NCBI RefSeq assembly: GCF_965641715.1
Contig: NZ_OZ282453.1
Origin: Escherichia coli
GTDB lineage: Bacteria; Pseudomonadota; Gammaproteobacteria; Enterobacterales; Enterobacteriaceae
DNA: 64,000 bases
Strand: one strand, 5' to 3'
Part shown: one piece after another, positions 1 through 64,000 of the stretch
How the letters are laid out: each line of letters opens with the position of its first letter
How positions within the stretch are numbered: the first letter of the stretch is position 1
The notes under the pieces: generated by a model
What the model was told of the DNA's origin: nothing
Databases searched by the model: none
Seen by the model: only the letters and a program-made list of their open reading frames with translations
Position numbers and translations under genes: made by a program

Positions 1-208
1 GCGTGCGCATGCCACCGGTGAAGTGGACGATAGCAAATTTAACGTGCTTGGTGGCTCGATTGCATACGGGCATCCCTTTGCGGCGACCGGCGCGCGAATG
101 ATAACCCAGACATTGCATGAACTTCGCCGCCGCGGCGGTGGATTTGGTTTAGTGACCGCCTGTGCTGCCGGTGGGCTTGGCGCGGCAATGGTTCTGGAGG
201 CGGAATAA
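1..208 (+). CDS. fadI: 3-ketoacyl-CoA thiolase FadI, C-terminal end (5' part lies outside the window)
   Basis: Open frame running off the left edge and ending ...[11 protein letters not shown], a thiolase C-terminus; stop overlaps the fadJ start (ATAATGG) as in the fadIJ operon. Confidence 0.85.
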
Positions 209-2352
209 TGGGAATGGCATCAGCGTTTACTCTTAATGTTCGTCTGGACAACATTGCTATCATCACCATCGACGTATCGGGTGAGAAAATGAATACCCTG
301 AAGGCGGAGTTTGCCTCGCAGGTGCGCGCCATTATTAAGCAACTCCGTGAAAACAAAGAGTTGCGAGGCGTGGTGTTTGTCTCCGCTAAACCGGACAACT
401 TCATTGCTGGCGCAGACATCAACATGATCGGCAACTGCAAAACGGCGCAAGAAGCGGAAGCTCTGGCGCGGCAGGGCCAACAGTTGATGGCGGAGATTCA
501 TGCTTTGCCCATTCCGGTTATTGCCGCTATTCATGGCGCTTGCCTGGGCGGTGGGCTGGAGCTGGCGCTCGCGTGCCACGGTCGCGTTTGTACTGACGAT
601 CCTAAAACGGTGCTCGGTTTGCCTGAAGTACAACTTGGATTGTTACCCGGTTCAGGCGGCACCCAGCGTTTACCGCGTCTGATAGGCGTCAGCACAGCAT
701 TAGAGATGATCCTCACCGGAAAACAACTTCGGGCGAAACAGGCATTAAAGCTGGGGCTGGTGGATGACGTCGTTCCGCACTCCATTCTGCTGGAAGCCGC
801 TGTTGAGCTGGCAAAGCAGGATCGTCCATCTTCCCGCCCTCTACCTGTACGCGAGCGTATTCTGGCGGGGCCGTTAGGTCGTGCGCTGCTGTTCAAAATG
901 GTCGGCAAGAAAACTGAGCACAAAACTCAGGGTAACTACCCGGCGACAGAACGTATTCTTGACGTTATTGAAACCGGATTAGCGCAGGGGACCAGCAGTG
1001 GCTATGACGCTGAAGCTCGCGCCTTTGGCGAACTGGCGATGACGCCACAATCGCAAGCTTTGCGTAGTATCTTTTTTGCCAGTACTGAAGTGAAGAAAGA
1101 TCCCGGTAGTGATGCGCCGCCTGCGTCATTAAACAGCGTGGGGATTTTAGGCGGTGGCTTGATGGGCGGTGGAATTGCCTACGTTACTGCCTGTAAAGCG
1201 GCTCTACCGGTAAGAATTAAAGATATCAACGCTCAGGGCATAAATCATGCGCTGAAGTACAGTTGGGATCAGCTTGATGGCAAAGTGCGCCGCCGCCATC
1301 TCAAAGCCAGCGAACGCGACAAGCAACTGGCTTTAATTTCGGGGACGACAGATTATCGCGGCTTTGCCCATCGCGATCTGATTATTGAAGCGGTGTTTGA
1401 AAATCTCGAGTTAAAACAACAGATGGTGGCGGAAGTGGAGCAAAACTGCGCCGCTCATACCATCTTTGCTTCGAATACTTCATCTTTACCGATTGGTGAT
1501 ATCGCCGCTCACGCCGCGCGACCTGAGCAGGTTATTGGCCTGCATTACTTCAGCCCGGTGGAAAAAATGCCGCTGGTGGAGATTATTCCTCATGCGGGTA
1601 CATCGGCGCAAACCATCGCCACTACGGTAAAACTGGCGAAAAAACAGGGCAAAACGCCAATCGTCGTGCGTGACAAAGCCGGGTTTTACGTCAATCGCAT
1701 CTTAGCGCCTTACATTAATGAAGCTATCCGCATGCTGACCGAAGGTGAACGGGTAGAGCACATTGATGCCGCGCTAGTGAAATTTGGTTTTCCGGTAGGT
1801 CCAATCCAACTTTTGGATGAGGTAGGAATCGACACCGGGACTAAAATTATTCCTGTACTGGAAGCCGCTTATGGAGAACGTTTTAGCGCGCCTGCAAATG
1901 TTGTTTCTTCAATTTTGAACGACGATCGCAAAGGCAGAAAAAATGGTCGGGGTTTCTATCTTTATGGTCAGAAAGGGCGTAAAAGCAAAAAACAGGTCGA
2001 TCCTGCCATTTACCCGCTCATTGGCGCACAAGGGCAGGGGCGACTCTCCGCACCGCAGGTTGCTGAACGGTGTGTGATGTTGATGCTGAATGAAGCAGTA
2101 CGTTGTGTTGATGAGCAGGTTATCCGTAGCGTGCGTGACGGGGATATTGGTGCGGTATTTGGCATTGGTTTTCCGCCATTTCTCGGTGGACCGTTTCGCT
2201 ATATCGATTCTCTCGGCGCGGGCGAAGTGGTTGCAATAATGCAACGACTGGCCACGCAGTATGGTTCACGTTTTACCCCTTGCGAGCGTTTAGTCGAGAT
2301 GGGTGCGCGTGGGGAAAGTTTTTGGAAAACAACTGCAACTGACCTGCAATAA
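208..2352 (+). CDS. fadJ: Anaerobic fatty-acid oxidation complex alpha subunit (enoyl-CoA hydratase / 3-hydroxyacyl-CoA dehydrogenase)
   Basis: 714-aa ORF with a crotonase-like N-terminal half and a Rossmann motif ([13 protein letters not shown]); sits directly downstream of fadI. Confidence 0.93.
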
Positions 2353-2554
2353 GAAGGTCAAAGCTATATGAATCCGCGCTGAATGGCGGATTGCTGGTCA
2401 AAATGTAAACGCATATTGACTATACTTACGCCATTGAGGTAAAAAACAGCGTTTCATTCGGTGAATGGATAAGGCACAATGCCGGCCACCGTTTTCTTTC
2501 TCTGGTTTCAGATGAAAGAAAACGGGCGAATCTGGTTAACAAAAGCGGTGCAAT

Positions 2555-3040
2555 ATGCAAGTTTTTATCATGCGTCACGGCGACGCAGCCCTCGATGCCG
2601 CCAGTGATTCGGTTCGTCCTCTGACTACTAATGGTTGTGACGAATCTCGCCTGATGGCGAACTGGCTGAAAGGTCAAAAAGTGGAAATCGAACGCGTTCT
2701 GGTGAGCCCGTTCCTGCGAGCCGAGCAAACACTGGAGGAAGTAGGGGATTGTCTGAACCTGCCTTCCAGTGCAGAAGTTCTGCCGGAGTTAACGCCCTGC
2801 GGCGATGTTGGTCTGGTCAGTGCCTATTTGCAGGCGTTGACCAATGAAGGTGTTGCTTCGGTGTTGGTTATCTCCCACTTACCGTTAGTCGGGTATCTGG
2901 TTGCCGAGTTATGTCCGGGCGAAACGCCGCCTATGTTTACCACCTCGGCCATTGCCAGCGTAACGCTTGATGAAAGCGGAAAAGGCGAGTTCAACTGGCA
3001 GATGAGCCCATGTAATTTGAAGATGGCGAAAGCTATCTGA
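2555..3040 (+). CDS. sixA: Phosphohistidine phosphatase SixA
   Basis: 161-aa ORF starting MQVFIMRHGDA, the RHG histidine-phosphatase motif; matches SixA in length and position next to fadJ. Confidence 0.9.
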   Translation: MQVFIMRHGDAALDAASDSVRPLTTNGCDESRLMANWLKGQKVEIERVLVSPFLRAEQTLEEVGDCLNLPSSAEVLPELTPCGDVGLVSAYLQALTNEGVASVLVISHLPLVGYLVAELCPGETPPMFTTSAIASVTLDESGKGEFNWQMSPCNLKMAKAI

Positions 3041-3049
3041 TTCGTTTGA

Positions 3050-3685
3050 AAAAATGCCCGATGTACAGCTTACATCGGGCATTTGTCTTTTTGCAATAGT
3101 AGATATTCACTCAAAACCTTTCACGGAGTTGATACGCTTCGATACAGAATTCATCGCACTTTTTCCTCTGCTTCCCTATTAATTTCTGACGAAATGAGAC
3201 TAAGTTGTAATGTATTTTTACAAAGCATCAAACTAATAGAACAGTTAATAATAAAAAAGAAATGATATTTTCGTGTCTTAATTTAATATTATTTGTGATG
3301 TGTTAATAGTATAACTTCAAAAAAGTACAATCTCAAACTTAATCTAAGATTGTCTTTTTTGCGCAGGTTATTCATAAATTGAAATTATGTGTAAGATATT
3401 TTTTTAAGCATTTCATTTCTTTTTTATAAGAAAATCCTCAAAATATTTCTATTCTGGCTATACATTAAGCGGTCCTTAATTCGCTGTTAAGTAAATATAA
3501 TTTGAAACAATAAAGACAAAATATCACCATCCGCCCACACCAAAGAATATCTTCTTATGCGACCTATTTTCTTGTTAGTTAGATCGGATAGCTTATTCAA
3601 TGGCTGGGTATAAATAATTGCTATTGACTGAATCAATGTATTGCAATGTTTATATTTTTAATTATTTATGGTTTAAGGACAAATA
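3050..3685. promoter_or_regulatory. AT-rich intergenic region upstream of the fimbrial operon (likely promoter/regulatory region)
   Basis: About 640 bp of strongly AT-rich non-coding DNA between sixA and the first fimbrial gene. No specific site is called. Confidence 0.4.
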
Positions 3686-4249
3686 ATGAGTAAGTTTGTA
3701 AAAACAGCTATTGCTGCAACAATGGTAATGGGTGCGTTCGCTTCTACTTCAACAATCGCCGCTGGCAACAATGGTACAGCACGTTTCTACGGCACCATTG
3801 AAGATTCCCCGTGCTCCATCGTTCCTGATGATCACAAACTGGAAGTTGATATGGGTGACATTGGTTCAGGGATCCTGAAAAACAACGGGACTTCTACACC
3901 GAAAGCTTTCCAGATCCATCTGCAAGACTGTGTGTTTGACACCCAGACAACGATGACCACTACCTTCACCGGTAACGCGTCTTCTACCAACAGCGGCAAT
4001 TACTACACCATTTACAATACCGATACTGGTGCGGCATTTAACAATGTCAGCCTGGCCATTGGTGACGCTCAGGGAACCTCTTATAAAAGCGGCGCGGGTA
4101 TCGAACAGAAAATCGTAAACGATACGGCGACCAACAAAGGCAAAGCGAAGCAGACGCTGGACTTTAAAGCCTGGCTGGTGGGCGCGGCTGATGCGCCAGA
4201 TTTAGGTAATTTTGAAGCCAACACGACCTTCCAGATTACTTATCTCTAA
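3686..4249 (+). CDS. yfcV: Fimbrial major subunit (chaperone-usher pilin)
   Basis: 187-aa ORF with a signal peptide (MSKFVKTAIAATMVMGAFASTSTIAA), one Cys pair and a C-terminal beta-strand ending ...TTFQITYL; first gene of the operon. Confidence 0.85.
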   Translation: MSKFVKTAIAATMVMGAFASTSTIAAGNNGTARFYGTIEDSPCSIVPDDHKLEVDMGDIGSGILKNNGTSTPKAFQIHLQDCVFDTQTTMTTTFTGNASSTNSGNYYTIYNTDTGAAFNNVSLAIGDAQGTSYKSGAGIEQKIVNDTATNKGKAKQTLDFKAWLVGAADAPDLGNFEANTTFQITYL

Positions 4250-4318
4250 GTGATACCCCCATAGCTTTCGGGCTATGGGGTTTTTAAATGGAATTCGCGC
4301 AAATTATAATAATTACGG

Positions 4319-6970
4319 ATGGATACGTGTATGCCTGACCATTCTCTTTTCCGACTGCGGGTACTTCCCTGCTGCGTTGCATTGGCAATGTCCGGGAGTT
4401 ATGTCAATGCCTGGGCTGAAGATGAAATTCAGTTTGATTCCCGTTTTCTGGAGTTAAAAGGCGACACAAAAATCGATCTGAAGCGATTTTCCAGCCAGGG
4501 TTATGTCGAGCCTGGGAAATACAATTTACAGGTTCAACTAAATAAACAGCCGCTGACGGAAGAATACGATATTTTCTGGTACGCCTCTGAGAACGATGCC
4601 AGTAAAACCTATGCCTGCCTGACGCCTGAACTGGTCGCGCAGTTTGGCTTAAAAGAGGATGTGGCAAAAAACCTGCAATGGATCCACGACGGCAAATGCC
4701 TGAAACCCGGTCAACTGGAAGGCATTGATATTAAAGCTGACCTGAGTCAGTCAGCGTTAGTCATTTCATTACCCCAGGCTTACCTTGAATATACCGACAT
4801 CAACTGGGATCCGCCTTCACGCTGGGATGACGGTATATCTGGTTTAATTGCTGACTACAGTATTACCGCCCAGACACGACATGAAGAAAATGGCGGGGAT
4901 GACAGCAATGAAATTAGCGGTAACGGGACGGTTGGGGTGAACCTCGGCGCATGGCGTCTTCGTGCCGACTGGCAGACTGATTATTTGCATAGTAAAAGCA
5001 ATGATGACGATGTTATCAACGGTGATGACACGCAAAAAAACTGGGAGTGGAGCCGCTACTACGCCTGGCGAGCCTTACCGTCGCTAAAAGCCAAACTTGG
5101 GCTTGGCGAAGACTACCTGAATTCTGATATTTTCGACGGCTTTAACTACGTGGGTGGCAGTATCAGCACCGACGATCAAATGTTGCCGCCGAATCTGCGC
5201 GGCTATGCGCCGGATATCTCCGGCGTGGCGCACACCACCGCGAAAGTGACCGTCAGCCAGATGGGCCGCGTGATTTACGAAACTCAGGTCCCGGCGGGGC
5301 CGTTCCGTATCCAGGATCTTGGCGATTCCGTCTCCGGTACGCTGCATATCCGCATTGAAGAGCAGAACGGTCAGGTGCAGGAATATGACATTAACACTGC
5401 GTCAATGCCGTTCCTGACCCGCCCCGGCCAGGTGCGCTATAAACTGATGATGGGCCGCCCGCAGGAGTGGGGGCACCACGTGGAAGGCGGTTTCTTCTCC
5501 GGCGGCGAAGCTTCCTGGGGGATTGCCAACGGCTGGTCGCTCTACGGCGGGGCGCTGGCAGATGAACACTATCAGTCGGCGGCGCTTGGCATCGGTCGCG
5601 ACCTGTCTGCCTTTGGCGCGGTCGCCTTTGATATCACCCACTCGCATACCCGCCTGGATAAAGAAACTGCCTACGGTAAAGGTTCACTGGACGGTAACTC
5701 GTTTCGCGTGAGCTATTCCAAAGACTTCGATGAACTGAACAGCCGCGTCACTTTTGCCGGATACCGCTTCTCGGAAGAGAACTTCATGACCATGAGCGAG
5801 TATCTCGATGCCAGCGACAGCGAAATGGTGCGCACCGGCAACGACAAAGAGATGTACACCGCCACCTATAACCAGAACTTCAGGGATGCCGGTGTGTCTG
5901 TTTATCTCAACTACACCCGCCATACCTACTGGGATCGCGACGAACAGACTAACTACAACATCATGCTCTCGCACTACTTCAACCTGGGCAGTATCCGCAA
6001 CATGAGCATTTCCATGACCGGATACCGCTACGAGTATGACAACCAGGCCGATAAAGGTGTGTACATATCGCTCAGTATGCCGTGGGGTGACAGCAGCACC
6101 ATCAGCTATAACGGCAACTACGGCAGCGGTTCGGACAGCAGCCAGGTGGGGTATTTCAGCCGTGTCGATGACGCAACCCATTACCAGTTGAACGTAGGCA
6201 CCAGCGACAATCACTCCAGCGTTGACGGTTATTACAGCCACGACGGATCGCTGGCGCAGGTCGATCTCAGCGCTAACTACCATGAAGGGCAGTACACCTC
6301 GGCGGGTATTTCCTTACAGGGCGGCGCGACGCTCACCGCACAAGGTGGCGCGCTCCACCGTACCCAGAATATGGGCGGCACGCGTCTGTTAATAGATGCC
6401 GATGGCGTGGTCGGTGTTCCGGTGGAAGGAAACGGTGCAGCGGTTTACACCAATATGTTCGGTAAGGCCGTGGTGGCAGACGTCAACAACTACTACCGCA
6501 ACCAGGCGTATATCGACCTAAACAACCTGCCGGAAAACGCCGAAGCCACCCAGTCCGTGGTGCAGGCCACCCTTACCGAAGGGGCCATTGGCTACCGTAA
6601 GTTCTCGGTTATCAGCGGGCAAAAAGCGATGGCGGTCCTGCGTCTGCAGGATGGTAGCTACCCGCCGTTTGGCGCGGAAGTGAAAAATGACAACGCGCAG
6701 AACGTTGGTCTGGTTGACGATGACGGCAACGTCTACCTCGCGGGCGTCAAACCTGGCGAGCATATGATCGTTTCATGGGGCGGTGTGGCCCACTGCGATA
6801 TTCATCTGCCTGACCCGCTGCCAGCCGATCTGTTCAATGGCCTGTTATTACCATGCCAGCAAACAGGGGCGATATCTCCTTCGATGCCTCATGAAATTAA
6901 GCCGATGATCCAGGAGCAGACCCAGCAGGTGATGCCAACGGAAGCACCGGTATCGGTATCCGCCAATTAA
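4319..6970 (+). CDS. yfcU: Fimbrial outer-membrane usher
   Basis: 883-aa ORF with signal peptide, usher size and position between pilin and chaperone. Exact start (4319 or 4331) is uncertain. Confidence 0.85.
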   Translation: MDTCMPDHSLFRLRVLPCCVALAMSGSYVNAWAEDEIQFDSRFLELKGDTKIDLKRFSSQGYVEPGKYNLQVQLNKQPLTEEYDIFWYASENDASKTYACLTPELVAQFGLKEDVAKNLQWIHDGKCLKPGQLEGIDIKADLSQSALVISLPQAYLEYTDINWDPPSRWDDGISGLIADYSITAQTRHEENGGDDSNEISGNGTVGVNLGAWRLRADWQTDYLHSKSNDDDVINGDDTQKNWEWSRYYAWRALPSLKAKLGLGEDYLNSDIFDGFNYVGGSISTDDQMLPPNLRGYAPDISGVAHTTAKVTVSQMGRVIYETQVPAGPFRIQDLGDSVSGTLHIRIEEQNGQVQEYDINTASMPFLTRPGQVRYKLMMGRPQEWGHHVEGGFFSGGEASWGIANGWSLYGGALADEHYQSAALGIGRDLSAFGAVAFDITHSHTRLDKETAYGKGSLDGNSFRVSYSKDFDELNSRVTFAGYRFSEENFMTMSEYLDASDSEMVRTGNDKEMYTATYNQNFRDAGVSVYLNYTRHTYWDRDEQTNYNIMLSHYFNLGSIRNMSISMTGYRYEYDNQADKGVYISLSMPWGDSSTISYNGNYGSGSDSSQVGYFSRVDDATHYQLNVGTSDNHSSVDGYYSHDGSLAQVDLSANYHEGQYTSAGISLQGGATLTAQGGALHRTQNMGGTRLLIDADGVVGVPVEGNGAAVYTNMFGKAVVADVNNYYRNQAYIDLNNLPENAEATQSVVQATLTEGAIGYRKFSVISGQKAMAVLRLQDGSYPPFGAEVKNDNAQNVGLVDDDGNVYLAGVKPGEHMIVSWGGVAHCDIHLPDPLPADLFNGLLLPCQQTGAISPSMPHEIKPMIQEQTQQVMPTEAPVSVSAN

Positions 6971-6992
6971 TAACGTGATTAAGGAATGATCC

Positions 6993-7745
6993 ATGACGAA
7001 TCTATTTTGCTCTGCCAAAAAATCCACAATGTTGCTGGCATTGCTACTAACCACTGCCAGCCTGTCAGCACAGGCCTCTGTCACGCCAGACCGTACACGC
7101 CTGATTTTTAATGAGAGTGATAAATCAATCAGCGTCACGCTGCGTAATAACGACCCGAAAATGCCGTATCTGGCACAAAGCTGGATGGAAGATGAACAGG
7201 GTAACAGGATTAGCTCGCCACTGACGGCCCTGCCGCCGGTGCAGCGCATCGATTCCATGATGAACGGCCAGGTGAAGGTGCAGGGGATGCCGGATATCAA
7301 CAAGCTGCCTGCCGACCGCGAGAGCGTGTTCTACTTCAACGTGCGTGAAATTCCGCCGAAATCGAATAAACCCAACACGTTACAGATAGTGCTGCAAACG
7401 CGCATCAAGCTGTTCTGGCGACCAAAGGCGCTGGAAAACGTCAGCATGAAAAACCCGTGGCAGCATAAGGTGACCTTAACCCGCAGCGGTCAGGAGTTTA
7501 CCGTCAATAATCCTACGCCGTACTACGTGGTTATCAGTAACGCCAGCACGCAGAAAAATGGCAATCCGGCAGCGGGATTTTCCCCCATGGTGATATCGCC
7601 AAAAACCTCTGTGCCGTTAAAAGTCAAAATGGATAGCGTCCCGGTGCTGTCTTACGTCAACGACTATGGCGCACGGATGCCGCTGTATTTTAAATGTGGC
7701 GGTGATACATGCCAGGTGGATGTAGAGCAGAGCCGCAAAGGCTGA
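6993..7745 (+). CDS. yfcS: Periplasmic fimbrial chaperone (PapD-like)
   Basis: 250-aa ORF with signal peptide and PapD-like features; follows the usher. Confidence 0.85.
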   Translation: MTNLFCSAKKSTMLLALLLTTASLSAQASVTPDRTRLIFNESDKSISVTLRNNDPKMPYLAQSWMEDEQGNRISSPLTALPPVQRIDSMMNGQVKVQGMPDINKLPADRESVFYFNVREIPPKSNKPNTLQIVLQTRIKLFWRPKALENVSMKNPWQHKVTLTRSGQEFTVNNPTPYYVVISNASTQKNGNPAAGFSPMVISPKTSVPLKVKMDSVPVLSYVNDYGARMPLYFKCGGDTCQVDVEQSRKG

Positions 7746-7760
7746 TGCCGGGAGAGCGAC

Positions 7761-8264
7761 ATGAGACAAATTTTTGTTGTGGGGGTGGGTATATTACTGC
7801 TGGGCGTTAGTGGGATATATAACATTATCCTTGCAAATTCAAAACCTGTTGATCTCATTTTACAGGTACATGTAGATCCTCCTCCGCCATGTAGCGTAAC
7901 GGGGAGTTCAGTAGATTTTCAGACTGTGAATATCAACGATATCAATGGTAGTAATTATCGTAAAGATGCAGGATATACGTTGTCATGCCCTGACCGAAAA
8001 GCTGATGATTTACGTATGCAGTTGAGAGGAAACACCACCACAATTAATGGAGAAAAAGTCGTTGATGTAGGGGTTCCAGGATTTGGTATTCGAATCGAGA
8101 ATGCAGATAACAACTCACTATTCTCCATTGGAGAAAACAACTGGACCCCTTTCAATATCACATCACAGCCGAAACTTAATGCAGTCCCGGTAAAACAAAG
8201 TGGTGCACAACTTTCAGGGGCCGATTTTAGTGGGAGTTTAACAATGGTGGTGGATTATCAATGA
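7761..8264 (+). CDS. yfcR: Fimbrial minor subunit
   Basis: 167-aa ORF with signal peptide and a C-terminal ...VVDYQ strand; 4-bp overlap with the next gene. Confidence 0.7.
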   Translation: MRQIFVVGVGILLLGVSGIYNIILANSKPVDLILQVHVDPPPPCSVTGSSVDFQTVNINDINGSNYRKDAGYTLSCPDRKADDLRMQLRGNTTTINGEKVVDVGVPGFGIRIENADNNSLFSIGENNWTPFNITSQPKLNAVPVKQSGAQLSGADFSGSLTMVVDYQ

Positions 8265-8737
8265 AAATACTCTTGTATTTATTGCTCTGTATGAGCAGCG
8301 GTATTGTGAATGCATCACCGGATATCACCTTCAAAGGAACTCTTGTATTGCCTCCGGCATGTACTATTAGTGATGGAAACACTATCGAGGTGGAGTTCAG
8401 GGATGTAATTATCGATAGCATTGATGGAAATAATGGGCGAGAGGTCGTGCCCTACGATATTAAATGTGATGCTGTTACACCCGGTAGTTCCTGGGATATG
8501 ACATTGACATGGATAGGCACACAAACAAGTTATGATGATGCTGCAATCGAAACTGATGTAACAGGATTAGGGATTAAACTTCGGCAAAATGGTCAGCCAT
8601 TTAGAGTAAATACACCGATACAAATTAACGCCGATACGAAACCACAATTAGAGGCTGTCCCCGTGAAGGCGGTAGATGCTGTATTAACAGACGGAACGTT
8701 TTCAGCTTCGGCCACATTACGGGTGGAATATCAATGA
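8261..8737 (+). CDS. yfcQ: Fimbrial minor subunit
   Basis: 158-aa ORF with signal peptide, ending ...RVEYQ; translationally coupled to its neighbours. Confidence 0.7.
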   Translation: MKILLYLLLCMSSGIVNASPDITFKGTLVLPPACTISDGNTIEVEFRDVIIDSIDGNNGREVVPYDIKCDAVTPGSSWDMTLTWIGTQTSYDDAAIETDVTGLGIKLRQNGQPFRVNTPIQINADTKPQLEAVPVKAVDAVLTDGTFSASATLRVEYQ

Positions 8738-9258
8738 AGATGAAAACCTGGTTCGCACTCATAGTAATGCTGTTACTGGCAGGAAATAGCACAGCGCGTG
8801 CAGACAATAATTTACACTTCTACGGAAATTTATTAAGTAAATCTTGTACCCTGGTAGTACAAGGACAAGTGCTGGCTGAAGTCCATTTCCCAAGTATCAG
8901 CAGCAGAGATTTAATGTCACGGGAACAATCTGATCGTGTGCCGGTCGTTTTTCAATTGAAAGATTGCAAAGGGCCTGTTGGTTACAAAGTTAGAGTTACG
9001 TTAACCGGTACCGAAGATAGCGATTTGCCAGGGTTTCTGGCTTTGGATGCATCATCGGGTGCGCAAGGTGTGAGCATTGGCATGGAAACAGTTGATGGGA
9101 TACAGGTCCCCATCAACAATTCGGCAGGGGCAATATTTAACCTGAGTAACGGTGCTAATAATCTTAACTTTAAGGCTTGGTTGCAGGCGAAATCTGGGCG
9201 TGAAGTCACTTCTGGTGAATTTACTGCCAGCCTGACGGCAATTTTTGAGTATATCTAA
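8734..9258 (+). CDS. yfcP: Fimbrial minor subunit
   Basis: 174-aa ORF with signal peptide, ending ...AIFEYI; overlapping start and stop with flanking genes. Confidence 0.7.
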   Translation: MKMKTWFALIVMLLLAGNSTARADNNLHFYGNLLSKSCTLVVQGQVLAEVHFPSISSRDLMSREQSDRVPVVFQLKDCKGPVGYKVRVTLTGTEDSDLPGFLALDASSGAQGVSIGMETVDGIQVPINNSAGAIFNLSNGANNLNFKAWLQAKSGREVTSGEFTASLTAIFEYI

Positions 9259-10098
9259 ATGAAAATAAAAGTGATTTTATTTGGTATGTTATTGTTCGGG
9301 CTTAATTCTTCTGTACAAGCAGACGTTACATTTAATAATGTTCAGACTTATGGCGCATCTTATGGCAGTGGGCTAACAACATCTATCGTTTATAAAATAG
9401 ATGTGTTAACCCCTGAAGGGGCATATTATGGGACATATTCACAAGGGGGGATTATGGTACAGGCAGGAGTTGTGCCTAACTTAACCTGGACTGGACCGGG
9501 TGTCCCCCCAGACATAACAATTCCGCCAGGGCGGGCACCGATAGTAGATGATTCTTATTGTCCCGGTATGACCTCTGGTTGGGTTTGTCATAGACTTCCT
9601 GTAAATGTACATGTTACGGGTACAACCCATGGTTGCCCTTGGGTGGTGACAACATCAATTTATAGCACAGCAAGGCCTCCGCAGGCGGGGCCATATTATT
9701 ATCAGGGGCCGAATGCGCACCAATCAAATTGTCCAACAGAGCCAGTAGCAAGCTATGATATTTCCTGGGATGAAAACACCGTTGTTCATAATAAATCATT
9801 AAGCCTGCAATCTACGGGGGGGGTTATTGAGAAATCGTTGCCGACATTCTTAATGAAAGATGGGCGATTATGTGATGGCAGTGACTTCAGTGATGACCGT
9901 GGAGCCTATTGTCGCCTGGTATCACAATTAATGACGTTTAGTGTCCAGGGTTGTGATAACAATAAAGTGAACGTAACGGCAAACCGACATCCTGTAACTG
10001 ATAAACAACTCCATGACATGCAGGTGCGTGTTGATACTAGTGAACGGCAAAGTTTTGATGCTACATGTCGCTTTCAATATATTCTTAATGAACTTTAA
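9259..10098 (+). CDS. yfcO: Fimbrial tip adhesin-like subunit
   Basis: 279-aa Cys-rich ORF with signal peptide; last gene of the fimbrial operon, next to smrB. Confidence 0.7.
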   Translation: MKIKVILFGMLLFGLNSSVQADVTFNNVQTYGASYGSGLTTSIVYKIDVLTPEGAYYGTYSQGGIMVQAGVVPNLTWTGPGVPPDITIPPGRAPIVDDSYCPGMTSGWVCHRLPVNVHVTGTTHGCPWVVTTSIYSTARPPQAGPYYYQGPNAHQSNCPTEPVASYDISWDENTVVHNKSLSLQSTGGVIEKSLPTFLMKDGRLCDGSDFSDDRGAYCRLVSQLMTFSVQGCDNNKVNVTANRHPVTDKQLHDMQVRVDTSERQSFDATCRFQYILNEL

Positions 10099-10117
10099 TT
10101 AATATTATTAGCCTCGA

Positions 10118-10160
10118 CAGTGTTCGTAGCCGGATAAGGCGTTTACCCCGCATCCGGCAT
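10118..10160. repeat. REP (repetitive extragenic palindromic) element
   Basis: gccggataaggcgtttaccccgcatccggca, a typical E. coli REP palindrome in the yfcO-smrB gap. Confidence 0.7.
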
Positions 10161-10211
10161 TTGGTCCCAGCATTCAGGGCGAAATGGCAAAACGCATCCG
10201 CCCCCTAATAT

Positions 10212-10763
10212 TCATGGCAACTCCGGCGGTAGCCACTCTTCCACTTCAATCAACACTAACAACGCTGCATCTCCGCCGTACTCTTTCGGCGCCTGGTGAA
10301 ATGCCATTACATGCGGATGTTGTGCCAGCCACAGCGGCGTTTGCTGTTTTAAAATATGCTTCCCGTGCCCGTGCATTACGCAAGCGCAAAACACATGTTC
10401 ACGGCGGCAGGCGGCAATCAACGCCCCCAGTTCCTGCTTGGCCTGTAGCTGCGTCAGACCGTGTAAATCCAAAAACAATTCCGGCGAATAATCACCGCGT
10501 CGCAACTTCTTCGCTTCAAAATGACTAACATCCGGGCGGACATATTTCACTGGGCCTTCGGTATTCAGTAACGGCTGAAACTCATCTGAGAAATAATGGC
10601 TGGCATCAGCCTGCTCCTGGATCAAGCGTTTCACCGGCACTTCGCTGACTTTTTTACGCTGTGGCCGATGGACAATGGTGTCCTGCTTAATCTTGCGAGT
10701 CCCCGCCATCAACTGGCGAAACAGAGCCTGGTCCTCCTCGCTAAGTGTTGTTTTCTTTTTCAT
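10212..10763 (-). CDS. smrB: Smr-domain ribosome-rescue endonuclease SmrB
   Basis: 183-aa ORF with a C-terminal Smr-like segment ([15 protein letters not shown]...HGHGKHIL); conserved position upstream of prmB. Confidence 0.85.
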
Positions 10764-10928
10764 TTATCTGTCTCTATTTCTAATTTTCCTACAGTTTACC
10801 CGACTCGTAGCGCAATCGATCGTTTTAAACGTATTTTTCCTCACTCACCGCGCGTGAATGCTGATTTATCGTCATCTTCATGGCAAACTAGCCGCCGAAA
10901 TTATTGCGATCATGCCCTGGAGGAATAC

Positions 10929-11861
10929 GTGGATAAAATTTTCGTTGATGAAGCAGTAAATGAGCTGCAAACCATTCAGGACATGTTGCGCTGGTCGGTG
11001 AGCCGCTTCAGCGCGGCAAATATCTGGTACGGTCACGGCACCGATAACCCGTGGGATGAAGCCGTACAGCTGGTATTGCCGTCGCTCTACCTGCCGCTGG
11101 ATATTCCGGAAGATATGCGCACCGCGCGTCTGACCTCCAGCGAAAAACATCGTATTGTTGAGCGCGTGATCCGCCGCGTCAACGAACGCATTCCGGTAGC
11201 TTACCTGACCAACAAAGCGTGGTTCTGCGGCCATGAATTTTACGTCGATGAACGCGTGCTGGTGCCGCGCTCGCCGATTGGTGAATTGATCAACAATAAA
11301 TTTGCCGGACTTATCAGCAAGCAACCGCAGCATATTTTAGATATGTGTACCGGTAGCGGCTGCATCGCCATTGCCTGTGCTTATGCCTTCCCGGAAGCGG
11401 AAGTCGATGCGGTAGATATCTCTCCCGACGCGCTGGCGGTTGCCGAACAGAACATCGAAGAACACGGTCTGATCCACAACGTCATACCGATTCGTTCCGA
11501 TCTGTTCCGTGATTTGCCGAAAGTGCAGTACGACCTGATTGTCACTAACCCGCCGTATGTCGATGCGGAAGATATGTCCGACCTGCCAAACGAATACCGT
11601 CACGAGCCGGAACTGGGCCTGGCATCTGGCACTGACGGCCTGAAACTGACGCGTCGCATTCTCGGTAACGCGGCAGATTACCTTGCTGATGATGGTGTGC
11701 TGATTTGTGAAGTCGGCAACAGCATGGTACATCTTATGGAACAATATCCGGATGTTCCGTTCACCTGGCTGGAGTTTGATAACGGCGGCGATGGTGTGTT
11801 TATGCTCACCAAAGAGCAGCTGCTGGCGGCCCGTGAACATTTCGCGATTTATAAAGATTAA
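10929..11861 (+). CDS. prmB: Ribosomal protein L3 glutamine methyltransferase PrmB
   Basis: SAM-methyltransferase motifs ([14 protein letters not shown]). The track ORF starts at 10596; the likely real start is the in-frame GTG at 10929 ([14 protein letters not shown]), giving ~310 aa. Confidence 0.88.
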
Positions 11862-11895
11862 GTAAACACGCAAACACAACAATAACGGAGCCGTG

Positions 11896-12981
11896 ATGGC
11901 TGGAAACACAATTGGACAACTCTTTCGCGTAACCACCTTCGGCGAATCGCACGGGCTGGCGCTCGGCTGCATCGTCGATGGTGTTCCGCCGGGCATTCCG
12001 CTGACGGAAGCGGACCTGCAACATGACCTTGATCGTCGTCGCCCTGGGACATCGCGCTATACCACACAGCGTCGTGAGCCAGATCAGGTCAAAATTCTCT
12101 CCGGTGTTTTTGAAGGTGTTACTACCGGCACCAGCATTGGTTTGTTGATCGAAAATACCGATCAGCGTTCTCAGGATTATAGTGCGATTAAGGACGTTTT
12201 CCGTCCTGGCCATGCCGATTACACCTACGAACAAAAATACGGTCTGCGCGATTATCGCGGCGGTGGACGTTCTTCCGCCCGCGAAACCGCCATGCGCGTG
12301 GCGGCAGGGGCGATTGCCAAAAAATATCTCGCCGAGAAATTTGGTATTGAAATCCGCGGCTGCCTGACCCAGATGGGCGACATTCCGCTGGAAATCAAAG
12401 ACTGGTCGCAGGTTGAACAAAATCCGTTCTTCTGCCCGGACCCGGACAAAATCGACGCGTTAGATGAACTGATGCGCGCGCTGAAAAAAGAGGGCGACTC
12501 CATCGGCGCGAAAGTCACCGTTGTAGCCAGTGGTGTCCCCGCCGGACTTGGCGAGCCGGTCTTTGACCGCCTGGATGCCGACATCGCCCATGCGCTGATG
12601 AGCATCAACGCGGTGAAAGGCGTGGAAATTGGCGACGGTTTTGACGTAGTGGCGCTGCGCGGCAGCCAGAATCGCGACGAAATCACCAAAGACGGTTTCC
12701 AGAGCAACCATGCGGGCGGCATTCTTGGCGGTATCAGCAGCGGGCAGCAAATCATTGCCCATATGGCGCTGAAACCGACCTCCAGCATTACCGTGCCGGG
12801 GCGCACCATTAACCGCTTTGGCGAAGAAGTTGAGATGATCACCAAAGGCCGTCACGATCCTTGTGTCGGGATCCGCGCGGTGCCGATCGCTGAAGCGATG
12901 CTGGCGATCGTATTAATGGATCACCTGTTACGGCAGCGGGCGCAAAATGCCGATGTGAAGACTGATATTCCACGCTGGTAA
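11896..12981 (+). CDS. aroC: Chorismate synthase
   Basis: Begins [33 protein letters not shown], the classic chorismate synthase N-terminus; 361 aa. Confidence 0.95.
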
Positions 12982-12984
12982 AAA

Positions 12985-13809
12985 ATGAACAAAACCGCGA
13001 TTGCGCTGCTGGCCCTGCTTGCCAGTAGCGTCAGCCTGGCAGCGACGCCGTGGCAAAAAATAACCCAACCTGTGCCGGGTAGCGCACAATCGATAGGCAG
13101 TTTTTCTAATGGCTGTATCGTCGGCGCTGACACGCTGCCGATACAGTCCGAACATTATCAGGTCATGCGTACCGATCAGCGTCGCTATTTCGGTCACCCG
13201 GACCTGGTGATGTTTATCCAGCGTCTGAGTAGCCAGGTGAGCAATCTGGGCATGGGTACGGTGCTGATTGGCGATATGGGGATGCCCGCTGGTGGGCGTT
13301 TCAACGGCGGTCATGCCAGCCACCAGACCGGACTGGATGTCGATATCTTTCTGCAACTGCCGAAAACTCGCTGGACCTCCGCGCAGCTCTTGCGCCCGCA
13401 AGCGTTAGATTTGGTTTCCCGGGACGGTAAACGCGTTGTCCCCACGCTGTGGAAGCCGGAAATTTTCAGCTTGATCAAACTCGCCGCCCAGGACAAAGAC
13501 GTCACGCGCATTTTTGTTAATCCGGCGATTAAACAACAACTTTGCCTTGATGCGGGCACCGATCGCGACTGGTTGCGCAAAGTGCGACCCTGGTTCCAGC
13601 ATCGTGCGCATATGCATGTACGATTACGTTGCCCTGCCGATAGTCTGGAGTGTGAAGATCAACCTTTACCGCCACCAGGCGATGGTTGCGGGGCAGAACT
13701 GCAAAGCTGGTTTGAACCTCCAAAACCGGGAACAACAAAGCCTGAGAAGAAGACACCGCCTCCGTTGCCGCCTTCCTGCCAGGCGCTACTGGATGAGCAC
13801 GTGATCTAA
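12985..13809 (+). CDS. mepA: Penicillin-insensitive murein endopeptidase MepA
   Basis: 274-aa ORF with signal peptide and His/Asp-rich zinc-peptidase segments; conserved aroC-mepA linkage. Confidence 0.9.
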
Positions 13810-14618
13810 TGGAAACGTTTAATAGCCTGTTTATGGTTTCCCCGCTGTTGCTGGGAGTTCTCTTTTTTGTCGCCATGCTGGCGGGATTTATCGACTCGAT
13901 TGCCGGTGGCGGTGGGTTACTCACCATTCCGGCATTGATGGCAGCGGGGATGTCTCCCGCTAATGCGCTGGCAACCAATAAACTGCAAGCCTGCGGCGGC
14001 TCTATTTCCGCCACTATCTACTTTATTCGCCGCAAAGTGGTTAGTTTAAGCGATCAGAAACTCAATATCGCCATGACCTTTATCGGCTCAATGAGCGGCG
14101 CACTGCTGGTGCAATACGTTCAGGCTGATGTCTTACGGCAGATTTTGCCCATTCTGGTGATTTGTATCGGCCTCTATTTCTTGCTGATGCCAAAGCTGGG
14201 TGAAGAAGATCGCCAGCGCCGGATGTACGGTTTACCCTTCGCGTTAATTGCCGGTGGCTGCGTCGGTTTTTATGACGGATTCTTTGGTCCGGCAGCCGGA
14301 TCGTTTTACGCGCTGGCCTTTGTTACGCTGTGCGGATTCAACCTCGCCAAAGCCACGGCTCACGCCAAATTACTCAACGCAACGTCAAACATCGGCGGTT
14401 TACTGCTGTTTATTCTCGGCGGCAAAGTGATTTGGGCGACGGGCTTTGTGATGCTAGTGGGGCAGTTCCTCGGCGCGCGCATGGGTTCAAGACTGGTGTT
14501 GAGCAAAGGACAAAAACTGATCCGCCCGATGATCGTTATCGTCTCGGCGGTGATGAGTGCCAAATTACTTTATGATAGCCACGGACAGGAGATCCTCCAC
14601 TGGTTGGGGATGAACTAA
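13809..14618 (+). CDS. yfcA: Inner-membrane TauE/SafE-family transporter
   Basis: 269-aa polytopic membrane protein with repeated Gly-rich helices; start overlaps the mepA stop. Confidence 0.8.
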   Translation: METFNSLFMVSPLLLGVLFFVAMLAGFIDSIAGGGGLLTIPALMAAGMSPANALATNKLQACGGSISATIYFIRRKVVSLSDQKLNIAMTFIGSMSGALLVQYVQADVLRQILPILVICIGLYFLLMPKLGEEDRQRRMYGLPFALIAGGCVGFYDGFFGPAAGSFYALAFVTLCGFNLAKATAHAKLLNATSNIGGLLLFILGGKVIWATGFVMLVGQFLGARMGSRLVLSKGQKLIRPMIVIVSAVMSAKLLYDSHGQEILHWLGMN

Positions 14619-15166
14619 TGAACAGTACACACCACTATGAGCAGTTGATTGAAATTTTTAATAGCTGCTTTGCCGATGATTTTAATACCCGTCTGATTAA
14701 AGGCGACGACGAACCGATCTATCTTCCTGCTGATGCGGAAGTACCGTATAACCGAATCGTCTTTGCCCACGGCTTTTATGCCAGCGCAATTCATGAGATT
14801 TCGCACTGGTGTATTGCCGGGAAAGCGCGCCGCGAGCAGGTTGATTTCGGCTACTGGTATTGCCCGGACGGTCGCGATGCCCAAACGCAAAGCCAGTTTG
14901 AAGATGTTGAAGTGAAGCCGCAGGCGCTTGACTGGTTGTTCTGCGTGGCGGCGGGATACCCGTTTAACGTCAGTTGCGACAATCTGGAAGGCGACTTCGA
15001 ACCGGACCGCGTGGTGTTTCAACGGCGAGTACATGCGCAGGTGATGGATTATCTAACAACTGGCATTCCGGAACGCCCGGCACGTTTCATTAAAGCACTA
15101 CAAAATTATTATCACACGCCGGAACTTACGGCGGAACAGTTCCCGTGGCCGGAAGCGCTCAACTGA
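14618..15166 (+). CDS. epmC: EF-P beta-lysyl-lysine hydroxylase
   Basis: 182-aa ORF at the conserved position after yfcA (ATGAACTAATG overlap). Confidence 0.75.
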   Translation: MNSTHHYEQLIEIFNSCFADDFNTRLIKGDDEPIYLPADAEVPYNRIVFAHGFYASAIHEISHWCIAGKARREQVDFGYWYCPDGRDAQTQSQFEDVEVKPQALDWLFCVAAGYPFNVSCDNLEGDFEPDRVVFQRRVHAQVMDYLTTGIPERPARFIKALQNYYHTPELTAEQFPWPEALN

Positions 15167-15199
15167 AGCCAGCGCCACGTTTTACAATGAGGAAAGAAG

Positions 15200-15478
15200 A
15201 TGATCGCGGAGTTTGAATCACGCATTCTGGCATTAATCGACGGTATGGTTGACCATGCCAGTGATGATGAGTTGTTTGCCAGTGGGTATTTGCGTGGCCA
15301 CCTGACATTAGCCATCGCAGAACTGGAAAGTGGTGATGACCACTCCGCTCAGGCGGTACATACGACCGTTAGCCAGAGTCTGGAAAAAGCCATTGGTGCT
15401 GGTGAATTGTCGCCGCGTGACCAGGCGCTGGTGACCGATATGTGGGAAAACCTGTTTCAGCAGGCGTCACAGCAGTAA
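15200..15478 (+). CDS. yfcL: Small conserved protein YfcL
   Basis: 92-aa ORF at the syntenic position. Confidence 0.7.
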
Positions 15479-15484
15479 GTTGCG

Positions 15485-15595
<111 letters not shown>

Positions 15596-15598
15596 TGG

Positions 15599-17671
<2,073 letters not shown>

Positions 17672-17763
17672 CTATTAATTGGCTGATCGGACTTGTTCGG
17701 CGTACAAGTGTACGCTATTGTGCATTCGAAACTTACTCTATGTGCGACTTACAGAGGTATTGA

Positions 17764-18984
17764 ATGAAACGTGCAGTGATTACTGGCCTGGGCATTGTTT
17801 CCAGCATCGGTAATAACCAGCAGGAAGTCCTGGCATCTCTGCGTGAAGGACGTTCAGGGATCACTTTCTCTCAGGAGCTGAAGGATTCCGGCATGCGTAG
17901 CCACGTCTGGGGCAACGTAAAACTGGATACCACTGGCCTCATTGACCGCAAAGTTGTGCGCTTTATGAGCGACGCATCCATTTATGCATTCCTTTCTATG
18001 GAGCAGGCAATCGCTGATGCGGGCCTCTCCCCGGAAGCTTACCAGAATAACCCGCGCGTTGGCCTGATTGCAGGTTCCGGCGGCGGCTCCCCGCGTTTCC
18101 AGGTGTTCGGCGCTGACGCAATGCGCGGCCCGCGCGGCCTGAAAGCGGTTGGCCCGTATGTGGTCACCAAAGCGATGGCATCCGGCGTTTCTGCCTGCCT
18201 CGCCACCCCGTTTAAAATTCATGGCGTTAACTACTCCATCAGCTCCGCGTGTGCGACTTCCGCACACTGTATCGGTAACGCAGTAGAGCAGATCCAACTG
18301 GGCAAACAGGACATCGTGTTTGCTGGCGGCGGCGAAGAGCTGTGCTGGGAAATGGCTTGCGAATTCGACGCAATGGGTGCGCTGTCTACTAAATACAACG
18401 ACACCCCGGAAAAAGCCTCCCGTACTTACGACGCTCACCGTGACGGTTTCGTTATCGCTGGCGGCGGCGGTATGGTGGTGGTTGAAGAGCTGGAACACGC
18501 GCTGGCGCGTGGTGCTCATATCTATGCTGAAATCGTTGGCTACGGCGCAACGTCTGATGGCGCAGATATGGTTGCTCCGTCTGGCGAAGGCGCAGTACGC
18601 TGCATGAAGATGGCGATGCATGGCGTTGATACCCCAATCGATTACCTGAACTCCCACGGTACTTCGACTCCGGTTGGCGACGTGAAAGAGCTGGCAGCTA
18701 TCCGTGAAGTGTTCGGCGATAAGAGCCCTGCGATTTCTGCAACCAAAGCCATGACCGGTCACTCTCTGGGCGCTGCTGGCGTACAGGAAGCTATCTACTC
18801 TCTGCTGATGCTGGAACACGGCTTTATCGCCCCGAGCATCAACATTGAAGAGCTGGACGAGCAGGCTGCGGGTCTGAACATCGTGACCGAAACGACCGAT
18901 CGCGAACTGACCACTGTTATGTCTAACAGCTTCGGCTTCGGCGGCACCAACGCCACGCTGGTAATGCGCAAGCTGAAAGATTAA
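17764..18984 (+). CDS. fabB: 3-oxoacyl-ACP synthase I
   Basis: 406-aa ORF starting [22 protein letters not shown], with the active-site region [14 protein letters not shown] and a C-terminal [10 protein letters not shown]. Confidence 0.95.
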
Positions 18985-18987
18985 TTC

Positions 18988-19065
18988 GCAGTAGGCCGGA
19001 GTAGGTCGGATAAGACGCGTCAGCGTCGCATCCGACGTTACGCGCCAATGCGGCATCCGGCACTA
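18988..19065. repeat. REP palindromes downstream of fabB
   Basis: ggtcggataagacgcgtcagcgtcgcatccgac plus an adjacent gcggcatccggca unit. Confidence 0.65.
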
Positions 19066-19255
19066 ACGCCAAAGGGAACCCGATGGTTCCCTTTTTCACA
19101 TCATTGACAATCGCCGCCTGTTCCAGGCAAACTTCCCGCTTTGTCGATTTCCTTCTGAAAAGACGTACGCGTTAATTCCTGCCAACGCACCGTAACCCTG
19201 AAACCAGAGAGATGAGACGGGGATACTCCTCGCCTTGCGCTGCATTCTGGAGTAA

Positions 19256-21429
<2,174 letters not shown>

Positions 21430-21527
21430 TACGTATCCTTATACCTGAAATCTTCGCAAGTATGCCTGGCCGCGAGATTATGGCACACTTGTCCGGTTAA
21501 CTCTCGTCTCATACAGGTAACACAAAC

Positions 21528-21572
21528 GTGAAAATCCTTGTTGATGAAAAAAATGATGACTTAATTTATTGA
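21528..21572 (+). pseudogene. pdxB: Orphaned original 5' end of pdxB (promoter-proximal start fused to phage DNA)
   Basis: gtg aaa atc ctt gtt gat gaa aa... encodes (M)KILVDE, the same N-terminal residues as the PdxB body at 57944, then diverges into phage-side sequence and stops after 14 codons. Confidence 0.65.
21531..21550. repeat. Left attachment-site core (20-bp direct repeat)
   Basis: aaaatccttgttgatgaaaa, identical to 57944..57963 at the other end of the prophage. Confidence 0.7.
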
Positions 21573-21696
21573 TGTAAAAGGATTTATGTCAGCGCGTGTC
21601 CACGCAGTGACCACATTTTCGAGTTACAGATAACACAAAGCCCGTTTTCACGGGCTTTGTGTTATCTGTAATTGTGGCTAAGCCACATGATTTATA

Positions 21697-22590
21697 CTAT
21701 TTCCAGTTACAAGCAGATTGAAGCGGTTTTAGCGCGTTTGACAGGCCGTTTAAATTGAAAGTTGCACTTACGGGGCTCTCATTATAAGGCGTTATTTTTG
21801 TATACATTTTGCTTGAGTTGGCTAGTTTTCGGATGAAATCAATGTCATTACCTTTATAAAAAACAGCCTTTGTATCTGTAGATACTAGCCAGTTTCGCTC
21901 AACTGCTTTCTGTTTATCAAGGCGATAAAGCATGCTGGTTTGTTCAAGGCCTAAATATACATCCCAACTAAGAAATACTTCGGTTTTCTTTTCTCGGCAA
22001 GCTATAAACAGAGTAGGAGTAACCGCTTCTCCAAATGGAGTTCTGATATAATCATCACTTTCTAACGATAAAATTACATTTTTCGAATCATCAATTGGCG
22101 ATGTAGTAATGGATGTGTGCCATTTTCCTACATCTGTGGCTTTCTCTAATTTTGATTCAGCTTGAACGGCTTTATCCTGTGGGAATAGTTTATCGTAGCA
22201 GTTTAGTCTGGCTTCTTTATCATTTTCTGCACGACATTTAGATATCTCAGAAAGATTTGGTTGCTGAGCCTCTGTTGTTACTGGCTTTTCCGTTTTAGAT
22301 TTTGAGTTTACAGATGGAATAAATGTTGGAGAAAAGAAACGATCATAACAAGATAAACGTCTATCATCATCTTTCTCATCAGGGCATTGATCTCTGCTTT
22401 CGAATTTTTCAGCAACTTTCGTTCGAGTCGGTTGTATTGACTTATCGTAACAAGAAAGTCTGTCTTTATTATTTTCTATTGCTCGGCACTGGAGTACTGC
22501 ATTGAAGTTCTTATGTTCAGTTGCTGCGTGAACAGGCAGTACACTAATTGATAAAAATGATGCGCCTATAGAAAAAATTATATTTTTCAT
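21697..22590 (-). CDS. Prophage cargo: secreted protein with three Cys-containing repeats, function unknown
   Basis: 297 aa, signal peptide (MKNIIFSIGASFLSISVLPVHAA), three repeats of C-x(8-10)-RL(S/N)CYD(K/R), then a ~150-aa C-terminal domain; AT-rich codon usage. Confidence 0.6.
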   Translation of the reverse strand: MKNIIFSIGASFLSISVLPVHAATEHKNFNAVLQCRAIENNKDRLSCYDKSIQPTRTKVAEKFESRDQCPDEKDDDRRLSCYDRFFSPTFIPSVNSKSKTEKPVTTEAQQPNLSEISKCRAENDKEARLNCYDKLFPQDKAVQAESKLEKATDVGKWHTSITTSPIDDSKNVILSLESDDYIRTPFGEAVTPTLFIACREKKTEVFLSWDVYLGLEQTSMLYRLDKQKAVERNWLVSTDTKAVFYKGNDIDFIRKLANSSKMYTKITPYNESPVSATFNLNGLSNALKPLQSACNWK

Positions 22591-22594
22591 TTTA

Positions 22595-22927
22595 TTATCC
22601 CTTTGGTTTAGTAAGAAATACTAAAATTCCGATAATGATATCGCCAATAACCCATAAGCTTCCAATGGTAATTAAACCTAAGCCTGTACCAATAACTGCA
22701 CCGGCTTTTTCAGCATCGGATGTGGCATTATTTATTATTTCACTAGTGCCACCTAGTCCAACTAAAAGCGTATAGATCATAAAAATATTAAATAATATAA
22801 AAACCCACTTAATGATCCGTCCAAAAAATGAACGCTTAAGTTTTTGTAGTTGTTTACCACAAGCAGGGCAATACAATGCTGAATCGCTCACCTCTTTCTG
22901 GCATTCAGGACATTTGATTAATGCCAT
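22595..22927 (-). CDS. Prophage cargo: zinc-ribbon membrane protein, function unknown
   Basis: 110 aa with an N-terminal CPEC-x(13)-CPAC zinc ribbon followed by two hydrophobic helices; 4 bp upstream of the repeat protein (probable operon). Confidence 0.6.
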   Translation of the reverse strand: MALIKCPECQKEVSDSALYCPACGKQLQKLKRSFFGRIIKWVFILFNIFMIYTLLVGLGGTSEIINNATSDAEKAGAVIGTGLGLITIGSLWVIGDIIIGILVFLTKPKG

Positions 22928-23139
22928 GTAATCCGCCTCCTTTGGATTAATACGAGTTGATGTTTGTTACAAAACATTTTGATTTTATCAGATTTTTTTT
23001 TATTGATAAGTGTCAATTGATTAGCTGGTATAGAGTGAGGCATATAGAAGGGCTGATCTGTATCAGTATGTGATGCAAAAATCCCACAGTTTCATGGAAT
23101 TTTTGCAGTTAGAGCTGTGAGATAGGGTGCCTTATCGAC

Positions 23140-23185
23140 CTTACCCTGGCAACCGATTGACGGGGGATTGCTCCCCCGTCGCGGT
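23140..23185 (-). terminator. 3' stem-loop of the hok-like transcript
   Basis: gacgggggagcaatcccccgtc hairpin just downstream of the toxin stop on the minus strand. Confidence 0.4.
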
Positions 23186-23189
23186 TTCC

Positions 23190-23330
23190 TTACTGCTTAC
23201 ACTGTAAGAACGCCGCAAACTCCGCTCCCCAGAAGCTCATCCGTATTTCGCACAGCGAACCGTGAAGCATCCAGATGATGAGGATTGCCGTCACGCAGAA
23301 CGTGATGGCCGTAAGCGATTTTTGCGACAT
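23190..23330 (-). CDS. Hok/Gef-like type I toxin (small membrane peptide)
   Basis: Hand-translated 46-aa ORF MSQKSLTAITFCVTAILIIWMLHGSLCEIRMSFWGAEFAAFLQCKQ: hydrophobic helix, then SLCEIR and EFAAF, resembling Hok-family motifs. Absent from the track because it is under 60 aa. Confidence 0.55.
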   Translation of the reverse strand: MSQKSLTAITFCVTAILIIWMLHGSLCEIRMSFWGAEFAAFLQCKQ

Positions 23331-23520
23331 AGCGCTTGCTCCTTTTTCGGGGAGGCGCTAACCTATCACTTGCTTAGGGTAGACGGTTAGGGCCTCGGTT
23401 AAACAAAAGTGTTTTCCGGGGCCTTTCCACATCTGGCCTTCGGGTATTCCCTCCGACCATCAGCCGAAAGGCACCCGCGCGTAATCTATCGCTTTTTTGT
23501 TACTCCGACAATTCTGCCTG

Positions 23521-23781
23521 TTAATTCTGAGGTAAAGGCAAACTCATCTGATTGTTTCCCCTGTGTGAAGCTGGCAGCTCATGCCACGGGATACCTTCTG
23601 ATGAGTGAACGCCGGAGGCGTGTTTCGATGTGAATTTATGGAAAGCTTCCAGTGTTGAGAAGCATACGCCGCATTCCAGATTGTTACACTGGTAATACTT
23701 TTGCCGCACGGTGTTTGAATCATTTTCCGGACGACTGGTGCGGATACGGGCAGATGCGCCACAAAGCGGACAACGGAACAT
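23521..23781 (-). CDS. ogr: Ogr/Delta-family zinc-finger late-gene activator
   Basis: Starts MFRCPLCGASARIRTSR...YYQCNNLECG, the Cys4 pattern of P2 Ogr; sits beside gene D. Confidence 0.85.
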   Translation of the reverse strand: MFRCPLCGASARIRTSRPENDSNTVRQKYYQCNNLECGVCFSTLEAFHKFTSKHASGVHSSEGIPWHELPASHRGNNQMSLPLPQN

Positions 23782-23823
23782 AGCGACCTCCCTTAACGTG
23801 GTGCTGCCGCTATTCTAAGTTGC

Positions 23824-24933
23824 TCACTCTGTTTCTGCTATCCATTCCGGGATTTTTGCTTCAAGCTCAAGCTGCGTGGTAAAGCCACTGTTATCAATGG
23901 TGTGCTCGGCTTTCGCAATAATCCAGTCCTGATTATCAATCTCGCTTTTAAATCCTGTTACCGTGCCATGCATTTCGGGGTAGAGTTCTGCTCGTCCACG
24001 TGTCAGCGTGATGGAGAATGATGCGGCTCCGCGTTGTAGTTGTTGCCACTTTGCCGCCGCTGCGCGTCTTGCTGCCTGCTCGTTCTGATAAGTCTTGCGT
24101 AACACAAACACATTGCCTTCCGCGCCTTCCATATAATCACCTTCACGGCTGCTGCTTTTCTCTTTTTTCGGTTTTGGCGGTTTGCGGCGTTTCACGCTGA
24201 CTTTTTTCTTTTTCCCGTAATTAAGATCAAGCCAGTAAGCGCGTACCCCCGTATACGCTTCGCGGTCAGCAATGCGGAACTGATGGCGATCGCCACTGCT
24301 GCGTGTGATGGCGAACGATGGCAACGGCTGGCCCTGTGCGTTCACGCCACCGCCGGGCATGATGAATAACAGATTACCGCTTTTTACCGTGGTGATTGCG
24401 CCCAGCATTTCCGCCATGCGCGTAAGGAAGGACATGTCACTTTCTTCGGTCTGGTCGGCGTGGTCGATTTCGATATCCATCAGCATTTCGCTGATTTGCG
24501 GTTTCAGACCGTACCGATGAGCGATGGCGGATACCACACGCTCAACGGTCACATCATGCCAGGACACCTCACGTTTAACGTTAAATTCATCCCGAAAATC
24601 TGCGCTTCTGGCTGAAACAGTCAGCCTGTCCGGCGGTCCTTCGTGTGCGATTTCATCAACAATGTAAGAGCCTTTTTCTGCCAGCGGTTCGCCTTTCCAG
24701 CCAATGAGAACCGTCAGGCGCGCGCCCCGTGGCGGTAGCTGCAACTGACCATCCGCATCATCCAGCGTGATGGTTAGCTGATCTGCCTCAAATCCCCGGT
24801 TGTCGGTCAGCGACAGGCTCATCAGGCGCTCTGCCACTCCGGACAGCGTTTTACCCTCCGCGAGAATATCAAAATCCGGCATTTTTACGGGGTCTGTGCT
24901 CTGACTGAGCAATTGCATGGTGGTATCGGTCAT
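23824..24933 (-). CDS. D: Tail protein gpD (late control gene D family)
   Basis: Conserved segments shared with P2 gpD (SLSLTDNRGFEADQL, RSADFRDEF, basic KKKVSVKRRKPPKPKK stretch, C-terminal GFTTQLELE). Start placed at MTDTTMQLL; the track ORF runs 44 codons further upstream. Confidence 0.8.
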   Translation of the reverse strand: MTDTTMQLLSQSTDPVKMPDFDILAEGKTLSGVAERLMSLSLTDNRGFEADQLTITLDDADGQLQLPPRGARLTVLIGWKGEPLAEKGSYIVDEIAHEGPPDRLTVSARSADFRDEFNVKREVSWHDVTVERVVSAIAHRYGLKPQISEMLMDIEIDHADQTEESDMSFLTRMAEMLGAITTVKSGNLLFIMPGGGVNAQGQPLPSFAITRSSGDRHQFRIADREAYTGVRAYWLDLNYGKKKKVSVKRRKPPKPKKEKSSSREGDYMEGAEGNVFVLRKTYQNEQAARRAAAAKWQQLQRGAASFSITLTRGRAELYPEMHGTVTGFKSEIDNQDWIIAKAEHTIDNSGFTTQLELEAKIPEWIAETE

Positions 24934-25090
24934 CTGCTTCCTCCCTGTGCGGCATGGTCGCATGTGCGTGTGGAGGGGGTTACTGCTTTTTGTTGTCGCC
25001 GTGGCGGGAGAACGGCGCAGGGGTGAGATTACGCGCGTGGTGGGTGATGATTGTTGCCGAATCATTTAACGGATACAAGGGGCTGAAGCT

Positions 25091-26275
25091 ATGAGTGAAA
25101 CTCGTTTTCATGGTGCCCGTGTTACGGAAAATACCGATCTGGTAACAGCGATTAACGATGTTGATTCCAGCGTTATCGGTATCGTGGCAACGGCGGATGA
25201 TGCGGACGCGAATCTGTTCCCGCTGAACAAGCCCACACTGCTGACCCGCGTCAATGACGTGCTGGGAAAATGCGGGACAACGGGGACGCTTTATCGTGCG
25301 CTTAAGGCCATCGCAGACCAGGTGAGCACAAAGGTGATCGTCGTTCGCGTGGCTGAACACAAAGAAGAAGACGGAAAGACGCAGGATCAACTGGTTATCG
25401 GTGGTTCTGAGGATGACGGCAGCTATACGGGGATGTATGCGCTGCTTGTTGCAGAGCAGGATGAAAGCATCGGATACCGTCCGCGTATTCTGGCCGCGCC
25501 GGAGCTGGACACGGAGGCGGTAACGAAATCCCTGTGCGTGATTGCAGGTAAACTGCGCGCGTTTGTGTATGCCTCATGTCACGGCTGTAACACGATGGCT
25601 GAGGCGATTACCTACCGCCAGAAATTCAACGAACGTGAGGTGATGCTCTTATGGCCGGACTTCATCGCCTACAACCCGAAAAGTGGCAAAAACGAAACGT
25701 TCCCCGCACCTGCCTATGCGTGCGGCCTTCGTGCGTACATTGACCATGAGCAGGGGTGGCACAAATCACTGTCCAACGTTCCGGTTAAAAATGTGCTGGG
25801 GATGTCGAAGCATGTGTTCTGGTCGTTGCAGGCCGAAGACAGCGATGCCAACAGCCTCAACAACAAAGAAATCACGACCATTATTCGTCGCAACGGGTTC
25901 CGCTTCTGGGGCAACCGCACACCGGAAACGAACGCCTACATCTTTGAGGTGTATACCCGAACCGCACAGGTGCTGGCTGATTCAATTGCGGAAGCGCAGT
26001 TTGAAACCATCGACAGTCCACTGACGCCTGCGAACGTGAAGGATGTTATCAGTGCCATCAGGGCAAAACTGGATTCACTGGTTACTGCCGGGAAACTGAT
26101 TGGCGCGGAGTGCTGGTATGACGTGGTGGATAACAGCACCACGGATTTACGTCAGGGGCGCGTGCGTATTCGCTACAAATATACGCCCGTTCCGCCACTG
26201 GAAGACATGGAGCTTTACCAGACGTTTACTGATGAATACTTTGAACCCGCATTTGCGGTGCTGGGAGGTGCCTGA
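25091..26275 (+). CDS. FI: Contractile tail sheath protein gpFI
   Basis: 394 aa; extended similarity to P2 FI (FPLNKP, KLRAF, WPDF, DHEQGWHKSLSNV, RRNGFRFWGNRT, YTRTAQV, YTPVPPLE). Confidence 0.9.
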   Translation: MSETRFHGARVTENTDLVTAINDVDSSVIGIVATADDADANLFPLNKPTLLTRVNDVLGKCGTTGTLYRALKAIADQVSTKVIVVRVAEHKEEDGKTQDQLVIGGSEDDGSYTGMYALLVAEQDESIGYRPRILAAPELDTEAVTKSLCVIAGKLRAFVYASCHGCNTMAEAITYRQKFNEREVMLLWPDFIAYNPKSGKNETFPAPAYACGLRAYIDHEQGWHKSLSNVPVKNVLGMSKHVFWSLQAEDSDANSLNNKEITTIIRRNGFRFWGNRTPETNAYIFEVYTRTAQVLADSIAEAQFETIDSPLTPANVKDVISAIRAKLDSLVTAGKLIGAECWYDVVDNSTTDLRQGRVRIRYKYTPVPPLEDMELYQTFTDEYFEPAFAVLGGA

Positions 26276-26787
26276 TGGCTGTGCCAAAACATCTTCGCTT
26301 TTTTACGCTGTTTGTGGATGGTGAAAACGAAGTGGGTAAGGTGACGTCCGTCACTCTGCCTAAGCTGACGCGCAAAACCGACAGCTACCGGGGTGGCGGC
26401 ATGATGGGTGCGGTAAGTATTGATCTCGGTCTGGACGACTCCGCGCTTGATGCGAGCTTTGTCATGGGGGGCGCAGTTCGTGAGCTGTTCCTTAAGTATG
26501 GCGGCACGATTGACGGCACGCTGCTGCGTTTTGCGGGTGAATACTACACCGATGCAGAAAGCGACCTGTATGAAGTCGAAATGCGCGGACGTGTGACGGA
26601 AATTGATATGGGGGAAGCCAAACAGGGCGAAGCCACATCACACACTTACGCCATTAAAAACACCTACTACAAGCTGAGTGTTAACGATCGCCCGTTGTGG
26701 GAGATTGACCTGCTGAACTTCATCTACCGGAAGGACGGCAAGGACATTGTGCCTGACCGTATCCGTTCCGCGCTTGGGCTTGGCTGA
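26275..26787 (+). CDS. FII: Tail tube protein gpFII
   Basis: 170 aa, immediately after the sheath gene (ATGATGGCT overlap); size and position as P2 FII. Confidence 0.85.
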   Translation: MAVPKHLRFFTLFVDGENEVGKVTSVTLPKLTRKTDSYRGGGMMGAVSIDLGLDDSALDASFVMGGAVRELFLKYGGTIDGTLLRFAGEYYTDAESDLYEVEMRGRVTEIDMGEAKQGEATSHTYAIKNTYYKLSVNDRPLWEIDLLNFIYRKDGKDIVPDRIRSALGLG

Positions 26788-26841
26788 TAAGTAATATGCA
26801 GGCGGCGCAGTGCGTCGCCTCTGACTGAAAGGAGTTTCCTG

Positions 26842-27207
26842 ATGAAAGAGACGAAAAACATCGATACCGAAAACACGGTAGTTACTGACACTGTGAAAGA
26901 AACCAGTGAGCGTGGCGTAAAACTTACCCAACCAATTGAGCGAGGCGGCGAAAAAATCACGTATGTGGAGATCACCGGGGCTATTGAGCAGGCTGGATCT
27001 CTGCGAGATTTGTCGCTGTCTGATGTGCTGAATCTGAAAGCGGAATCCATGTTTACGCTGCTGTCACGCGTGACATCACCGCGACTGGATGAAGTGACGA
27101 TCAAAAAAATGGCATCCCGTGACTTTATTCAGTTATGTGTGGTTGCCGTAAATTTTTTGAGCGGTGCGGACTCTGGCGGGAAGAACGAACAGGCGACGGA
27201 AGCCTGA
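26842..27207 (+). CDS. E: Tail assembly chaperone gpE
   Basis: 121-aa acidic ORF between tube and tape-measure genes; carries a slippery site near its 3' end. Confidence 0.75.
   Translation: MKETKNIDTENTVVTDTVKETSERGVKLTQPIERGGEKITYVEITGAIEQAGSLRDLSLSDVLNLKAESMFTLLSRVTSPRLDEVTIKKMASRDFIQLCVVAVNFLSGADSGGKNEQATEA
27153..27159 (+). other. Programmed -1 frameshift site for the E+E' fusion chaperone
   Basis: Heptamer T TTT TTG in the gpE frame; the -1 frame stays open to 27371 (E' extension), the same device P2 uses. Confidence 0.7.
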
Positions 27208-27321
27208 TCACGGTTGTGTGCTTTGAGCACATAGAAGACTTTGTGGCGGATATTGCCGCCATTTTTAACTGGTCGCCCGCCGAAATCTTCATGATGACTC
27301 CCGGCGAAGTGGTTAGCTGGC

Positions 27322-30165
27322 GTGAGCGGGCGGCACTTCGCAGCGGGAATACAGACAATGAAGACTCTTGATATCCGGGTCGCTTTCAGCGCCGTTGACA
27401 GGCTGACCCGGCCTGCCGAAAACGCCCGCCGCCTGATGGGGCAGTTTGGTGACTCCATCCAGCGAACGCAGGGGGCGATCAAAAATCTCGAGCGTCAGGC
27501 GCGTTCATTTGAGCGCGCCCGTGACGCTGTCAGTAAAGCGGATGCTGGCATATTGAAAGCACGACGCCAGCTTAACGCTCTTAATCAGTTACAACGCACG
27601 GGTACAGTGCTCAGCGAAAAACAACAAAAGCTGATGCAGCAGTTAAGCACCCGGCTTGAACGCCTGAATGAATCGCGCACACGGGAAATTCAGAAAATGC
27701 GGGAACTTGGCGGAGAGCTGAAACGCCACGGCATTTCCCTGACAGGCAGCGATAACACCATCCAGCAGGCCATCAGACGCACCGAACAGTACAACAACCA
27801 GCTTGAACGCGAACGGCAGGCGCTTGCGCGTGTAACGCGGGCGCGTGAGCGGTATTCGCGCGCGCAGGAAACCGCGGGAAAACTGAAAACAGGTGGTGCG
27901 CTGGCAATTGGTGCGGCAGCGGCGGGCGGCTATGCTGCCGGGCGTTTTTTGCAGCCCGCGATCGGGTTCGGCAAAGAGATGTCCCGCGTTCAGGCGCTGA
28001 CGCGAATCGACCAGAACAGCCCGCAGTTTAAGGCGCTGCGTGAGCAGGCGTTAAAACTTGGCTCTGAAACGCAGTTCACCGCAGGCGATGCCGCCAGTGG
28101 GCAGGCATTTCTTGCAATGGCTGGCTTCACACCGCAGGCCATTCAGGCTGCGCTCCCCGGAGTGCTGAGCATGGCAACGGCTGGCGGTATGGATCTCGGC
28201 GAGACGGCAGATATTGGCTCAAATATCCTGACGCAGTTCGGCCTTTCTGCTGACCAGATGGACCGGGTCGGTGACACGCTCACCGCAGCGTTTACCCGTA
28301 CCAACACTGACCTTCGCGCACTGGGCGAAACCATGAAATATGCAGGTCCGGTGGCGGGCAAGCTGGGAATATCGCTGGAGCAGGCCGCAGCGATGGCGGG
28401 CGTGCTGGCGAATATGGGTATCAGGGGAAGTGATGCCGGGACGGCAATGCGTGCCAGCCTGGCTCGTCTTGCATCACCGCCAAAGGCGGCAGCAGAGGCG
28501 CTGAAAGAGCTTGGTGTGGCAGTCTCTGACGCGAACGGCAAAATGCGCCCGATGGAGGATGTGCTGGCCGACCTTTATAAAGCCACCCGCAAATACGGGG
28601 AAGTTGACCGGGTATCGTTCTTTAAGGACATTGCCGGAGAAGAGGCTTTCACATCGTTTATGGCGCTCGTTGATGCAGCGGGTGACGGTTCCTTACCTAA
28701 ACTGAGAAAAGAACTTGAAGGCGCGCGCGGTGAGGCTGAACGCACAGCAAAGGTTATGGCCAACAACCTTGACGGCGATCTGAAATCACTCGGCAGTGCA
28801 TGGGAAGGGTTGCGCATCCGCATTGCAGATCTGATTGACGGCCCGCTGCGTTCTGTCACGCAGTGGCTCACGCGGGTGGTATCAAGGGTGACGGCGCTGG
28901 CGCAGGCCCATCCGGCACTGACGCGCCAGCTACTGATAGCAGGCGGTGCGTTGCTGGCAATGACTGCAACGATTGGCTCGTTGTCGCTGGTTATTGGCGT
29001 GCTTCACGGGAAACTGGCCACGTTACGTCTTGGTTTTTCTCTCCTGACCGGATCAATGAATGTCGTCAGGGTGCTGCCAGCACTATGGGGAATGGTAACA
29101 GGTTCCATCTCGTTGCTGGGTGGCGCTATCGGGGCGCTGTTCAGTCCGGTCGGATTGATTGTTGCCGCGTTTGTGGCTGCGGCGGTTCTCATCTGGAAAT
29201 ACTGGGAACCCATCAAGGCGTTTTATGCCGGGGTGTTCAGTGGAATTATGGAACGGCTGGCTCCGTTGCGCGAAACCTTTGAACGGTTTGGTCCTGTTTT
29301 TGATGTCGTGCGCGATGGGATTATTCAGCTCTTTAACTGGTTTAAATCGCTGCTGTCACCGATGGAGTCCAGCAAGGAAACGCTGGATAAATGTACCAGT
29401 GCTGGCGAGATATTCGGTAACGTTCTTGGTGGCGCGCTACAGCTTGTTCTGACGCCTGCAAAAATGCTGCTGGATACGCTGGCGTGGATACTTGAAAAAC
29501 TCGGTGTGCTTCCGGATGAAGCGGAAAGGGCGAGAAAGAAAATCGAAGACGCACAGCGTGCGGCCATTCTTCAGGACAAGGTTGCCTTGCTTCAGGGGGA
29601 CCTGGCGAAAATCAATCCGCCGAAGCCTGTGGAAAATGGCAATGGCACCGGAGGTGATAACCCCAAAGACAATAAACCGCTCACAGACAGCAATACCGGG
29701 ACGCTACGCAGACTCAGCAAAATTGCTGATAACACAGGTAAGCTGGTTGATGAGACGAAAAAACGCATTGGCCCCGGCGATATTGTCTTTAAGAACCTGC
29801 CCCGCGCACTTGCTGTTCGTGGGGAGTGGCAGGAGCGGAAGATTGCGCAGGTCAGTAAGCCTGCCCCCGCAATTAATATCACCCCCGTGGTCCCGGCTCC
29901 GCTGCCTCCGGCGCTGGTCCCTGTTGTTGCGGCCAGCTCCCGCCCGGTGGCGGAGGCCATACGATCTCCAGTGGCATCAGTTCCTGTAACTTCCCGTAAC
30001 CGGGAGCCTGTTGCCTCCGGATTTGGTGGTGAAATTCATGTTCATCTGCATAACGTTGTTACGCAGAATCCCCGCGAACTGGCGAAACTGGTCGGTGAAA
30101 TGGTCAGGGCAGAAATGGAACGGCGCGCCCGTGCCGGGCGTGGCAGTTTTTACGATAAAGATTGA
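27322..30165 (+). CDS. T: Tail tape-measure protein gpT
   Basis: 947 aa, Ala/Gly-rich with coiled-coil N-terminus and central hydrophobic segments; follows E/E'. Confidence 0.88.
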   Translation: MSGRHFAAGIQTMKTLDIRVAFSAVDRLTRPAENARRLMGQFGDSIQRTQGAIKNLERQARSFERARDAVSKADAGILKARRQLNALNQLQRTGTVLSEKQQKLMQQLSTRLERLNESRTREIQKMRELGGELKRHGISLTGSDNTIQQAIRRTEQYNNQLERERQALARVTRARERYSRAQETAGKLKTGGALAIGAAAAGGYAAGRFLQPAIGFGKEMSRVQALTRIDQNSPQFKALREQALKLGSETQFTAGDAASGQAFLAMAGFTPQAIQAALPGVLSMATAGGMDLGETADIGSNILTQFGLSADQMDRVGDTLTAAFTRTNTDLRALGETMKYAGPVAGKLGISLEQAAAMAGVLANMGIRGSDAGTAMRASLARLASPPKAAAEALKELGVAVSDANGKMRPMEDVLADLYKATRKYGEVDRVSFFKDIAGEEAFTSFMALVDAAGDGSLPKLRKELEGARGEAERTAKVMANNLDGDLKSLGSAWEGLRIRIADLIDGPLRSVTQWLTRVVSRVTALAQAHPALTRQLLIAGGALLAMTATIGSLSLVIGVLHGKLATLRLGFSLLTGSMNVVRVLPALWGMVTGSISLLGGAIGALFSPVGLIVAAFVAAAVLIWKYWEPIKAFYAGVFSGIMERLAPLRETFERFGPVFDVVRDGIIQLFNWFKSLLSPMESSKETLDKCTSAGEIFGNVLGGALQLVLTPAKMLLDTLAWILEKLGVLPDEAERARKKIEDAQRAAILQDKVALLQGDLAKINPPKPVENGNGTGGDNPKDNKPLTDSNTGTLRRLSKIADNTGKLVDETKKRIGPGDIVFKNLPRALAVRGEWQERKIAQVSKPAPAINITPVVPAPLPPALVPVVAASSRPVAEAIRSPVASVPVTSRNREPVASGFGGEIHVHLHNVVTQNPRELAKLVGEMVRAEMERRARAGRGSFYDKD

Positions 30166-30171
30166 GGAGTC

Positions 30172-30666
30172 ATGGCCATGATGATGATCTACGGCATGTT
30201 TGTTTTTGAGCTGCGCACGTTGCCGCATCAGCAGTTACAGCAAAACAAAAGCTGGCGGCATGTGAAAAATGAACGCGTTAACCGTTCAGCAAGCTGGCAG
30301 TATATCGGGGCAGGCGATGATCGCATCGTTCTTTCTGGTGTGCTTTATCCTGAAATTACAGGTGGCGAAGTGTCGCTTTCGTTGCTGACCACGCAGGCAT
30401 ATACAGGACGCCCCTGGCCTCTGATTGATGGTGTCGGGCAGATTTACGGCATGTATGTCCTGACCGGAACGAATACGACCCGTTCCGAGTTTGATCGCTA
30501 CGGTAAGGCGAAAAAGATAGAATTTTCACTGACCCTTGAACGCTGTGATGAGGATTTGCGGGAGCGCCTGCAATCCTCATCGTTCAGCGATATGCTGTCC
30601 GGCTTCAAAGATAAGGTGACATCATCTCTTAACAGCGCGGCCAGTTCAGTTAAAGGGCTGTTCTGA
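30172..30666 (+). CDS. U: Tail protein gpU
   Basis: 164-aa ORF directly after the tape-measure gene, the position and size of P2 gpU. Confidence 0.75.
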   Translation: MAMMMIYGMFVFELRTLPHQQLQQNKSWRHVKNERVNRSASWQYIGAGDDRIVLSGVLYPEITGGEVSLSLLTTQAYTGRPWPLIDGVGQIYGMYVLTGTNTTRSEFDRYGKAKKIEFSLTLERCDEDLRERLQSSSFSDMLSGFKDKVTSSLNSAASSVKGLF

Positions 30667-30675
30667 TTTAACACA

Positions 30676-30709
30676 AAAACCGCTAATGGTCAGATTAGCG
30701 GTTATTTTG
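30676..30709. terminator. Bidirectional intrinsic terminator between gpU and the invertase gene
   Basis: aaaaaccgctaatggtcagattagcggttattttgtttt: a 9-bp perfect stem (accgctaat/attagcggt) flanked by A-run and T-run, between convergent genes. Confidence 0.7.
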
Positions 30710-31307
30710 TTTTCTGACTCTTCTCTATTGCTCCGCTTGATTCTCCTGCGGGGTGGTAACGATAAATCGTCGATGTACCAATGCCGTAAATTATTGCCAG
30801 TTGTTTTCTGTCGTGACCGTTTTTAATCAGCCTTGCTATTTGCTCATGCTGTTCTTTTGTCAGCTTCGGGCGACGTCCGCCTGTGCGCCCCCGTGCGCGC
30901 GCTGCTGCCAGTCCGGCCAGTGTACGTTCAACAATTAATTCACGTTCCATTTCAGCCAGGGCACCCATCACGTGGAAGAAAAAACGCCCCATTGGAGAAG
31001 ATGTATCTATGCTGTCGGTCAGACTGCGAAAATTAATCCCTCGCTCCCGTAGTTCCCCGACGAGAGAAATCAGATGTTTCATGCTTCGCCCGAGGCGATC
31101 CAGTTTCCAGACAACCAGCGTGTCACCTTTTTGAAGACGCTTTAAAGCGCGTTTTAATCCCGGTCGGTCTGTCTTTGTCCCGCTTAATTTATCTTCAAAT
31201 ATTTGTTCACATCCTGCACAAACAAGAGCGTTTCGTTGCAGGTCTGTATTCTGGTCATTTGTTGATACCCTTACATAGCCAATCAGCACGCTGAATCTCC
31301 CGTCCAA
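30702..31307 (-). CDS. Serine DNA invertase (Hin/Gin/Cin/Pin family)
   Basis: IGYVRVSTNDQNTDLQRNAL...GDTLVVWKLDRLGRSMKHL...MGRFFFHVMGALAEMERELIVERT, near-identical in pattern to Hin/Gin including the catalytic Ser; C-terminal HTH. True start may lie a few codons inside the ORF. Confidence 0.9.
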   Translation of the reverse strand: MDGRFSVLIGYVRVSTNDQNTDLQRNALVCAGCEQIFEDKLSGTKTDRPGLKRALKRLQKGDTLVVWKLDRLGRSMKHLISLVGELRERGINFRSLTDSIDTSSPMGRFFFHVMGALAEMERELIVERTLAGLAAARARGRTGGRRPKLTKEQHEQIARLIKNGHDRKQLAIIYGIGTSTIYRYHPAGESSGAIEKSQKTK

Positions 31308-31342
31308 AAGCGTAAATCATGCCATGCAGGTCAGAAACGGCC

Positions 31343-31368
31343 ATTATCTAAAACCTCGGTTTACAGGA
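31343..31368. repeat. Invertase crossover site, left (gix/hix-like 26-mer)
   Basis: ttatctaaaacctcggtttacaggaa, an imperfect palindrome of the Hin/Gin site type; inverted copy at 34409..34434. Confidence 0.8.
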
Positions 31369-32374
31369 AACGGTAAACAGGGCTGGTAACGCCGTGCAAA
31401 AAAATGGCGATACTTTGTCCGGTGGGCTTACTTTTGAAAATGACTCAATCCTTGCCTGGATTCGAAATACTGACTGGGCGAAGATTGGATTTAAAAATGA
31501 TGCCGATGGTGACACTGATTCATACATGTGGTTTGAGACAGGCGACAACGGCAATGAATATTTCAAATGGAGAAGCAAACAAAGCACCACAACAAAAGAC
31601 CTGATGAATCTTAAATGGGATGCTTTGTATGTTCTTGTTAAAGCTCTTTTCAGCAGTGAAGTAAAAATATCGACAGTCAATGCACTGAGGATATTTAATT
31701 CATCTTTTGGTGCCATTTTTCGCCGTTCTGAAGAATGCCTGCATATCATCCCTACACGAGAGAATGAGGGGGAAAATGGTAATATAGGGCCACTACGTCC
31801 CTTTACGCTTAATCTCAGAACTGGCCGCATAACTATGGGGCATGGTCTGGATGTTACAGGAGATATAACAACTAACGCCTGGGTGTATGCAAACAGGTTT
31901 GCTATTAATAGTGGCTCAACCTCATGGATTGATATGCGAAACCAGAATGTCATTTTTGGTAGAAACGCAGTATCAACAAGTTCTGCGCAGGCTTTGTTAA
32001 GACAAGACCATGCAGAACGCAAATTTTTTGTCGGTGGACTTGGTAACTACCAGTTTGGTTTTTACATGATTAATAACTCAAGGACAGCCAATGGCACCGA
32101 TGGTCAGGCGTACATGGACAATAACGGTAACTGGCTTTGTGGCTCGCAAGTTATTCCTGGCAACTATGGCAATTTTGATTCCAGATATGTGAGAGATGTT
32201 CGCCTGGGTACGCGAGTTGTTCAATTGATGGCGCGTGGTGGTCGTTATGAAAAAGCCGGACACGCAATTACCGGATTAAGAATCATTGGTGAAGTAGATG
32301 GCGATGATGAAGCCATCTTCAGGCCAATACAAAAATACATCAATGGCACATGGTATAACGTCGCACAGGTGTAA
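31369..32374 (+). CDS. Alternative tail-fibre C-terminal cassette (silent in this orientation)
   Basis: Frame open from the crossover site; encodes ETVNRAGNAVQKNGD..., parallel to the H segment after its own site, and ends ...INGTWYNVAQV like the expressed fibre. No promoter or N-terminus of its own. Confidence 0.75.
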
Positions 32375-32905
32375 ATGATGCAGCATTTAAAAAATATTAA
32401 GTCTGGAAATCCTAAAACGAAAGAACAATATCAGCTAACAAAGAATTTTGATGTTATCTGGTTATGGTCCGAAGACGATAAAAACTGGTATGAGGAAGTG
32501 AAAAACTTTCAGCCAGACACAATAAAGATTGTTTACGATGCAAATAATATTATTGTCGCCATCACTAAAGATGCCTCCACGCTTAACCCTGAAGGTTTTA
32601 GCGTCGTTGAGGTTCCTGATATTACAGCCAACCGCCGCGCTGATGATTCAGGAAAGTGGATGTTTAAGGATGGAGCTGTAGTTAAACGGATTTATACGGC
32701 AGACGAACAGCAACAACAAGGCGAATCACAAAAGGCCGCATTGCTTTCCGAAGCTGAATCAGTCATCCAGCCGCTGGAACGCGCTGTCAGGCTGAATATG
32801 GCAACAGACGAGGAACGCACACGACTGGAAGCATGGGAACGCTACAGTGTTCTGGTCAGCCGTGTGGATACGGCAAATCCTGAATGGCCACAAAAGCCTG
32901 AATAA
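32375..32905 (+). CDS. Tail-fibre assembly chaperone (partner of the silent cassette)
   Basis: 176 aa, [26 protein letters not shown]...; clear paralog of the oppositely oriented 177-aa ORF. Confidence 0.8.
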
Positions 32906-32933
32906 AAATTAAGGCCCGCGATCGGGCCTTGTC

Positions 32934-33467
32934 TCATTCAGGTTGTTCGGGAAATGTTACTGGCAGGCTGGAGGTGTCTGTAGATTCGACTTTCTGCGCA
33001 TAGAGCATCCACTCGGTTAATTTTTGTTTATTCTCGTCGGAAATGATGCCCAGCCGTAGCTGTGAGTCCCATAGCTGGGTTTTATCCCTAACGAGCTGTA
33101 GCAGGCTTTGCTTTTCATTTTCCGCCTGCTGCCTCTGCTCTTCCTCGGTATAAGTTCGCTTTACCACTACGCCATCTTTGAACATCCATTTACCAGAAAT
33201 ATCAGCCCGGCGATTTGCTGTAATATCAGGAACCTCAACGACGCTTGCGCCTTCTGGATTAATTGCTGAAACATCCTTTTCAATACAAATAATAACGTTG
33301 TTGTGGTCATAGACCATTTTCAACGTATCAGGCTGAAAGTTCTTTTGTTCCTCATACCAGTTTTTCCCATCCTCTGTATAAAGCCATTTGATGTTAAATT
33401 GTTTCGTTAGCTGGTATTGCTCTTTTGTTTTAGGGTTGCCAGCAGTAATATTTTTTAAGTGCATCAT
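32934..33467 (-). CDS. Tail-fibre assembly chaperone (partner of the expressed fibre)
   Basis: 177 aa, [25 protein letters not shown]...; directly downstream of H on the same strand. Confidence 0.8.
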
Positions 33468-33469
33468 AA

Positions 33470-35698
33470 TTAAATACTCCCCGCGTTATACCACGTCCCA
33501 TTAATGCAATACTGAATTGGCCTTGCCTGAGTTGTATCAATTAATTCATCACGGTTTCCGTTAACTGAACCCGTAACGACATAACCTGACCTGTCAGACC
33601 AGCCGGGACCATTCCATGTCTGAACAGATGACAGACCGCCAAGGCGAATACCTGTAATAAACCTTGAGTTACATTCTGCCTGCGTGTATGCACCAACATC
33701 TCCCGCAGAGGGTTTGCGGGTCGTGGTGTAAAACTCTGACCAGTTAGCCTCAAATCCATAACCATCACGCGCTGAACGATAAAAAATACCGCCGTTCCTG
33801 TAATTCACGCGGAACTGTACAGCAGGGCAGCTCCCCGTATTCATATTGAAGTGGAGGATTAATGTCGATGCACCGCTGATATCTGCATCATAAACACCGC
33901 TATTCCAGTTCCAGCCAACAGCTTTATCATTTGCAACCCTGCTTCCTGTTTGCCCTAAAGCAAATGCAGGCTGCTGGTTTTTCGTGTTGTAGTCTCTTCG
34001 CCAGCCAGGAGCATAAGCATCACCATGATTAATATAAGTGAATTGAGCGTTAGAGGTGCCGCCTCCGGTGGAAGTGCTTGGTGTTGTTACACGGATGGTC
34101 ATGGCACCTTTATTACCCATAACCTCAATAACGCAACCTGCAAGATGAATAGTTCCACAGCCAGTATCGGTAATAATTTTATTATTGCCGTATGACCATG
34201 AACATTTGCACATCCAGTATGGGTGATTGAATGCCCCTTGAGAATCCAGCCATTCAATCAATTGTGCCGTTGTCCAGTTCCCTGCCCCTGTACTAATAGC
34301 ACTGTGAAAAGCGCGACATGCACCAATATTTTTTGTGAAGGTATCTTTTCCTGGAATATCTGCGCCGTTCTGGTTTTTCTGTAATGCGCCAGAAGCCTGA
34401 TTTACCGTTTCTTGTAAACCGAGGTATTCGATAACGGCAGCAACGGTCGATTTCGCAAGAATATCCCGCCCGACTTTTGTCAGGGTTGCCAGGCTGGCGA
34501 CATCATTCCCCGTAAAATACGGAAACCTGTCTGCCGCAGTAGCAAGCCCGGCCAGCGCCGTCAGGGTGGCATCTTTCGGTTGCTTACCCGCAAGCGCGTT
34601 AGTCATGGTGGTCGCAAAATTCGGGTCGTTTCCCAGCGCCGCCGCTAACTCGTTCAGCGTATTCAGTGCGTCAGGTGACGAATCTACAAGGGCGGCAATC
34701 GCAGCCATAACGAAAGCCGTGCTTGCGATTTGGGTATTATTCGTTCCCTGTCGCGCAGTTGGCGTTGTTGGCGTTCCGGTCAGCGCAGGACTGTTTAAGG
34801 GCGCTTTCTTGTTCGTTTCATCCATTACCGCCTTAACCGCTTTCGATGTCGCGGCCAGTGTTTCAGACGTGCTGTTGGTGGCACTACTGAGCTGGACTAT
34901 CCCTTTTTGTGCCGTCGTGGCGTCCTGAGCGGTATATTTTGCGTTAGCAAGGTCATACGCGGCCTTTACTGCTTTCGGCGTTGCAGCCTGCGTTTCAGAC
35001 GTGCTGTTGGTGGCGCTACTGAGCTGAACTATCCCTTTTCGCGCAGTGGTAGCGTCCTGTGCGGTGTATTTGCCATTAGCCAGGTCATATGCCGCCTTAA
35101 CAGCCTTTGGCGTTGCCGCAAGCGTTTCAGACGTGCTGTTAGTGGCGCTGCTAAGTTGAACAAAGCCTTTTGCGGTCAGCGAGGCGTCCGGGTGACGTCG
35201 TGAGTGTTCATGCTCTTTCAGTTTGTCATCCACGTAATCCACTGTGGCCATTACCATGGTGTTATCCACGGTAAGCGCCACGGTGGCAGTGCTGGATACG
35301 GTCAGAATGGTGCGAAATGTTTGTGCACGTCCTGACCCTTCGGCAACGGTTGGCTTGTAACTTTCGGCAGTATTGCCTACTGCGATTAAATCGCCGTGCT
35401 CATCAAACACACCAATTTCCCGGATCCAGAATCCGCCCGTTTCTGGAGGAATAACCAGCTCCGCAATAATGCGGTTCTGATGTGTTGCGTCCAGGATGAC
35501 GCGATTAACAGTGTGTCGCCACACCTCATGCACCAGACGGGTCTGCTTACTGTCTGGTGTGGGCAACGTGCCGCCACCGTCGCCCACGGCCATATGAGTC
35601 AGGCGGACAGGCTTACCATCTGGCGCGGCTGCCTGAGCTAATTTTTTTGCACCCGTATCGGTGATAACGGTTTTAAATTTTCGTGTTGTGGTACTCAT
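33470..35698 (-). CDS. H: Tail fibre protein gpH (constant N-terminus plus currently selected variable C-terminus)
   Basis: 742 aa; conserved phage-fibre N-terminus, three tandem 43-aa repeats, crossover site near codon 421, C-terminus ...[12 protein letters not shown]. Confidence 0.85.
34409..34434. repeat. Invertase crossover site, right (gix/hix-like 26-mer, inside gene H)
   Basis: ttcttgtaaaccgaggtattcgataa, the inverted partner of the left site. Confidence 0.8.
34906..35290. repeat. Three tandem ~129-bp repeats inside the tail-fibre gene
   Basis: The DNA repeats encode [43 protein letters not shown] three times with minor variation. Confidence 0.7.
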
Positions 35699-35700
35699 GC

Positions 35701-36231
35701 TTAATCGTCCGGATAAATGGTAATGACTTCACCGTCGTAAGTTGCTGCCGCCGCGAAAATATCTCCCGGGATCTCCTGAATGATATTCAGCCCTGTCATG
35801 TGGCGGCTGACCGGGCGGGCATCAGCAATCAACCGCTCCATTTCCAGATACATTTCCTCCGTCACGCCACTGTCCAGCGTGCCGACTTCAACGGTAAATG
35901 TTCCCGGTTCTCCGTCGAACTCCCACCACTCAGACACGCGAATGAGGTATCCCAGCGGCTCAATGGCCCGGCGCAGTGCGCTGATGGTCCCTTTGTGTCG
36001 GTGTATCAGCCATGCATCACGAATCACCTGTCGCTTTGTCTCTTCCGGCCAGTTGCGATCCCAGCGGTCAACGGAAAATGCCCAGGCGAGATAAGGCAGC
36101 AAATGCACCGGGCAGGTGTCCGGTGACCACAGCGTGTTGAGGTCTACCGGGATGTCTGTAATGCGCGCTCCGACAGCTTCGGCGCAACGCATGAAACGGC
36201 TGGCTGATGGCGGTAACAGTGAATTACTCAT
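35701..36231 (-). CDS. I: Baseplate protein gpI
   Basis: Syntenic between J and H. Start placed at MSNSLLPPSASRF, about 176 aa; the track ORF extends 11 codons further upstream. Confidence 0.75.
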   Translation of the reverse strand: MSNSLLPPSASRFMRCAEAVGARITDIPVDLNTLWSPDTCPVHLLPYLAWAFSVDRWDRNWPEETKRQVIRDAWLIHRHKGTISALRRAIEPLGYLIRVSEWWEFDGEPGTFTVEVGTLDSGVTEEMYLEMERLIADARPVSRHMTGLNIIQEIPGDIFAAAATYDGEVITIYPDD

Positions 36232-37120
36232 TGCGCCCACCTTCGCTGATGGTGAATGACTCACAGCGCGCCGCCTGTATGTCGCTGATGGCCAGATTCT
36301 GTGTGGGTTCGATTATCTCCACGCGTTGCACACCGTGCACATGCAGTGCGGCAGCAATGGCGGACAACGCCACGTCCTGACCGATAAGCCCCTGCTCAGC
36401 CAGCCACTTCCTGAACGACGATTCAGCCGCCGCCAGAATAGGTTCGGATTCCGGGCCGGGGTAAAAGTACAGTTTTGCATTCAGCCGCCATGTCACGATT
36501 CTGGCACTCTGTACGGTCAGGCGGTCGGCCACCGGGCGGGTATCCTCTGCATTCAGAACGGCGCGAACGGTATTAAGCAACGCCTCCGTTGCTGTGCCGT
36601 CGCCCTCAGTGGACAGGATGGAAACCGTCACGTTGGCCGGAGACGGGCTGATGGCCCGCGCATCGCGCACCAGACCGCTGGCGCTGCGTGCAAAATACTC
36701 GTATGCGCCTGACGGGCCAGCAACACTCAGACCATCATACGCCCGTTGCGCCCGCAGTCTCAGCGAGGTGTCGCTCTCCATCACCGCGTCGGTGGTATCC
36801 GTTGCCGGAGTGATAACCAGGCGCTTTGTGTTCATATTGCCCGCGAGGTTGTCCAGGTCTGTTCCGGTGCTGTGGCTCAACATGCAGGCGCGTGCGCCCT
36901 CGTTAACCCGCTGGCGTAACAGCATTTCACGAAACGACATGGTTTGAGCGATAACGTTCAGGGGTTCCGATTCCAGCTCCAGCGCGGCGGAGACGGCTTC
37001 ACGCTGTTCGGCGGGATAAGCCGCAATCATCATGGCCTTTGTGTCAGCCAGAATTGCTTCAAAGTCAGGCTCCGCGATGATGGCGGGTTCCGGTAACTGG
37101 GAAAGGTCAACGGCAGGCAT
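36224..37120 (-). CDS. J: Baseplate wedge protein gpJ
   Basis: 298 aa, size and position of P2 gpJ. Confidence 0.8.
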   Translation of the reverse strand: MPAVDLSQLPEPAIIAEPDFEAILADTKAMMIAAYPAEQREAVSAALELESEPLNVIAQTMSFREMLLRQRVNEGARACMLSHSTGTDLDNLAGNMNTKRLVITPATDTTDAVMESDTSLRLRAQRAYDGLSVAGPSGAYEYFARSASGLVRDARAISPSPANVTVSILSTEGDGTATEALLNTVRAVLNAEDTRPVADRLTVQSARIVTWRLNAKLYFYPGPESEPILAAAESSFRKWLAEQGLIGQDVALSAIAAALHVHGVQRVEIIEPTQNLAISDIQAARCESFTISEGGRNE

Positions 37121-37123
37121 GAT

Positions 37124-37474
37124 TTACTCCCTCAGCGTGATGGTTAATTCAACATTCTGCATGGTCTGCATGACAGTACCCGACAGCGTCACCCCGGCGC
37201 GGCCTCCTGCTTTCCAGACAACGTCGATGGCATCCAGGGCAATGCGGGGTTCCCATCGCGTCAGTGCAATCACGGCAGCACTCATGCATTGCAGACGCGT
37301 GGTGTTATTCATGGGTTCGTCAATTAAATCAGGCACAAGGCTGCCATATTCCCGTCGCATAACCCGGCTTGCCAGCGGGGTGATCAGGATGTCCCTGACT
37401 GACTGTTTCAGGTGCTCCATATCGTTCAGGTTTCCCGTCCCGTCCGGGTTCATTCCTGTGTAGCGGGTTGTCAC
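37124..37474 (-). CDS. W: Baseplate protein gpW
   Basis: 116 aa, between V and J as in P2. Confidence 0.8.
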   Translation of the reverse strand: MTTRYTGMNPDGTGNLNDMEHLKQSVRDILITPLASRVMRREYGSLVPDLIDEPMNNTTRLQCMSAAVIALTRWEPRIALDAIDVVWKAGGRAGVTLSGTVMQTMQNVELTITLRE

Positions 37475-38052
37475 TGCGGGCCTCCTGTCGAATCGCTGCC
37501 ACCTTTAACGCCACCGTGTTTATGCGTATGCACTGTGATGCCGTTTGAGGTGAAATCGCCGCCGCTGTGCGTGATATTGCCGCTCATCTTTCCCCCTTTT
37601 GTGACGTCAAGCGTCGCTGTTCTCAGAAGGTCTGTGCATTCCACGACAGGCGTGTCCAGTGTCACACTGACGGATGCCTGCAGGGTGGCCGTTTTCATGC
37701 CGCTGGCGCTCAGTGCGCCTGCGTCTGCGTCGTAGCGGAACACCGCGCCATCCGGCGCGCTGACCACGATTTCTTTCAGGCTTTTGCCTGGGGCCGGAAT
37801 GGCATCACTCCACAGGCTGCCAATTATCATGGCGGTTTCCGGGTTGCCGCCAATGCAGGCAATGACCACCTGTTCGCCTGGTGATGGCGGCAGCCACACA
37901 TTGAAGGCTCCCGCGCGCGTGGTGTTCCAGCGCAACCAGCCTGTTTCCAGTTCGCCGCTGCGAACGCGCACGCGCCAGGACTTCTCATCAACTTCAGAGA
38001 TGATCCCGGTGCGGATGATATTGCTCAGTAGCCGCATGAGTTCTGCGCTCAC
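37471..38052 (-). CDS. V: Baseplate spike/hub protein gpV
   Basis: 193 aa with a Gly-rich C-terminal tip (HTHKHGGVKGGSDSTGGP); syntenic. Confidence 0.8.
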   Translation of the reverse strand: MSAELMRLLSNIIRTGIISEVDEKSWRVRVRSGELETGWLRWNTTRAGAFNVWLPPSPGEQVVIACIGGNPETAMIIGSLWSDAIPAPGKSLKEIVVSAPDGAVFRYDADAGALSASGMKTATLQASVSVTLDTPVVECTDLLRTATLDVTKGGKMSGNITHSGGDFTSNGITVHTHKHGGVKGGSDSTGGPQ

Positions 38053-38693
38053 CGTACAGCCTCCGCAATCCGGCCCAGCACCGTGTTATAAATCAGGCGC
38101 TCATCTGCCTGGCTGATACCCAGCAGCTCACGTACCGGGTAATCGGTGAAAATGCCCGGCGCAACCTGATCGCGCTCACCGAACTGATGAACGCGTGCAA
38201 TACGTGCGGCCACGCCGCTGTAACCCACCGTCACACCGGAAGCATCTGCACGGGCTTTCAGGTAGCGGGCGGTGCGCAGTTTTACGAACATGGGGACGCG
38301 CCTGGTGCTGTCCTGGTTGATGCGCCGGGTGCGTATTTCCAGAAAGCGGTCGATGTCATCCCGGTAAAACGTGCGGATGCTGTTTTTATCCTCATCCCAC
38401 CCGGTGATGGTTCGCCCGTATTTCCCCGTGTCGTGATGCCAGTTTTTCAGCGTGCGTGCTTCGTTATTCCAGATAAAGCGAATGCGCTCCTGTATCCGGG
38501 TTACGCGGCGTCTGCGTGGTGTCCATGCGGTCCCGTCCGGCGCTTTCTGTGACCGGATGCGCGCCTGCTGGGCGCGGCGTAAATCCTGTGCCAGCTTTCT
38601 GGCGATGTTATTGATGGCCTGCTGATTCAGGCTGTCGCGGATGGCCTCAAAGGTTTCATCCACGCGGGTGAATGCCTTATCCATCGCTTTCAC
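38049..38693 (-). CDS. Tail completion / virion morphogenesis protein (gpS-like)
   Basis: 214 aa with an ARIARVHQFG segment typical of the gpS morphogenesis family; longer than P2 gpS. Confidence 0.7.
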   Translation of the reverse strand: MKAMDKAFTRVDETFEAIRDSLNQQAINNIARKLAQDLRRAQQARIRSQKAPDGTAWTPRRRRVTRIQERIRFIWNNEARTLKNWHHDTGKYGRTITGWDEDKNSIRTFYRDDIDRFLEIRTRRINQDSTRRVPMFVKLRTARYLKARADASGVTVGYSGVAARIARVHQFGERDQVAPGIFTDYPVRELLGISQADERLIYNTVLGRIAEAVR

Positions 38694-39144
38694 CCCACGT
38701 CACATCCTGGAATACATGCGACCAGTCGCCTTCGGAGGAGGGCAGGCGGGGTTTTGGCTCCGGCAGGTGTTCTGCCTGCGGTGTCCCCTGACTGTTGCGC
38801 GTGATGCGAACGCGTTCCCGCAGGGGGAGCGTAAACAGGAGATCGGCGCTGTCATCGTCATTGATAACGGCGGAAAATTTGATGTCCTGATTACACTCCG
38901 GATTAAGCAACAACTGTGGCTGATTTTCGGATAACCACGCCAGCAGCGGCAGCGTGAGGTCGTCCAGCTCTCCGGCGTAATCCATGACAAACATCACCAT
39001 CTGATAGCGGTAAACAAACGAGGGCGTTTCTCCGGTCGTTTCAATGTTGCCGCTCTCCACGAAAATGGTGAATTTTTCCGGGTTGGCCTGACACCATCGG
39101 CATGAACGGGTCATGGCTTCACGCAGGGAATCAGTTTTCAGCAT
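38677..39144 (-). CDS. Tail completion protein gpR-like
   Basis: 155 aa, syntenic between the lysis genes and gpS. Confidence 0.7.
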   Translation of the reverse strand: MLKTDSLREAMTRSCRWCQANPEKFTIFVESGNIETTGETPSFVYRYQMVMFVMDYAGELDDLTLPLLAWLSENQPQLLLNPECNQDIKFSAVINDDDSADLLFTLPLRERVRITRNSQGTPQAEHLPEPKPRLPSSEGDWSHVFQDVTWGESDG

Positions 39145-39184
39145 GGTTGTTGTCCTCGTTATTCACTTGTTGCAGTTCATGAGG

Positions 39185-39730
39185 TTACAGGGCTACACGT
39201 TCTTTCATCCAGCCATAGACAAACGACTCGTTAGCCTCGCGTTTCTCTGCCAGCTCCAGATAGCGTTCGCCCTGCGTACAGTTCATTGCAGACAACATCA
39301 CCATCTCGCCGTCCCGACCGCGTTTTTCCAGATATGCACGCAATGCGTTAATCGTGCGTGGGCCAGTGCGTCCGTCCGTGTCCATATCGGGATACAGTTT
39401 CCCGCCCTGATTGAATACGTTCAGCCAGCGCTGAAGCATTCTGGTTGCCACAGACGGCCCCATATTTACTCCGGTGTCACACAGTTCTGCGGCAATATCC
39501 GGGGACAGCTTCGCTATCTGATCAAAACGCGGTCCGTACCAGTAATCAGCTTCAAGGATTTCCAGTGCCTGTCCGCGAGTTAAATCACGCATATCGCCAC
39601 GGTATCCGTGCGCCCGTGCCACCTTTTCAGTGATGCCCCATTTTGTCGGACCGCCTCTGTCATCCGGGTGATTGACGTAGCCGCCTTCTTTGCCAAGAAC
39701 GACATCAAAAATTTCGTCTTTCGATTTCAT
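39185..39730 (-). CDS. Endolysin, GH108-type muramidase with C-terminal peptidoglycan-binding domain
   Basis: N-terminal EGGYVNHPDDRGGPTKWGIT as in the GH108 lysozyme family; sits in the P2 gene K position. Confidence 0.75.
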   Translation of the reverse strand: MKSKDEIFDVVLGKEGGYVNHPDDRGGPTKWGITEKVARAHGYRGDMRDLTRGQALEILEADYWYGPRFDQIAKLSPDIAAELCDTGVNMGPSVATRMLQRWLNVFNQGGKLYPDMDTDGRTGPRTINALRAYLEKRGRDGEMVMLSAMNCTQGERYLELAEKREANESFVYGWMKERVAL

Positions 39731-39784
39731 TTCGTCACCTCTGTGAATGATTTTTATGGTGATTACCGGCTTTAAGCCTGCGAC

Positions 39785-40111
39785 TTATTCATCTCCCTTT
39801 TGGGTTATGCGGTTAAAGGCGGCAATGATCTTGTCGCGTGCTTTTTCTGCGCCCATAAAACCGATAGATGCGCCGAAAAACGTCACGGCATCTTCAGGAA
39901 CTCCGAAGAAGCGCAACGACCCGGCCACGGCCATGGCAAGAACGCCGCACGCCAGCGATCCCGTTACGGTCTGAACCAGCGTTCGTCCGTCATAAAGACT
40001 CATCAGCGCGGAAATGCTGACTGCCGCGCCTGCTGCATACACCGTTGGCAGGTGGTCAAAGAGCCACGCAATAACCTGCTCTGTGATCCCTGTTTGAATA
40101 GTGCTCACTAC
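39785..40111 (-). CDS. Putative holin
   Basis: ~108-aa product with two or three TM helices between gpX and the endolysin. Proposed GTG start overlaps the gpX stop (TAGTG); the track's 180-aa ORF overextends upstream in another register. Confidence 0.6.
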   Translation of the reverse strand, partial: VVSTIQTGITEQVIAWLFDHLPTVYAAGAAVSISALMSLYDGRTLVQTVTGSLACGVLAMAVAGSLRFFGVPEDAVTFFGASIGFMGAEKARDKIIAAFNRITQKGDE

Positions 40112-40317
40112 TACTCCCCCCACAACTGAATCATTTCTCGTTTCTTCTTCTCCGGCTCCGGCATCTCCACGTCCTGCCCGGGGTCCAGAAATACCTGCTG
40201 ACAGAGTCCGGGGTTGGCATCCAGCACCTTTTCGGTGACGCCCTGCGTCGTGCCGTAGTACCGGAAACAGAGCGAATCCACGGTGTCGCCTTCCAGTGCC
40301 TTCACTTTCATCAGCAC
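40111..40317 (-). CDS. X: Tail protein gpX
   Basis: 68 aa, MLMKVKALEGDTVDSLCFRYYGTTQGVTEKVLDANPGL..., closely parallel to P2 gpX. Confidence 0.85.
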   Translation of the reverse strand: MLMKVKALEGDTVDSLCFRYYGTTQGVTEKVLDANPGLCQQVFLDPGQDVEMPEPEKKKREMIQLWGE

Positions 40318-40814
40318 AACTCCGCAAAGATTCGCGGTCGTCCCAGAATGTCAGAGATGGCCCAGCTCACATCGCGCCACAAATCCGATGTCTGTATATC
40401 CAGTGCGTCCGCCCGGCGGTCGCCCTTATCCGTTGTGTCCGCATCGCGGTAACGCTCCAGAATCAGGGCGCGTGTGGCGGTATAAACGGCATTGCGCCAG
40501 TGCCAGAGATTGACGCTTTCTCCGTTAATTACGGGTGCCGGAACATCGGCCAGCGTCTGGTGGCCAGCCGCCTGCTGTTCCTGCTGCCACGCTTCCAGCT
40601 CGCGGGTAACGTGTGCCACGGCCCCGGTGGCGGTATGCAGCAGGCGGGAGGTGGTCACACGGCCCGGCAGTCGTATCGCCAGACGCAGCTCACGCAGCAC
40701 AATATCCGGCCAGAATGCGCCCGCTGAAATACGGGTATCACCATCATCGGTATCGGTGATGTCGTCCTCTGCGGGGCCGGGGTTGGTTCTGGCAACCATA
40801 CTCATGGGGTTCAC
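40311..40814 (-). CDS. L: Head completion protein gpL
   Basis: 167 aa, syntenic between M and X. Confidence 0.8.
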   Translation of the reverse strand: MNPMSMVARTNPGPAEDDITDTDDGDTRISAGAFWPDIVLRELRLAIRLPGRVTTSRLLHTATGAVAHVTRELEAWQQEQQAAGHQTLADVPAPVINGESVNLWHWRNAVYTATRALILERYRDADTTDKGDRRADALDIQTSDLWRDVSWAISDILGRPRIFAELC

Positions 40815-40906
40815 TCCTGAAAAAATCGGGCGGTGGGTGCGCGGTGTAAACGGTCACGGAGTCAAACCGGAACACCGTGCACGCCGCCCGCTGACGGGGT
40901 CAGTCG

Positions 40907-41707
40907 TTAAACGCGCTTCGCCTTCTGCGTCGCGGTGGTTTTTCGTGTTGCAGGCTTCCGCGTTGTCTTTTTACTTTTGCTGCTTTCGTCCTGCGCCTGC
41001 TGTGCGCTGGCGTCATCTGGGGCGGCTGCGGAATCGGCTTTTTTCAGGGCGCGGGAAAGGGTTGCAATCTCGCGTTTCACACCTGCGTTCGGGTTCAGGT
41101 GCATCGCTTCGCGCAGCAGCTTCAGTGACAGGGCCATGCTGTCCGCATCGCTCAGGCCACGGCGGGCAAAGGCGCACGCCTTGCATAATTTGGCGCGTAC
41201 TTCGTCCGGCATATCCTGGTCGGTGACAATCTCCCGGAGGGTGTCCAGTGGTTCGATAAAGGCGGACAAATCCGCGTCGGCATCCGTCCCGGCCTGCGTC
41301 AGTACCGGGTTGCAGATTTCTTCGGTCAGCACTGTGGCAGCAGTACGGCCAAAGTTATCCGGCATGATGAGGTTGTGACGGACCACATACGCACCAATAC
41401 GCAATGCCAGCGGAAGATCGCCACAGTCAATCGCCCACACCATCAGCGTGGCAATCACCTCATCCTGCTGCCCGCCGTCAGCCTCCAGCGTTCCTTCAAT
41501 CCAGCCAGAAAAGTCCGGTAACAACTCTTTTTTGATGGCGGCTTTGGCGCTTCTGGCCTGTACGCCCTTAAGTCGGGCCTGTGCCAGACGCAGACGATAC
41601 AGCACCTCTTCATGCGCGGTACGTGCGGCGTGATCCACGCCTTCATTCGCCCGGCCTGCGCGCTGCGCCATCACGTTCTGCCAGTGTTGCTGTGCAGGGG
41701 TAATCAT
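40907..41707 (-). CDS. M: Terminase small/endonuclease subunit gpM
   Basis: 266 aa with a basic C-terminal tail; between capsid and head-completion genes. Confidence 0.8.
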   Translation of the reverse strand: MITPAQQHWQNVMAQRAGRANEGVDHAARTAHEEVLYRLRLAQARLKGVQARSAKAAIKKELLPDFSGWIEGTLEADGGQQDEVIATLMVWAIDCGDLPLALRIGAYVVRHNLIMPDNFGRTAATVLTEEICNPVLTQAGTDADADLSAFIEPLDTLREIVTDQDMPDEVRAKLCKACAFARRGLSDADSMALSLKLLREAMHLNPNAGVKREIATLSRALKKADSAAAPDDASAQQAQDESSKSKKTTRKPATRKTTATQKAKRV

Positions 41708-41752
41708 TCTTTCTCTCCGTTACAGGCGGGCATGATGCCCGCCGTGAGTTGA

Positions 41753-42805
41753 TTAGCTGTCGGCGAACTTCAGGCCAGTGACCATCGCGCACTTGCCATA
41801 GTCTTCAACGACATAAGCGTCATTGATGGACTGGTAAGTGGCGATGCGGTTGTATTCCGGCTCGTCTTTCATCAGGCGACGCATTGAGCCTCTCTGCCAG
41901 TAAATTGACAGGTTGTTGAATGAGGTAATCAGCATCGTTGCATCCGGGAAGAACGGCGCAAGGAATACATCCAGCCCGCCAATGGTGCGCGATGACAGGA
42001 TGAGCTGTCCGGCGAGTAATTCCGCATTGGGATTCTGGCCGCTGATGCTGTTCAGAACGGGCAGACGCAGCGAGTTAAACAGGTTGCGCCCCATAATCAC
42101 CACGAGGTCGTCTGCTTCCTTGTGCCATTCATCCAGCAGGGATGAGCGCGCGTCCTGTACGAGTGCATCAGCGTTCGCATACTTACCCGCGTGCGCCACG
42201 GTGTTGTCCATGTTGCGGGAAGTCAGCGTCACGTCATTCATTACGCGTTCACTGGCATCGGTTCTGATGTGCTCCAGCCAGCCCACGTTAACGTCCTGAA
42301 GCAGCTTGTTGGTGCTGAAATTGGATTTTTCCGCGTGTGATGTGCCGTTAAAGCCGATCATGATGCGGTCAAGCGCCACCTGCCGGGCAATCTGTGTGCT
42401 GATGCGCGACTGAAAATCGCTGTGAGCCGCCCAGGCATCAAGCTTCGGATACGAAATAAAGGTGTCGTAGTTCACCTGTTCACACTGGTACTGACGAGCC
42501 TTCATATCGACAGCGTTAATCGGATTACGGCGATCTGTGCCGTCATAACTGGTATTCGTGCGCGCAATCGGCCCGGTGGTGTCCAGGAGAACTTTTTCGC
42601 CTTTCTGGTCAGTTACACCGATTACGTTAATTCTTTTCGTAAATTCGGTACTTTCCTTTGAAGCGTTTTCAAAACGCTGTTGTACCGATGGATTGACGGT
42701 AAATCGCGATACCAGCGCAGAAACCGGGATATTGTTAAGCGACGCCTGCTGCGTCATGTAGCAGCCCAGCTTGTTACGGGCATTATCTGACATCACCAGA
42801 TTCAT
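41753..42805 (-). CDS. N: Major capsid protein gpN
   Basis: 350 aa, syntenic after the scaffold gene. Confidence 0.85.
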   Translation of the reverse strand: MNLVMSDNARNKLGCYMTQQASLNNIPVSALVSRFTVNPSVQQRFENASKESTEFTKRINVIGVTDQKGEKVLLDTTGPIARTNTSYDGTDRRNPINAVDMKARQYQCEQVNYDTFISYPKLDAWAAHSDFQSRISTQIARQVALDRIMIGFNGTSHAEKSNFSTNKLLQDVNVGWLEHIRTDASERVMNDVTLTSRNMDNTVAHAGKYANADALVQDARSSLLDEWHKEADDLVVIMGRNLFNSLRLPVLNSISGQNPNAELLAGQLILSSRTIGGLDVFLAPFFPDATMLITSFNNLSIYWQRGSMRRLMKDEPEYNRIATYQSINDAYVVEDYGKCAMVTGLKFADS

Positions 42806-42828
42806 AAAAATTTTGCTCCTTTGTCTTA

Positions 42829-43665
42829 TCAGAAGTCAGCCAGTTGGTCGGAGGCTGCGCCCGTTGCGGTGAACCGGTTCTGCGGATCGCCGTCCTGCGT
42901 GCGCAGTTTTTCCTTCAGTGCTGTCAGCTCTGTGGTCAGTGACGTGATTTTCTGACGGTCCTGCTTATGGCGGGCTTCCAGTGCATTAAAACGGTCGATA
43001 ATGTCGGCCTGTGACGTTGCGACGCCTTCCACCGCTTCCTGAATACGGGAAAAACTGGCGTCATCCGCTTTGCGGCCACGGCCAATAATTCCCATTACGC
43101 GGTTAAACCACTGGGTGCCTTCTTCCTGGCGTTGTTCTGCCATTTCGATGATTTCAGACTCGATGGCTTCGGAGATAAGCGGAGCCTCACCCTGGACACT
43201 GTTGAATTTCATCACTGCCTGACGTTGCTGTGCCGTGAATTTCAGACGTTCAGTGCCCAGGCTTGCCGGGGTGTCGGTCATCGCCAGCCCGACCAGATAG
43301 GCGCGCCCGTTAACGGAGAACTGCGGGTGCAGTTCGATACTGGAATAAATTTTCTTGCCGTCAGCGACAAGCTTCTTCATGCGCTCGGTCGGTTCGATTT
43401 CTGCATACAGCGCAGTACGCCCGGCCAGCGGACCTTCCGTAATGTCTTCCGTACTCAGTGCGGTGACATCGCCCATTGCGGAAAATTCGCTTGACGGGCA
43501 TGGCGAGAGATAGTGCTCAACGTTCACGCGGGCAGCGTAAACATCCGGGTCGAAGTTCTCAGCAGCTTCACGCAGATGCACCGGACTGATTTCGCGGCCA
43601 TCAACAGTTGATCCGGAGACAGCCACGCGAAACTTTTTGCGTGATGTCTTTTTTTCATTAGCCAT
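42829..43665 (-). CDS. O: Capsid scaffold protein gpO
   Basis: Start placed at MANEKKTSRKKFRVAVSG (about 278 aa); first gene of the leftward late operon, divergent from P. Confidence 0.8.
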   Translation of the reverse strand: MANEKKTSRKKFRVAVSGSTVDGREISPVHLREAAENFDPDVYAARVNVEHYLSPCPSSEFSAMGDVTALSTEDITEGPLAGRTALYAEIEPTERMKKLVADGKKIYSSIELHPQFSVNGRAYLVGLAMTDTPASLGTERLKFTAQQRQAVMKFNSVQGEAPLISEAIESEIIEMAEQRQEEGTQWFNRVMGIIGRGRKADDASFSRIQEAVEGVATSQADIIDRFNALEARHKQDRQKITSLTTELTALKEKLRTQDGDPQNRFTATGAASDQLADF

Positions 43666-43819
43666 AGTTTTTGCCCCTCTGACTGGTTCTTCAGTCATGA
43701 TGGCAAAGCGTAACAGGCTGATACAAAGGGCTTTTGTTGTAAGAAAATGGCCAGAACAGGGGGTTAAGGAGAACGGTTTCGCGCGCGGGTAATCTTCCTG
43801 TAATTACTCAGGGGGAGCA
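43666..43819. promoter_or_regulatory. Divergent late-promoter region between gpO and gpP
   Basis: 154-bp gap between the divergently transcribed head genes. No promoter motif was confirmed. Confidence 0.4.
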
Positions 43820-45571
43820 ATGATTCAGGACGCTTTTGTGCGCCAGCGTGCGCGACAACTTTACTGGCAGGGTTATCCGCCCGCTGAAATATCACGTCTG
43901 ATGGGAATAAACCCGAACACGATTTATGCGTGGAAAAAACGCGACCAGTGGGATGAAACGCCACCCGTGCAGCGTGTCACGCAGTCCATCGATGCGCGCC
44001 TCATCCAGCTTACTGAAAAACAGAATAAAACAGGCGGTGACTTTAAGGAAATAGACCTGCTGACCCGGCAGCTTAAAAAACTGCATGATGGCCAGCCGGA
44101 TGCGACGGCCACAGGAAAGAAAGGCCGGGCGAAAAAGCTTAAAAATCATTTCACGCCGGAACAGATTGCCGCACTGCGGGAAAAAATCATCAGCAGGCTG
44201 GAGTGGCATCAGCGGGGCTGGTTTGACTCCCTGACCCTTTGCAGGGAAGCCGGGATACGTAACAGGATGATCCTGAAATCCCGACAGATTGGGGCGACCT
44301 GGTATTTTGCACAGGAAGCACTGCTGATGGCGCTGCGTGACGATGTGGCGCAACCTTACCAGCGTAACCAGATTTTTTTGTCTGCGTCGCGTCGTCAGGC
44401 GTTCCAGTTTAAAAGCATTATTCAGAAGGCTGCATCTGAAGTTGATGTGGAGCTGAAAGGGGGCGATAAAATCATCCTCTCCAACGGCGCAGAGCTGCAT
44501 TTTCTCGGCACTTCTGCTGCGACGGCACAGTCCTACACAGGCAATTTTTATTTTGATGAATTTTTCTGGGTCAGTCGCTTTGCTGAACTGCGCAAGGTGG
44601 CTGGCGCTATGGCAACCCTCAGCGGGCTGCGACGCACCTACTTCTCCACGCCATCAACCGAAACGCACGAGGCATACGTCTACTGGAACGGCGACCGCTG
44701 GAACGAGAAAAAGGCCGCGCATAAACGCCAGCGTTTTTCTGTGGACTGGAAAACGCTGCATAACGGGCTTATCTGCCCCGACCGGACGTGGCGGCAAATT
44801 GTCACGCTGGAAGATGTGGTTAATCACGGCTGGAAACACACCGATATTGATGAAATTCGTGATGAAAACACCGAAGACGAGTTCCGCAATCTCTATATGT
44901 GTGAGTTTGTCCGCGAAGGGGAATCGGCATTTAACCTGAATATCCTGATTGGCTGCGGTGTTGACGGATACGACGACTGGAAAGACTGGAAACCTTTTGC
45001 TCCCCGCCCGATGGGGAATCGTCCGGTATGGATTGGGTATGACGCAAACGGCAGCAGTGGAAACGGCGACAGTGGCGCGGTGTCCGTGGTGGTTCCTCCG
45101 GCTGTTCCTGGTGGCCGTTTTCGAACGGTGGAGACGCGACGCGTTCAGGGGCTGGAGTTTGAAGAACAGGCCAGAGTCATTGAAGAGTTCACGTGTCGCT
45201 ACAACGTGGAACACATCGGCATTGATGTGACGGGCGGGAACGGGGAGGCTGTTTATCAGATAGTGAAACGGTTTTTCCCTGCCGCTATTCCGTACACCTT
45301 CACGCTGTCATCAAAACGGTCGCTGGTACTGAAAATGCTGCAAATAATGCGTGCCGGGCGGTGGGAATACGATCGCGCCGAACGCGAGCTGGTCGCGGCC
45401 TTTAACGCCGTGCGTAAGGTGAAAACACCGGGCGGCTTTATCACTTACGAAACGGACCGCGCGAGGGGGATCAGCCACGGCGACCTTGCGTGGGCAACCA
45501 TGCTTGCTGTCATTAACGAACCAATTGGCGGCGAAGGAGAAAACGAGCGTTTCACGGTTATGGAGTTCTGA
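43820..45571 (+). CDS. P: Terminase large (ATPase) subunit gpP
   Basis: 583 aa; terminase ATPase and nuclease architecture; adjacent to the portal gene. Confidence 0.88.
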   Translation: MIQDAFVRQRARQLYWQGYPPAEISRLMGINPNTIYAWKKRDQWDETPPVQRVTQSIDARLIQLTEKQNKTGGDFKEIDLLTRQLKKLHDGQPDATATGKKGRAKKLKNHFTPEQIAALREKIISRLEWHQRGWFDSLTLCREAGIRNRMILKSRQIGATWYFAQEALLMALRDDVAQPYQRNQIFLSASRRQAFQFKSIIQKAASEVDVELKGGDKIILSNGAELHFLGTSAATAQSYTGNFYFDEFFWVSRFAELRKVAGAMATLSGLRRTYFSTPSTETHEAYVYWNGDRWNEKKAAHKRQRFSVDWKTLHNGLICPDRTWRQIVTLEDVVNHGWKHTDIDEIRDENTEDEFRNLYMCEFVREGESAFNLNILIGCGVDGYDDWKDWKPFAPRPMGNRPVWIGYDANGSSGNGDSGAVSVVVPPAVPGGRFRTVETRRVQGLEFEEQARVIEEFTCRYNVEHIGIDVTGGNGEAVYQIVKRFFPAAIPYTFTLSSKRSLVLKMLQIMRAGRWEYDRAERELVAAFNAVRKVKTPGGFITYETDRARGISHGDLAWATMLAVINEPIGGEGENERFTVMEF

Positions 45572-46617
45572 TGAGCAGAAAAAATAAAAAAGTGCGCATG
45601 AGTTCACGCATTGATCTCGCTGATGCGCTCAGGAAAGAATCGTCGCTCAGTGCATTCACATTTGATGGTCCTTACCGCCTGACCGGGCATGACCTGCTGG
45701 ACAATATGTACTGTGCTGATAACGGGCGGTGGTATGAAACCCCGGTGGACTGGTACGGTCTGGCAAGAGCCGCCCGGCAAACGTCCTGGCATCAGTCTGC
45801 GCTTTACTTTAAGCGCAATGTATTGCTCGGTTGCTACATCCCGCACCCGCTGCTTTCCCGGCAGGATTTCTCGGCGCTGGCGCTGGACTGGTTTGTGTTC
45901 GGTAACGCATTCCTTGAGCTTCGGAGCAATATGCTCGGCGAACCACTTAAATTACGGCACGCACTGGCGAAATACATGCGACGCGGAAGCGATCTTGAAT
46001 CATGGTGGTATGTGCAGGATGGCAAGGACGCGTTTCAGTTTCGCCCTGGCAAAGTGTGCCACCTGATGAATCCGGACATTAACCAGGAAATTTACGGCAT
46101 GCCGGAATATCTTGGCGCATTACTCTCGGCCAGCCTGTCTCATTCGGCGGACATGTTCAGAAAACTGTACTACGACAATGGATCCCACGCCGGGTGCATC
46201 ATCTACATCGGTGCAGCGCAGGTAAACCGCGAAAGCATGGACTCCCTGAAGGAAACGCTACAGGGTGCGCGTGGTGGTGGTGCATTTAAAAACGTGCTCA
46301 TTCACGCGCCCAACGGGGGCAAAGAAGGTGTGCAAATTTTGCCGTTCCAGCAGATCACCGCAAAGGATGAGTTCATGAATGTTAAGGCGGCATCCCGTGA
46401 TGATGTGCTGGCTGCGCACCGCGTTCCGCCGCAACTGATGGGGGCGATGCCGGGCGAAAAAAGTGCGTTTGGTGATGTGGAGAAGGCAGCGCGGGTTTAC
46501 GCAATTAACGAGCTGATGCCCGTCATGGAGGCCATGAAGCATATCAATGACTGGCTTGGCGAAGAGGTGATCCGCTTTAACCCTTACGCACTGCTGGACA
46601 CCCAGCCCACATCCTGA
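45571..46617 (+). CDS. Q: Portal protein gpQ
   Basis: 348 aa, start overlaps the gpP stop; P2 Q size and position. Confidence 0.88.
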   Translation: MSRKNKKVRMSSRIDLADALRKESSLSAFTFDGPYRLTGHDLLDNMYCADNGRWYETPVDWYGLARAARQTSWHQSALYFKRNVLLGCYIPHPLLSRQDFSALALDWFVFGNAFLELRSNMLGEPLKLRHALAKYMRRGSDLESWWYVQDGKDAFQFRPGKVCHLMNPDINQEIYGMPEYLGALLSASLSHSADMFRKLYYDNGSHAGCIIYIGAAQVNRESMDSLKETLQGARGGGAFKNVLIHAPNGGKEGVQILPFQQITAKDEFMNVKAASRDDVLAAHRVPPQLMGAMPGEKSAFGDVEKAARVYAINELMPVMEAMKHINDWLGEEVIRFNPYALLDTQPTS

Positions 46618-47141
46618 CGCGCTTCGCTTGTCTGCTGCTTCGCCGGGGCATAAAAAATTTATGCCCCGACTCTCCAGCTCCTGTATCAATCAGATAATTT
46701 CACGACGTCTTCCAGCTTATCGCCATCATCGACGGTCAGGCTCTTACGCAATCCCACCGCGTTGACTGCATGTTCTTGCCGCCTCAGTGCGATTTTGACG
46801 GCCTTATCTGTCACCCCATCAAATCAAAAGCCCTCACGCCTTTTTCACGCTCAGTGTGAGAAATACAGCCATTCTGTTGTGTCGCTGCGACATCGTTCAG
46901 GGAATGCTATTTACCCCCTGAAACGCGGGCTGTTCCCCCGTCACCTGCGCGCAGAAAAAACGCGTTTTTTTGTGCACGCACGGATCCTTGACGGATCCAG
47001 TCGCCACGCGGGCCGGAAGGGTAAAAAGTTGTTCAAAAAAATTGTGCAAATTTGTGCACTATTGTGCGGTGTATAAAATGAAAATATGGCGGTGTTATTA
47101 CTGCCCAACAAGCCGTTATACTTACGTTATGGGCGTGCATA
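46618..47141. other. Non-coding region expected to contain the cos site, plus the promoter of the downstream toxin-antitoxin pair
   Basis: Placed by synteny (P2 cos lies next to Q). Contains a Q-distal hairpin ggggcataaaaaatttatgcccc and three TTGTGC direct repeats at about 47040..47068. Exact cos ends not identified. Confidence 0.4.
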
Positions 47142-47498
47142 ATGGAAATGAATATGAAAACTGTAACTGATGATGAATTTCGTGAGAACCTGAGTGAAAT
47201 TCTGGATTACCTTTCTTCCGGTGGCAGTGTCGTTATCACGGCGCAGGGAGGGAAGGATGTTGTTCTTGCTGGTTCTGATCTTAGTCCTGAAATACGGGCT
47301 GTCCTTGGCAAAACCAAAAAACTGCGGGATCAAATAAACAAAATGAAGCAACCACTCTTAATAAATGCAGTGAGAGATCTGGAAAAACGTCATCCAGCTC
47401 TTGTCGCACAGAGAAAAAAAGGATTGTCTTTTGAAGATGCAATGAAGCGTACAAGAGAAAAACATGCGGATATCATTAAAAAGCTTGAGGATAACTGA
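47142..47498 (+). CDS. Phd/YefM-family antitoxin
   Basis: N-terminal T..EFRENLSEILDYL...VVIT..GKDVVL resembles the Phd/YefM fold; stop overlaps the toxin start (ATAACTGATGG). Confidence 0.7.
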   Translation: MEMNMKTVTDDEFRENLSEILDYLSSGGSVVITAQGGKDVVLAGSDLSPEIRAVLGKTKKLRDQINKMKQPLLINAVRDLEKRHPALVAQRKKGLSFEDAMKRTREKHADIIKKLEDN

Positions 47499-47905
47499 TG
47501 GACATAGTGTTTTTGTCAAAAGAACAAGTAGAACGTATCCATGCTGAAACTTTACCCCAGAGCGGAAATGCCAATGACGGGCTACTTGAAGGTGCTTTAA
47601 ATCGCGTCAGGACACTACACTACTATGAAGGGGTTGATGATATTCATGCTCTGGCTGCTATGTATTTGATTGGTATAGCCAAGGCTCATGCCTTTCATGA
47701 TGGGAATAAACGCACAGCTTTTCAGGCTGCATCAATATTTTTAATGATGAACTCTTCCGAACTTTCAAACTCCCTGCTGCTGGTTAAATTAACGGTGTTT
47801 TCAGCAATGGGGATAGCTACCCTTGAGGAAGTTACCTTTGCTTTGAAATTGCTGTCTGATTATGGCAATGAATTAATCAGCGACTACGAAGAAGATTATA
47901 TTTAA
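47498..47905 (+). CDS. Doc-family toxin (Fic fold)
   Basis: HAFHDGNKRTAF matches the Doc/Fic core motif HxFx(D/N)GNKR; 135 aa. Confidence 0.8.
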   Translation: MDIVFLSKEQVERIHAETLPQSGNANDGLLEGALNRVRTLHYYEGVDDIHALAAMYLIGIAKAHAFHDGNKRTAFQAASIFLMMNSSELSNSLLLVKLTVFSAMGIATLEEVTFALKLLSDYGNELISDYEEDYI

Positions 47906-48071
47906 TGCTGGCATACTCTGTCGTGTTAAGACAACAGCCTTTGCGGAGACAGGGCAGGGTGCCAGACTTGCCCGCAGCGCGTCTGACATGAGCAGTTATT
48001 CATCTTTTTTATTGTTTTTCTCCATGCAGGGCGACAGTGCGCCCCGATAAAATTAAAAGCCGTCAAATTCG

Positions 48072-48407
48072 TCATTCATGCGTTTTTTCTTCATGGTCTG
48101 TCACTTCTCTCCTGATAACTTCATTGCACAAATCAACGCACTCATTGCAGATGTAAACAGACGGTCCGGCAATCACCTTTGTGACTTCGTACTGGGATTT
48201 ATTGCAGAAGCTGCAATAAATCGTCTCCTCACCTGAAGTCCATGTTTTGCTGGTTTCGCCAGACATCAGTTGTTTGAGGTCTTTTTCACGACGAAGAACT
48301 ATCTGGCCACATTCAGCTATTTTTTGGATGTTGACATTTTCTTCTTTCGCCAGCGCTTCCATCCGCTCAATCAGTCGCTGCGCTTTTTCTCTGTCAATGC
48401 GTTGCAT
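48072..48407 (-). CDS. Stand-alone protein carrying a ClpX-type N-terminal zinc-binding domain
   Basis: C-terminal half [38 protein letters not shown] is near-identical in pattern to the ClpX C4 zinc-binding domain; N-terminal 60 aa helical; no AAA+ module. Confidence 0.7.
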
Positions 48408-48470
48408 TGTGTCCCCCTTGTTTATGTTCCCGGGTTAAAGTCATCAGGGCGGATGCGCCCTGATGTTGTG

Positions 48471-48782
48471 TTATTCGGGAAATAACGCCCGGATATTTCC
48501 GGCCATCTGACTGGTTATCTGTGCGGTTGATACTGGCTGTGACGCGGGGCGTTCTGTCCTGGTTTGTGTCACTGATAACGCTTCATCATCAGCCCATGCA
48601 GCCAGTCGGTAAGCCTCTGCCGGATTCATTTTCAGAAGTGCCAGCCCGGCCAGAAAAGCCACGCGTTGGCCGCTTTTGCGCGCTTCTGGTGTAAGGCTGT
48701 CCAGCCAGGCGCATGCTTCACCTTCGTTCTTGACGGCGGCGGGCTTCAGATAGAAACTTATCCGTCTGGTTGGAGTCGTCAT
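48471..48782 (-). CDS. ParR/StbB-like partition adaptor
   Basis: ~103 aa from MTTPTRRISFYLKP...EACAWLDSL...RVAFLAGLALL, parallel to plasmid R1 ParR; directly downstream of the parM-like gene. Confidence 0.65.
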   Translation of the reverse strand: MTTPTRRISFYLKPAAVKNEGEACAWLDSLTPEARKSGQRVAFLAGLALLKMNPAEAYRLAAWADDEALSVTQTRTERPASQPVSTAQITSQMAGNIRALFPE

Positions 48783-48786
48783 TGGT

Positions 48787-49746
48787 TTACTCCTTGTCCA
48801 TTGCGTACAGCCCATTAACCAGAGCAAACTGTGGCACCCCGTCCGCGATGAAAGTCGCATTAACTCCGCAGGCTTCGCGGATAGCGGGTGCCACAATCTC
48901 CGCCCCGCCACCGACAACCATCACCCGCCCGTAACCCGAAAAAACCGCCAGCGCGCGGATCACGCGTTGTTTCAGTGTTTCTTCCTTTTCACGAATAACC
49001 GCCATCAGGCTGGCGTAATGCGCGTCATTGTGGATGTGCTGGCGCAACCAGGCTTCATCATGGCGATGTTCGATAATGGTATTGGCGATGTGGTGACTGA
49101 TACGCATACCGTTAGTGGCCATCACCGACAGTACGGCATCGGCCATCAGGGAAACGCCTACGTGTGGATCGCAAAACACCTGGCTGATACCTGCCAGTTG
49201 CCCCTGAACCTTTGCCACATCCAGTGTGGTTCCGCCCAAATCCACAATCAGCAGGGATTCAAGCGGACTCATGTCAGCCAGTGCTTTAAAGCCAGCCGGA
49301 ATGGATTCAGGCATAACCCGTACGTTACGGATAGTGAATGTTTCGCCGTTCTGGTACTCCACCGGGCGCATAACGTTCGCTTTTTTGCGGCTGATGTTGG
49401 CCATGTCCGGCTGTGCGTTTGTGTCGAAATACTCGCTCAATGGCAGGGTGACAACCACATCCACCTCCTGTGGCGTGATGCCTGATTTGACCAGCGCGTG
49501 ATGAATGGCAATGACATTCACATCGCTGTACTGGTATTGCGTGTCGGTCGTCTGGACAAAGCGATCGCTGACCGGATCAAAACCATAGCGCACGCCATCA
49601 AGCATGTAGTTCGCGGGCTGCGAGCCACCGAACGGCGCAGACCATTCCGACTTGAAGCTGTTCGGGCTGATGGCGTTGCGGCGTTCGCCGTTCTCAGTCC
49701 ATGCCAGCTTGATGTTGGTGGAGCCGTCGTCGATACAAATTTTCAT
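48787..49746 (-). CDS. ParM/StbA-like actin-family partition ATPase
   Basis: MKICIDDGSTNIKLAW...ISPNSFK...YSDVNVIAIHHAL...VMVVGGGAE...LVNGLYAM follows plasmid R1 ParM through all actin-fold motifs; 319 aa. Confidence 0.85.
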   Translation of the reverse strand: MKICIDDGSTNIKLAWTENGERRNAISPNSFKSEWSAPFGGSQPANYMLDGVRYGFDPVSDRFVQTTDTQYQYSDVNVIAIHHALVKSGITPQEVDVVVTLPLSEYFDTNAQPDMANISRKKANVMRPVEYQNGETFTIRNVRVMPESIPAGFKALADMSPLESLLIVDLGGTTLDVAKVQGQLAGISQVFCDPHVGVSLMADAVLSVMATNGMRISHHIANTIIEHRHDEAWLRQHIHNDAHYASLMAVIREKEETLKQRVIRALAVFSGYGRVMVVGGGAEIVAPAIREACGVNATFIADGVPQFALVNGLYAMDKE

Positions 49747-49769
49747 GTCGCTTTTCCTTATGTTGATTA

Positions 49770-49895
49770 ATTAATCGTTTACAGGATTTTTAAATCCCGC
49801 TTTTGCCTGTTTTGTGCGCGCTTCATATATCGCGGCACGTTTTTTGCTCATTTATGGGATTTGTGAATCCCGTTTCTGTCTGTTTTTTGTTTCCA
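49770..49895. repeat. Two palindrome-containing ~33-bp direct repeats upstream of the parM-like gene
   Basis: ggatttttaaatcccgcttttgcctgttttgtg and ggatttgtgaatcccgtttctgtctgttttttgt, about 73 bp apart; the second lies in the 3' end of gene A. Possible centromere or operator. Confidence 0.35.
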
Positions 49896-52645
49896 CTGGT
49901 CAGGCCACCCCGCAGCAGGTCTGCTTTGCGGCTGGCGCGTTCAGTGGTTTCACTGATTCTCTGTGCGTGCTCTGCGTCGCGGATGGCGCGCAGCATGTCA
50001 GAAAGCACGGTAACGGGTGTTTTCATGGTGTTCTGGTCCTGCTGAAGTGTGGATGCCAGGCGTGCGGCGGCTTCAGGGTCTGATGCCCCCAGCTGTGCCA
50101 GATAGCTGGCGACCGGGTTATGGCGGATCTCCGTGCTGCTTACGCCATGATTACGGCTCAGGCGCTGCCAGAGCTGCGTGATTCGGCTGTCCGGGCGGGT
50201 ATCCGGTTTGCGTACAATTTCAAATCCCTGCGGTGCAATGATGCTGCCGTCAACGTACAGACTGCCGCCCCGTAACAGGTGCTGCATCTGTTGTTCACCG
50301 ATATGCAGGCCGAGAGATTCAGCAGACTCCCGCCATTCTTTAGCGAGTAATTCGTGGTTATCAGGCAAAGGCCGTGGCTGTTTGCGGCTCTGTGTCCAGC
50401 TCTGCATTTCATCACTGCTGTTTTTTGCCTGTTTGTCACGAAGCGAACGCATCAGCGCCCGGCGTTCGTGCCGTTTCAGTGAGCGCATCCATTCGTTCAC
50501 GTCAACGCCGTCAGGAAGCTGCGGCCACGGTGCTGGCCGTTCTTTCGACTGTTCTGTCCCGCTGTTGCCTGTTTCCTGTACACGGGGACAGTTATTGCCA
50601 CGAGTCCAAGGGGCGGCAGGGCCGCCCTGAAGGTCAAAACCATTTTCGCGGGCGCTGTCTTCCGTTTCCGGTTTACGTCTTACCAGTTTCCAGTTATCCG
50701 GATGCGTGCACACACGGGAGGATTCCCCGATGAGTGGTGACCAGATCCCGTAAATCTGTACGCTCTGTTCGCCGTAATCATTCAGCTCATCTGCGAGGTC
50801 GTAGGCGGTGCGAATCAGGTAGTCTTTGCGTGGAACAAGTACGCCGCCCTGTTTTTCAATGTAGGTGGCAAAACACCCGGCATCGGCGGCAGCGAGTACC
50901 GCATCCATTGCGTCATCTTTCAGTCGTTGCGGGCCTTCCGGGTTGCGTGCCATCTGGCTGGCAAGGCGGCGCAGTTCACGCCACACCTGACGGGAGGGGA
51001 TGCCAAAGAACTGGAACTGGCGGACCCGATGAAGGCGCGCCCAGCCGATGGCGCGCTCCACACTCTCGGCCATTGATTTTCCGGTTTCGTGGTCAACGCG
51101 TGGCTTGCCCGTTTTCGGGTCGATGCCATCCACGGCGCGGCTGTCCAGGTTCTTTCCGATGTAGGTCGCGATATAGCTGGTTGGTGTGCCTTTTGAGCCG
51201 TCGACATACTCCGCCTTAAAGCGCGGAGTAATATCATTGCCCAGCTCGTGGCGGTCTTCCTGAATGGCAATATCGCGGGTGATGGCCACGATGCTGTCGA
51301 TTTCTTCCGGATGAGCAAAGACCATCATATGCCAGTGCACGGTGCCGTCATGGTGAGGCTCCACCGTGCGGATGCCATACCAGCGAAGACCGTCGCGGTT
51401 CAGTTTTTTGCGGACCGCCGCAAAAAACGTGTTAACCAGGTAATCGCTGGAGTCGCGCATGGTGGCCCCGTTCCATTTGGGATTCGGATGACCGTTCTCT
51501 GTTGTGGCGTGGTATTTTGACGGGCAGGTGACAGTCAGAAACACCGCTTTGTCGCCACGGGCTTCGGCCAGAAGTTCCAGCCCCTTCATGGTGGCCATCA
51601 TTTCTGCCTTACGGTGAACCGGGTTACTTACTCCCGCGTAATACACCGTCTCGAGATCAATCGTGAACCCGTCTTCATTTTCCAGCATGAAACTTTTCAG
51701 GAAATCGCGTGTTTTCTCGCGCTGTGCGCGAAACTCGCTTAACGCGTCCTGGCTCAGATAGGGCGATGTTTTTCTGGAAACCAGACAGGCGGCGCGGAGT
51801 TGTTCTTCTCTCCACTCGCAACGTAACAGCCACAGTTTGCGTTTCCACCATTCTGCACAGGTCAGGCGAAGGATTGCGCCCGGCAGCAGCTCCGTGTCCG
51901 GTTCGTTCCTCTGGTCTTTGTCTGTTGTCAGTGCGTCATAATGTGGAGGCATGGCGTGCAGGTGTAACGCCATGCGGGCCAGCATCTGATACGCCTTCAG
52001 CGTTACATCCATGGTCAGTTCGCCATCGGTCGCGCCAAAGCCATCGCAGAGTTTTTCGAAGGTGCTGCTGAACATCGCCGCCGTCATGGTGGCCAGTGTC
52101 TGTATCTGGTGTTTGTTGAGCTGCGGCAGGTAAAGCAAATCGTCCAGGCGTTCGCGTCCGGCAAGGGAGCGATAACCCTGTGTCAGCCAGCGGTGATCGG
52201 TGCGCTCCAGACGTTCGAATATTTTGCGCAGGTTTCCGCGCGCGTAGCGTTCAGCCTGCCAGCTCTTTTTGCCTTTCTGACGATCGGCTTCCTGTTTTTT
52301 GCGCAGGAAGGAGAGGTGGCGAATAAGCGGATCGCGCAGATAGGACGGCAGCAGGCGCAGCGAGGCCATGGCTTCATCCACCGCGCCGCGTGCCTGTTTT
52401 CTGGCATCTCCTGCCAGTGTGATGGTTTTGTCCTGTTTTTCCTGTGCGTCCAGGCTTTTATTAATCAGGTTGCCCAGCGGCGTTGCGGAGAACGCCGCAT
52501 CAGCCATTTCCTGGCGGTGCTCGTTCTCTACCCGGTAGGCATCCAGCCAGGAGGAAAGCGCGGATTCAGGAGCGGGGATCCCCGTTCCTTCACGCCCCAC
52601 TGCGTGGCGCGGTTGTTGCCAGTCCCTGATGTACTCTGCCGTCAT
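49823..52645 (-). CDS. A: Replication initiation endonuclease (P2 gpA family)
   Basis: 940 aa; large early protein with a tyrosine-containing segment (TSYIATYIGKN) of the rolling-circle initiator type; last gene of the early operon. Confidence 0.75.
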   Translation of the reverse strand: MTAEYIRDWQQPRHAVGREGTGIPAPESALSSWLDAYRVENEHRQEMADAAFSATPLGNLINKSLDAQEKQDKTITLAGDARKQARGAVDEAMASLRLLPSYLRDPLIRHLSFLRKKQEADRQKGKKSWQAERYARGNLRKIFERLERTDHRWLTQGYRSLAGRERLDDLLYLPQLNKHQIQTLATMTAAMFSSTFEKLCDGFGATDGELTMDVTLKAYQMLARMALHLHAMPPHYDALTTDKDQRNEPDTELLPGAILRLTCAEWWKRKLWLLRCEWREEQLRAACLVSRKTSPYLSQDALSEFRAQREKTRDFLKSFMLENEDGFTIDLETVYYAGVSNPVHRKAEMMATMKGLELLAEARGDKAVFLTVTCPSKYHATTENGHPNPKWNGATMRDSSDYLVNTFFAAVRKKLNRDGLRWYGIRTVEPHHDGTVHWHMMVFAHPEEIDSIVAITRDIAIQEDRHELGNDITPRFKAEYVDGSKGTPTSYIATYIGKNLDSRAVDGIDPKTGKPRVDHETGKSMAESVERAIGWARLHRVRQFQFFGIPSRQVWRELRRLASQMARNPEGPQRLKDDAMDAVLAAADAGCFATYIEKQGGVLVPRKDYLIRTAYDLADELNDYGEQSVQIYGIWSPLIGESSRVCTHPDNWKLVRRKPETEDSARENGFDLQGGPAAPWTRGNNCPRVQETGNSGTEQSKERPAPWPQLPDGVDVNEWMRSLKRHERRALMRSLRDKQAKNSSDEMQSWTQSRKQPRPLPDNHELLAKEWRESAESLGLHIGEQQMQHLLRGGSLYVDGSIIAPQGFEIVRKPDTRPDSRITQLWQRLSRNHGVSSTEIRHNPVASYLAQLGASDPEAAARLASTLQQDQNTMKTPVTVLSDMLRAIRDAEHAQRISETTERASRKADLLRGGLTSGNKKQTETGFTNPINEQKTCRDI

Positions 52646-52651
52646 AGTGAT

Positions 52652-53017
52652 TTACTTCGTCATGCCATTCAGGGTGTCGCGGCAGACTGTAGCCAGCCGC
52701 TGAATTTCCAGCACGGTGTCTTCTGTGTCGGCATGGCGATGTGTGATGCGGATGCTGTCGGCAATCACATCGACGATTGCAGAGGATGGGCGCTGGTAAA
52801 TGCCAATAACGGACGGGGTGCCACCTTCAATGCGGTAAAGCCTGTAATTTCCCTCGTGGCTGTCAATCATGTAGCGACCATCAATAACAATCTTTCCGTC
52901 AGCGAGCTGCGGTACAGGCAGGGATTTCAGGTACATGTCATAACGATCACGCACGCGAGCGGCAAGATCACGTTCTGTGTTGAGCAGGTATTCAAGAAAG
53001 TCGTTGGCGAGAATCAT
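52652..53017 (-). CDS. Hypothetical early protein
   Basis: 121-aa ORF immediately upstream of gene A on the same strand. Confidence 0.5.
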   Translation of the reverse strand: MILANDFLEYLLNTERDLAARVRDRYDMYLKSLPVPQLADGKIVIDGRYMIDSHEGNYRLYRIEGGTPSVIGIYQRPSSAIVDVIADSIRITHRHADTEDTVLEIQRLATVCRDTLNGMTK

Positions 53018-53089
53018 TGCGGCAATCCTCTTGTTACAGATGTGCGAAGGCCTCCCGCCGCAAGGTGCAGGAAAGGCCCGGAACAGGAG

Positions 53090-53320
53090 TTAATGGAGTT
53101 TGTTTTGCTGCTGGATGAGCTGTTGAAGCTCGTGCAGATCATCCGCCAGATAGCTGAAAACAGAGGCGGAATAAATGTTTGATAGTGCGTGGCTGCGCTC
53201 ATGCAGCATATTGATGTGCATGATTTGCGCGACGCGTGATGCGCGGGAAAGTCTGCGGTTGATTTCAGTCTGGATGTGACGACGCTCCGCGATAGCGCGG
53301 TGTGGTTTGCGGTTTGCCAT
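53090..53320 (-). CDS. Hypothetical early protein (small, basic)
   Basis: 76-aa ORF in the early operon. Confidence 0.4.
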   Translation of the reverse strand: MANRKPHRAIAERRHIQTEINRRLSRASRVAQIMHINMLHERSHALSNIYSASVFSYLADDLHELQQLIQQQNKLH

Positions 53321-53642
53321 GGTGTGGCCCCTTGTGTAGTAAGTTGTGAAAACTCACCATCCAGAGCTGCGAAACTGTGGGTGGCGAGACGTACGAGGTT
53401 CGCAGTACCGGCTACACAAGAACCCGGCCCGACCGAAGTCGGCCCCGTACGCCCCGCCATAATTCTGACGCGAAAAAAACGTGGCAATACAGTACGCACA
53501 AAAAAACCGCTGGCGCGGTTGTGCGCTTGTGTAGTCAGCAGGCTGCGAAACCCGGCACCCGTTTTGTGAGGTGCAGCGGAAATGTAACCTGACTGATTGC
53601 GGCATGGCAAGCGGTTTTTTTGTGTGTGCATGTTCTGGTTTC

Positions 53643-53942
53643 TTAGTGGTTCAGAAAAAAATCAAAAACCTTGTCAATGCGTTGCAGCAGCTCTTGCTGT
53701 ATTGCTTCCGGCGTTTCCGGTTCGCCTGGCGCCTCCAACGTCGCGCAGAAATCCTCGATTTCATGACGGAGCGTCAGGCGAATGGCGAGAGGTGTGGTTC
53801 TGGCGTGCTCCAGCTCATCCAGCAGCGCCAGCACAGCAGACGGCGAGAGCATTGCGCGAAACGCCAGTAATTTTTGAGGCGTTGCCATTCGTTGCAGGTC
53901 AGTCGCCAGTTCGCGTAATTCCTGGTGGTTGATGGCGCTCAT
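53643..53942 (-). CDS. Hypothetical early protein
   Basis: 99-aa ORF, start overlapping the upstream gene's stop. Confidence 0.5.
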   Translation of the reverse strand: MSAINHQELRELATDLQRMATPQKLLAFRAMLSPSAVLALLDELEHARTTPLAIRLTLRHEIEDFCATLEAPGEPETPEAIQQELLQRIDKVFDFFLNH

Positions 53943-54184
53943 GCTCTGGCTTCCTTCAGTAGCTGGTTAAACATGTTGGTAAGTGGATTGCCGCACCCGA
54001 ACGGCATCGGGTTTATCTGGTAAGAAAAGCGACCGCCTGTTTTGCGCTCTTTTCTTATGACTGAACCGCTGCGCCAGAGTCGGCGTAACTCCGCATTAAT
54101 GGCTGTGGTTGGGGTATTCAGTGCTGCGGCGATTTCTCCACCGCTACACCCCGGATTGGCGGCGATATAGTCCAGAATGGTCAT
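53939..54184 (-). CDS. Hypothetical early protein, possible winged-helix DNA binder
   Basis: 81 aa, MTILDYIAANPGCSGGEIAAALNTPTTAINAELRRL, an HTH-like pattern. Confidence 0.5.
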   Translation of the reverse strand: MTILDYIAANPGCSGGEIAAALNTPTTAINAELRRLWRSGSVIRKERKTGGRFSYQINPMPFGCGNPLTNMFNQLLKEARA

Positions 54185-54384
54185 CTGCGTGACTCTTGTA
54201 CCTGTCGGATAAGGTTCACCCGCACCACATTCGTGGCGCAGAAGTAAGTGCCGTCAGTGAGATAGATGTGATGTGCATCCTTTTCTGAACGGTGTTTGTC
54301 GATTGTGGTAATCAGGCGTTCGTCGACTTCGTATTCACGCCCTCTGGAGGTAAAACGAACGACAGGAAAATGCTTAATTGCCAT
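54181..54384 (-). CDS. Hypothetical early protein
   Basis: 67-aa ORF, translationally coupled in the operon. Confidence 0.45.
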   Translation of the reverse strand: MAIKHFPVVRFTSRGREYEVDERLITTIDKHRSEKDAHHIYLTDGTYFCATNVVRVNLIRQVQESRR

Positions 54385-54579
54385 TACGCCTCCTTGGCGT
54401 GTGCGAATACCTCCGCGAATGCGGATTGTTTTACATTTTCTTATTTAATCTGTGGTTTTATTTGCTCTGTTATTCGCCAGTGAAAAAGCGTTCAATCTTT
54501 TTTATTGAATGAATAATTCGCATAATCCCAATAGCGCAGGCCACCGAAATAATCAGAACAAGCCATGAGATAAATATAC

Positions 54580-54825
54580 TCATGCGATATTCCCCAGCTT
54601 ATACGGTTCAATATGTTCCCCGCACTCTGCGGCACAGATCAGCTCGGAAAGTTCGTTAAGTGCATCCAGATCATCAGCGTAAAAAGCCACGTCATACAGA
54701 CTTCGGATTGCTCTGGTCAATGAGTCACGGGCCGCACGTTCAGCATGAGCGCCTGATGCACTTAAGCGAAAATAAAAACGCTCAAGTGCTTTGTTAATGA
54801 GAGTTTTATATTCTTTGCCCATCAC
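54580..54825 (-). CDS. Hypothetical early protein
   Basis: 81-aa ORF in the early operon. Confidence 0.45.
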   Translation of the reverse strand: MMGKEYKTLINKALERFYFRLSASGAHAERAARDSLTRAIRSLYDVAFYADDLDALNELSELICAAECGEHIEPYKLGNIA

Positions 54826-54833
54826 AACGCCCT

Positions 54834-55121
54834 TTAATCTGCTTTCTGTATTTCAGCTTCTGAATCCATACAAATAATTTCGATATAGGGTTCATCGCCA
54901 TTAACCTGGCGTGCCTTTTCAGCTTCGCTAATGATTTCTCGTACGGTCTGGTACGGAAGTTCCACAAGCAGTCGCGTGCCGTTCAGATAAACGTAAGTGG
55001 CTTCGTCGGCTCCGTTTTTACCCGCCGGAGTTACTCCGTCAATAGCGGATGCACGTAATAACAGTTCACCGCGAAAATCAATAAAACGGATAAATACACC
55101 TTGTGCATGGTCTTTGGTCAT
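54834..55121 (-). CDS. Hypothetical early protein
   Basis: ~95 aa from MTKDHAQGVFIRF; the track ORF overextends upstream. Confidence 0.45.
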   Translation of the reverse strand: MTKDHAQGVFIRFIDFRGELLLRASAIDGVTPAGKNGADEATYVYLNGTRLLVELPYQTVREIISEAEKARQVNGDEPYIEIICMDSEAEIQKAD

Positions 55122-55131
55122 AAAGCACCTG

Positions 55132-55473
55132 TTATAAATCAGCCTGTTTAATAAAACTTTGCCCGCGAAGCAGACGATCAACCGTGCGAAGTGCTTCGTA
55201 TAATGTGAAATCCTGCCCGAACTGATTGTCGCCACTGCTTAGAGCAAAAATGCGGTTTCCGGTAAACGGATTGCGTGGGCATTTGTGGATCACGATTCCA
55301 GCTTTCTCAATCAGCCAGGCATGCTCGCCGATTTGTTTTACTGGGTAGCCATCCGGCGTTGCATGTGTATCACTCAGGCTGTAGCGGATGTTGCTGCGTG
55401 ATGCACTGGTAGCAAAACGGTTAGCGTGGCGTTCTGCACCATTGCGAAAGCGTGAATTACGTTGCTGTTTCAT
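55132..55473 (-). CDS. Hypothetical early protein (in the position of P2 gene B)
   Basis: 113-aa ORF. Assignment is positional only. Confidence 0.4.
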   Translation of the reverse strand: MKQQRNSRFRNGAERHANRFATSASRSNIRYSLSDTHATPDGYPVKQIGEHAWLIEKAGIVIHKCPRNPFTGNRIFALSSGDNQFGQDFTLYEALRTVDRLLRGQSFIKQADL

Positions 55474-55725
55474 GTTAAAGACTCTGTACAGATTTAATTA
55501 TTCCGGCATAGAGGCCGAACTCAAAATATTTGCGATTAAATCGCATCGCATTGTTTTCACGTTTTGCGGACTGCTGGTTCATTTTCGTTTGCCTCCGCAC
55601 ATGAGAATTGCGCCGCTTAAGAGGTAACCGAAGTTAATTGATAGTATTACAATTAACATAAGGTCCAATTTGTCCATGCCACACATAATTACCCTCATTG
55701 CAGTAGTTGCGGGTTGTCAGGTTTC

Positions 55726-55932
55726 TCACCCGATAAACCAGATAACAAACGCTATAAACATCGCCCCAATAGCTGCCGGGAAAAGTCCTTTGGTATAAGC
55801 GGCGATATATTCAATGCTGAGTTCAATAAAGCGTTCTTCATGTCCCGTTAACTTGCGAAACAAATAGATCTCTATTACGCCTATCTCAATAAAAACAAGG
55901 GTCAGAATGGCGCTGATGATATGGCTGGTCAT
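55726..55932 (-). CDS. Small membrane protein
   Basis: 68 aa with two hydrophobic helices; directly downstream of cox. Confidence 0.45.
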   Translation of the reverse strand: MTSHIISAILTLVFIEIGVIEIYLFRKLTGHEERFIELSIEYIAAYTKGLFPAAIGAMFIAFVIWFIG

Positions 55933-55938
55933 TTATGA

Positions 55939-56226
55939 CTAAAGTCCCAGCCACAACAACCATGCGTCGCGGCGTTCTTTCGGTTGCTCAAAAAACGCTT
56001 TGCGCATGCCTTCGTTAAATGCTGGCAGATATACCCAGTTTTCTGATGCACGCGTCTTTACTGAACCTGGTTTCACAAAGTCAATTGTCGGTAGCTTTGC
56101 TGCGTCAATCATGGTTCTGACTGTGGATTCCTTGCGGCCGATCATCTTGGCGAATAGTTGATATGGCACCGCTTCAAGTGGATATGGTGCTACCTGAATG
56201 AACCCCCCAAGCTCTGATTCGCTCAT
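55939..56226 (-). CDS. cox: Cox-like excisionase / early transcriptional regulator
   Basis: ...VPYQLFAKMIGRKESTVRTMIDAAKLPTIDF...NWVYLPAFNEGMRKAF...RRDAWLLWLGL parallels P2 Cox throughout. Confidence 0.85.
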   Translation of the reverse strand: MSESELGGFIQVAPYPLEAVPYQLFAKMIGRKESTVRTMIDAAKLPTIDFVKPGSVKTRASENWVYLPAFNEGMRKAFFEQPKERRDAWLLWLGL

Positions 56227-56300
56227 TGTGGTAATCTCCCTAATTCGTTCGAATGGCTCAAAATGGCTTATATCGGCTTATTTGAGTGTTTTTATGTTTG

Positions 56301-56346
56301 TGCCCGATGTGGCATGTTGCGATGGAGGATATGCCCGATATGGCAT
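56301..56346. promoter_or_regulatory. Immunity-switch operator: two 15-bp direct repeats between cox and C
   Basis: tgcccgatgtggcat (56301..56315) and tgcccgatatggcat (56332..56346), directly repeated as expected for a P2-type C repressor operator. Confidence 0.55.
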
Positions 56347-56357
56347 CTTTGTCAAGC

Positions 56358-56660
56358 ATGGGTGAAAAATTTCGCCTGATTCGTGAAGCAGAAGGTATGA
56401 CCCGCCAGGAGTTTGCGGATTGTGTTGGGCTGCCTTATGGGACGGTAACTAACTATGAGGTGAGGGGGAAGCAAGTAACAGAGGGTGCCTTACTTAAGGT
56501 TACGAAACACCCTAAATTTAAGAAGTATGCTTATTGGTTATCAACAGATGAAACGATGCCGGAGGTCGGGCAAATTTCTCCGGCTCTCTCTCTTGATGGT
56601 TCCTGCAATTCGGAGGGAGATCGCGTTTCAACCGAAAAAATCCAAAAATTATCCCGCTGA
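56358..56660 (+). CDS. C: Immunity repressor C (HTH)
   Basis: 100 aa from MGEKFRLIREAEGMTRQEFADCVGLPYGTVTNYE...KYAYWLSTDE...GQISPALS, parallel to P2 C. The track ORF (from 56286) would run through the operator repeats. Confidence 0.75.
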   Translation: MGEKFRLIREAEGMTRQEFADCVGLPYGTVTNYEVRGKQVTEGALLKVTKHPKFKKYAYWLSTDETMPEVGQISPALSLDGSCNSEGDRVSTEKIQKLSR

Positions 56661-56756
56661 GGCCAGAAAACTGGTTAGACCTGCTTTTTGTCTGGTCTGA
56701 TTATTGCTGGAAAGAGGCTGGAGAAATTGTAGAGCGGTTCATTGGAGGGCTTCGTA

Positions 56757-57761
56757 ATGTCGATTAAGAAGCTCGAAGATGGTCGTTATTTGCTGGACAT
56801 CAGGCCGAACGGACGCAAGGGAAAGCGCGTGCGTAAGGTATTTGACAAAAAATCGGTAGCGGTGGCCACTGAACGCTACATCATGGCGAACGCTGAAAAG
56901 CGGGAATATATACAGGGCTACCGTGATCGTCGAACGCTAAATGATTTGCTTGAGTTGTGGTGGATGTATCACGGCCAGCACAGGCGTAAGGCGGAAGAAG
57001 ACCGAAAACAACTGCGCAACATAATCAATGAGCTTGGCGCTGATATGCAGGCTGTGGATCTTGATAAGCTGAAAATTATCGCGTGGCGTTCTCAAAAGAT
57101 AGCTGAAGGATTGAAACCGTCATCTGCTAACAGGTACATGAATCGGTTATCCGGAATGTTTACCGTGCTGAAAAAAATAGGTCTTTGGGATGCAGAACAT
57201 CCAGTAAGGGGAATTTCTATTCTTTATGTATCTCCACGAGAAATGGCGTTCCTGTCACAGAAGGAAGTGGCGCTATTGCTCGATACACTGGAGGGCGACT
57301 ACTGGCGTGTTGCGCTTTTGTGTTTAAGCACAGGGGCGCGCTGGAGTGAAGCTTGTAAGCTTCGTGGTGAACAGATAGTTCATAACCGTGTAACGTTTCT
57401 TGAAACCAAAAATGGCCGGAAGAGAACAGTGCCAATTTCGCAGGCAGTTTGTGAGGCGATCAAAACCAGAGAAACAGGCGGCTTGTTTGAGGTGAAGTAC
57501 CGGGAATTCTGCCTGGCGCTGAAAAGAGTTAAGCCCGACTTACCAAAAGGCCAGGCTGCACATGTGCTGCGGCATACGTTCGCCAGCCATTTTGTGATGA
57601 ACGGAGGAAACATTATTGCGCTTCAGAAGATTCTTGGTCACGCAACCATTCAGCAAACAATGGCATATGCGCATTTTGCACCGGATTACCTGCAGGATGC
57701 GGTGGCCCTTAATCCGCTGAAAGGTGGCGTAAGTGTCCACGCAGTGTCCACGGGGGATTAA
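56757..57761 (+). CDS. int: Tyrosine integrase (P2 Int family)
   Basis: MSIKKLEDGRYLLDIRPNGRKGKR...LSTGARWSEA...HVLRHTFASHFVMNGGNI...MAYAHFAPDYLQDA; catalytic R, H-x-x-R and Y present; 3' end faces the attachment site. Confidence 0.9.
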   Translation: MSIKKLEDGRYLLDIRPNGRKGKRVRKVFDKKSVAVATERYIMANAEKREYIQGYRDRRTLNDLLELWWMYHGQHRRKAEEDRKQLRNIINELGADMQAVDLDKLKIIAWRSQKIAEGLKPSSANRYMNRLSGMFTVLKKIGLWDAEHPVRGISILYVSPREMAFLSQKEVALLLDTLEGDYWRVALLCLSTGARWSEACKLRGEQIVHNRVTFLETKNGRKRTVPISQAVCEAIKTRETGGLFEVKYREFCLALKRVKPDLPKGQAAHVLRHTFASHFVMNGGNIIALQKILGHATIQQTMAYAHFAPDYLQDAVALNPLKGGVSVHAVSTGD

Positions 57762-57919
57762 TTTTATATAGCCTGAAACGGCTTAAAGGGCGATACTGAA
57801 TAACAATTTTTCAGTATTGCCCGTCTAAATGGTTATGTTGTTATCTGTATGATTATTAATGTTTTTTCAGATTAAACAGCAGTTTGCAAATGGGCGTTTG
57901 TTGATAAAGGAGCCTTAGA

Positions 57920-59077
57920 TTGTCAGAGACTGAAAAAGGGTTAAAAATCCTTGTTGATGAAAATATGCCTTATGCCCGCGACTTATTTAGCCGTTTGGGT
58001 GAGGTGACCGCGGTTCCCGGGCGTCCAATCCCCGTCGCTCAACTGGCAGACGCGGATGCGCTGATGGTGCGTTCGGTCACGAAAGTGAATGAATCTTTGC
58101 TGGCAGGAAAACCCATTAAATTTGTTGGCACTGCCACTGCGGGGACCGACCATGTCGATGAAGCATGGTTGAAGCAGGCGGGAATTGGTTTTTCCGCTGC
58201 ACCTGGCTGTAATGCGATTGCGGTGGTGGAATATGTTTTCTCCTCCCTGCTGATGCTTGCCGAACGCGATGGATTTTCACTGCACGAGCGTACCGTGGGG
58301 ATCGTGGGCGTTGGTAATGTTGGTCGGCGTTTACAGGCACGACTGGAAGCGTTAGGGATTAAAACCTTGCTTTGCGATCCGCCTCGCGCTGACCGTGGGG
58401 ATGAGGGTGATTTCCGCTCGCTGGATGAATTAGTTCAGCATGCGGATATTCTGACTTTCCATACGCCACTTTTCAAAGACGGGCCGTACAAAACGCTGCA
58501 TCTGGCGGATGAAAAACTGATCCGTAACCTGAAGCCAGGAGCGATTCTGATTAACGCCTGCCGTGGCGCAGTCGTCGATAATACCGCGCTGCTGACCTGC
58601 CTGAATGAAGGCCAGAAGTTAAGCGTAGTGCTGGATGTCTGGGAAGGCGAACCGGAACTTAACGTGGAGTTGCTGACAAAAGTGGATATCGGCACGCCGC
58701 ATATTGCAGGCTATACCCTGGAAGGTAAAGCACGCGGTACTACGCAAGTGTTTGAAGCCTATAGCAAGTTTATTGGGCATGAACAGCACGTTGCGCTGGA
58801 TACATTACTACCCGCGCCAGAGTTTGGTCGCATTACACTGCATGGCCCGCTCGATCAACCGACGCTGAAAAGGCTGGTGCATTTGGTGTATGATGTGCGC
58901 CGCGATGACGCACCGCTGCGTAAAGTCGCCGGGATACCGGGTGAGTTCGATAAACTGCGCAAAAACTATCTTGAGCGCCGTGAATGGTCATCTCTGTATG
59001 TAATTTGTGATGACGCCAGTGCGGCATCATTGCTGTGTAAACTGGGTTTTAACGCCGTTCATCATCCGGCACGTTAA
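57920..59077 (+). CDS. pdxB: Erythronate-4-phosphate dehydrogenase; 5' end supplied by the prophage
   Basis: D-2-hydroxyacid dehydrogenase with [11 protein letters not shown] motif. The frame opens at a TTG (57920) preceded by AAGGAG (57908..57913), giving an SETEKGL N-terminal extension ahead of the native KILVDEN. Confidence 0.85.
57944..57963. repeat. Right attachment-site core (20-bp direct repeat) inside the pdxB 5' end
   Basis: aaaatccttgttgatgaaaa, identical to 21531..21550. Confidence 0.7.
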
Positions 59078-59142
59078 TCTCTTCTTCATGCTCTCTGCTG
59101 TAACATTGGCAGGGAGCTTTGCTATTTCTGGAGTAAACCACC

Positions 59143-60156
59143 ATGTCTGAAGGCTGGAACATTGCCGTCCTGGGCGCAACTGGCGCTGTGGGCGAAGCCC
59201 TGCTTGAAACGCTGGCTGAACGTCAGTTCCCGGTTGGGGAAATTTATGCACTGGCACGTAACGAAAGCGCAGGCGAACAACTGCGCTTTGGTGGTAAGAC
59301 AATCACCGTGCAGGATGCTGCTGAATTCGACTGGACGCAGGCGCAGCTGGCATTTTTTGTCGCAGGCAAAGAAGCTACCGCTGCCTGGGTTGAAGAAGCG
59401 ACCAACTCAGGTTGCCTGGTGATCGACAGCAGCGGACTGTTTGCTCTCGAACCCGACGTACCGCTGGTGGTGCCGGAAGTAAACCCGTTTGTACTGACCG
59501 ATTACCGCAACCGGAATGTCATCGCCGTACCGGACAGTCTGACCAGTCAGTTGCTGGCGGCACTGAAACCGTTAATCGATCAGGGCGGTTTATCACGTAT
59601 CAGCGTTACCAGCCTGATTTCAGCCTCCGCCCAGGGCAAAAAAGCGGTCGATGCGTTAGCGGGGCAGAGTGCGAAATTGCTCAACGGCATTCCGATTGAC
59701 GAAGAAGATTTCTTCGGGCGTCAGCTGGCGTTCAACATGCTGCCGTTACTGCCGGATAGCGAAGGTAGCGTGCGTGAAGAACGTCGTATCGTTGACGAAG
59801 TACGCAAAATCCTGCAGGACGAAGGGCTGATGATTTCGGCAAGCGTCGTCCAGGCACCGGTATTCTACGGTCATGCCCAGATGGTCAACTTTGAAGCACT
59901 GCGTCCGCTGGCGGCAGAAGAAGCGCGTGATGCGTTTTCTCAGGGCGAAGATATTGTGCTCTCTGAAGAGAACGAATTCCCGACTCAGGTAGGGGATGCT
60001 TCGGGTACGCCGCATCTTTCTGTTGGCTGTGTGCGTAATGACTACGGTATGCCGGAGCAAGTCCAGTTCTGGTCGGTGGCCGATAACGTTCGCTTTGGCG
60101 GCGCGCTGATGGCAGTAAAAATCGCCGAGAAACTGGTGCAGGAGTATCTGTACTAA
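59143..60156 (+). CDS. usg: Aspartate-semialdehyde dehydrogenase paralog
   Basis: 337 aa with N-terminal [10 protein letters not shown]; conserved pdxB-usg-truA order. Confidence 0.85.
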
Positions 60157-60968
60157 TGTCCGACCAGCAACAACCGCCAGTTTATAAAATTGCGCTGGGC
60201 ATTGAGTACGACGGCAGTAGGTATTACGGCTGGCAACGGCAGAATGAAGTCCGCAGTGTGCAGGAGAAGCTGGAAAAGGCGCTCTCCCAGGTGGCGAACG
60301 AACCGATCACCGTCTTCTGCGCCGGGCGTACTGACGCAGGGGTACACGGTACCGGGCAGGTGGTGCATTTCGAAACAACCGCGCAGCGCAAAGACGCTGC
60401 GTGGACGTTGGGCGTAAATGCGAATTTACCTGGTGACATCGCCGTGCGTTGGGTTAAAGCTGTACCTGATGATTTTCATGCCCGATTTAGCGCCACGGCT
60501 CGCCGTTATCGCTACATCATCTACAATCATCGGCTGCGCCCGGCGGTACTGAGTAAAGGGGTAACCCATTTTTACGAACCGCTGGACGCTGAACGGATGC
60601 ATCGGGCTGCGCAATGCTTGCTGGGCGAGAATGATTTCACCTCGTTCCGTGCGGTGCAGTGCCAGTCCCGAACCCCGTGGCGCAACGTTATGCATATTAA
60701 TGTCACGCGTCACGGTCCTTATGTGGTGGTTGATATCAAAGCGAATGCCTTTGTACATCATATGGTCAGGAATATTGTCGGCAGCCTGATGGAAGTCGGT
60801 GCCCACAACCAGCCGGAGAGCTGGATAGCAGAGTTGCTGGCGGCAAAGGACAGAACGCTGGCGGCAGCAACGGCAAAAGCGGAAGGGCTGTATCTGGTCG
60901 CGGTGGATTACCCTGACCGGTATGATCTTCCAAAACCGCCAATGGGCCCGCTATTTCTGGCGGACTAA
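60156..60968 (+). CDS. truA: tRNA pseudouridine(38-40) synthase
   Basis: 270 aa with the catalytic-region motif [17 protein letters not shown]. Confidence 0.9.
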
Positions 60969-61050
60969 CGAGAATAATGCTCGGAACATTTCAGGCTGTA
61001 GCCAACGTAGTTACAGCCTGAAAGATGACGAGTACAAGGCATAGGCAAAT

Positions 61051-61710
61051 ATGGACCTGATTTATTTCCTCATCGATTTTATCCTGCACATTGACGTGCA
61101 TCTGGCAGAGCTGGTCGCGGAGTACGGCGTCTGGGTTTATGCCATTTTGTTCTTAATTTTGTTCTGTGAAACCGGTCTGGTGGTAACGCCGTTTTTACCG
61201 GGTGATTCATTGCTGTTTGTTGCCGGAGCGTTGGCATCACTGGAAACCAACGATCTCAACGTCCATATGATGGTGGTGCTGATGCTGATCGCCGCGATTG
61301 TGGGTGACGCGGTCAATTACACTATCGGGCGGTTGTTCGGTGAAAAGTTATTCAGTAATCCCAATTCGAAAATTTTCCGTCGCAGTTATCTCGACAAAAC
61401 CCATCAGTTTTATGAGAAACATGGCGGCAAAACGATTATTCTCGCCCGTTTTGTGCCGATCGTCAGAACGTTCGCCCCGTTTGTTGCGGGAATGGGCCAC
61501 ATGTCGTACCGTCATTTCGCTGCTTATAACGTGATCGGCGCACTGTTGTGGGTACTGCTTTTTACCTACGCAGGCTATTTCTTCGGTACAATCCCGATGG
61601 TTCAGGATAACCTTAAGCTGCTGATCGTCGGGATTATTGTGGTTTCTATTTTGCCGGGCGTCATCGAAATAATCCGTCACAAACGCGCTGCGGCACGCGC
61701 CGCAAAATAA
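61051..61710 (+). CDS. dedA: DedA/SNARE-associated family inner-membrane protein
   Basis: 219-aa polytopic membrane protein at the syntenic position. Confidence 0.85.
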
Positions 61711-61865
61711 AAAGTAACTCCGCGGTTCGACCACTTTTTTATCCAAAGTTTCGGGCTGTTATGTTTTAATGTGCAACATTCATGGTCTGTTGGGGGCAAA
61801 AATGGCATTATGCGTCCCCAAAGATAAAACTGGCATCGAACCAGGTTCAGACAGAAAGGTCCCTA

Positions 61866-62780
61866 ATGAGCTGGATTGAACGAATTAAAAGCAACATTAC
61901 TCCCACCCGCAAGGCGAGCATTCCTGAAGGGGTGTGGACTAAGTGTGATAGCTGCGGTCAGGTTTTATACCGCGCTGAGCTGGAACGTAATCTTGAGGTC
62001 TGTCCGAAGTGTGACCATCACATGCGTATGACAGCGCGTAATCGCCTGCATAGCCTGTTAGATGAAGGAAGCCTTGTGGAGCTGGGTAGCGAGCTTGAGC
62101 CGAAAGATGTGCTGAAGTTTCGTGACTCCAAGAAGTATAAAGACCGTCTGGCATCTGCGCAGAAAGAAACCGGCGAAAAAGATGCGCTGGTGGTGATGAA
62201 AGGCACTCTGTATGGAATGCCGGTTGTCGCTGCGGCATTCGAGTTCGCCTTTATGGGCGGTTCAATGGGGTCTGTTGTGGGTGCACGTTTCGTGCGTGCC
62301 GTTGAGCAGGCGCTGGAAGATAACTGCCCGCTGATCTGCTTCTCCGCCTCTGGTGGCGCACGTATGCAGGAAGCACTGATGTCGCTGATGCAGATGGCGA
62401 AAACCTCTGCGGCACTGGCAAAAATGCAGGAGCGCGGCTTGCCGTACATCTCCGTGCTGACCGACCCGACGATGGGCGGTGTTTCTGCAAGTTTCGCCAT
62501 GCTGGGCGATCTCAACATCGCTGAACCTAAAGCGTTAATCGGCTTTGCCGGTCCGCGTGTTATCGAACAGACCGTTCGCGAAAAACTGCCGCCAGGATTC
62601 CAGCGCAGTGAATTCCTGATCGAGAAAGGCGCGATCGACATGATCGTCCGTCGTCCGGAAATGCGCCTGAAACTGGCGAGCATTCTGGCGAAGTTGATGA
62701 ATCTGCCAGCGCCGAATCCTGAAGCGCCGCGTGAAGGCGTAGTGGTACCCCCGGTACCGGATCAGGAACCTGAGGCCTGA
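61866..62780 (+). CDS. accD: Acetyl-CoA carboxylase carboxyltransferase beta subunit
   Basis: Begins MSWIERIK with the CDSCGQV...CPKCDHH zinc ribbon; 304 aa. The track ORF starts 28 codons upstream. Confidence 0.92.
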
Positions 62781-62849
62781 TAACTGATAAGGGCAGGGCC
62801 ACTGGCTCTGCCCTTTTGCTATTCTCACCGTAACGAATCAGCGGATACC

Positions 62850-64000
62850 ATGATTATCAAACGCACTCCTCAAGCCGCGTCGCCTCTGGCTTCGTGGCTT
62901 TCTTATCTGGAAAACCTGCACAGTAAAACTATCGATCTCGGCCTTGAGCGCGTGAGCCAGGTCGCGGCGCGTCTTGGCGTTCTGAAACCAGCGCCATTTG
63001 TGTTTACCGTTGCGGGTACGAATGGCAAAGGCACCACCTGCCGTACGCTGGAGTCGATTCTGATGGCGGCAGGGTACAAAGTGGGCGTCTACAGTTCGCC
63101 TCATCTGGTGCGTTATACCGAGCGCGTACGTGTGCAGGGTCAGGAATTGCCGGAATCGGCCCACACCGCCTCTTTTGCGGAGATTGAATCGGCACGCGGT
63201 GATATTTCCCTGACCTATTTCGAGTACGGTACGCTGTCGGCGTTGTGGCTGTTCAAACAGGCACAACTTGACGTGGTGATTCTGGAAGTAGGGCTGGGCG
63301 GTCGTCTGGACGCAACCAATATTGTCGACGCCGATGTCGCGGTAGTAACCAGTATTGCGCTGGATCATACCGACTGGCTGGGGCCAGATCGCGAAAGTAT
63401 TGGTCGCGAGAAAGCAGGCATCTTTCGCAGCGAAAAACCGGCAATTGTCGGTGAGCCGGAAATGCCTTCTACCATTGCTGATGTGGCGCAGGAAAAAGGT
63501 GCACTGTTACAACGTCGGGGCGTTGAGTGGAACTATTCCGTCACCGATCATGACTGGGCGTTTAGCGATGCTCACGGCACGCTGGAAAATCTGCCGTTGC
63601 CGCTTGTCCCGCAACCGAATGCCGCAACAGCGCTGGCGGCACTGCGTGCCAGCGGGCTGGAGGTCAGTGAAAATGCCATTCGTGACGGGATTGCCAGCGC
63701 AATTTTGCCGGGACGTTTCCAGATTGTGAGCGAGTCGCCACGCGTTATTTTTGATGTCGCGCATAATCCACATGCGGCGGAATATCTCACCGGGCGTATG
63801 AAAGCGCTACCGAAAAACGGGCGCGTGCTGGCGGTTATCGGTATGCTACATGATAAAGATATTGCCGGAACTCTGGCCTGGTTGAAAAGCGTGGTTGATG
63901 ACTGGTATTGTGCGCCACTGGAAGGGCCGCGCGGTGCCACGGCAGAACAACTGCTTGAGCATTTGGGTAACGGCAAATCATTTGATAGCGTTGCGCAGGC
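62850..64000 (+). CDS. folC: Dihydrofolate synthase / folylpolyglutamate synthase, 5' portion (3' end lies outside the window)
   Basis: Open frame from ATG 62850 running off the right edge; VAGTNGKGTT P-loop; follows accD. Not in the track because no stop lies in the window. Confidence 0.88.
   Translation, partial: MIIKRTPQAASPLASWLSYLENLHSKTIDLGLERVSQVAARLGVLKPAPFVFTVAGTNGKGTTCRTLESILMAAGYKVGVYSSPHLVRYTERVRVQGQELPESAHTASFAEIESARGDISLTYFEYGTLSALWLFKQAQLDVVILEVGLGGRLDATNIVDADVAVVTSIALDHTDWLGPDRESIGREKAGIFRSEKPAIVGEPEMPSTIADVAQEKGALLQRRGVEWNYSVTDHDWAFSDAHGTLENLPLPLVPQPNAATALAALRASGLEVSENAIRDGIASAILPGRFQIVSESPRVIFDVAHNPHAAEYLTGRMKALPKNGRVLAVIGMLHDKDIAGTLAWLKSVVDDWYCAPLEGPRGATAEQLLEHLGNGKSFDSVAQ

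Follow-up and report, generated by a model that had tools for sequence, protein, structure and literature searches.

The window analyzed in this study is a stretch of 64,000 nucleotides of Escherichia coli DNA (NCBI RefSeq assembly GCF_965641715.1, contig NZ_OZ282453.1). Seven open reading frames lie on its plus strand between positions 3686 and 10098, and the listing of reading frames contains no internal stop codon in any of them. The initial annotation had described these as the seven uninterrupted genes of a Yfc fimbrial operon. This description is confirmed, as the reading frames are open and the Pfam domains of their products are full length, with matches far beyond what chance would give. 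All products are equal in length to, or differ by a few residues from, the annotated RefSeq homologues in O157:H7, in K-12, and in TB06051, an isolate from Galapagos fresh water. A frameshift that had been overlooked was considered and rejected because every product reaches its full length and is the same as, or very close to, a protein annotated in RefSeq, with five of them (the major pilin, the three minor pilins, and the adhesin) matching the TB06051 proteins at 100% identity.

The operon is preceded by fadJ and sixA and is followed by smrB (on the minus strand), prmB, and aroC. This places it between sixA and smrB (yfcN), which by synteny is the site of the K-12 yfc locus, and this locus is matched in 5,416 of 5,426 complete E. 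coli genomes. Together with the gene order and the resemblance of the assembly proteins to those of K-12, the flanking genes support the name Yfc that the operon was given at the outset. Based on these features, we are highly confident that these genes form a complete chaperone-usher fimbrial operon of the pi (Pap-like) class and the Yfc type, situated at the sixA-smrB (yfc) locus of the Escherichia chromosome. Its features are listed below.

Features of the Yfc-type fimbrial operon in the window
Feature	Position	Strand	Length	Basis
Noncoding leader/promoter region, AT-rich	3085..3685	+		Base composition (~30% GC)
Major pilin, YfcV / StfA-like	3686..4249	+	187 aa	Pfam Fimbrial, 62 bits
Perfect 10-bp G+C-rich hairpin followed by T-run	4257..4280	+		Terminator scan and RNA fold
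Outer-membrane usher, YfcU / StfC / PapC-like	4331..6970	+	879 aa	Pfam PapC_N, Usher, PapC_C
TAC (Tyr) codon where K-12 yfcU has TAG (codon 579)	6062..6064	+		Alignment, context ...QADKGVYISLSMPW...
Periplasmic chaperone, YfcS / StfD / PapD-like	6993..7745	+	250 aa	Pfam PapD_N and PapD_C
Minor pilin 1, YfcR / StfE-like	7761..8264	+	167 aa	Pfam Fimbrial
Minor pilin 2, YfcQ / StfF-like	8261..8737	+	158 aa	Pfam Fimbrial
Minor pilin 3, YfcP / StfG-like	8740..9258	+	172 aa	Pfam Fimbrial
Putative tip adhesin, YfcO / StfH family	9259..10098	+	279 aa	Pfam DUF2544 (PF11245)

The genes are closely packed. When maximal reading frames are considered, the junctions consist of gaps of 15-22 nt, two 4-nt ATGA overlaps (one of them formed by the start of minor pilin 2 and the stop of minor pilin 1), and one stop codon that abuts the next ATG. 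An alternative start at 8734 would extend minor pilin 3 to 174 aa, whereas the gene is annotated from 8740 in the closest genome. The sole larger gap separates the pilin from the usher and contains the hairpin, which adjoins the 3′ side of the pilin stop codon. Attenuating or mRNA-stabilizing hairpins of this kind are known from the pap and fim operons. By analogy, the hairpin is a likely intra-operon attenuator or mRNA-stabilizing stem-loop, and such a role fits the observation that this allele and that of K-12 have identical stems but different loops.

Four proteins carry a Fimbrial domain, which is an incomplete immunoglobulin fold, together with an N-terminal hydrophobic leader characteristic of a signal peptide. 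Their C-termini read ...ITYL, ...VDYQ, ...VEYQ, and ...FEYI, and thus each includes the Tyr-containing final strand expected of pi-clade subunits. The major pilin matches WP_000033336.1, the protein annotated as yfcV in both TB06051 and O157, at 100% identity, and shares 88.8% amino-acid identity with K-12 YfcV. Its top NCBIfam match is StfA, at 102 bits against a cut-off of 267. The chaperone has the two-domain periplasmic architecture of PapD, which it matches at 202 bits in a search of solved structures, compared with ~84 bits for FimC. It is 85.6% identical to K-12 YfcS and 90.4% identical to the O157 chaperone, and its top NCBIfam match is StfD (326 bits, cut-off 447). We take the Arg residue at mature position 8 (in SVTPDRTR) and the Lys residue in TRIKLFWRP to be the equivalents of PapD Arg8 and Lys112, respectively, as judged by eye.

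The usher possesses the N-terminal, β-barrel/plug, and C-terminal domains of a full-length protein, with Pfam coverage of 1-145 of 146 positions for PapC_N, 3-549 of 549 for Usher (E 2e-187), and 3-61 of 66 for PapC_C. Residues 34-843 align to residues 2-806 of the 809-residue PapC chain 7lhg_C. By the scores of the structure-sequence search, the usher is nearer to PapC (733 bits) than to the gamma-clade usher FimD (~263 bits). The initial annotation was correct in calling this protein full length, but its figure of 883 aa corresponds to the maximal reading frame (4319-6970). The usher most likely starts at ATG 4331 and has 879 aa, because the homologues in TB06051, O157, and K-12 share this codon and are annotated from it, whereas ATG 4319 has no counterpart in K-12. 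A score of 1862 bits against NCBIfam model NF011812 (cut-off 972, covering profile positions 1-880 of 881) and 90.2% amino-acid identity to the product of the K-12 yfcU pseudogene indicate that the protein groups with K-12 YfcU.

The subunits encoded downstream are less similar to their named counterparts. Minor pilins 1, 2, and 3 are 60%, 63%, and 69% identical to the K-12 proteins and 44%, 47%, and 59% identical to those of O157, and their top NCBIfam matches are StfE (128 bits, cut-off 264), StfF (146 bits, cut-off 253), and StfG (150 bits, cut-off 253). The putative adhesin matches PF11245 along the entire family profile (235 bits, cut-off 25, positions 2-246 of 246) and bears the RefSeq family name StfH/YfcO, while a search of NCBIfam returned no model at E up to 1e-10. 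It is 100% identical to E. coli protein cluster P0001 and to TB06051 WP_001383353.1, and 44% identical to both K-12 YfcO (43.7%) and the O157 protein. Thus, the tip subunits and adhesin belong to the same families as K-12 YfcR, YfcQ, YfcP, and YfcO, but are not the same alleles.

Within the adhesin family, the N-terminal half is variable and the C-terminal half is conserved, with a mean pairwise identity of 35% for the N-domain and 68.5% for the C-domain (35/39 aligned Escherichia sequences). An AlphaFold2 model of the adhesin consists of two β-sandwich domains (pLDDT 89), and fold searches with it return generic Ig-like matches alone, none of them specific. At the sequence level, a search of the PDB gave zero matches at E up to 1. 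The YfcO adhesins are therefore a family without a solved structural relative detectable by sequence.

According to the initial annotation, the usher is disrupted in the laboratory K-12 lineage, and this statement is borne out. The gene yfcU (b4661) is annotated as a pseudogene in NC_000913.3, and PGAP annotation of resequenced MG1655 likewise reports a pseudogene, flagged “internal stop.” Translation of K-12 yfcU reveals a single in-frame TAG (amber) at codon 579 (...RADKGM*ISLSMPW...). The K-12 lesion is a nonsense codon, and is neither a frameshift nor an IS insertion. Alignment of the two ushers demonstrates that the K-12 copy is not equally intact, given that the corresponding codon in the window is TAC. 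Partial suppression of the amber codon is expected in supE/glnV44 laboratory strains.

To place this difference in the species, a 73-mer spanning the codon in its K-12 context was searched against complete E. coli genomes. The version with TAG is found as an exact match in 363 of 5,426 genomes, and the version with TAC in an otherwise K-12 context is found in 1,320. The broken usher of K-12 is therefore the exception and the intact state is the norm, which makes the intactness of the operon in the window unremarkable. Among the matches listed, the TAG genomes are a laboratory-developed strain, two strains for which no natural source is given, and the fecal isolate LD27-1, whose usher is likewise annotated with an “internal stop.”

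Wurpel et al. (2013) described yfc as “intact in all genomes” of their collection, of which K-12 MG1655 is a member (PMC3559732). This statement is at odds with the K-12 amber codon. The criteria for intactness named in their text concern insertions of transposons and truncation of structural genes, and this nonsense codon is not mentioned there (PMC3559732).

The leader preceding the pilin gene has no reading frame of more than 60 aa, and carries a Shine-Dalgarno sequence (AAGGA) located ~7 nt upstream of the pilin ATG. Between positions 3041 and 3690 there are no PapI/PapB-like regulator genes, and the locus includes no dedicated regulator gene. A search of the leader for a Pap-like pair of GATC sites yielded a single GATC. 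The elements of Pap-type phase variation, namely PapI/PapB-like regulators and two upstream Lrp/Dam GATC sites, are accordingly missing from this region. A sigma-70 promoter scan found 12 candidates compared to 13.2 expected from shuffled controls, which is the level of chance. We also considered an invertible element resembling that of fim. The only inverted repeat of note in the leader has 18-nt A/T-rich arms that are 94% complementary and lie 141 nt apart. There is no recombinase gene nearby, and the inverted repeat is probably fortuitous. The length and AT-richness of the leader suggest that H-NS silencing is the likely default state of the operon, as has been reported for K-12 yfc (cited in PMC3559732).

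The site and gene order are those of K-12 yfc, but the sequence of the operon diverges strongly from the K-12 allele and represents a different one. In a sliding-window comparison, divergence from K-12 begins abruptly at ~3,060, immediately after the sixA terminator, and stops within the 3′ end of smrB at ~10,200-10,550. The leader is 46-66% identical to that of K-12 (positions 2955-3554), DNA identity is ~78-83% in the 5′ half of the operon, and the 3′ half can barely be aligned. In contrast, the leader is 99-100% identical to those of O157 and TB06051.

Comparisons with these two genomes resolve the operon into parts of different affinity. From leader through usher, DNA identity to O157:H7 is ~97-100%, and it is ~97% over positions 1-7742 as a whole. 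It drops within the chaperone gene and collapses after ~7,700. Among complete E. coli genomes, TB06051 gives the best match to the operon (99.2%). Over positions 6,755-10,754, identity to this genome is 99.5-100% in 200-nt windows, and the usher gene includes patches of 93-96%. These sharp breakpoints show that the copy is a mosaic, in which a leader, pilin, usher, and chaperone of the O157:H7 type are joined to a tip-adhesin cassette of the O145:H28 / TB06051 type. Of the 5,426 complete genomes, 38 have the full allele combination, and these are mostly O145:H28 Shiga toxin-producing strains (97.7% identity), along with a few animal or environmental isolates (98-99%). Among the GTDB representative genomes, an exact 60-mer from the adhesin gene has a single match, in Escherichia sp. 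E1V33, which is 94-97% identical to the window.

Synonymous divergence provides a measure of the age of these alleles. Between the window and K-12, dS is 0.81 for yfcV, 1.17 for yfcU, and 1.07 for yfcS, compared to 0.17 for fadJ and 0.13 for prmB in the flanks. Thus, the yfc allele classes are far older than the surrounding chromosome. The corresponding dN/dS values are 0.076, 0.046, and 0.074 for the three assembly genes (fadJ, 0.072; prmB, 0.028), and so purifying selection on the pilin, usher, and chaperone is strong. These estimates pertain to the assembly genes and the flanks, as saturation of the synonymous sites makes dS incomputable for the four genes of the tip and adhesin.

Old allele classes that nevertheless remain under strong purifying selection argue against one possible view of the operon, namely that it is an intact-looking relic whose reading frames are open but whose expression is permanently silent, or whose products are inactivated by missense changes, such that no Yfc fiber is formed under natural conditions. 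The AT-rich leader, the chance-level promoter signal, and the lack of a regulator gene would be in keeping with such a relic. Wurpel et al. (2013), citing Korea 2010, call the K-12 yfc operon “functional but cryptic” (PMC3559732), and this can be read in the same way. Furthermore, gene calls are split or supernumerary in some relatives with the same allele, wherein the adhesin is entered twice (H70) or one extra gene name appears (H72, H75, and H76). However, a relic would not be expected to have dN/dS values of 0.05-0.08 at a synonymous divergence near 1, or to share five of seven proteins at 100% identity with a strain whose DNA differs by 1.4% around the operon, or to be retained in nearly every complete genome of the species. 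We therefore regard such a relic as very improbable.

It is also conceivable, albeit unlikely, that a different fimbrial type occupies the yfc site, either the “epo/eso” cluster or a further variant, in which case the comparison with the K-12 usher would be of little informative value. Archer et al. (2011) gave this separate name to an alternative pi-type cluster that E. coli W and O157:H7 share at sixA-yfcN (PMC3032704), and PGAP assigns no yfc symbols to the usher, minor pilins, and adhesin of the allele class found in the window. The poor alignment of the 3′ half with K-12 DNA, tip proteins with 60-69% identity and an adhesin with 44% identity to those of K-12, and the excess of synonymous divergence over the flanks point in the same direction. 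Yet the number of genes, their order, and the insertion point are the same as in K-12 yfc, protein identity to K-12 is 86-90% for the pilin, usher, and chaperone, and the usher matches the NCBIfam subfamily of K-12 YfcU over its full length. Moreover, Wurpel et al. (2013) place all such loci in one type, Yfc, by usher phylogeny and locus position (PMC3559732), and the distinction is mostly one of nomenclature. Assignment of the operon to Yfc, which we prefer, rests on its locus, its gene order, the usher family, and the sequence identity of the assembly proteins.

One possible reading, which we offer tentatively and rate at somewhat below even probability, is that the yfc site harbors anciently diverged, modular allele classes. 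The assembly module would be formed by the leader, pilin, usher, and chaperone, and the tip module by the three minor pilins and the adhesin, with the two recombining independently. The N-domains of YfcO would then be distinct receptor-binding domains under diversifying or balancing selection, and the operon in the window would be a rare recombinant. The allele relationships described above are in line with published work. Wurpel et al. (2013) classified Yfc as a core-associated type with a fixed locus (PMC3559732). Ren et al. (2016) reported that the nucleotide diversity of yfc genes is unusually high, and listed yfcR/Q/P/O as “absent” in some strains (PMC4850163). Both the high diversity and the presence of alternative clusters at the site have been noted earlier (PMC4850163, PMC3032704). 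If the modular reading is true, only the modular exchange and a new lectin fold would be new.

Comparison with characterized systems helps to define how the operon might operate. The K-12 operon yfcOPQRS-yfcU'-yfcV (b2332-b2339, with the usher b4661) has the same site, seven-gene order, domain content, and post-pilin hairpin stem, and differs in its amber usher codon, its largely unrelated upstream region, and a synonymous divergence of about 1. The O157:H7 operon (ECs3222-ECs3216) is the cluster that was named epo/eso in E. coli W, and the 5′ half of the operon in the window belongs to this O157 / E. coli W class. The two agree in type in the leader, in the pilin and usher (100% and 98.9% identical in amino-acid sequence), and over most of the chaperone, whereas the O157:H7 tip cassette is a different allele from ~7,700 onward, its minor pilins and adhesin being 44-59% identical to those of the window. 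The full combination seen in the window recurs in the O145:H28 strains. With the Stf operon of Salmonella enterica, the top NCBIfam matches are colinear gene by gene (StfA, NF011812, StfD, StfE, StfF, and StfG), but all non-usher proteins score far below the equivalog cut-offs, which identifies them as homologues rather than equivalogs.

Among systems with solved structures, the P pilus is the closest, as PapC and PapD are the nearest relatives of the usher and chaperone. The layout of major pilin, usher, chaperone, and minor pilins, with the adhesin last, is also shared. Unlike the P pilus operon, the operon in the window lacks PapI/PapB regulators, the paired GATC switch, and a PapH-like terminator gene between pilin and usher. 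In addition, its adhesin is unrelated to PapG by sequence, as judged from the PDB search described above.

Given that PapC and PapD are the closest solved relatives and that the genes are colinear with StfA, StfD, StfE, StfF, and StfG, we infer that the products act in a pi-clade chaperone-usher pathway. According to what is established for such pathways, all seven products would be exported by Sec, the PapD-like chaperone would cap the pilins by donor-strand complementation, and the PapC-like usher would polymerize the subunits by donor-strand exchange. The YfcO-family adhesin would be incorporated before the three minor pilins, which would serve as the tip or adaptor, and these would be followed by a shaft of YfcV-type pilin. 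A high ratio of pilin to usher is probably set by the conserved post-pilin hairpin, and the ~600-bp leader with its GC content of 30% is probably responsible for silence of the operon in laboratory culture, as reported for K-12 yfc. Because its genes are intact, the strain may be able to make this fimbria, and the fiber is presumably adhesive.

The operon is ordinary in most respects, residing at its usual Escherichia site and already being represented in public databases and in the literature, including the K-12 pseudogene. The usher pseudogene is a trait of the K-12 lineage, and therefore K-12 is a poor reference for the capability of the yfc locus. The strain has a complete Yfc copy that bears a different tip adhesin, and the main value of this finding lies in correct annotation. 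Several allele classes that are deeply diverged and have exchanged adhesin cassettes are grouped under the label “Yfc.” What remains is only mildly interesting, namely the modular and old allele structure of the locus and the hypervariable, structurally uncharacterized YfcO family.

The divergence that distinguishes the yfc allele class extends into the 3′ end of the neighboring housekeeping gene smrB. In the 3′ part of this gene (10155-10554, minus strand), the DNA matches K-12 at 77-92% and O157:H7 at 88-90% identity, although the SmrB proteins are 97-99.5% identical. This divergence at the DNA level suggests that a recombination breakpoint of the allele class lies within smrB. Inside the usher gene, two patches (5555-5754 and 6155-6754) are 93-96.5% identical to TB06051, the best complete E. 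coli match for the operon, whereas their surroundings are 99-100% identical. Judged by these identity values, the patches look like small recombination tracts.

The tip cassette, comprising three minor pilins and a YfcO-family adhesin, appears to have relatives beyond E. coli. An exact 60-mer of the rare adhesin allele is present in Escherichia sp. E1V33 (NZ_RHJI01000010.1), which represents a species other than E. coli. Where its sequence aligns with the window, in stretches covering 8294-19829, identity is 94-97%. Together, these matches suggest that the cassette crosses species boundaries within Escherichia.

The K-12 lesion in yfcU is an amber TAG at codon 579 (7041-7043 of the K-12 locus sequence), whose counterpart in the usher gene examined here is at 6062-6064. 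Many K-12 cloning strains carry the amber suppressor glnV44 (supE44), and thus readthrough of the yfcU amber codon could occur in such hosts. The TAG allele is also found in LD27-1, a faecal isolate from China, and therefore may not be a mutation of laboratory origin alone.

Within its AT-rich leader, the operon carries an inverted repeat that is itself rich in A and T (see the table below). No recombinase gene lies near this repeat (3251-3427), and the repeat may well be due to chance.

Much of the remaining window (~21,700-56,700) appears, based on homology, to be a P2-family prophage inserted between flk and pdxB. In other E. coli, the annotation of homologous regions includes tail sheath, tube, tape measure, ogr and Hok/Gef genes, along with a terminase, a P2-type capsid, a replication endonuclease and a TagO-like protein. 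Two Rfam matches, to C4 antisense RNA and isrK, adjoin each other within the prophage, and this pair presumably lies in the immunity region.

Features of the operon leader and of the putative P2-family prophage with its flanking genes
Feature	Window position	Strand	Details
18-nt inverted repeat	3251-3268 and 3410-3427		Operon leader; 94% complementary; arms 141 nt apart
flk	20434-21429	minus	One side of putative prophage
C4 antisense RNA	53377-53464	minus	Rfam, 83 bits, above gathering score
isrK Hfq-binding sRNA	53500-53574	minus	Rfam, 64 bits, above gathering score
pdxB	~56.7-57.8 kb		Other side of putative prophage

The source lineage itself looks unusually divergent. Its fadJ (1-2352) is 95.3-96.4% identical to the copies in K-12, TB06051 and O157:H7, and those three share 97.3-98.6% identity among themselves. 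Across 10.2-34 kb, a stretch that includes prophage DNA, the best complete E. coli genome is ~96% identical. The source strain may represent a deep-branching E. coli or a cryptic-clade Escherichia.

Follow-up and report, generated by a model that had tools for sequence, protein, structure and literature searches.

A P2-like prophage within the first codons of Escherichia coli pdxB and its putative translation signals for the displaced gene

How may a gene still be expressed when a prophage lies between its coding body and its native start? This question is raised by the window studied here, a stretch of 64,000 nucleotides of Escherichia coli DNA (GCF_965641715.1, NZ_OZ282453.1). A preliminary description, made from the sequence, had claimed a 20-bp exact repeat next to flk and inside the pdxB start, corresponding to pdxB codons 2-8 (KILVDEN), and both claims were borne out. 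The direct repeat AAAATCCTTGTTGATGAAAA occurs in two copies only, and comprises pdxB codons 2-7 and two bases of codon 8. It is not a chance repeat: 100 dinucleotide-preserving shuffles gave zero matches to it, even with up to two mismatches allowed. The framework of the locus is as follows.

20434..21429, minus strand: flk, host gene on the left flank, oriented away from the original pdxB start (ORF list; annotation in a near-identical genome and in K-12)
21531..21550: att core copy on the flk side, attL in window orientation (exact repeat and four-way att alignment)
21551..57943: unique prophage DNA, 36,393 bp, or 36,413 bp with one core copy; P2-like, P88/ΦSM-type
57944..57963: att core copy on the pdxB side, attR in window orientation (exact repeat and att alignment)

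In the prophage-free K-12 locus, flk adjoins pdxB and the 20-mer is present once, which gives the empty site (attB). The preliminary description had named two contrary observations, a SETEKGL-encoding sequence (see below) in a prophage-free flk-pdxB locus and loss of the 20-mer from the empty site; K-12 has neither. Genomes without the prophage begin to match the window exactly at 57944. Moreover, attP in the free phage genomes P88_4B11 and Chuche (from the att alignment) and ΦSM (from the record ends) equals the two phage-side arms of the window around the core. The four sites attB, attP, attL and attR are consistent with reciprocal exchange, and the sequence features of Campbell-type integration were found: core repeat, empty site, attP, an int gene by one junction, and cox. 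A temperate P2-like phage of P88/ΦSM type thus recombined its 20-bp attP core with the identical sequence at pdxB codons 2-8 by means of its tyrosine integrase, a standard case of site-specific integration. The junction between int and pdxB is present in 302 of the 5,426 complete E. coli genomes (5.6%, from diverse sources), and in 5,123 the site is empty with flk and pdxB contiguous; together they make up the 5,425 genomes in which the locus is present. Among the 5,426, the pdxB site was never seen to carry a different element.

The 36.4-kb prophage is assigned by its sequence to the P2-like phages of P88/ΦSM type, genus Xuanwuvirus, Peduoviridae. ΦSM, which is classified in Xuanwuvirus, covers 89% of the first 25 kb of the prophage (21551-46500) at 95.8% identity. 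With the Xuanwuvirus P88_4B11 (P884B11), the int region shares 99.8% identity; int is 96.5% identical to ΦSM int, and IMG/VR contains 100% identical copies of the integrase. In addition, the P2-type late gene order, the C/cox switch and the position of int downstream of C are all present, according to the ORFs and the annotation of a near-identical prophage. The genes and putative operators next to pdxB are listed here.

55939..56226, minus strand: cox, excisionase and repressor of Pc (annotated in identical lysogens and in phages as a DNA-binding protein of the Cox family)
56301..56314 and 56332..56345: two direct repeats TGCCCGAT(G/A)TGGCA, putative C operators, proposed from the sequence
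56340..56660, plus strand: C-type immunity repressor, first gene of the C-int operon, facing pdxB (helix-turn-helix or transcriptional regulator annotation in lysogens and phages)
56757..57761, plus strand: tyrosine integrase int, 334 aa, co-oriented with pdxB (annotation; NCBIfam tyrosine-recombinase matches)

The putative operators flank the -10 element of a leftward Pe-like promoter, TTGACA-18-TATCCT (minus strand, 56355-56326), an arrangement that parallels O1/O2 of P2. Both arms of the attachment site carry further candidate elements.

21562..21573, minus strand: IHF-like site ATCAATAAATTA, putative, between the core and the cargo-side arm sites
21596..21614, plus strand: arm-type Int sites GTGTCCACgcaGTGACCAC in tandem on the cargo-side arm, with a period of 11 bp (motif search)
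21627..21670: perfect hairpin of 22-24 bp distal to the arm sites; neither strand has a U-tract
57733..57751, plus strand: tandem arm-type Int sites GTGTCCACgcaGTGTCCAC, int-side arm, within the int 3' end (motif search)
57788..57822, plus strand: 13-bp hairpin 3' of int, without a U-tract

Read as its reverse complement, the cargo-side motif corresponds to the P2-type arm consensus tgTGGaCa, which in P2-type phages is directly repeated to either side of the core (PMC3448106); here too, tandem pairs flank the core on both sides. The IHF-like site occupies the same place as the annotated IHF site of P2 attP, with the limit that its consensus has 5 matches in 64 kb, that is, no overall enrichment. 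The hairpin at 21627..21670 (folding z-scores of -9.4 and -10.2 for the two strands) occupies the position of the ogr terminator in P2 attP.

On the flk side, the exchange left the native promoter region and start codon of pdxB behind, where they now open a dead-end ORF of 14 codons.

21453..21481, plus strand: candidate native pdxB promoter TTCGCA-17-GATTAT (relaxed sigma-70 scan, 8/12 matches)
21528..21572, plus strand: remnant ORF VKILVDEKNDDLIY, made up of the native GTG, pdxB codons 2-7 and phage codons; 14 codons and a stop

As had been claimed for the flk-side copy, the native GTG at 21528 opens this peptide and translation would stop after 14 codons. In K-12 the flk-pdxB intergenic region upstream of codon 2 has the same sequence as 21453..21481, and the promoter activity of this region is presumed from the sequence.

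On the other side, the body of pdxB is fused to the int-proximal arm of attP, which carries a Shine-Dalgarno sequence, a 7-nt spacer and an in-frame TTG. These are the signals that had been claimed to add SETEKGL to the N-terminus, and they are found as described.

57907..57912, plus strand: phage-supplied Shine-Dalgarno AAGGAG, 7 nt 5' of the TTG (sequence)
57920..57943, plus strand: phage-supplied TTG, then seven codons (SETEKGL) that continue in frame into the core (ORF list; PGAP start)
57920..59077, plus strand: hybrid pdxB ORF, 385 aa, host-derived from 57944 on
57965..57967, plus strand: internal in-frame ATG (native Met9), 370-aa start (alternative PGAP start in some lysogens)

Downstream of an in-frame TAA (57905), the first start reached is the TTG at 57920. 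According to our reading, Met1 of PdxB would be replaced by M-SETEKGL, giving 385 aa with function kept. The hybrid protein shares 98-99% identity with PdxB from lysogens and from K-12 and scores 753 bits against the Salmonella PdxB structure 3OET; crystallised PdxB proteins also bear additional N-terminal residues. AAGGAG and TTG are unchanged in ΦSM, P88_4B11, Chuche and four lysogens. In Chuche the phage arm is even more conserved (97.8%) than int (91.2%), and this conservation may reflect binding of Int, Cox or IHF instead of selection for pdxB expression.

RefSeq is inconsistent on the pdxB start among lysogens, giving 385 or 370 aa. The shorter form corresponds to initiation at the internal ATG 57965, which would remove KILVDEN and make the phage TTG and Shine-Dalgarno irrelevant. 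PGAP chose this start in strains E06 and AVS0467, and the best plus-strand consensus promoter match (9/12) spans the TTG and the phage-core junction, so that such a transcript might come from the hybrid promoter-like TTGTCA-17-AAAAAT (57920-57948). However, the internal ATG has no Shine-Dalgarno upstream and its leader would be about 10 nt, and the residues lost are conserved in PdxB of Salmonella, Vibrio and Pseudomonas and present in solved structures. A consensus 6-mer Shine-Dalgarno together with an in-frame open start is moreover improbable by chance, since it was found in just 0.3-0.6% of random phage-like flanks. The sequences of E06 and AVS0467 are identical to those of lysogens annotated from the TTG (385-aa PdxB; DEC5A, XJ34 and IHE3034 in PGAP/RefSeq); the difference in start is thus an annotation choice and not evidence. 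We consider initiation at the internal ATG improbable, and translation of pdxB from phage-derived signals well supported by what the sequence contains.

Transcription of the displaced gene is a separate matter, and it concerns two further genes.

59143..60968, plus strand: usg and truA, which follow pdxB in its operon and are likewise cut off from the native pdxB promoter (ORFs; lysogen and K-12 annotation)

The claim that pdxB is under phage-derived signals held for translation (AAGGAG, TTG); for a phage promoter, the leader has no consensus match. Most likely, pdxB and the downstream usg-truA would be transcribed by read-through of the lysogenic C-int operon, and a dedicated promoter within the 158-nt leader is less likely. 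Read-through is favoured because, as in P2, there is no terminator between int and pdxB. Both C and int point the same way as pdxB, and no terminator-like site was found between int and the TTG. The leader is poor in C (12.7%) and therefore unlike a Rho-loading site. The hairpin after int (fold of 57755-57850: -30.1 kcal/mol, z = -5.2) was not called as a terminator by the terminator scan; its G·U pair (U·G in ΦSM) is possible only in plus-strand RNA, and this restriction of wobble pairs was counted toward read-through. The same hairpin could attenuate read-through. A consensus scan did not locate Pc in the window; applied to P2, it likewise fails to pick out the annotated Pc.

Alternatively, a sigma-70 promoter in the phage arm could drive pdxB independently of C-int. 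Magaziner et al. (PMC6456863) proposed such a promoter in ΦSM, with TTGCAA (57884-57889) and TAAAGG (57905-57910). A relaxed scan offers another candidate, the weak TCTAAA-18-TATGAT at 57824-57853 (8/12 matches, 5/6 in the -10 element), and the high conservation of the phage arm would also fit. However, in the published pair the spacer is 15 bp long and the -10 is without the conserved final T. Moreover, this -10 overlaps the Shine-Dalgarno at 57907-57912; transcripts would start around the TTG without the Shine-Dalgarno, and hence both signals cannot serve the same mRNA. The other candidate has a poor -35 (3/6), and no plus-strand promoter with at least 9/12 consensus matches was found between int and the TTG. 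A dedicated promoter is consequently a doubtful possibility, and read-through from C-int is the reading that we retain.

The preliminary description had called pdxB essential. This is right conditionally, as pdxB mutants are B6 auxotrophs on minimal medium, and does not extend to all media. A different view of the locus is that insertion inactivates pdxB and that vitamin B6 is obtained or bypassed until the phage excises, a form of active lysogeny. The native start and promoter are indeed physically apart from the gene, and precise excision would restore native pdxB. Against this, MG1655(ΦSM) shows wild-type growth in M9 glucose, so that K-12 ΦSM lysogens are prototrophic where pdxB mutants are auxotrophic (PMC6456863). 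In every lysogen examined, the pdxB ORF with its phage start is also unbroken and keeps the frame, and the insertion occurs in diverse sources at the frequency given above. An active-lysogeny switch calls for a non-functional target, and with an in-frame ORF and published prototrophy it was rejected; we give inactivation a very small probability. By analogy, pdxB would be functional in the integrated state, the growth data being from a K-12 ΦSM lysogen (PMC6456863) and not from the strain of the window. Carriage in 5.6% of E. coli genomes is consistent with retained function. The account as a whole, comprising integration, phage translation signals, a functional PdxB and C-int read-through, we regard as highly probable.

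The reading of a prophage in pdxB is correct, but it has been known since 2019 for the near-identical ΦSM. For ΦSM, Magaziner et al. (J Bacteriol 201:e00638-18; PMC6456863) reported this site together with the TTG and the Shine-Dalgarno, as well as spontaneous release of the phage and lysogenisation of K-12. ΦSM in K-12 pdxB has the same att core, AAGGAG, TTG and an identical SETEKGL-encoding sequence, and the same conclusion of a functional pdxB was drawn. The window represents a natural E. coli lysogen, whereas ΦSM in K-12 is a laboratory one. The identity between attP and attB is 20 bp in the window and 17 bp as reported for ΦSM, and the native pdxB start is GTG in the window, where the Lys2 codon is retained, and ATG in the ΦSM paper (PMC6456863). 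The promoter predicted in that paper is unsupported by the present analysis. ΦSM is a Citrobacter rodentium phage, and in that species the paper puts it in a different, traF-like gene (PMC6456863).

P2 itself shares with the prophage a C-int operon facing cox, an arm-type Int site over the int 3' end, tandem tgTGGaCa-type arm repeats on both sides, an IHF site (putative in the prophage) that separates the core from the distal arm, and a first terminator in the int direction that lies beyond the core. The core sequence and target differ, P2 being found at MG1655 position 2,165,238, and P2-type integrases mostly integrate between genes (PMC3448106). In the prophage 182 bp separate the int stop from the core, against about 79 bp in P2. 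In contrast to P2, the pdxB prophage carries a gene-restoring 5' end.

Replacement of a gene end has a different form in icd, a housekeeping ORF within which phage 21 and e14 integrate by lambdoid integrases, bringing a substitute gene end by which the gene stays functional. There the 3' end is replaced, so a new promoter, ribosome-binding site and start codon are unneeded. Islands and prophages with dusA-specific integrases (Farrugia et al. 2015, NAR; PMC4482086) likewise enter a conserved housekeeping gene at its 5' end and supply a new 5' end, with the original as a remnant at the far boundary and function proposed to be kept. Their target is different, their integrase family is described separately from that of the pdxB prophage, and their hosts are mainly Acinetobacter and Pseudomonas. 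In dusA more of the N-terminus is replaced (a beta strand), whereas in pdxB only Met1 would be replaced and seven residues added. Of the marks of 5'-end replacement, the following are found at pdxB: insertion within the 5' coding region, a remnant at the far boundary, and an in-frame start with translation signals supplied by the element.

Both statements on which the preliminary description built its prophage, a 20-bp exact direct repeat and a flk-side copy that keeps the native pdxB GTG and ends after 14 codons, were borne out. The window contains exactly two copies of the 20-mer AAAATCCTTGTTGATGAAAA (21531-21550 and 57944-57963), and 100 shuffles with up to two mismatches allowed gave no match to it. 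Translation from the native GTG (21528) at the left copy gives the 14-codon remnant VKILVDEKNDDLIY followed by a stop codon. In a four-way alignment, the prophage-free flk-pdxB locus of K-12 is an empty site in which a single core links the left flank of the left junction to the right flank of the right junction. Free phages P88_4B11 and Chuche have an attP in which the core is preceded by the phage-side sequence of the right junction and followed by that of the left junction, and joining the ends of the ΦSM record gives the same structure. Since K-12 attB, free-phage attP and both junctions agree, the structure of the prophage is settled. Moreover, in non-lysogen genomes the match starts precisely at 57944. 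A tRNA target was excluded, the window containing no tRNA gene. Strand exchange probably falls within the first 14 of the 20 identical bp, because the P88_4B11 attP core (locus L005, about 3745-3770) does not match the pdxB core at position 15 (GTTGAGGAAAAT versus GTTGATGAAAA) and its distal arm has diverged further.

The right copy is preceded by phage DNA that supplies AAGGAG (57907-57912), a 7-nt spacer and TTG (57920); all sequence statements of the preliminary description are correct. This TTG is the first start past an in-frame TAA (57905) and opens a 385-aa ORF (57920-59077). An in-frame open start with an upstream 6-mer Shine–Dalgarno arose in 0.3-0.6% of random flanks simulated with phage-like composition. 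ΦSM, P88_4B11, Chuche and four lysogens that cover the range of identity all share the same Shine–Dalgarno, TTG and seven phage-supplied codons (SETEKGL), and no variation of the Shine–Dalgarno or TTG was found in divergent lysogens. Between Chuche and the window the arm is 97.8% and int 91.2% identical; conservation of the arm could also be explained by binding of Int, Cox and IHF.

PGAP places the PdxB start at the TTG (385 aa) in DEC5A, XJ34 and IHE3034, whereas for E06 and AVS0467 it chooses an internal ATG (57965; native Met9, 370 aa). This split of RefSeq annotation runs between the lysogen loci L002, L003 and L134 (385 aa) and L132 and L133 (370 aa). Junction DNA, Shine–Dalgarno, TTG and reading frame are the same across these differently annotated lysogens. 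The residues KILVDEN, which would be lost with the internal start, are conserved in PdxB of Salmonella, Vibrio and Pseudomonas, and crystallised PdxB proteins bear additional N-terminal residues; hence a short N-terminal extension appears plausible and truncation does not. The PdxB N-terminus of carrier strains is probably altered, and its RefSeq annotation is inconsistent.

The attachment site has the same layout as that of P2. Its elements around the core are as follows:
57733-57751 (inside the int 3' end) and 21596-21614, tandem arm repeats GTGTCCACgcaGTG(T/A)CCAC with 11-bp period, flanking the core on both sides (motif search)
21562-21573, candidate IHF-like site between core and distal arm (consensus match)
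21627-21670, perfect 22-24-bp hairpin just outside the distal arm sites (z near -10 for either strand), without U-tract on either side

Read on the opposite strand, the arm repeats give the P2-type arm consensus tgTGGaCa (PMC3448106), the P2 record annotates an IHF site at the equivalent position, and the ogr terminator of P2 occupies the place of the hairpin. In the free phage this hairpin lies downstream of int, across the core, and integration therefore removes it from the int transcript; sib-like retroregulation of int is conceivable.

The preliminary description had further placed pdxB expression under phage-derived signals. For translation this is well supported; the one qualification is that for transcription it is a tentative reading. 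Integration has severed pdxB and the downstream usg-truA from the native promoter. The relevant features are:
21453-21481, candidate native pdxB promoter, TTCGCA-17-GATTAT (relaxed scan)
56340-56660, plus strand, C, directed toward pdxB
56757-57761, plus strand, int, directed toward pdxB

Transcription from the native promoter region would now serve the 14-codon remnant alone and run toward the large hairpin and a converging cargo gene. For pdxB itself, we give an even to slightly better than even chance to transcription by read-through of the Pc-C-int operon. This reading is favoured because C and int point into pdxB, a scan found no terminator-like site after int, and several further features agree. 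A 13-bp hairpin at 57788-57822 lacks a U-tract, and its G·U pair, replaced by U·G in ΦSM, can form only in plus-strand RNA, which suggests transcription of this region from int toward pdxB. With 12.7% C, the 158-nt leader is poor in this base and therefore unlike a Rho-loading site. In P2, annotated record and scan agree that the first terminator in the int direction lies beyond the attP core, so that integration splits the lysogenic operon from its terminator.

A promoter within the leader could instead drive pdxB. A relaxed scan offers TCTAAA-18-TATGAT (57824-57853, 8/12 matches) as its best candidate, and a consensus scan of the plus strand from int to the TTG detected no promoter; scanning by consensus did not find Pc in the window and likewise missed the annotated Pc of P2. 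The promoter predicted for ΦSM (PMC6456863), TTGCAA (57884-57889 in the window) with TAAAGG (57905-57910), has a 15-bp spacer and a -10 without the final T that overlaps the Shine–Dalgarno. Its transcripts would start at about the TTG and lack the Shine–Dalgarno, so the two are mutually exclusive, and this prediction is probably wrong. Taken together, we regard a leader promoter as rather unlikely, and other explanations share the small remainder. If read-through of Pc-C-int is extended to its consequences, pdxB-usg-truA of the lysogen would form a 3' extension of this operon, and host B6 synthesis would lose native growth-rate control, come to rely on the lysogenic promoter of the prophage and be switched off when Cox represses Pc upon induction; we hold this fuller proposal tentatively, at somewhat less than an even chance. 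If B6 synthesis does couple to the phage lysogenic promoter, a host cofactor pathway would have a built-in transcriptional link to prophage state; among complete E. coli genomes, about 5.6% would have it.

This frequency derives from the int-pdxB junction, which 302 of the 5,426 complete genomes carry (about 1 in 18), carriers including O55:H7 DEC5A, O145:NM and O111 strains and ExPEC IHE3034. Another 5,123 have the empty site in contiguous form. Occupied and empty sites account for all 5,425 genomes having the locus, and hence no other element was seen at the pdxB site among them. When 650 bp of phage DNA is included, the left junction matches only 224 genomes versus 302, because the adjoining cargo varies (e.g. 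in Chuche). An integrase scan with one genome per species gave 43 loci in other species, at most 82% identical, none beside pdxB and none providing an independent variant of the replacement 5' end. This shows pdxB specificity to be, judging from integrase similarity, a property of a narrow clade. Most IMG/VR prophage calls end at the int stop and are thus uninformative on the junction. The 'previously unknown' site of P2-like ΦD145 was excluded as pdxB, being at MG1655 position 950,293, and a DFI-seq paper on UPEC mentions pdxB and prophages with no connection to the pdxB-prophage locus.

The gene order of the 36.4 kb between the repeats is that of a P2-type phage (ogr, D, sheath/tube/E/T/U, tail fibre, baseplate, lysis, capsid, terminase, portal, gene A, cox, C, int). 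Among sequenced phages, Citrobacter phage ΦSM (Xuanwuvirus, Peduoviridae; 89% coverage, 95.8% identity over the first 25 kb) comes closest, and the int region shares 99.8% identity with Xuanwuvirus P884B11. The window represents lysogeny that arose naturally in E. coli, by a phage with 96% identity to ΦSM and the same signals. Further features of the prophage are:
21697-22927, minus strand, flk-side cargo adjoining the junction: a 297-aa protein, then a 110-aa zinc-ribbon protein
about 23190-23330, minus strand, Hok/Gef family gene (placed via correspondence with locus L001)
30702-31307, minus strand, DNA invertase of the invertible segment
31340-31404 and 34374-34438, 65-nt inverted repeats of this segment
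31394-32374, plus strand, alternative fibre tip of this segment
32375-32905, plus strand, chaperone of the alternative tip
32934-35698, minus strand, expressed H/G fibre genes, opposite the alternative tip
47498-47905, Doc-like toxin, abutted by a 118-aa ORF
48072-48407, minus strand, small ClpX-zinc-finger-like protein
48787-49746, minus strand, ParB/partition-like protein
53377-53464, minus strand, C4 antisense RNA (Rfam, above gathering score, 83 bits)
53500-53574, minus strand, isrK (Rfam, above gathering score, 64 bits)
56355-56326, minus strand, Pe-like promoter, TTGACA-18-TATCCT

The 297-aa protein is named 'T6SS-associated TagO' by PGAP, its VasI-like domain scoring under the NCBIfam cut-off; in Chuche this position is taken by a DNA methyltransferase and Com. 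The invertible tail-fibre segment spans 30702-35698. The old/tin position of P2, from the portal/cos end to replication gene A, holds cargo here (47142-49746); the Doc-like toxin and 118-aa ORF look like a toxin-antitoxin pair, and PADLOC gave only weak defence-system matches there, for the Doc-like protein. The C4 and isrK matches sit in the early operon, overlapping a 205-aa regulator-like ORF (53014-53631). This region resembles a P1/Gifsy-type antirepressor-control module, here within a P2-like phage, and might be related to the inducibility reported for P88-type phages. Direct repeats TGCCCGAT(G/A)TGGCA at 56301-56345 flank the -10 of the leftward Pe-like promoter; they are arranged like the O1/O2 operators of P2 and by this analogy are probably binding sites for the C repressor.

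The observation of the preliminary description is thus confirmed and its interpretation supported, and the prophage is a clear example of an element that targets the conserved 5' coding sequence of a housekeeping gene and carries the repair along, sparing the host the cost of auxotrophy. Consistent with this, MG1655(ΦSM) and wild type grow alike in M9 glucose, a medium in which pdxB mutants are auxotrophic (PMC6456863). In its native host C. rodentium, ΦSM resides through the same 17-bp sequence in a traF-like gene and not in pdxB (PMC6456863); the integrase therefore follows a short core sequence and not the gene, and there the phage-supplied start would be irrelevant. Both the general principle and the pdxB case are already published. 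Integration at a 5' end with an element-supplied replacement is documented for dusA-specific islands (PMC4482086), and Magaziner et al. 2019 (PMC6456863) mapped ΦSM in K-12 to a 17-bp site at the pdxB 5' end, noted the phage TTG with AAGGAG at -7 and predicted the -35/-10 pair. Our description differs from theirs in the extent of identity, which is 20 bp here versus 17 bp, in the native start being GTG, and in retention of the Lys2 codon.

Follow-up and report, generated by a model that had tools for sequence, protein, structure and literature searches.

T4 Imm and Sp and HK97 gp15 are small phage proteins, located in the inner membrane or facing the periplasm, which stop phage DNA entry or tail lysozyme. 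P2 old, tin and Z/fun, like the defence hotspots described in the gpA-portal or tail-fibre region of P2-like phages (PMC9122126; 10.64898/2026.02.27.708500), are non-essential, AT-rich and variable cargo held in a fixed slot of a conserved backbone. In Serratia, the defence-island anti-phage system SDIC4 includes SDIC4B, a secreted protein reported to have a VasI-like fold and, on its own, to confer 10-200-fold protection against phages (bioRxiv 10.1101/2024.01.28.577318). VasI, or TagO (PF11319; TIGR03360; V. cholerae VCA0118; ECs_0222), is a T6SS accessory protein which is itself uncharacterised within the T6SS, and its gene lies between clpV and tssA. DrpB (YedR) localises to the septal ring (PMC7648144) and, in multicopy, switches on Rcs via the RcsC periplasmic domain (PMC11709261).

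The locus described here lies in a window of 64,000 nucleotides of Escherichia coli DNA and consists of a gene for a 110-aa zinc-ribbon membrane protein (22595..22927, minus strand) followed by a gene for a 297-aa, predicted secreted VasI/TagO-family protein (21697..22590, minus strand). The latter shares with VasI/TagO the signal peptide, the C-x11-C-Y-D hairpin, the beta-sandwich with its Cys pair and the C-x-W end, and is 26% identical to ECs_0222 over 195 aa, but its N-terminal hairpins number three where VasI/TagO has a single one, its partner is a membrane protein with a zinc ribbon, and it is encoded in a prophage. SDIC4B is likewise a small secreted protein, with a reported VasI fold, encoded in mobile or variable DNA away from T6SS clusters; however, the partners of SDIC4B are the periplasmic SDIC4A and BrxR, and SDIC4 occupies a chromosomal island. 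IalB (PF06776; PDB 3dtd) is 14-18% identical to the 297-aa protein and lacks the helical hairpins. DrpB shares topology and length with residues 28-110 of the 110-aa protein, along with a weak collinear match and a TRPK/TRPR end, but it is chromosomal and has no zinc ribbon, whereas the 110-aa protein is phage-borne and its DrpB score falls under every family threshold. The pair is unrelated in sequence to old, tin and Z/fun, sits in the ogr-att slot rather than in the gpA-portal or tail-fibre region, and encodes predicted envelope proteins where theirs are cytoplasmic. T4 Imm, Sp and HK97 gp15 have no sequence or fold relation to it and serve as an analogy for the proposed mechanism only.

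A cargo operon at the end of a P2-like prophage

The window contains a P2-like (Xuanwuvirus-type) prophage of 36.4 kb inserted in the 5' end of pdxB. An exact 20-bp direct repeat, AAAATCCTTGTTGATGAAAA, marks the attL core over the first pdxB codons (21531..21550) and the attR core at the start of an intact pdxB (57944..57963), and the match of the window to prophage-free genomes stops at 21550. Since these repeats bracket the gene pair and attL is 147 bp away from it, the pair is inside the prophage. Its neighbours are hok and ogr, and the 297-aa protein gene is the last gene of the prophage, not part of any T6SS cluster (clpV/vasH, tssA). A sequence-only reading of this DNA had described two linked ORFs at 21697-22927 as AT-rich cargo, suggestive of separate acquisition, at a place where P2 is nearly empty, and our analysis agrees on each point. 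Both ORFs are present on the minus strand with a 4-nt gap. In P2 itself the end of ogr is ~100 bp from the attP core with no gene between them. The GC content of the two genes is 0.354 and 0.368 versus 0.526 for the remaining prophage, and GC3 is 0.26 in the cargo versus 0.57 in gpD. Moreover, in comparison with a copy 92-95% identical, dS was 0.19-0.23 in the cargo versus 0.035 in the adjoining ogr and hok, a ~6-fold excess which indicates module exchange.

Among 5,426 complete E. coli genomes the pair was found in ~236, while the flk-pdxB junction was found in 5,425. The sequence-only reading would have been contradicted by the occurrence of the pair in prophage-free E. coli, and in the prophage-free genomes of this set the pair was absent, so that a chromosomal gene of the flk-pdxB locus was ruled out by this comparison. 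An essential phage function was likewise ruled out, as the pair is missing from P2 and from many prophages whose backbone is 95-99% identical. Thus, the pair is prophage cargo: it lies within the att limits, is not carried by P2 or by close relatives of the same backbone, differs from the prophage in base composition and has had an evolutionary history of its own. We therefore classify it as a non-essential accessory ("moron") operon in the variable ogr/hok-to-att slot of a P2-like prophage. In backbones 95-99% identical this slot is empty or contains other cargo, for example Com with a DNA methyltransferase, or DUF4177 with a YidD-like gene. Such other cargo is not obviously defensive.

The 110-aa gene has a strong GGAGG ribosome-binding site. 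A consensus scan placed a promoter-like site 5' of the pair (22982..23009, minus strand; TTATCA, 16 nt, TAAAAT, with an extended-10 TG), although sites of this kind are no more numerous in the region than expected from shuffles. Two hairpins lie just past the stop codon of the VasI-like gene (21624..21687, minus strand), one with a 6-bp stem (21673-21687) and one with a perfect 22-bp stem (21624-21671). This region folds as RNA at -45.4 kcal/mol (z-score -11.4 versus shuffles) and, although it lacks a U tract, is a candidate for a terminator or insulator.

Two predicted envelope proteins

The 297-aa protein begins with a hydrophobic segment ending in VHA|A (signal peptide, aa 1-22). As this signal is of the plain Sec type and the protein has none for the outer membrane or for a secretion system, it is predicted to be periplasmic. 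Three copies of the C-x11-C-Y-D motif follow, each detected by regular expression: aa 35-49, CRAIENNKDRLSCYD (22444..22488, minus strand), which falls on VasI model positions 1-26 and is modelled by AF2 as a helix-turn-helix (30-36 / 41-51); aa 69-83, CPDEKDDDRRLSCYD (22342..22386, minus strand), also seen as a Pfam VasI match and in the AF2 model; and aa 119-133, CRAENDKEARLNCYD (22192..22236, minus strand), again a Pfam VasI match. The third copy is the counterpart of the single canonical VasI motif and aligns with that of T6SS-2 TagO. The "RLSCYDK" repeat noted earlier is thus the N-terminal signature of the VasI family in triplicate; three copies are indeed there, although the third reads RLNCYD and not RLSCYD. 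The C-terminal beta-sandwich domain (aa 155-297; 21700..22128, minus strand) carries the conserved C198 and C294 and terminates in C-N-W-K. The AF2 model of the protein has a mean pLDDT of 84. Four disulfides are predicted, which would staple the three helical hairpins and a beta-sandwich of the IalB/VasI type.

The sequence-only reading could place the C-terminal domain in no family. This has to be revised, as residues 118-296 match Pfam VasI PF11319 over model positions 1-184 of 184 (E 1.7e-16), with two extra N-terminal motif matches to the same model, and the hallmarks of VasI (signal peptide, C...RLxCYD, C-terminal Cys pair and Trp) are all present. The protein also matches phrog_1848 (E 1.6e-37), a PHROG entry without functional annotation, and its beta-sandwich is IalB-like, with a partial Pfam IalB (PF06776) match at E 9.8e-4. 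Among solved structures its only relative is the Bartonella invasion-associated protein B, and in a viral fold library twelve matches were obtained at E ≤ 0.001; neither the solved-structure matches nor the viral ones come with a functional annotation. With TIGR03360, the T6SS VasI/TagO equivalog, whose curated cut-off on the whole-protein HMM score is 124.2 bits, it scored 75.3 bits and other P2-borne homologues 43-57 bits, while ECs_0222 of E. coli T6SS-2 scored 257.4 bits. Hence, the 297-aa protein belongs to a phage-borne VasI branch which is distinct from the T6SS component. It is not a member of SDIC4 either; this assignment was dropped because no similarity to SDIC4B was found by BLASTP (E 51), hhalign (probability 0.1%) or Pfam, in which SDIC4B has zero matches. 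The genes for SDIC4A, SDIC4C-E and BrxR are not beside the pair, whose neighbours are the genes listed above. As there is no sequence relation and the partner is different, SDIC4B is a precedent at the level of fold only, through the HHpred statement of its authors.

The 110-aa protein had been described as a zinc-ribbon protein with CPEC...CPAC and two TM helices, and motifs, hydropathy and AF2 all confirmed this. CPEC occupies residues 6-9 and CPAC residues 20-23, the hydrophobic stretches span ~37-60 and 77-106, and the AF2 model shows a beta-ribbon (3-26) and helices at 34-66 and 71-105. In the predicted topology a cytoplasmic zinc ribbon leads into a membrane hairpin of two helices, whose loop in the periplasm measures ~18 aa. 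Matches were obtained with PF13240 (E 1.6e-7) and, over the full length, with phrog_6586 (E 1.7e-41), which again has no functional annotation; in an alignment of the family N47 and D96, both within helices, are invariant. Neither protein of the pair belongs to a housekeeping family, the other finding that would have spoken against the sequence-only reading.

Recurrence of the pair and of its VasI-like relatives

The survey proposed with the sequence-only reading showed that other P2-like prophages also carry the pair at the end nearest to att. It occupies the same ogr-to-att place in those of E. coli, Citrobacter, Klebsiella, Enterobacter and Dickeya, and the order gpD-ogr-(hok)-zinc ribbon-VasI-like-att is common to Klebsiella, Enterobacter, Dickeya and E. 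coli, although the integration sites differ. The genes are 4 nt apart, 9 nt in Dickeya, and overlap by 4 nt in Enterobacter. The pair is carried by the isolated or induced phages PhiR44_2, phiSM, 500465-2 and P884B11 and by Klebsiella phage records of unstated origin, and all 19 P2-like phage records with a full-length VasI-like gene also have the zinc-ribbon gene. The pairing therefore recurs across genera and integration sites. Both genes are under purifying selection, dN/dS versus the copy 92-95% identical being 0.13 for the 297-aa gene and 0.22 for the 110-aa gene; these values, together with the numerous homologues, show that the ORFs are not due to chance. In a second type of E. coli prophage the VasI-like gene adjoins, in convergent orientation, a gene for a different zinc-ribbon two-helix protein of the TM2 family. 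The same architecture is therefore found a second time, with a membrane domain that is not homologous.

Either gene can also be found by itself. Pantoea, Serratia and Haemophilus have a solitary zinc-ribbon gene, and no VasI-gene remnants were found beside these solitary genes, while other phages have VasI-like genes without a zinc-ribbon partner. With E up to 1e-3 the VasI-like family numbers 3,659 representative clusters and is thus very large; it extends to phages infecting soil and marine bacteria and, at the level of fold, to virulent T4-like phages. Of 13 distinct gene neighbourhoods examined for the branch, 12 were phage or prophage and one was an orphan locus in Photobacterium, and a T6SS cluster was present in none of the 13. 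Outside P2-like prophages, six of the relatives sampled were in phages and the seventh was the Photobacterium orphan. In Brucella phage BiPBO1 the gene follows an S24 CI-type repressor at a distance of 8 nt, in a metagenomic phage it is within an HTH-repressor operon, and in a lambda-like prophage it is inserted between tail genes L and K. The VasI-like genes of unrelated temperate phages thus occupy the usual spots of lysogen-expressed exclusion genes.

Proposed function

The idea of a sensing/effector pair, or of superinfection exclusion, had already been raised for this locus and appears plausible to us, the positions of VasI-like genes in other phages and the SDIC4B precedent lending it indirect support. 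Taking the evidence jointly, we would put a little below even the chance that the moron operon encodes two envelope proteins which are expressed in the lysogen and exclude phages at the envelope. The pair would be expressed from its own promoter; the 110-aa protein would reside in the inner membrane with its zinc ribbon in the cytoplasm and a hairpin resembling that of the division- and Rcs-activating DrpB, and the 297-aa protein would be made from the same message, 4 nt downstream, and then exported to the periplasm. There, positioned or regulated by its membrane partner, it may hinder an incoming phage, contractile or tailed, during penetration or DNA entry, a superinfection exclusion or defence that would benefit both prophage and host. 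A search of PADLOC-DB 2.0.0 with E up to 1 matched neither protein to any family, the neighbouring TM2 and RES proteins being likewise without a match, and our literature searches found no functional study of the pair. If the pair does block phage entry, a prophage defence acting at the envelope would join a field in which cytoplasmic systems predominate, and a very large family named after an uncharacterised T6SS accessory protein would gain its first function. The ogr-to-att slot would then also stand out as a place in P2-like phages where such genes can be sought. A more specific version, in which the membrane-bound zinc-ribbon protein and its periplasmic VasI-type partner carry out a two-part envelope surveillance that blocks or signals, seems rather unlikely to us. 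Here the beta-sandwich, which one to three disulfide-stapled hairpins would keep at a distance from the membrane, would recognise the tip, tube or tape-measure of an incoming tailed phage, or a T6SS spike, and would either block entry directly or signal, by way of the membrane hairpin, to the zinc ribbon in the cytoplasm. Were this true, the phage-borne VasI branch would represent a widespread, unrecognised class of superinfection-exclusion proteins, and it would also hint at the job of VasI in the T6SS.

Other roles for one or the other protein have to be weighed against phage exclusion. The T6SS and the P2 tail are both contractile injection machines, and the 297-aa protein, through its Pfam VasI membership and its identity to the E. 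coli Sakai T6SS-2 TagO, which includes the N-terminal motif and C-x-W, may be thought to act on the T6SS, either shielding the lysogen from T6SS attack or modulating the T6SS of the host by mimicking or titrating VasI/TagO. We consider this improbable, as the score of 75 bits is well under the equivalog cut-off, whereas a real TagO reaches 257 bits, T6SS clusters were absent from all 13 neighbourhoods, VasI offers no characterised role of its own, and homologues are present in a phage of Brucella, which is not known to have a T6SS. Similarly improbable is that the membrane protein is the active partner, working like DrpB on the divisome or on the Rcs phosphorelay (capsule) and so changing the surface, with the periplasmic protein as cofactor. 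Hydropathy, charge and AF2 do give it the topology of DrpB (N-in, C-in, two helices, a periplasmic loop of ~20 aa), the zinc-ribbon gene persists alone in several chromosomes, its homologues show weak PF28000 matches, and hhalign aligned residues 29-110 with 11-93 of DrpB at E 0.0012, including the shared TRPK/TRPR end. But the probability of that alignment is 19%, the collinear NCBIfam DrpB match (NF038392 / PF28000; E 3.6e-4) reaches 20.8 bits, far under the cut-off of 50, short hydrophobic hairpins easily give spurious similarity, a zinc ribbon is absent from DrpB, and VasI-like proteins have no link with Rcs.

We see still less chance that the locus is a host-interaction or virulence/fitness factor serving colonisation or invasion rather than acting on phages. 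This notion draws on the Bartonella invasion-associated protein B as the sole solved structural relative, on the partial IalB match, on the classing of phiSM ORF1 as "Virulence" cargo (PMC6456863) and on a remnant of the locus on ETEC IncF plasmids. That label, however, is annotation alone, the plain Sec signal predicts a periplasmic location, and the family is also found in phages of soil and marine bacteria and, by fold, in virulent T4-like phages. A plasmid-borne virulence gene was ruled out, as the ETEC copies are the remnant of a prophage end in which the VasI-like gene is split into two ORFs. Equally doubtful is the absence of any joint function, with two independently mobile small genes captured together, perhaps via aberrant excision, and simply carried along. 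Either gene can be solitary, the cargo content follows the integration site, and in Pantoea a solitary zinc-ribbon gene has a P2-like integrase directly downstream, so that aberrant excision could pick it up. Against this, the tight spacing is kept despite 40-70% protein divergence across genera, both genes are under purifying selection and occur together in 19/19 P2-like phage records, and the architecture is seen again with a zinc-ribbon membrane protein of the TM2 type.

Consequences for annotation

A 2019 listing already contains this gene, under phiSM ORF1, as "T6SS VasI family protein", and that published prophage survey scored one such protein as a T6SS virulence factor (PMC6456863). 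RefSeq labels these prophage proteins "T6SS-associated protein TagO", and on the 297-aa protein this name is an over-annotation. The evidence shows that these proteins are distinct from the T6SS component, and prophage cargo thus swells the number of "T6SS genes" counted in genomes of E. coli, Klebsiella and Citrobacter.

Genomic setting of the gene pair

The window holds a P2-like prophage of 36.4 kb, flanked by an exact 20-bp direct repeat, AAAATCCTTGTTGATGAAAA (21531-21550 and 57944-57963), with flk on its left and the integrase gene (56742-57761), together with pdxB, at its right end. As the repeat spans the first pdxB codons, the phage inserted in the 5' end of this gene. At attL (21528-21550) the native pdxB GTG start and promoter remain, joined to a 14-codon stump; at attR (57900-57965) the ribosome-binding site (AAGGAG) and the start codon (TTG), from which PdxB would begin, both come from the phage. 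The 121 nt up to window position 21550 were matched in 5,425 of 5,426 complete E. coli genomes.

The sequence-only reading had placed an AT-rich pair of genes at 21697-22927, and we found both ORFs exactly there on the minus strand: a zinc-ribbon membrane protein gene (110 aa, 22595..22927) and, after a gap of 4 nt, a VasI-like protein gene (297 aa, 21697..22590). Their GC content was 0.354 and 0.368, respectively, against 0.526 in the remaining prophage, and GC3 was 0.26 against 0.57 in gpD, which bears out the AT-richness. The upstream 110-aa gene has a strong GGAGG ribosome-binding site, and about 55 nt beyond it lies a promoter-like site, TTATCA-16-TAAAAT with an extended -10 TG, which is consensus-level evidence only because such sites were not enriched over shuffles. 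Two hairpins lie 3' of the 297-aa gene; the second, a 22-bp stem with no mismatch (-45 kcal/mol, z-score -11.4), lacks a U tract.

The pair was present in only about 236 of the 5,426 genomes, and in K-12 and the other prophage-free strains of this set nothing was found at its position. The outcome that would have refuted the sequence-only reading, the same genes at this place in strains lacking the prophage, was thus not observed. Among sequenced phages, PhiR44_2, Citrobacter phiSM, 500465-2 and Xuanwuvirus P884B11 carry nearly identical DNA (92-99%). The ogr gene of P2 itself ends about 100 bp short of the attP core, and the interval contains just a terminator and the Int/IHF sites, so the earlier remark that P2 is almost empty here was correct.

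The two proteins

At its N-terminus the 297-aa protein has a predicted Sec-type signal peptide (VHA|A, hydrophobic at residues 4-22), and its eight cysteines fall into four pairs. Its C-terminal domain, which the sequence-only reading could assign to no family, matched Pfam VasI (PF11319; residues 118-296 against the whole model, E 1.7e-16) and the PHROGs family phrog_1848, whose label holds no function (E 1.6e-37). That reading thus stood as regards AT-rich cargo at the attL-proximal end of a P2-like prophage and failed as regards the absence of a family. On the T6SS equivalog model TIGR03360 the protein scored 75.3 bits against a cut-off of 124.2, whereas ECs_0222, a genuine protein of the E. 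coli Sakai T6SS-2 cluster encoded between clpV and tssA, scored 257 bits and is just 26% identical to it. These values mark the 297-aa protein as a member of the VasI family other than the T6SS equivalog, and judged by them RefSeq says too much in naming the product 'TagO'.

Each of the two extra N-terminal repeats matched the first 26 positions of the Pfam VasI model. An exhaustive search found 3,659 representative clusters with E up to 1e-3, and among the hits most proteins had the C-x11-C-Y-D motif once, those of about 250 aa twice and those of about 297 aa three times. An AlphaFold model, built on an alignment of 132 sequences (mean pLDDT 84), gave three helix-turn-helix hairpins with disordered linkers between them and a beta-sandwich at residues 155-297 (pLDDT > 94). 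Its fold matches in a viral library were all uncharacterised, proteins of virulent T4-like phages among them.

In the 110-aa protein, as had been noted, a zinc ribbon (PF13240, E 1.6e-7) precedes two hydrophobic helices. This helix pair has positive charges on either side, before helix 1 and after helix 2, which predicts a cytoplasmic ribbon and C-terminus with a periplasmic loop of about 18 aa. The protein matched phrog_6586 over its full length (E 1.7e-41), and its family, confined to Enterobacterales and one Haemophilus, has a mean column identity of 72%, with N47 and D96, within the helices, invariant.

Conservation and exchange of the module

The pair recurs next to the attachment site in other P2-like prophages, the order gpD-ogr-(hok)-zinc ribbon-VasI-like-att-host being constant in Klebsiella, Enterobacter, Dickeya and E. 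coli and across the integration sites yccJ/wrbA, fieF-pfkA, a pflB-side site and pdxB. The two genes lie 4 nt apart, or 9 nt in Dickeya, and overlap by 4 nt in Enterobacter. A zinc-ribbon gene accompanied the full-length VasI-like gene in 19 of 19 P2-like phage records. Two loci had no call for this small gene, which was nevertheless present there and intact.

Compared with a 92-95% identical copy from strain Res13-Lact-PEB08-01, dN/dS was 0.13 for the VasI-like and 0.22 for the zinc-ribbon gene, therefore selection maintains both. Cargo dS was 0.19-0.23 against 0.035 in the adjoining ogr and hok, which argues that the module is exchanged independently of the prophage backbone and agrees with the separate acquisition suggested earlier. 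Among prophages whose ogr/gpD are 95-99% identical, the ogr-att slot held hok only (serS site), a hypothetical gene and IS481 (tRNA-Leu), Com and a DNA methyltransferase (raiA), DUF4177 and a YidD-like gene (ytfP), or a RES-family gene upstream of the pair (pdxB). In the last case (L002, another pdxB-site prophage, 5002-5829) the RES-family gene, annotated as NAD+ phosphorylase, lies between hok and the zinc-ribbon gene; no annotated partner gene at the locus and no PADLOC match were found for it. The pair is thus a conserved, selected and horizontally exchanged two-gene envelope module of P2-like prophages, and its periplasmic member is part of a phage-borne branch of the VasI family. It extends two known kinds, P2 hotspot cargo and VasI-family proteins outside T6SS. 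The P2/P4 defence-hotspot papers of 2022 and 2026 (PMC9122126; 10.64898/2026.02.27.708500) make no mention of VasI, TagO or the pair.

On ETEC IncF plasmids (11 PLSDB records) we noticed a prophage-end remnant, ogr-hok-zinc ribbon-VasI-like. In the plasmid examined in detail (L039, NZ_CP023347.1, 6983-8999) the VasI-like gene is broken into two ORFs, with no further phage genes in its vicinity.

Possible function

Of seven relatives sampled outside the P2-like prophages, six lay in phages or prophages and one, from Photobacterium, at an orphan locus devoid of prophage and T6SS genes. The VasI-like gene of Brucella phage BiPBO1 shares its strand with an S24 CI-type repressor gene and begins 8 nt behind it. 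A metagenomic phage contig has the VasI-like gene as the last of an HTH-repressor operon, with a lipoprotein gene before it; a Labrenzia phage has it next to repressor genes, and a lambda-like prophage has it as an insertion between tail genes L and K. Such positions are the usual home of lysogen-expressed exclusion or conversion genes in temperate phages. We tentatively propose, with a confidence a little short of even, that the pair would be expressed in lysogens and act at the envelope against incoming phages. The pair is a reasonable subject for experiments. SDIC4B, a secreted Serratia protein with a VasI-like fold according to its authors, alone gives 10-200-fold phage protection (2024 preprint, bioRxiv 10.1101/2024.01.28.577318). 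The SDIC4B sequence from the preprint supplement showed no detectable similarity to the 297-aa protein and no Pfam match, therefore this precedent is fold-level hearsay for the present study.

Modulation of T6SS would fit the family match, and the role of VasI in T6SS is itself described as poorly understood; with the score below the equivalog cut-off and the phage-borne relatives, we consider it improbable. A 2019 paper (PMC6456863) entered the copy in phiSM, which is 98.7% identical, under 'T6SS VasI family protein - virulence' on annotation alone, and a role in host interaction or virulence appears quite unlikely. Envelope signalling of the DrpB kind deserves similarly little credence. DrpB, a septal-ring protein (PMC7648144) which in multicopy activates Rcs via the RcsC periplasmic domain (PMC11709261), shares its topology with the 110-aa protein and matches residues 28-110 collinearly, but the match is weak and below the membership cut-off (NCBIfam E 3.6e-4, 20.8 bits against 50; hhalign E 0.0012, probability 19%).

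The two genes might also be unrelated and merely travel together. What speaks against an obligate pair is that Pantoea (cueR-copA, many genomes), Serratia rubidaea (cpxP-fieF) and Haemophilus paracuniculus (loci L018-L023) have the zinc-ribbon gene by itself, in an AT-rich islet, with no VasI remnant found near it, and that the VasI-like genes of other phages have no zinc-ribbon partner of this kind. However, in an E. coli ytfP-site prophage a VasI-like gene with two motifs (250 aa) faces, in convergent orientation, the gene of a 98-aa protein, in which an N-terminal zinc ribbon is joined to a membrane hairpin of the TM2 family. That the association outlasts a change of membrane domain is, of the arguments for a functional partnership, the strongest here, and chance companionship has a low probability in our estimate. 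One Pantoea genome has a P2-like integrase immediately 3' of the solitary zinc-ribbon gene, and aberrant excision could load this gene into the ogr-att slot.

Other genes of the prophage

Between the pair and ogr lies a Hok/Gef-type toxin ORF (46 aa, 23190-23330, minus strand; HokA model E 2.2e-8, below cut-off), which is kept beside ogr in every related E. coli prophage examined, even without other cargo in the slot. The longest gpD ORF (413 aa, 23824-25065, minus strand) has an implausible N-terminal extension rich in Arg, Pro and Thr; its true start is probably an internal Met, because homologues have 369-384 aa. RefSeq gives gpD in related genomes as a shortened 'VgrG/Pvc8 family' protein and a pseudogene fragment.

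In the gpA-portal hotspot, at 47142-47905 on the plus strand, a 118-aa ORF precedes and overlaps by 1 nt the gene of a Doc (death-on-curing) family toxin (TIGR01550, 53.6 bits against a cut-off of 38.65), and the two are probably a toxin-antitoxin pair. The same hotspot holds, at 48072-49746 on the minus strand, a 111-aa ORF with a C-terminal match to the N-terminal zinc-finger of ClpX (E about 4e-13) and a 319-aa ORF with a weak match to the actin-like PRTRC protein D (ParM-like). Next to a serine DNA invertase gene (30702-31307, minus strand) are opposed tail-fibre and assembly ORFs (31394-32905, plus; 32934-35698, minus), and the whole of 30702-35698 appears to be an invertible host-range cassette. 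In RM10740, the closest genome, an IS66 element occurs here instead.

Follow-up and report, generated by a model that had tools for sequence, protein, structure and literature searches.

The 64,000-nucleotide stretch of Escherichia coli DNA analysed here (the window) very probably carries an intact hok/sok-type type I toxin–antitoxin module, with a toxin of Hok peptide cluster 72, as a moron beside ogr in a P2-like prophage. Its 46-codon gene does encode a membrane toxin of the Hok family and has a predicted antisense-RNA control region. A 60-aa cut-off on open reading frames conceals real small toxin genes, as this case confirms. The gene is already known from RefSeq, from phage records, from a named PHROG and from a catalogue of tested Hok toxins that lists the exact peptide; the finding is correct and ordinary, and it carries little weight as a discovery since the gene has been catalogued. 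The apparent absence of mok from an abundant prophage Hok cluster seems to be the only aspect that goes beyond the databases and papers cited below.

The Hok peptide and its previous record

The toxin gene occupies the following position.

23190..23330, minus strand: hok open reading frame, 46-aa Hok/Gef family toxin, ATG start, product identical to WP_000078916.1 and to Hok 72_1621.

Translation of this interval on the minus strand gave 46 codons, MSQKSLTAITFCVTAILIIWMLHGSLCEIRMSFWGAEFAAFLQCKQ, in which residues 7–22 are hydrophobic and lie N-terminal to SLCEIR (residues 25–30) and EFAAF (residues 37–41). The hand translation offered by the initial annotation, a 46-aa peptide with a hydrophobic helix, SLCEIR and EFAAF, was accurate. 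The layout is the Hok/Gef hallmark: 46 aa against the ~50 expected, an N-terminal hydrophobic helix, and the (S/D)LCE motif as S25-L26-C27-E28, with C27 and E28 invariant in 16 homologs. Profile searches bore out the proposal of a Hok/Gef-like type I toxin. Pfam PF01848 (HOK_GEF) matched residues 7–44 over profile positions 5–42 of 42 (29.9 bits, cut-off 22, E 4.1e-7), and PHROG 251 (“MokW-like host killing”) matched residues 1–46 over profile positions 2–49 of 50 (80.6 bits, E 1.3e-22). Among the NCBIfam models the best match was the HokA equivalog NF007290, for which the peptide reached 34 bits against a cut-off of 89; with the Hok family toxin subfamily NF007279 it reached 21.6 bits against a cut-off of 73, a model on which R1 Hok scored 126.4 as a control. 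Since it lies under both cut-offs, the peptide is neither HokA nor an R1-type Hok, and the Pfam and PHROG matches taken with the NCBIfam misses make it a Hok/Gef member of a distinct subfamily. The toxin family and the SLCEIR motif are common to the window hok and to the hok/mok/sok systems of R1 (parB) and R1-like IncF plasmids; R1 Hok, however, has 52 aa, whereas the window peptide has 46 and falls short of the NCBIfam Hok models. A homolog search covering 5.8 billion proteins returned 67 protein clusters, all from E. coli, Shigella, Salmonella or Klebsiella, and every named cluster among them was called Hok/Gef or HokA.

The initial annotation regarded the gene as unannotated, which is true only of an ORF track limited to frames of at least 60 aa. 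A 461-bp query spanning the locus was 100% identical to E. coli RM10740 (NZ_CP043821.1), and a second query of 1461 bp was 99.9% identical to the same genome, in which RefSeq annotates the frame as F1748_RS13130 / WP_000078916.1, “Hok/Gef family protein”. RefSeq annotates hok in RM10740 and in ~1,500 other genomes, the window peptide being the commonest RefSeq form, and the locus is carried by 1,549 of 5,426 complete E. coli genomes. Phage records name the gene as well: the Peduoviridae genomes P88, Chuche, Xuanwuvirus P884B11 and 500465-2 carry the locus, with the gene named “MokW-like host killing”. Many Stx2a phages also carry it, at ~82% identity.

The identical peptide appears as Hok 72_1621 (Table S2), a member of a high-abundance cluster, cloned as LRP137, in a recent catalogue of Hok toxins (Escalera-Maurer et al., bioRxiv 10.1101/2025.08.07.668861). 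There is no protein-level difference between cluster 72 (72_1621; WP_000078916.1; PHROG 251) and the window toxin, the amino-acid sequences being identical. In that study 42 of 45 Hok homologs were toxic on arabinose induction, the exceptions being 19_179, 60_1482 and 69_1540. Because 72_1621 belonged to the set of 45 homologs put through induction and is absent from the three exceptions, it is toxic by the preprint’s text, in line with the toxicity on expression anticipated for the gene; the toxicity reported is that of a coding sequence overexpressed from a plasmid, not of the native locus. The same work found hok four-fold enriched in prophages. Mok, Sok, the mRNA of cluster 72 loci and the siting beside ogr fell outside its analysis.

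Predicted structure of the hok mRNA and of a putative antisense unit

The elements assigned to the toxin mRNA, all on the minus strand, are listed below.

23483..23511, minus strand: putative weak hok promoter (-35 TTGTCG, 23511..23506; 17-nt spacer; -10 TAGATT, 23488..23483), proposed from a reading of the sequence.
23122..23476, minus strand: predicted full-length hok mRNA core, ~355 nt, from Rfam leader homology and folding; its 3' end includes the fbi-like element.
23462..23476, minus strand: tac-like 5' element, GGGUGCCUUUCGGCU, able to pair with either of two partners but not with both, from predicted folds and covariation.
23418..23428, minus strand: box GGAAAGGCCCC, with which the 5' element pairs internally in the truncated fold to give the tac-stem of the processed mRNA.
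23352..23396, minus strand: processed-mRNA hairpin, GAGGCCCUAACC...GGUUAGCGCCUC, helix 6 of the truncated fold and third hairpin of the RF01794 model.
23339..23343, minus strand: hok Shine-Dalgarno sequence (SD) AGGAG, 8 nt upstream of the ATG, read from the sequence; the full-length fold pairs its GGAG with CUCC.
23158..23181, minus strand: 3' stem-loop, GACGGGGGAG-CAA-UCCCCCGUC, G+C-rich, right after the hok stop, from folding, scan and covariation.
23125..23140, minus strand: fbi-like 3' element, GGUCGAU-AAGGCACCC, predicted to pair with the 5' end (helix 1 of the full-length fold).

Over its full length the Rfam model RF01794 matched the hok strand at 23476..23317, with 45.7 bits (E 2.2e-8), below the gathering score of 59. 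Though named “sok”, this model covers the sense-strand hok leader, as its match in an R1-like plasmid, on the hok strand, starts at the 5' end of the mRNA and reaches the hok ATG (87.2 bits). The window match therefore places the mRNA 5' end near 23476 and gives a leader of 146 nt. The long structured leader of ~190 nt described earlier is confirmed as structured and is shortened, by R1-type leader homology, to ~146 nt. Between the leader 5' end and the ogr stop at 23521 there remain 45 nt, which contain the putative weak promoter; this begins 10 nt past the ogr stop codon and agrees with the sigma-70 consensus at 8/12 positions. Homology among related loci begins at its TAGATT/TAGAAT hexamer. 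The mRNA 5' end of hokW, from the Stx2 prophage Sp5/933W, starts GCGGGTGC..., as in the window (primer sequences, PMC8621323).

The 355-nt RNA (23476..23122) folded with a minimum free energy of -156.3 kcal/mol (z = -6.16), and none of 100 shuffled sequences folded as well. In the full-length fold the 5' element (23476..23462) pairs with 23140..23125, and when the RNA was cut right after the 3' stem-loop the same element paired with 23428..23418 instead. The hairpin at 23352..23396 in the truncated fold holds the anti-SD CCUC in its 3' arm, while its 5' arm and loop are complementary to the predicted Sok-like RNA; no stretch varies more among relatives than this loop. The G+C-rich hairpin said to follow the hok stop was found at 23181..23158, where the promoter/terminator scan reported an inverted repeat on the plus strand, and it is likely to be the end-protecting hairpin of the processed mRNA. 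The span first given for the feature, 23140–23520, stands except that the 3' pairing partner 23133..23125 falls just below its lower limit. The mRNA logic is common to R1 and the window: a tac-like 5' end that pairs with an fbi-like 3' element or with an internal box, and a 3' stem-loop.

Covariation was examined in 38 distinct related loci (65–97% DNA identity) that lie in P2-like or lambdoid prophages of E. coli, Salmonella and Klebsiella. All 80 loci returned by an alignment-based locus search encode the identical peptide, and the divergent loci were gathered through contigs encoding homologous peptides. For the full-length structure 94.2% of alignment cells were paired and 25 pairs had changed on both sides, compared with 37–45% and 3–9 pairs in slid controls; for the truncated structure the figures were 95.5% and 16 pairs, compared with 38–44% and 2–8 pairs. 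As the structures were derived from the window sequence, the percentages paired are inflated relative to the slid controls, and the compensatory counts are less affected. In the 5'/3' pairing (helix 1 of the full-length structure, 15 pairs) both sides had changed in 4 pairs, and 95.9% of cells were paired; the tac-stem (helix 1 of the truncated structure) had 3 such pairs and 96.9% of cells paired; and in the 3' stem-loop (helix 16) 5 of 9 pairs had changed on both sides, with 98.8% of cells paired. Columns 20 and 21 lie within the 5' element and show covariation with each of its two partners (UA/CG 30:7 and 31:7; CG/GC 31:4 in both). We conclude that the hok mRNA has the family’s hallmark mutually exclusive long-range pairings, both backed by compensatory changes. 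In 1997 Gultyaev, Franch and Gerdes reportedly described coupled covariation in the family of hok mRNAs, and we take the covariation at columns 20 and 21 to be an instance of it.

These compensatory changes bear on whether the module might be an inert remnant, decayed as most hok loci on the E. coli K-12 chromosome are. Decay is common: frameshifted, read-through and partial forms of the peptide occur in databases, the leader of one relative (L085) lacks its 5' part, and K-12 hokA/mokA is interrupted by IS150. The window elements, however, are all intact (the ORF, the SD, the 5'/3' pairing, the stem-loop and the antisense hexamers), its peptide matches exactly both the form commonest in RefSeq and the toxic form that was tested, and the compensatory changes imply that selection still maintains the RNA structure. 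We regard decay of this copy as very improbable.

Opposite the leader, two elements of an antisense unit are proposed.

23336..23364, plus strand: putative Sok-like promoter (-35 TTGCTC, 23336..23341; 17-nt spacer; -10 TAACCT, 23359..23364), from positional homology.
23371..23430, plus strand: predicted Sok-like antisense RNA, ~60 nt, from its fold and position.

The initial annotation expected an antisense promoter on the plus strand around 23330..23420. The candidate found there agrees in position and is weak, with only 6/12 sigma-70 consensus positions, and its identification is by positional homology. At its hexamer positions the 38 loci show little or no variation, and its position and layout are shared with the promoter of R1-like systems (TTGCGC-17-TATCCT in these, TTGCTC-17-TAACCT in the window), both overlapping the region from the target hairpin to the hok SD. 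It also corresponds to the promoter region upstream of annotated sokC in K-12. Neither proposed promoter (hok 8/12, Sok-like 6/12) was listed by the promoter scan, which had a threshold of 9/12 consensus positions, so both proposals rest on homology only. The RNA expected from the antisense promoter would begin with a ~14-nt single-stranded 5' tail and fold beyond it into a long hairpin, with UUUCC after that (-23.2 kcal/mol, z = -2.35). It would lie 41–100 nt upstream of the hok ATG, and annotated sokC, 59 nt long, occupies the same place in K-12, 49–107 nt upstream of the hokC ATG. By analogy with sokC and R1 Sok, which lie at this position, we infer a Sok-like antisense unit opposite the leader.

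A leader with no conserved mok frame

In R1, Hok synthesis requires translation of mok up to the hok SD, and a mok-like overlapping frame had been suggested for the window. Leader ORFs were sought in all three frames, with ATG, GTG or TTG starts, in the 38 loci. No conserved leader ORF was found in these loci; the upstream ORFs vary in start, frame and end, for which reason they were rejected as a conserved mok, and one locus (L088) has none at all. The same scan found the open leader frame in the positive controls, hokC and the R1-like locus L004. In the window the frame that is mok in hokC/mokC is closed by the following element.

23358..23360, minus strand: TAG in the hok frame, with its position 10 codons upstream of the ATG.

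A stop in this frame precedes hok in 38 of 38 loci (TAG at -30 in 35, a stop at -18 or -9 in the other 3) and blocks a mokC-type extension. K-12 mokC and mokA are in-frame upstream extensions that share their stop codons with hokC and hokA; thus the frame that is open into hok in K-12 is closed in the window by the TAG at -30. This TAG overlaps the -10 hexamer of the putative Sok-like promoter, which may explain its invariance. We conclude, from the lack of a conserved leader ORF together with the in-frame stop in every locus, that the locus probably works like hok/sok and is not a canonical hok/mok/sok.

Accessibility of the hok ribosome-binding site (RBS) was modelled as the energy needed to open the segment from AAGGAG to AUG+2. 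In the window this was 10.9 kcal/mol for the full-length RNA, 8.0 for the truncated RNA and 12.0 for the truncated RNA with the Sok site blocked; the means of the 38 loci were 11.5, 8.4 and 11.9 kcal/mol, respectively. The truncated RNA was easier to open than the full-length RNA in 38 of 38 loci, and easier than the Sok-blocked RNA in 36 of 38. In the R1-like control it was the mok RBS that responded to truncation (13.6 kcal/mol full-length, 9.0 truncated), whereas the hok RBS stayed costly throughout (17.5 full-length, 16.6 truncated, 14.8 Sok-blocked). In these calculations, therefore, the hok RBS of the window cluster behaves like the mok RBS of R1: R1 has mok and the window seems to lack it, and the in silico change of accessibility falls on the hok RBS in the window and on the mok RBS in R1. 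The modelled energies suggest that the switch would act directly on the hok RBS. The mean unpaired probability of the hok SD was ~0.2 in the full-length, truncated and Sok-blocked states alike.

A sequence of events compatible with these predictions can be outlined. Transcription from the weak promoter past ogr would yield a stable, closed full-length mRNA with the hok RBS buried. Slow 3' trimming to the stem-loop would take away the fold-back partner of the 5' end, which would then pair internally, and a new hairpin would capture the anti-SD, lowering the cost of opening the hok RBS by ~3 kcal/mol. An antisense RNA (~23371..23430, plus strand), short and unstable, would pair with the 5' arm of the hairpin at 23352..23396, return the anti-SD to the SD and probably trigger RNase III cleavage. 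Hok would then be made only once the supply of antisense RNA stops. In the thermodynamic modelling the 8 kcal/mol cost of opening the truncated hok RBS is still a substantial barrier.

The alternative is a canonical three-gene hok/mok/sok module, in which Hok needs translation of an overlapping mok and the antisense RNA blocks the mok start. Mok dependence is the rule in R1 and in hokC/mokC, and GAGG, the mok SD in R1, is conserved here at 23396..23393; no start codon, however, lies at a usable distance after it in any locus. A long out-of-frame upstream ORF (ATG at -130 or -103) crosses the hok start in 17 of the 38 loci, the window not being among them, and a leader frame confined to some lineages, or a non-canonical start, may exist. 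The antisense RNA predicted for the window would cover both a GTG at 23369 and the start of a 24-codon upstream ORF (ATG at 23432). Yet both window upstream ORFs (ATG at 23432 and at 23460) end short of the hok ATG, by 27 and 44 nt, and the starts, frames and ends of such ORFs are inconsistent among loci, with the mokC-type extension closed in every one. Consistently, longer entries for the peptide in the protein database were C-terminal read-throughs or frameshifts, and none of its homologs there had an N-terminal extension. With the hok RBS energetics here resembling those of the R1 mok RBS, we consider a canonical three-gene arrangement improbable.

A further reading of the leader is put forward tentatively: the 46-aa Hok cluster could be a natural mok-less variant of hok/sok, in which a processing switch and a Sok-like RNA control the hok RBS directly, Sok pairing freeing the anti-SD with no block of a leader peptide, and the family could by now be a standard end-of-prophage moron. 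If this were confirmed, the hok folding pathway would prove able to regulate the toxin’s own ribosome-binding site, and the mok-less locus would offer a simpler natural system for the action of Sok.

Prophage setting and possible role

The hok gene lies immediately 3' of ogr (23521..23781, minus strand; Pfam Ogr_Delta, 52 bits), which is upstream of it. Two genes follow downstream on the minus strand, one for a membrane protein with a zinc ribbon (22595..22927), the other for a VasI/TagO-like protein (21697..22590). When the region was compared with the empty site in K-12, a 20-bp att core, AAAATCCTTGTTGATGAAAA, was recognised within the first codons of pdxB, with one copy at 21531..21550 and the other at 57944..57963. 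These att copies delimit a prophage of ~21551..57943, so that the zinc-ribbon and TagO-like genes are prophage cargo; the integrase gene (56742..57761) is at the opposite end from hok. An att site was also sought around 22900–23140 by exact-repeat and local-alignment search, and only chance-level 12-nt matches were found there. The gene calls and the att comparison agree with the initial siting of hok between cargo genes and ogr. The element is a 36-kb P2-like prophage of E. coli (P88/Xuanwuvirus-type), with hok as a moron immediately 3' of ogr. P2-like prophages are non-inducible. A search of the literature for hok beside ogr in P2-like phages gave nothing relevant. The slot between hok and att has other contents in relatives: phage Chuche has Com and a methyltransferase there, and strain FWSEC0002 has a RES-domain gene; nothing occupies it in a Salmonella P2-like prophage, where hok comes last. 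In E. coli and Salmonella, P2-like phages and some lambdoid ones may carry the 46-aa Hok family as a standard moron at the prophage end. The R1 module is plasmid-borne, whereas the window module is chromosomal, within a prophage; K-12 hokC/mokC/sokC and hokA/mokA are likewise chromosomal loci.

Of the roles considered, addiction to the end of the prophage and to its cargo is the likeliest, which we hold as a possibility rather than as an established function. Post-segregational killing that stabilises the prophage, as the initial annotation proposed, is plausible. A role of type I toxin–antitoxin systems in prophage maintenance is cited by Escalera-Maurer et al. (bioRxiv 10.1101/2025.08.07.668861).

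Alternatively, the module might help lysis: the antisense RNA would vanish in lytic growth and Hok would help to permeabilise the membrane and release progeny, as for hokW-sokW of Sp5. That prophage-borne pair, shown to be a toxin–antitoxin system of type I, is the only experimentally studied prophage hok/sok pair; it speeds growth arrest and doubles phage release on induction, and its deletion halved Sp5 release and delayed growth arrest (PMC8621323). Lytic read-through into hok is conceivable here, since hok lies directly 3' of the late-gene activator ogr and the promoter/terminator scan found no terminator between the two. Sp5, however, is an SOS-inducible lambdoid prophage, and HokW (51 aa, MKQQKAM...DYESEK) belongs with HokD to another Hok cluster, 35, whereas the 46-aa window peptide belongs to cluster 72. 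We think a lysis function rather unlikely. Identity of the window gene with hokW was rejected, as HokW differs in length, in sequence and in 60%-identity cluster. The Stx2a phage matches at 82% identity were likewise rejected as hokW; they represent a separate 46-aa hok of the window’s cluster.

An anti-phage defence, in which an invading phage stops transcription in the host, the antisense RNA, being short-lived, is lost, and death by Hok comes before that phage has matured, appears about as doubtful as a part in lysis. In the preprint that lists cluster 72, hok was not enriched near defence systems (bioRxiv 10.1101/2025.08.07.668861). On the other side, P2-like prophages hold defence cargo at variable slots, and one relative of the window locus has its RES-domain gene beside hok.

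Variable loop of the predicted Sok target, and tandem hok copies

Across the aligned related hok loci (A2), conservation is otherwise high, and variation peaks in the loop of the predicted Sok-target hairpin, a segment that corresponds to the 5' tail of the predicted Sok-like RNA. A codon-sized triplet at one loop position reads TAA, TAG, TTG or TTA, depending on the locus. This variability is consistent with toxin/antitoxin pairs that have diversified in their pairing specificity. Some Salmonella contigs, including L092 and L093, carry two tandem copies of the hok locus, ~490 bp apart. Both the peptides and the Sok-target loops of these copies have diverged from each other, which points to a duplication after which the copies grew apart in specificity.

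Variable loop and tandem copies
A2 columns ~104-126 (window 23385..23365): variable Sok-target loop
L092, 2501..2641 and 2991..3131: tandem hok copies
L093, 2501..2641 and 2995..3135: tandem hok copies

The hok leader and mRNA 3' end

RF01794, which Rfam calls "sok antitoxin (CssrC)", matched, in the window and in the R1-like plasmid L004, the stretch from the hok mRNA 5' end through the hok ATG. Because these matches fall on the hok sense strand in both, RF01794 is a model of the hok leader and not of the 64-nt Sok RNA; the strand of a match should therefore not be taken as the antitoxin strand.

Leader matches and 3' hairpin
Window 23317..23476 (-): RF01794 match
L004 282..453 (+): RF01794 match
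Window 23066..23097 (-): A/U-rich hairpin, AAAAAUUCCA-UGAAACUG-UGGGAUUUUU, ~30 nt past the fbi-like element (predicted 3' partner of the mRNA 5' end)

In L004 (pMTY1886_IncFII; 394..453), the mok ATG precedes the hok ATG by 57 nt and lies in the same frame. For R1, the position numbering of PMC9841398 points to a spacing of 58 nt, out of frame. The only Hok that PGAP annotates in L004 is a 33-aa, 5'-truncated one (508..609). In the window, the A/U-rich hairpin is a candidate intrinsic terminator for the full-length hok mRNA. Its sequence is not conserved, but the corresponding place in other loci is taken by a different hairpin.

Prophage surroundings of hok

The P2-like prophage (~36.4 kb) is inserted within the first codons of pdxB. 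This gene now has a new SD (AAAGGAG) and a start codon, TTG, that come from the prophage end, so that (M) plus 14 residues (not shown) replace the original N-terminus, M-KILVDEN....

Prophage features
Window 21531..21550 and 57944..57963: duplicated 20-bp core, AAAATCCTTGTTGATGAAAA
Window 57900..57965: pdxB start region
Window 21697..22927 (-): cargo pair, zinc-ribbon membrane protein and VasI/TagO-like (type VI secretion-associated) protein
Window 23824..25065 (-): gpD, mechanically called ORF of 413 aa

The cargo pair is uncommon (239 of 5,426 E. coli genomes) and, in the records inspected, invariably adjoins the hok/ogr prophage end; 9 of its 240 matching places are plasmid-borne. In a relative (L097 5248..6075), an additional gene, for a RES-family NAD+ phosphorylase, separates hok from the pair. 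The gpD ORF, whose N-terminal extension is rich in arginine and proline, looks over-extended, and the gpD start in the window prophage is uncertain; at this position RefSeq has only an 801-nt "VgrG/Pvc8 family" CDS (6725..7525 in the compared record L001) and a partial pseudogene. As in P88-type phages, the tail sheath and tube genes lie on the strand opposite to gpD and ogr.

Follow-up and report, generated by a model that had tools for sequence, protein, structure and literature searches.

Inverted orientation of the FI-to-U tail genes in a P88-like Escherichia coli prophage: a probable single, ancient inversion

The 64,000-nucleotide stretch of Escherichia coli DNA analysed here (the window) carries a P2-like prophage, inserted between flk and pdxB, whose tail genes depart from the canonical P2 order. 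In that order, FI-FII-E-T-U-D-ogr form one operon; in the window, FI to U lie on the strand opposite to D and ogr. The question raised by this locus is whether the FI-U block was turned around in this genome or is ordinarily so arranged. An earlier note on this DNA, made from the sequence alone, offered two explanations: an inversion, possibly mediated by the adjacent invertase, or a distinct late-operon layout of the phage lineage. The second held up, and an invertase-mediated or genome-specific inversion did not. We consider it highly probable (approximately 0.88) that FI-FII-E/E'-T-U was inverted with respect to P2 through one ancient, now fixed inversion, and that it is neither an active invertase switch nor specific to this genome.

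The gene identities and strands given in the earlier note, D and ogr minus, FI-U plus and H to O minus, were confirmed using the list of open reading frames and PHROG assignments (Table 1); P is on the plus strand. The Peduoviridae tail module is complete, comprising FI, FII, E/E', T, U, D and an Ogr-type activator, with tblastn identities of 32–48% to P2/186. Specifically, the D product is 48% identical to P2 gpD and the ogr-like product is 36% identical to P2 Ogr; PGAP labels ogr of the near-identical prophage in E. coli RM10740 as "ogr/Delta-like zinc finger". In the annotated genomes of P2 and 186, tblastn revealed that O...H, FI...U, D and ogr are all co-directional. Compared with P2, the inversion thus comprises FI-U and nothing else, as had been claimed.

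The window otherwise resembles the F (J) late operon of P2/186, FI-FII-E-E'-T-U-D followed by ogr (B). The same seven proteins are encoded (33–48% identity), E/E' involves the same −1 frameshift, ogr has the same place after D, and the FI start lies equally far from the activator site. In P2/186, however, all of these genes are co-directional and U and D overlap at their stop and start codons, whereas in the window FI-U is inverted, U has its own terminator, and D opens a separate unit with ogr instead of closing the F operon. D starts at the ATG at 24933, preceded by a GGAGG Shine-Dalgarno sequence, and the D/FI intergenic region, rightly described as divergent, is therefore 157 bp and not 158 bp. 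At the other end of the block, the reported bidirectional terminator adjoining the invertase gene was found to consist of a 10-bp stem (AACCGCTAAT/ATTAGCGGTT) accompanied on each strand by a T run. Reading of the frames located the E/E' slippery sequence, TTTTTTG, at 27154–27160 together with a −1-frame E' ORF; the annotations of P88 and RM10740 place GpE at the equivalent of 27216–27371. The longest ORF for T starts at the GTG at 27322.

Table 1. Features of the FI-U region and its surroundings in the window
Feature	Coordinates	Strand	Basis or remark
Zinc-finger late activator gene of ogr/Delta type, 86 aa	23521..23781	-	PHROG 603 transcriptional regulator; follows D, as in P2
D, baseplate hub, Phage_GPD family, 369 aa	23824..24933	-	PHROG 52, E=2e-165
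Divergent D/FI control region, 157 bp	24934..25090		Conserved blocks on both sides of central dyad
-10-like hexamer GACCAT, putative late promoter P_D	24954..24959	-	46 nt from dyad centre; predicted start ~24947
Candidate Ogr-binding dyad TGT-CGCCGTGGCGGG-AGA	24994..25011		Consensus TGT-N12-ACA; centre ~25002.5
-10-like hexamer ATGATT, putative late promoter P_F	25047..25052	+	46.5 nt from dyad centre; predicted start ~25059
FI, tail sheath	25091..26275	+	PHROG 23, E=3e-127; 47% identity to P2/186 FI
FII, tail tube	26275..26787	+	PHROG 55; 44–46% identity to P2/186 FII
E + E' extension	E 26842..27207, E' up to 27371	+	PHROG 103; E' via -1 frameshift
T, tape measure protein	27358..30165	+	PHROG 28; annotated start in relatives, ATG 27358
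U, tail protein, last gene of inverted block	30172..30666	+	PHROG 76, E=8e-75; 44–46% identity to P2/186 U
Bidirectional intrinsic terminator	30678..30703		Between convergent U and invertase genes
Gin/Hin-type serine DNA invertase	30702..31307	-	PHROG 125, E=9e-97; 92–96% nucleotide identity to Mu/D108 gin
Invertible tail-fibre segment	31344..34434		gix-like sites 31344–31369 and 34409–34434; inverted repeat

Positions 23400–31400 of the window aligned with P88 as a single colinear piece (100% coverage, 97.0% identity), and this 8-kb region aligned in one piece with P88, phiSM, P884B11 and others at 95–97% identity. From ogr to P, the late proteins share 94–100% identity with their P88 counterparts, and the strands in the P88 annotation are the same as those of the window genes. 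By this alignment of the 8-kb region and these late proteins, the prophage is classed as P88-like (Xuanwuvirus). P88 and other Xuanwuvirus phages (Citrobacter phiSM, P884B11, 520873, 500465-2, PhiR44_2 and Chuche) share the order ogr (minus), D (minus), FI to U (plus), invertase (minus) and invertible tail-fibre segment. They differ from the window in allelic ways only, namely a 3-aa indel in D and the content and orientation of the tail-fibre cassette.

The orientation of FI-U was evaluated across 5426 complete E. coli genomes, with presence of a junction defined as at least 80% coverage of the query. The native D/FI junction was present in 1115 of these genomes, or about one fifth. A chimeric D|U junction constructed in the P2 order was present in none of the 5426 at this coverage; matches to it occurred in 1414 genomes, in every one as separate halves only. 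The opposite orientation of FI-U was thus absent from all 1414 matching genomes, which are consensus assemblies and may hide rare flipping within a culture. In IMG/VR, FI-U was divergent from D-ogr in all 65 classifiable loci, and the 15 truncated loci were all consistent with this layout (n = 80); in approximately 22 of these loci, identity was only 73–80% for D and 48–58% for T.

The layout is the norm in a prophage lineage that is recognised and very common. The earlier note had named routine occurrence of this orientation in relatives as the finding that would speak against an unusual event, and FI-U is indeed so oriented in P88, phiSM, P884B11, SEN5, Kp4848-1, 80 of 80 IMG/VR loci, and Serratia and Hafnia prophages. 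The finding is ordinary, and the layout can be seen in annotated genomes already deposited. In the literature searched on P88, phiSM, SEN4/5, Xuanwuvirus and Peduoviridae, no explicit account of the inversion was found, "inverted" referring to IS elements or to tail-fibre switching; the searchable papers on P88, phiSM and SEN4/5 discuss neither the inversion nor the promoter.

Beyond Xuanwuvirus, the same inverted FI-U block and a dyad-bearing divergent spacer of approximately 136–193 bp occur in SEN4/SEN5 (Senquatrovirus; D of SEN5, 63%), Kp4848-1 (Reipivirus; D, 71%), and Serratia and Hafnia prophages. These phages are far more divergent from the window (D 63–78%, T 27–58%), and in most of them neither the invertase nor the invertible fibre segment is present. 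At the level of D similarity, named homologues with 72–80% identity come from Salmonella, Citrobacter and Pectobacterium as well. The P2-type co-directional order was found in P2, 186, RE2010 and 500465-1, and U and D are adjacent in Ralstonia, Zymomonas and Burkholderia phages. Based on these data, the P2 order is ancestral.

In neighbour-joining trees of D, FI and U (15 taxa, unrooted or midpoint-rooted), inverted phages were in each case split from P2-type phages and formed one clade, which accords with a single ancient inversion. The tree of baseplate protein J did not recover this split, which is consistent with mosaicism; the argument for a single event thus draws on the tail-module genes themselves. 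Judged by these sequence comparisons, Peduoviridae contain an inverted clade, defined by the inversion and made up of Xuanwuvirus/P88, Senquatrovirus/SEN4-5, Reipivirus, and the Serratia and Hafnia prophages. The divergent D/FI junction is a clean synapomorphy for placing P2-like prophages in this P88/SEN4/Reipivirus clade.

The separation of D from FI-U raises the question of how D is transcribed. Ogr/Delta/B-dependent late promoters were taken to have a TGT-N12-ACA dyad centred approximately 55 nt upstream of the start and no −35 element, and to depend for transcription on the zinc-finger activator contacting the alpha subunit of RNA polymerase. An exact search of the late spacers for TGT-N12-ACA returned no match because the right half is AGA at both sites in the window. 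The AGA-type dyad was recovered by comparing the D/FI spacer with the O/P spacer, and then with relatives. The extended motif TTGTTGT-N12-AGAAC occurs exactly only in the D/FI spacer and in the O/P spacer (43734–43757), and the O/P spacer has the same geometry as the D/FI spacer. A search for a third Ogr-type site upstream of R/V yielded only a two-mismatch match within a lysis gene.

Among the D/FI spacers of 14 lineages, the aligned dyad was TGT-N12-ACA in 6 and TGT-N12-AGA in 8, a count that includes one lineage (L068) in its aligned register. In these lineages, the central dyad is conserved together with a −10-like element 46 nt away on each side and, further out at a constant distance, a Shine-Dalgarno sequence with its ATG. 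Relatives have AAACCAT, GAATTAT or AAATCAT at the distance of the P_D hexamer, and the P_F hexamer is conserved as GATTAT, AATGAT or AATCAT. The FI ATG is 81–89 nt from the dyad centre here and approximately 83 nt in P2.

This geometry is like that of P2 pP/pO (186 p12/pV), in which one central Ogr/B site lies amid two divergent late units, approximately 55 nt from each start; the P2 annotation gives a single pP/pO site at 3057–3087 and starts at 3016 and 3127. The inversion would have placed the Ogr-binding site of the F promoter, which has dyad symmetry, approximately 70 bp from D on its upstream side. Two divergent late promoters would then share a single central activator site of the TGT-N12-ACA type, centred at about −55/−56 in both directions, with P_F driving FI-U as far as the bidirectional terminator and P_D driving D-ogr. 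Expression of the late tail genes would accordingly be divided between two Ogr-dependent units, where P2 has one. From conservation and geometry, we infer the existence of P_D, the positions of the predicted starts and the use of a single conserved dyad to drive FI-U and D-ogr alike, as in P2 pP/pO. The earlier contention that transcription of D has to be separate from that of FI-U is sound, and the conserved activator site and promoter-like elements facing D strengthen it.

More broadly, we lean slightly towards the view that the inversion made a second bidirectional late pair, P_D/P_F, such that the whole late regulon would be run from two two-way activator sites (O/P and D/FI) and D-ogr would be a short self-activated unit. 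Such a second pair appears to be present in the P88 clade, whereas P2 pF is unidirectional. If this is true, an operon was split by inversion while co-regulation was kept, owing to the palindromic activator site. The conserved single-dyad divergent spacer would provide a simple, testable example of an inversion that splits an operon and leaves both halves under the same activator.

Alternatively, the layout could be fixed with D transcribed from an unrelated constitutive or early promoter, the dyad serving P_F alone. We regard this as unlikely, if still worth weighing. The D-side −10-like hexamer, GACCAT, is weak, and the predicted D leader would be very short, approximately 14 nt. In addition, a simple sigma-70 consensus scan of the D/FI spacer detected no promoter, leaving the field open; since late promoters are activator-dependent, this result was expected and is uninformative. 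Against an unrelated promoter, the D-side block (CGCGCGCGTG, an A/T-richer hexamer, Shine-Dalgarno sequence and ATG) is held at constant distance from the dyad even in lineages whose spacers have otherwise diverged, and it resembles the P side of the O/P spacer in the window. Moreover, D is an essential late tail protein, required simultaneously with FI-U, and P2 provides a precedent for one dyad serving two divergent promoters.

A very improbable alternative is that the adjacent Gin-type invertase flipped FI-U through degenerate secondary sites, actively or recently in this genome. An intact invertase gene does adjoin the U end of the block, and serine invertases occasionally use pseudo-sites. 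However, the window contains just two gix-like sites, with no third or fourth within 3 mismatches, and these bound the tail-fibre segment. The secondary crossover sites suggested for the FI-U junctions were sought using a Hamming scan, in which the best 26-mers had 12 of 26 mismatches, equivalent to background. Similarly, an inverted-repeat search found no repeat linking both junctions beyond chance; a 19-nt pair at 24585/30438, inside D and U, is consistent with chance. The substrate of the invertase is instead the tail-fibre segment, which contains alternative tail-fibre C-termini and assembly genes. This segment served as a positive control for the orientation test: it was found in both orientations in complete E. 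coli genomes (35 versus 80), against 0 of 1414 matching genomes with a flipped FI-U junction. Experimentally, switching in P88-like prophages has been observed in the tail-fibre (GpH) region only, with PCR confirmation in one such prophage (bioRxiv 10.1101/2022.05.07.487787).

The presence of the inversion is also uncoupled from that of the invertase. Specifically, SEN5 and the Serratia and Hafnia prophages have inverted FI-U and no invertase, whereas in 500465-1 an invertase gene lies immediately upstream of FI and the P2 order is kept. The invertase of the window and its two gix sites match the Mu G segment/Gin system (also P1 Cin, Salmonella Hin and e14 Pin). FI-U stands outside that system: it lacks crossover sites at its boundaries, occurs in one orientation in nature, and does not co-occur consistently with an invertase.

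An assembly artefact at both junctions, always a general possibility, has a negligible probability since the same junctions recur in 1115 complete E. coli genomes, at least 7 independently sequenced phage isolates and 80 IMG/VR contigs, and the junctions contain no repeats able to mislead an assembler; the misassembly envisaged in the earlier note is thereby excluded. For annotators, the layout is not to be flagged as a rearrangement or a misassembly. The best match to the junction, at 99.9%, was in E. coli RM10740, whose prophage carries an inserted IS66 element within the fibre region and lacks the invertase.

The tail block FI-U (FI, FII, E/E', T and U) of this P2-like prophage is inverted relative to P2, as the earlier note had described, and this orientation is normal and fixed in the gene order of a phage lineage that is common and has already been classified. 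The ORF map and PHROG searches bore out the note's gene calls. In the P2 and 186 annotations, O...G, FI...U, D and ogr/B all run in one direction. Using tblastn of the window proteins onto these phages (identities: D, 48%; FI, 47%; FII, 44-46%; T, 32-33%; U, 44-46%; ogr, 36-38%), the flipped segment was exactly FI-U, and the rest was not flipped. The prophage occupies approximately 36 kb between host flk and pdxB. As in P2, the late gene closest to one attachment end is ogr, and thus the minimal difference from P2 is an inversion of FI-U rather than of the remainder of the genome. The D/FI spacer is divergent as claimed, but measures 157 bp (24934-25090), not 158, based on the D start at ATG 24933 with GGAGG ahead. 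The note's bidirectional terminator corresponds to a hairpin at 30678-30703, where U and the invertase gene converge, with a 10-bp stem and T runs on both strands.

Features of the prophage and its borders. Genes from ogr to the invertase, except E', were assigned using the ORF map and PHROG.
Feature	Coordinates	Strand	Remarks
flk (host)	20434-21429		prophage border
VasI/TagO-like "type VI secretion-associated" protein	21697-22590		cargo block; below NCBIfam cut-off
110-aa zinc-ribbon protein	22595-22927		cargo block
Hok/Gef toxin gene	~23190-23330		cargo block; position from RM10740 annotation
ogr-like zinc-finger gene	23521-23781	-	
D	23824-24933	-	
FI (sheath)	25091-26275	+	
FII (tube)	26275-26787	+	
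E	26842-27207	+	
E' ORF	end 27371	+	-1 frame relative to E; slippery TTTTTTG at 27154-27160
T (tape measure)	27358-30165	+	
U	30172-30666	+	
Gin/Hin-type invertase	30702-31307	-	
Alternative fibre C-terminus	31394-32374	+	inside gix-bounded segment
Assembly gene of alternative fibre	32375-32905	+	inside gix-bounded segment
tfa, currently expressed	32934-33467	-	opposite alternative fibre genes, with C-terminal part of H
H, I, J, W, V ... N, O (beyond invertase and tail-fibre cassettes)		-	
P, Q		+	follow O
Tyrosine integrase	56742-57761		next to pdxB
pdxB (host)	57920-59077		prophage border

The layout is not peculiar to this genome. Window 23400-31400 aligned to Escherichia phage P88 (Xuanwuvirus, Peduoviridae) as one colinear piece at 97.0% identity, and to Citrobacter phiSM, P884B11, 520873, 500465-2, PhiR44_2 and Chuche at 94.6-97.4%; strands in the P88 RefSeq annotation are those of the window. 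The native D/FI junction (24234-25790) was at least 80% covered in one place in 1115 of 5426 complete E. coli genomes. A chimera of P2 order, made from the D start region and the reverse-complemented U end, reached 80% coverage in none of the 5426; all 1414 matching genomes carried separate halves only. Pieces up to approximately 1.2 kb apart were joined in this search, so intervening DNA could not have masked a flipped arrangement. Misassembly at the junctions was also considered and rejected. Separately, close relatives of this prophage show different kinds of decay: E. coli RM10740 (NZ_CP043821, 26505-31436) has IS66/ISCro1 in the tail-fibre region, lacks the invertase and has a split D annotation, and O157:H7 strains carry IS30 within the D/FI junction query region.

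Relatives routinely carry FI-U so oriented, in agreement with the note's alternative of a lineage with a distinct late-operon layout. Searching IMG/VR with aligned D proteins yielded 80 loci. FI-U was divergent from D-ogr in all 65 with D, FI and U, and FI was divergent from D in all 15 truncated loci; approximately 22 of the 80 are distant (D, 73-80%; T, 48-58%; ogr, 42-52% identity). Salmonella SEN5 (Senquatrovirus; D 63%, FI 55%) reads V-W-J-I-H-G (+), U-T-E-FII-FI (-), D (+), without an invertase, and this gene layout recurs in Klebsiella Kp4848-1 (Reipivirus, D 71%). In Serratia liquefaciens and Hafnia alvei (D 72%), the prophages read tail fibre (+), U...FI (-), D-ogr (+) and likewise lack an invertase. 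In contrast, RE2010 (Felsduovirus) and Escherichia phage 500465-1 (Wadgaonvirus), each with D at 53%, retain the P2 order. In the SEN5 GenBank record, a 39-aa "late control protein ogr" is placed on the minus strand (13253-13372). The homologue located by tblastn with the window Ogr lies downstream of D on the plus strand, and the annotation is probably a strand or ORF mis-call.

The P2 order is ancestral, as U adjoins D in Ralstonia RSA1, a Zymomonas prophage and Burkholderia KS5, and the two are co-directional where strands were seen (KS5). In neighbour-joining trees of D, FI and U, the inverted-layout phages formed one clade against the P2-type phages each time. The split was not recovered in the baseplate J tree, a result compatible with the usual mosaicism of P2-like phages. 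A single old inversion passed on to the entire clade would be most parsimonious. Judging from its sampled members, this clade would account for 48 of the 525 D-bearing records of the phage collection (D identity of at least 60%).

The note's other suggestion, an invertase-mediated inversion through a secondary site, was rejected on the lack of crossover sites, the absence of flipped genomes and a double dissociation. Specifically, SEN5 and the Serratia and Hafnia prophages are inverted without an invertase, while 500465-1 has an invertase and invertible fibre segment directly upstream of FI and keeps the P2 order. The window contains only two sites resembling gix, the crossover site of Gin-type invertases (31344-31369 and 34409-34434); these form an inverted repeat bracketing a tail-fibre segment. 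Within 100 bp of either FI-U junction, the best 26-mer had 12/26 mismatches to these sites, a background level reached at 0.47% of window positions and thus expected about once per junction zone. The two zones shared no exact inverted match of at least 10 nt, and 39 of 200 shuffles did as well as or better than their best 16-mer match, which has 3 mismatches. As a positive control, the chimera test on the tail-fibre segment found the window junction in 35 and the flipped junction in 80 complete E. coli genomes. The method therefore detects true invertase substrates, and FI-U is not one. Segment 31344-34434 resembles the Mu G segment, and reversible inversion, confirmed by PCR, has been reported for the GpH tail-fibre region of a P88-like prophage (preprint 10.1101/2022.05.07.487787).

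We next consider the D/FI spacer, aligned across 14 lineages. At its centre, a dyad comes after a conserved T-rich run and reads TGT-N12-ACA in 6 and TGT-N12-AGA in 8 of the 14 (L068, one of these spacers, counted in the aligned register); the window dyad (24994-25011) is of the latter group. The TGT-N12-ACA-type dyad is the consensus recognised by the late zinc-finger activators Ogr, Delta and B; the P2 and 186 annotations include such binding sites. On the FI side, conserved GCGTGA precedes a -10-like element (GATTAT, AATGAT or AATCAT in relatives; ATGATT at 25047-25052 in the window, 46.5 nt from the dyad centre), and the FI ATG lies at +81 to +89 (approximately +83 in P2). On the other strand, conserved CGCGCGCGTG precedes a -10-like element (AAACCAT, GAATTAT, AAATCAT; in the window GACCAT, the complement of 24954-24959, 46 nt from the centre), then a Shine-Dalgarno sequence and the D ATG at approximately +62 to +72. 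The extended motif TTGTTGT-N12-AGAAC (24990-25013) has its only other copy in the O/P spacer (43734-43757), where the geometry matches: CGCGCGCGGGTAATCT on the P side, with a hexamer 46 nt from the centre. Similarly, one annotated P2 activator site (3057-3087) serves pP (start 3016) and pO (start 3127), approximately 55 nt each way.

Based on the spacer conservation, the O/P geometry and the single P2 site, we propose that D-ogr and FI-U are driven by a shared Ogr-type site. Through the inversion, pF and its palindromic activator site would have come to lie in front of D. Both P_F (FI-U, ending at the 30678-30703 terminator) and P_D (D-ogr) would be driven from this single site, with predicted starts at ~25059 (+) and ~24947 (-), respectively. 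This putative bidirectional promoter is the only mildly new element, testable and incremental. The whole prophage contained two Ogr-type dyads only, one per divergent late spacer. A counterpart of the P2 pV site was not found ahead of the R/S/V genes, and O through the fibre genes may thus form one long operon. Some deposited annotations call ORFs, small or long, across the D/FI spacer as 43-50 aa "hypothetical proteins" (window 24980-25390, minus strand; P88 gp50; SEN5_27). These overlap the conserved promoter region and FI start, have no PGAP call in RM10740, and are probably spurious.

The FI-U layout is plain in public annotated genomes despite the silence of the literature searched: the papers on P88 (PMC5285337), phiSM (PMC6456863) and SEN4/5 (PMC5261728) do not mention inversion, rearrangement or gene order, and searches on Xuanwuvirus and on Peduoviridae with inversion returned nothing relevant besides the tail-fibre switching preprint cited above.

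The prophage end by flk (21697-23330) is a low-GC (~0.42) cargo block. A toxin of the Doc (death-on-curing) family (47498-47905, above the NCBIfam cut-off) is encoded between the portal and the replication/partition genes; the 118-aa ORF directly upstream (47142-47498), which matched no family, may encode its cognate antitoxin.
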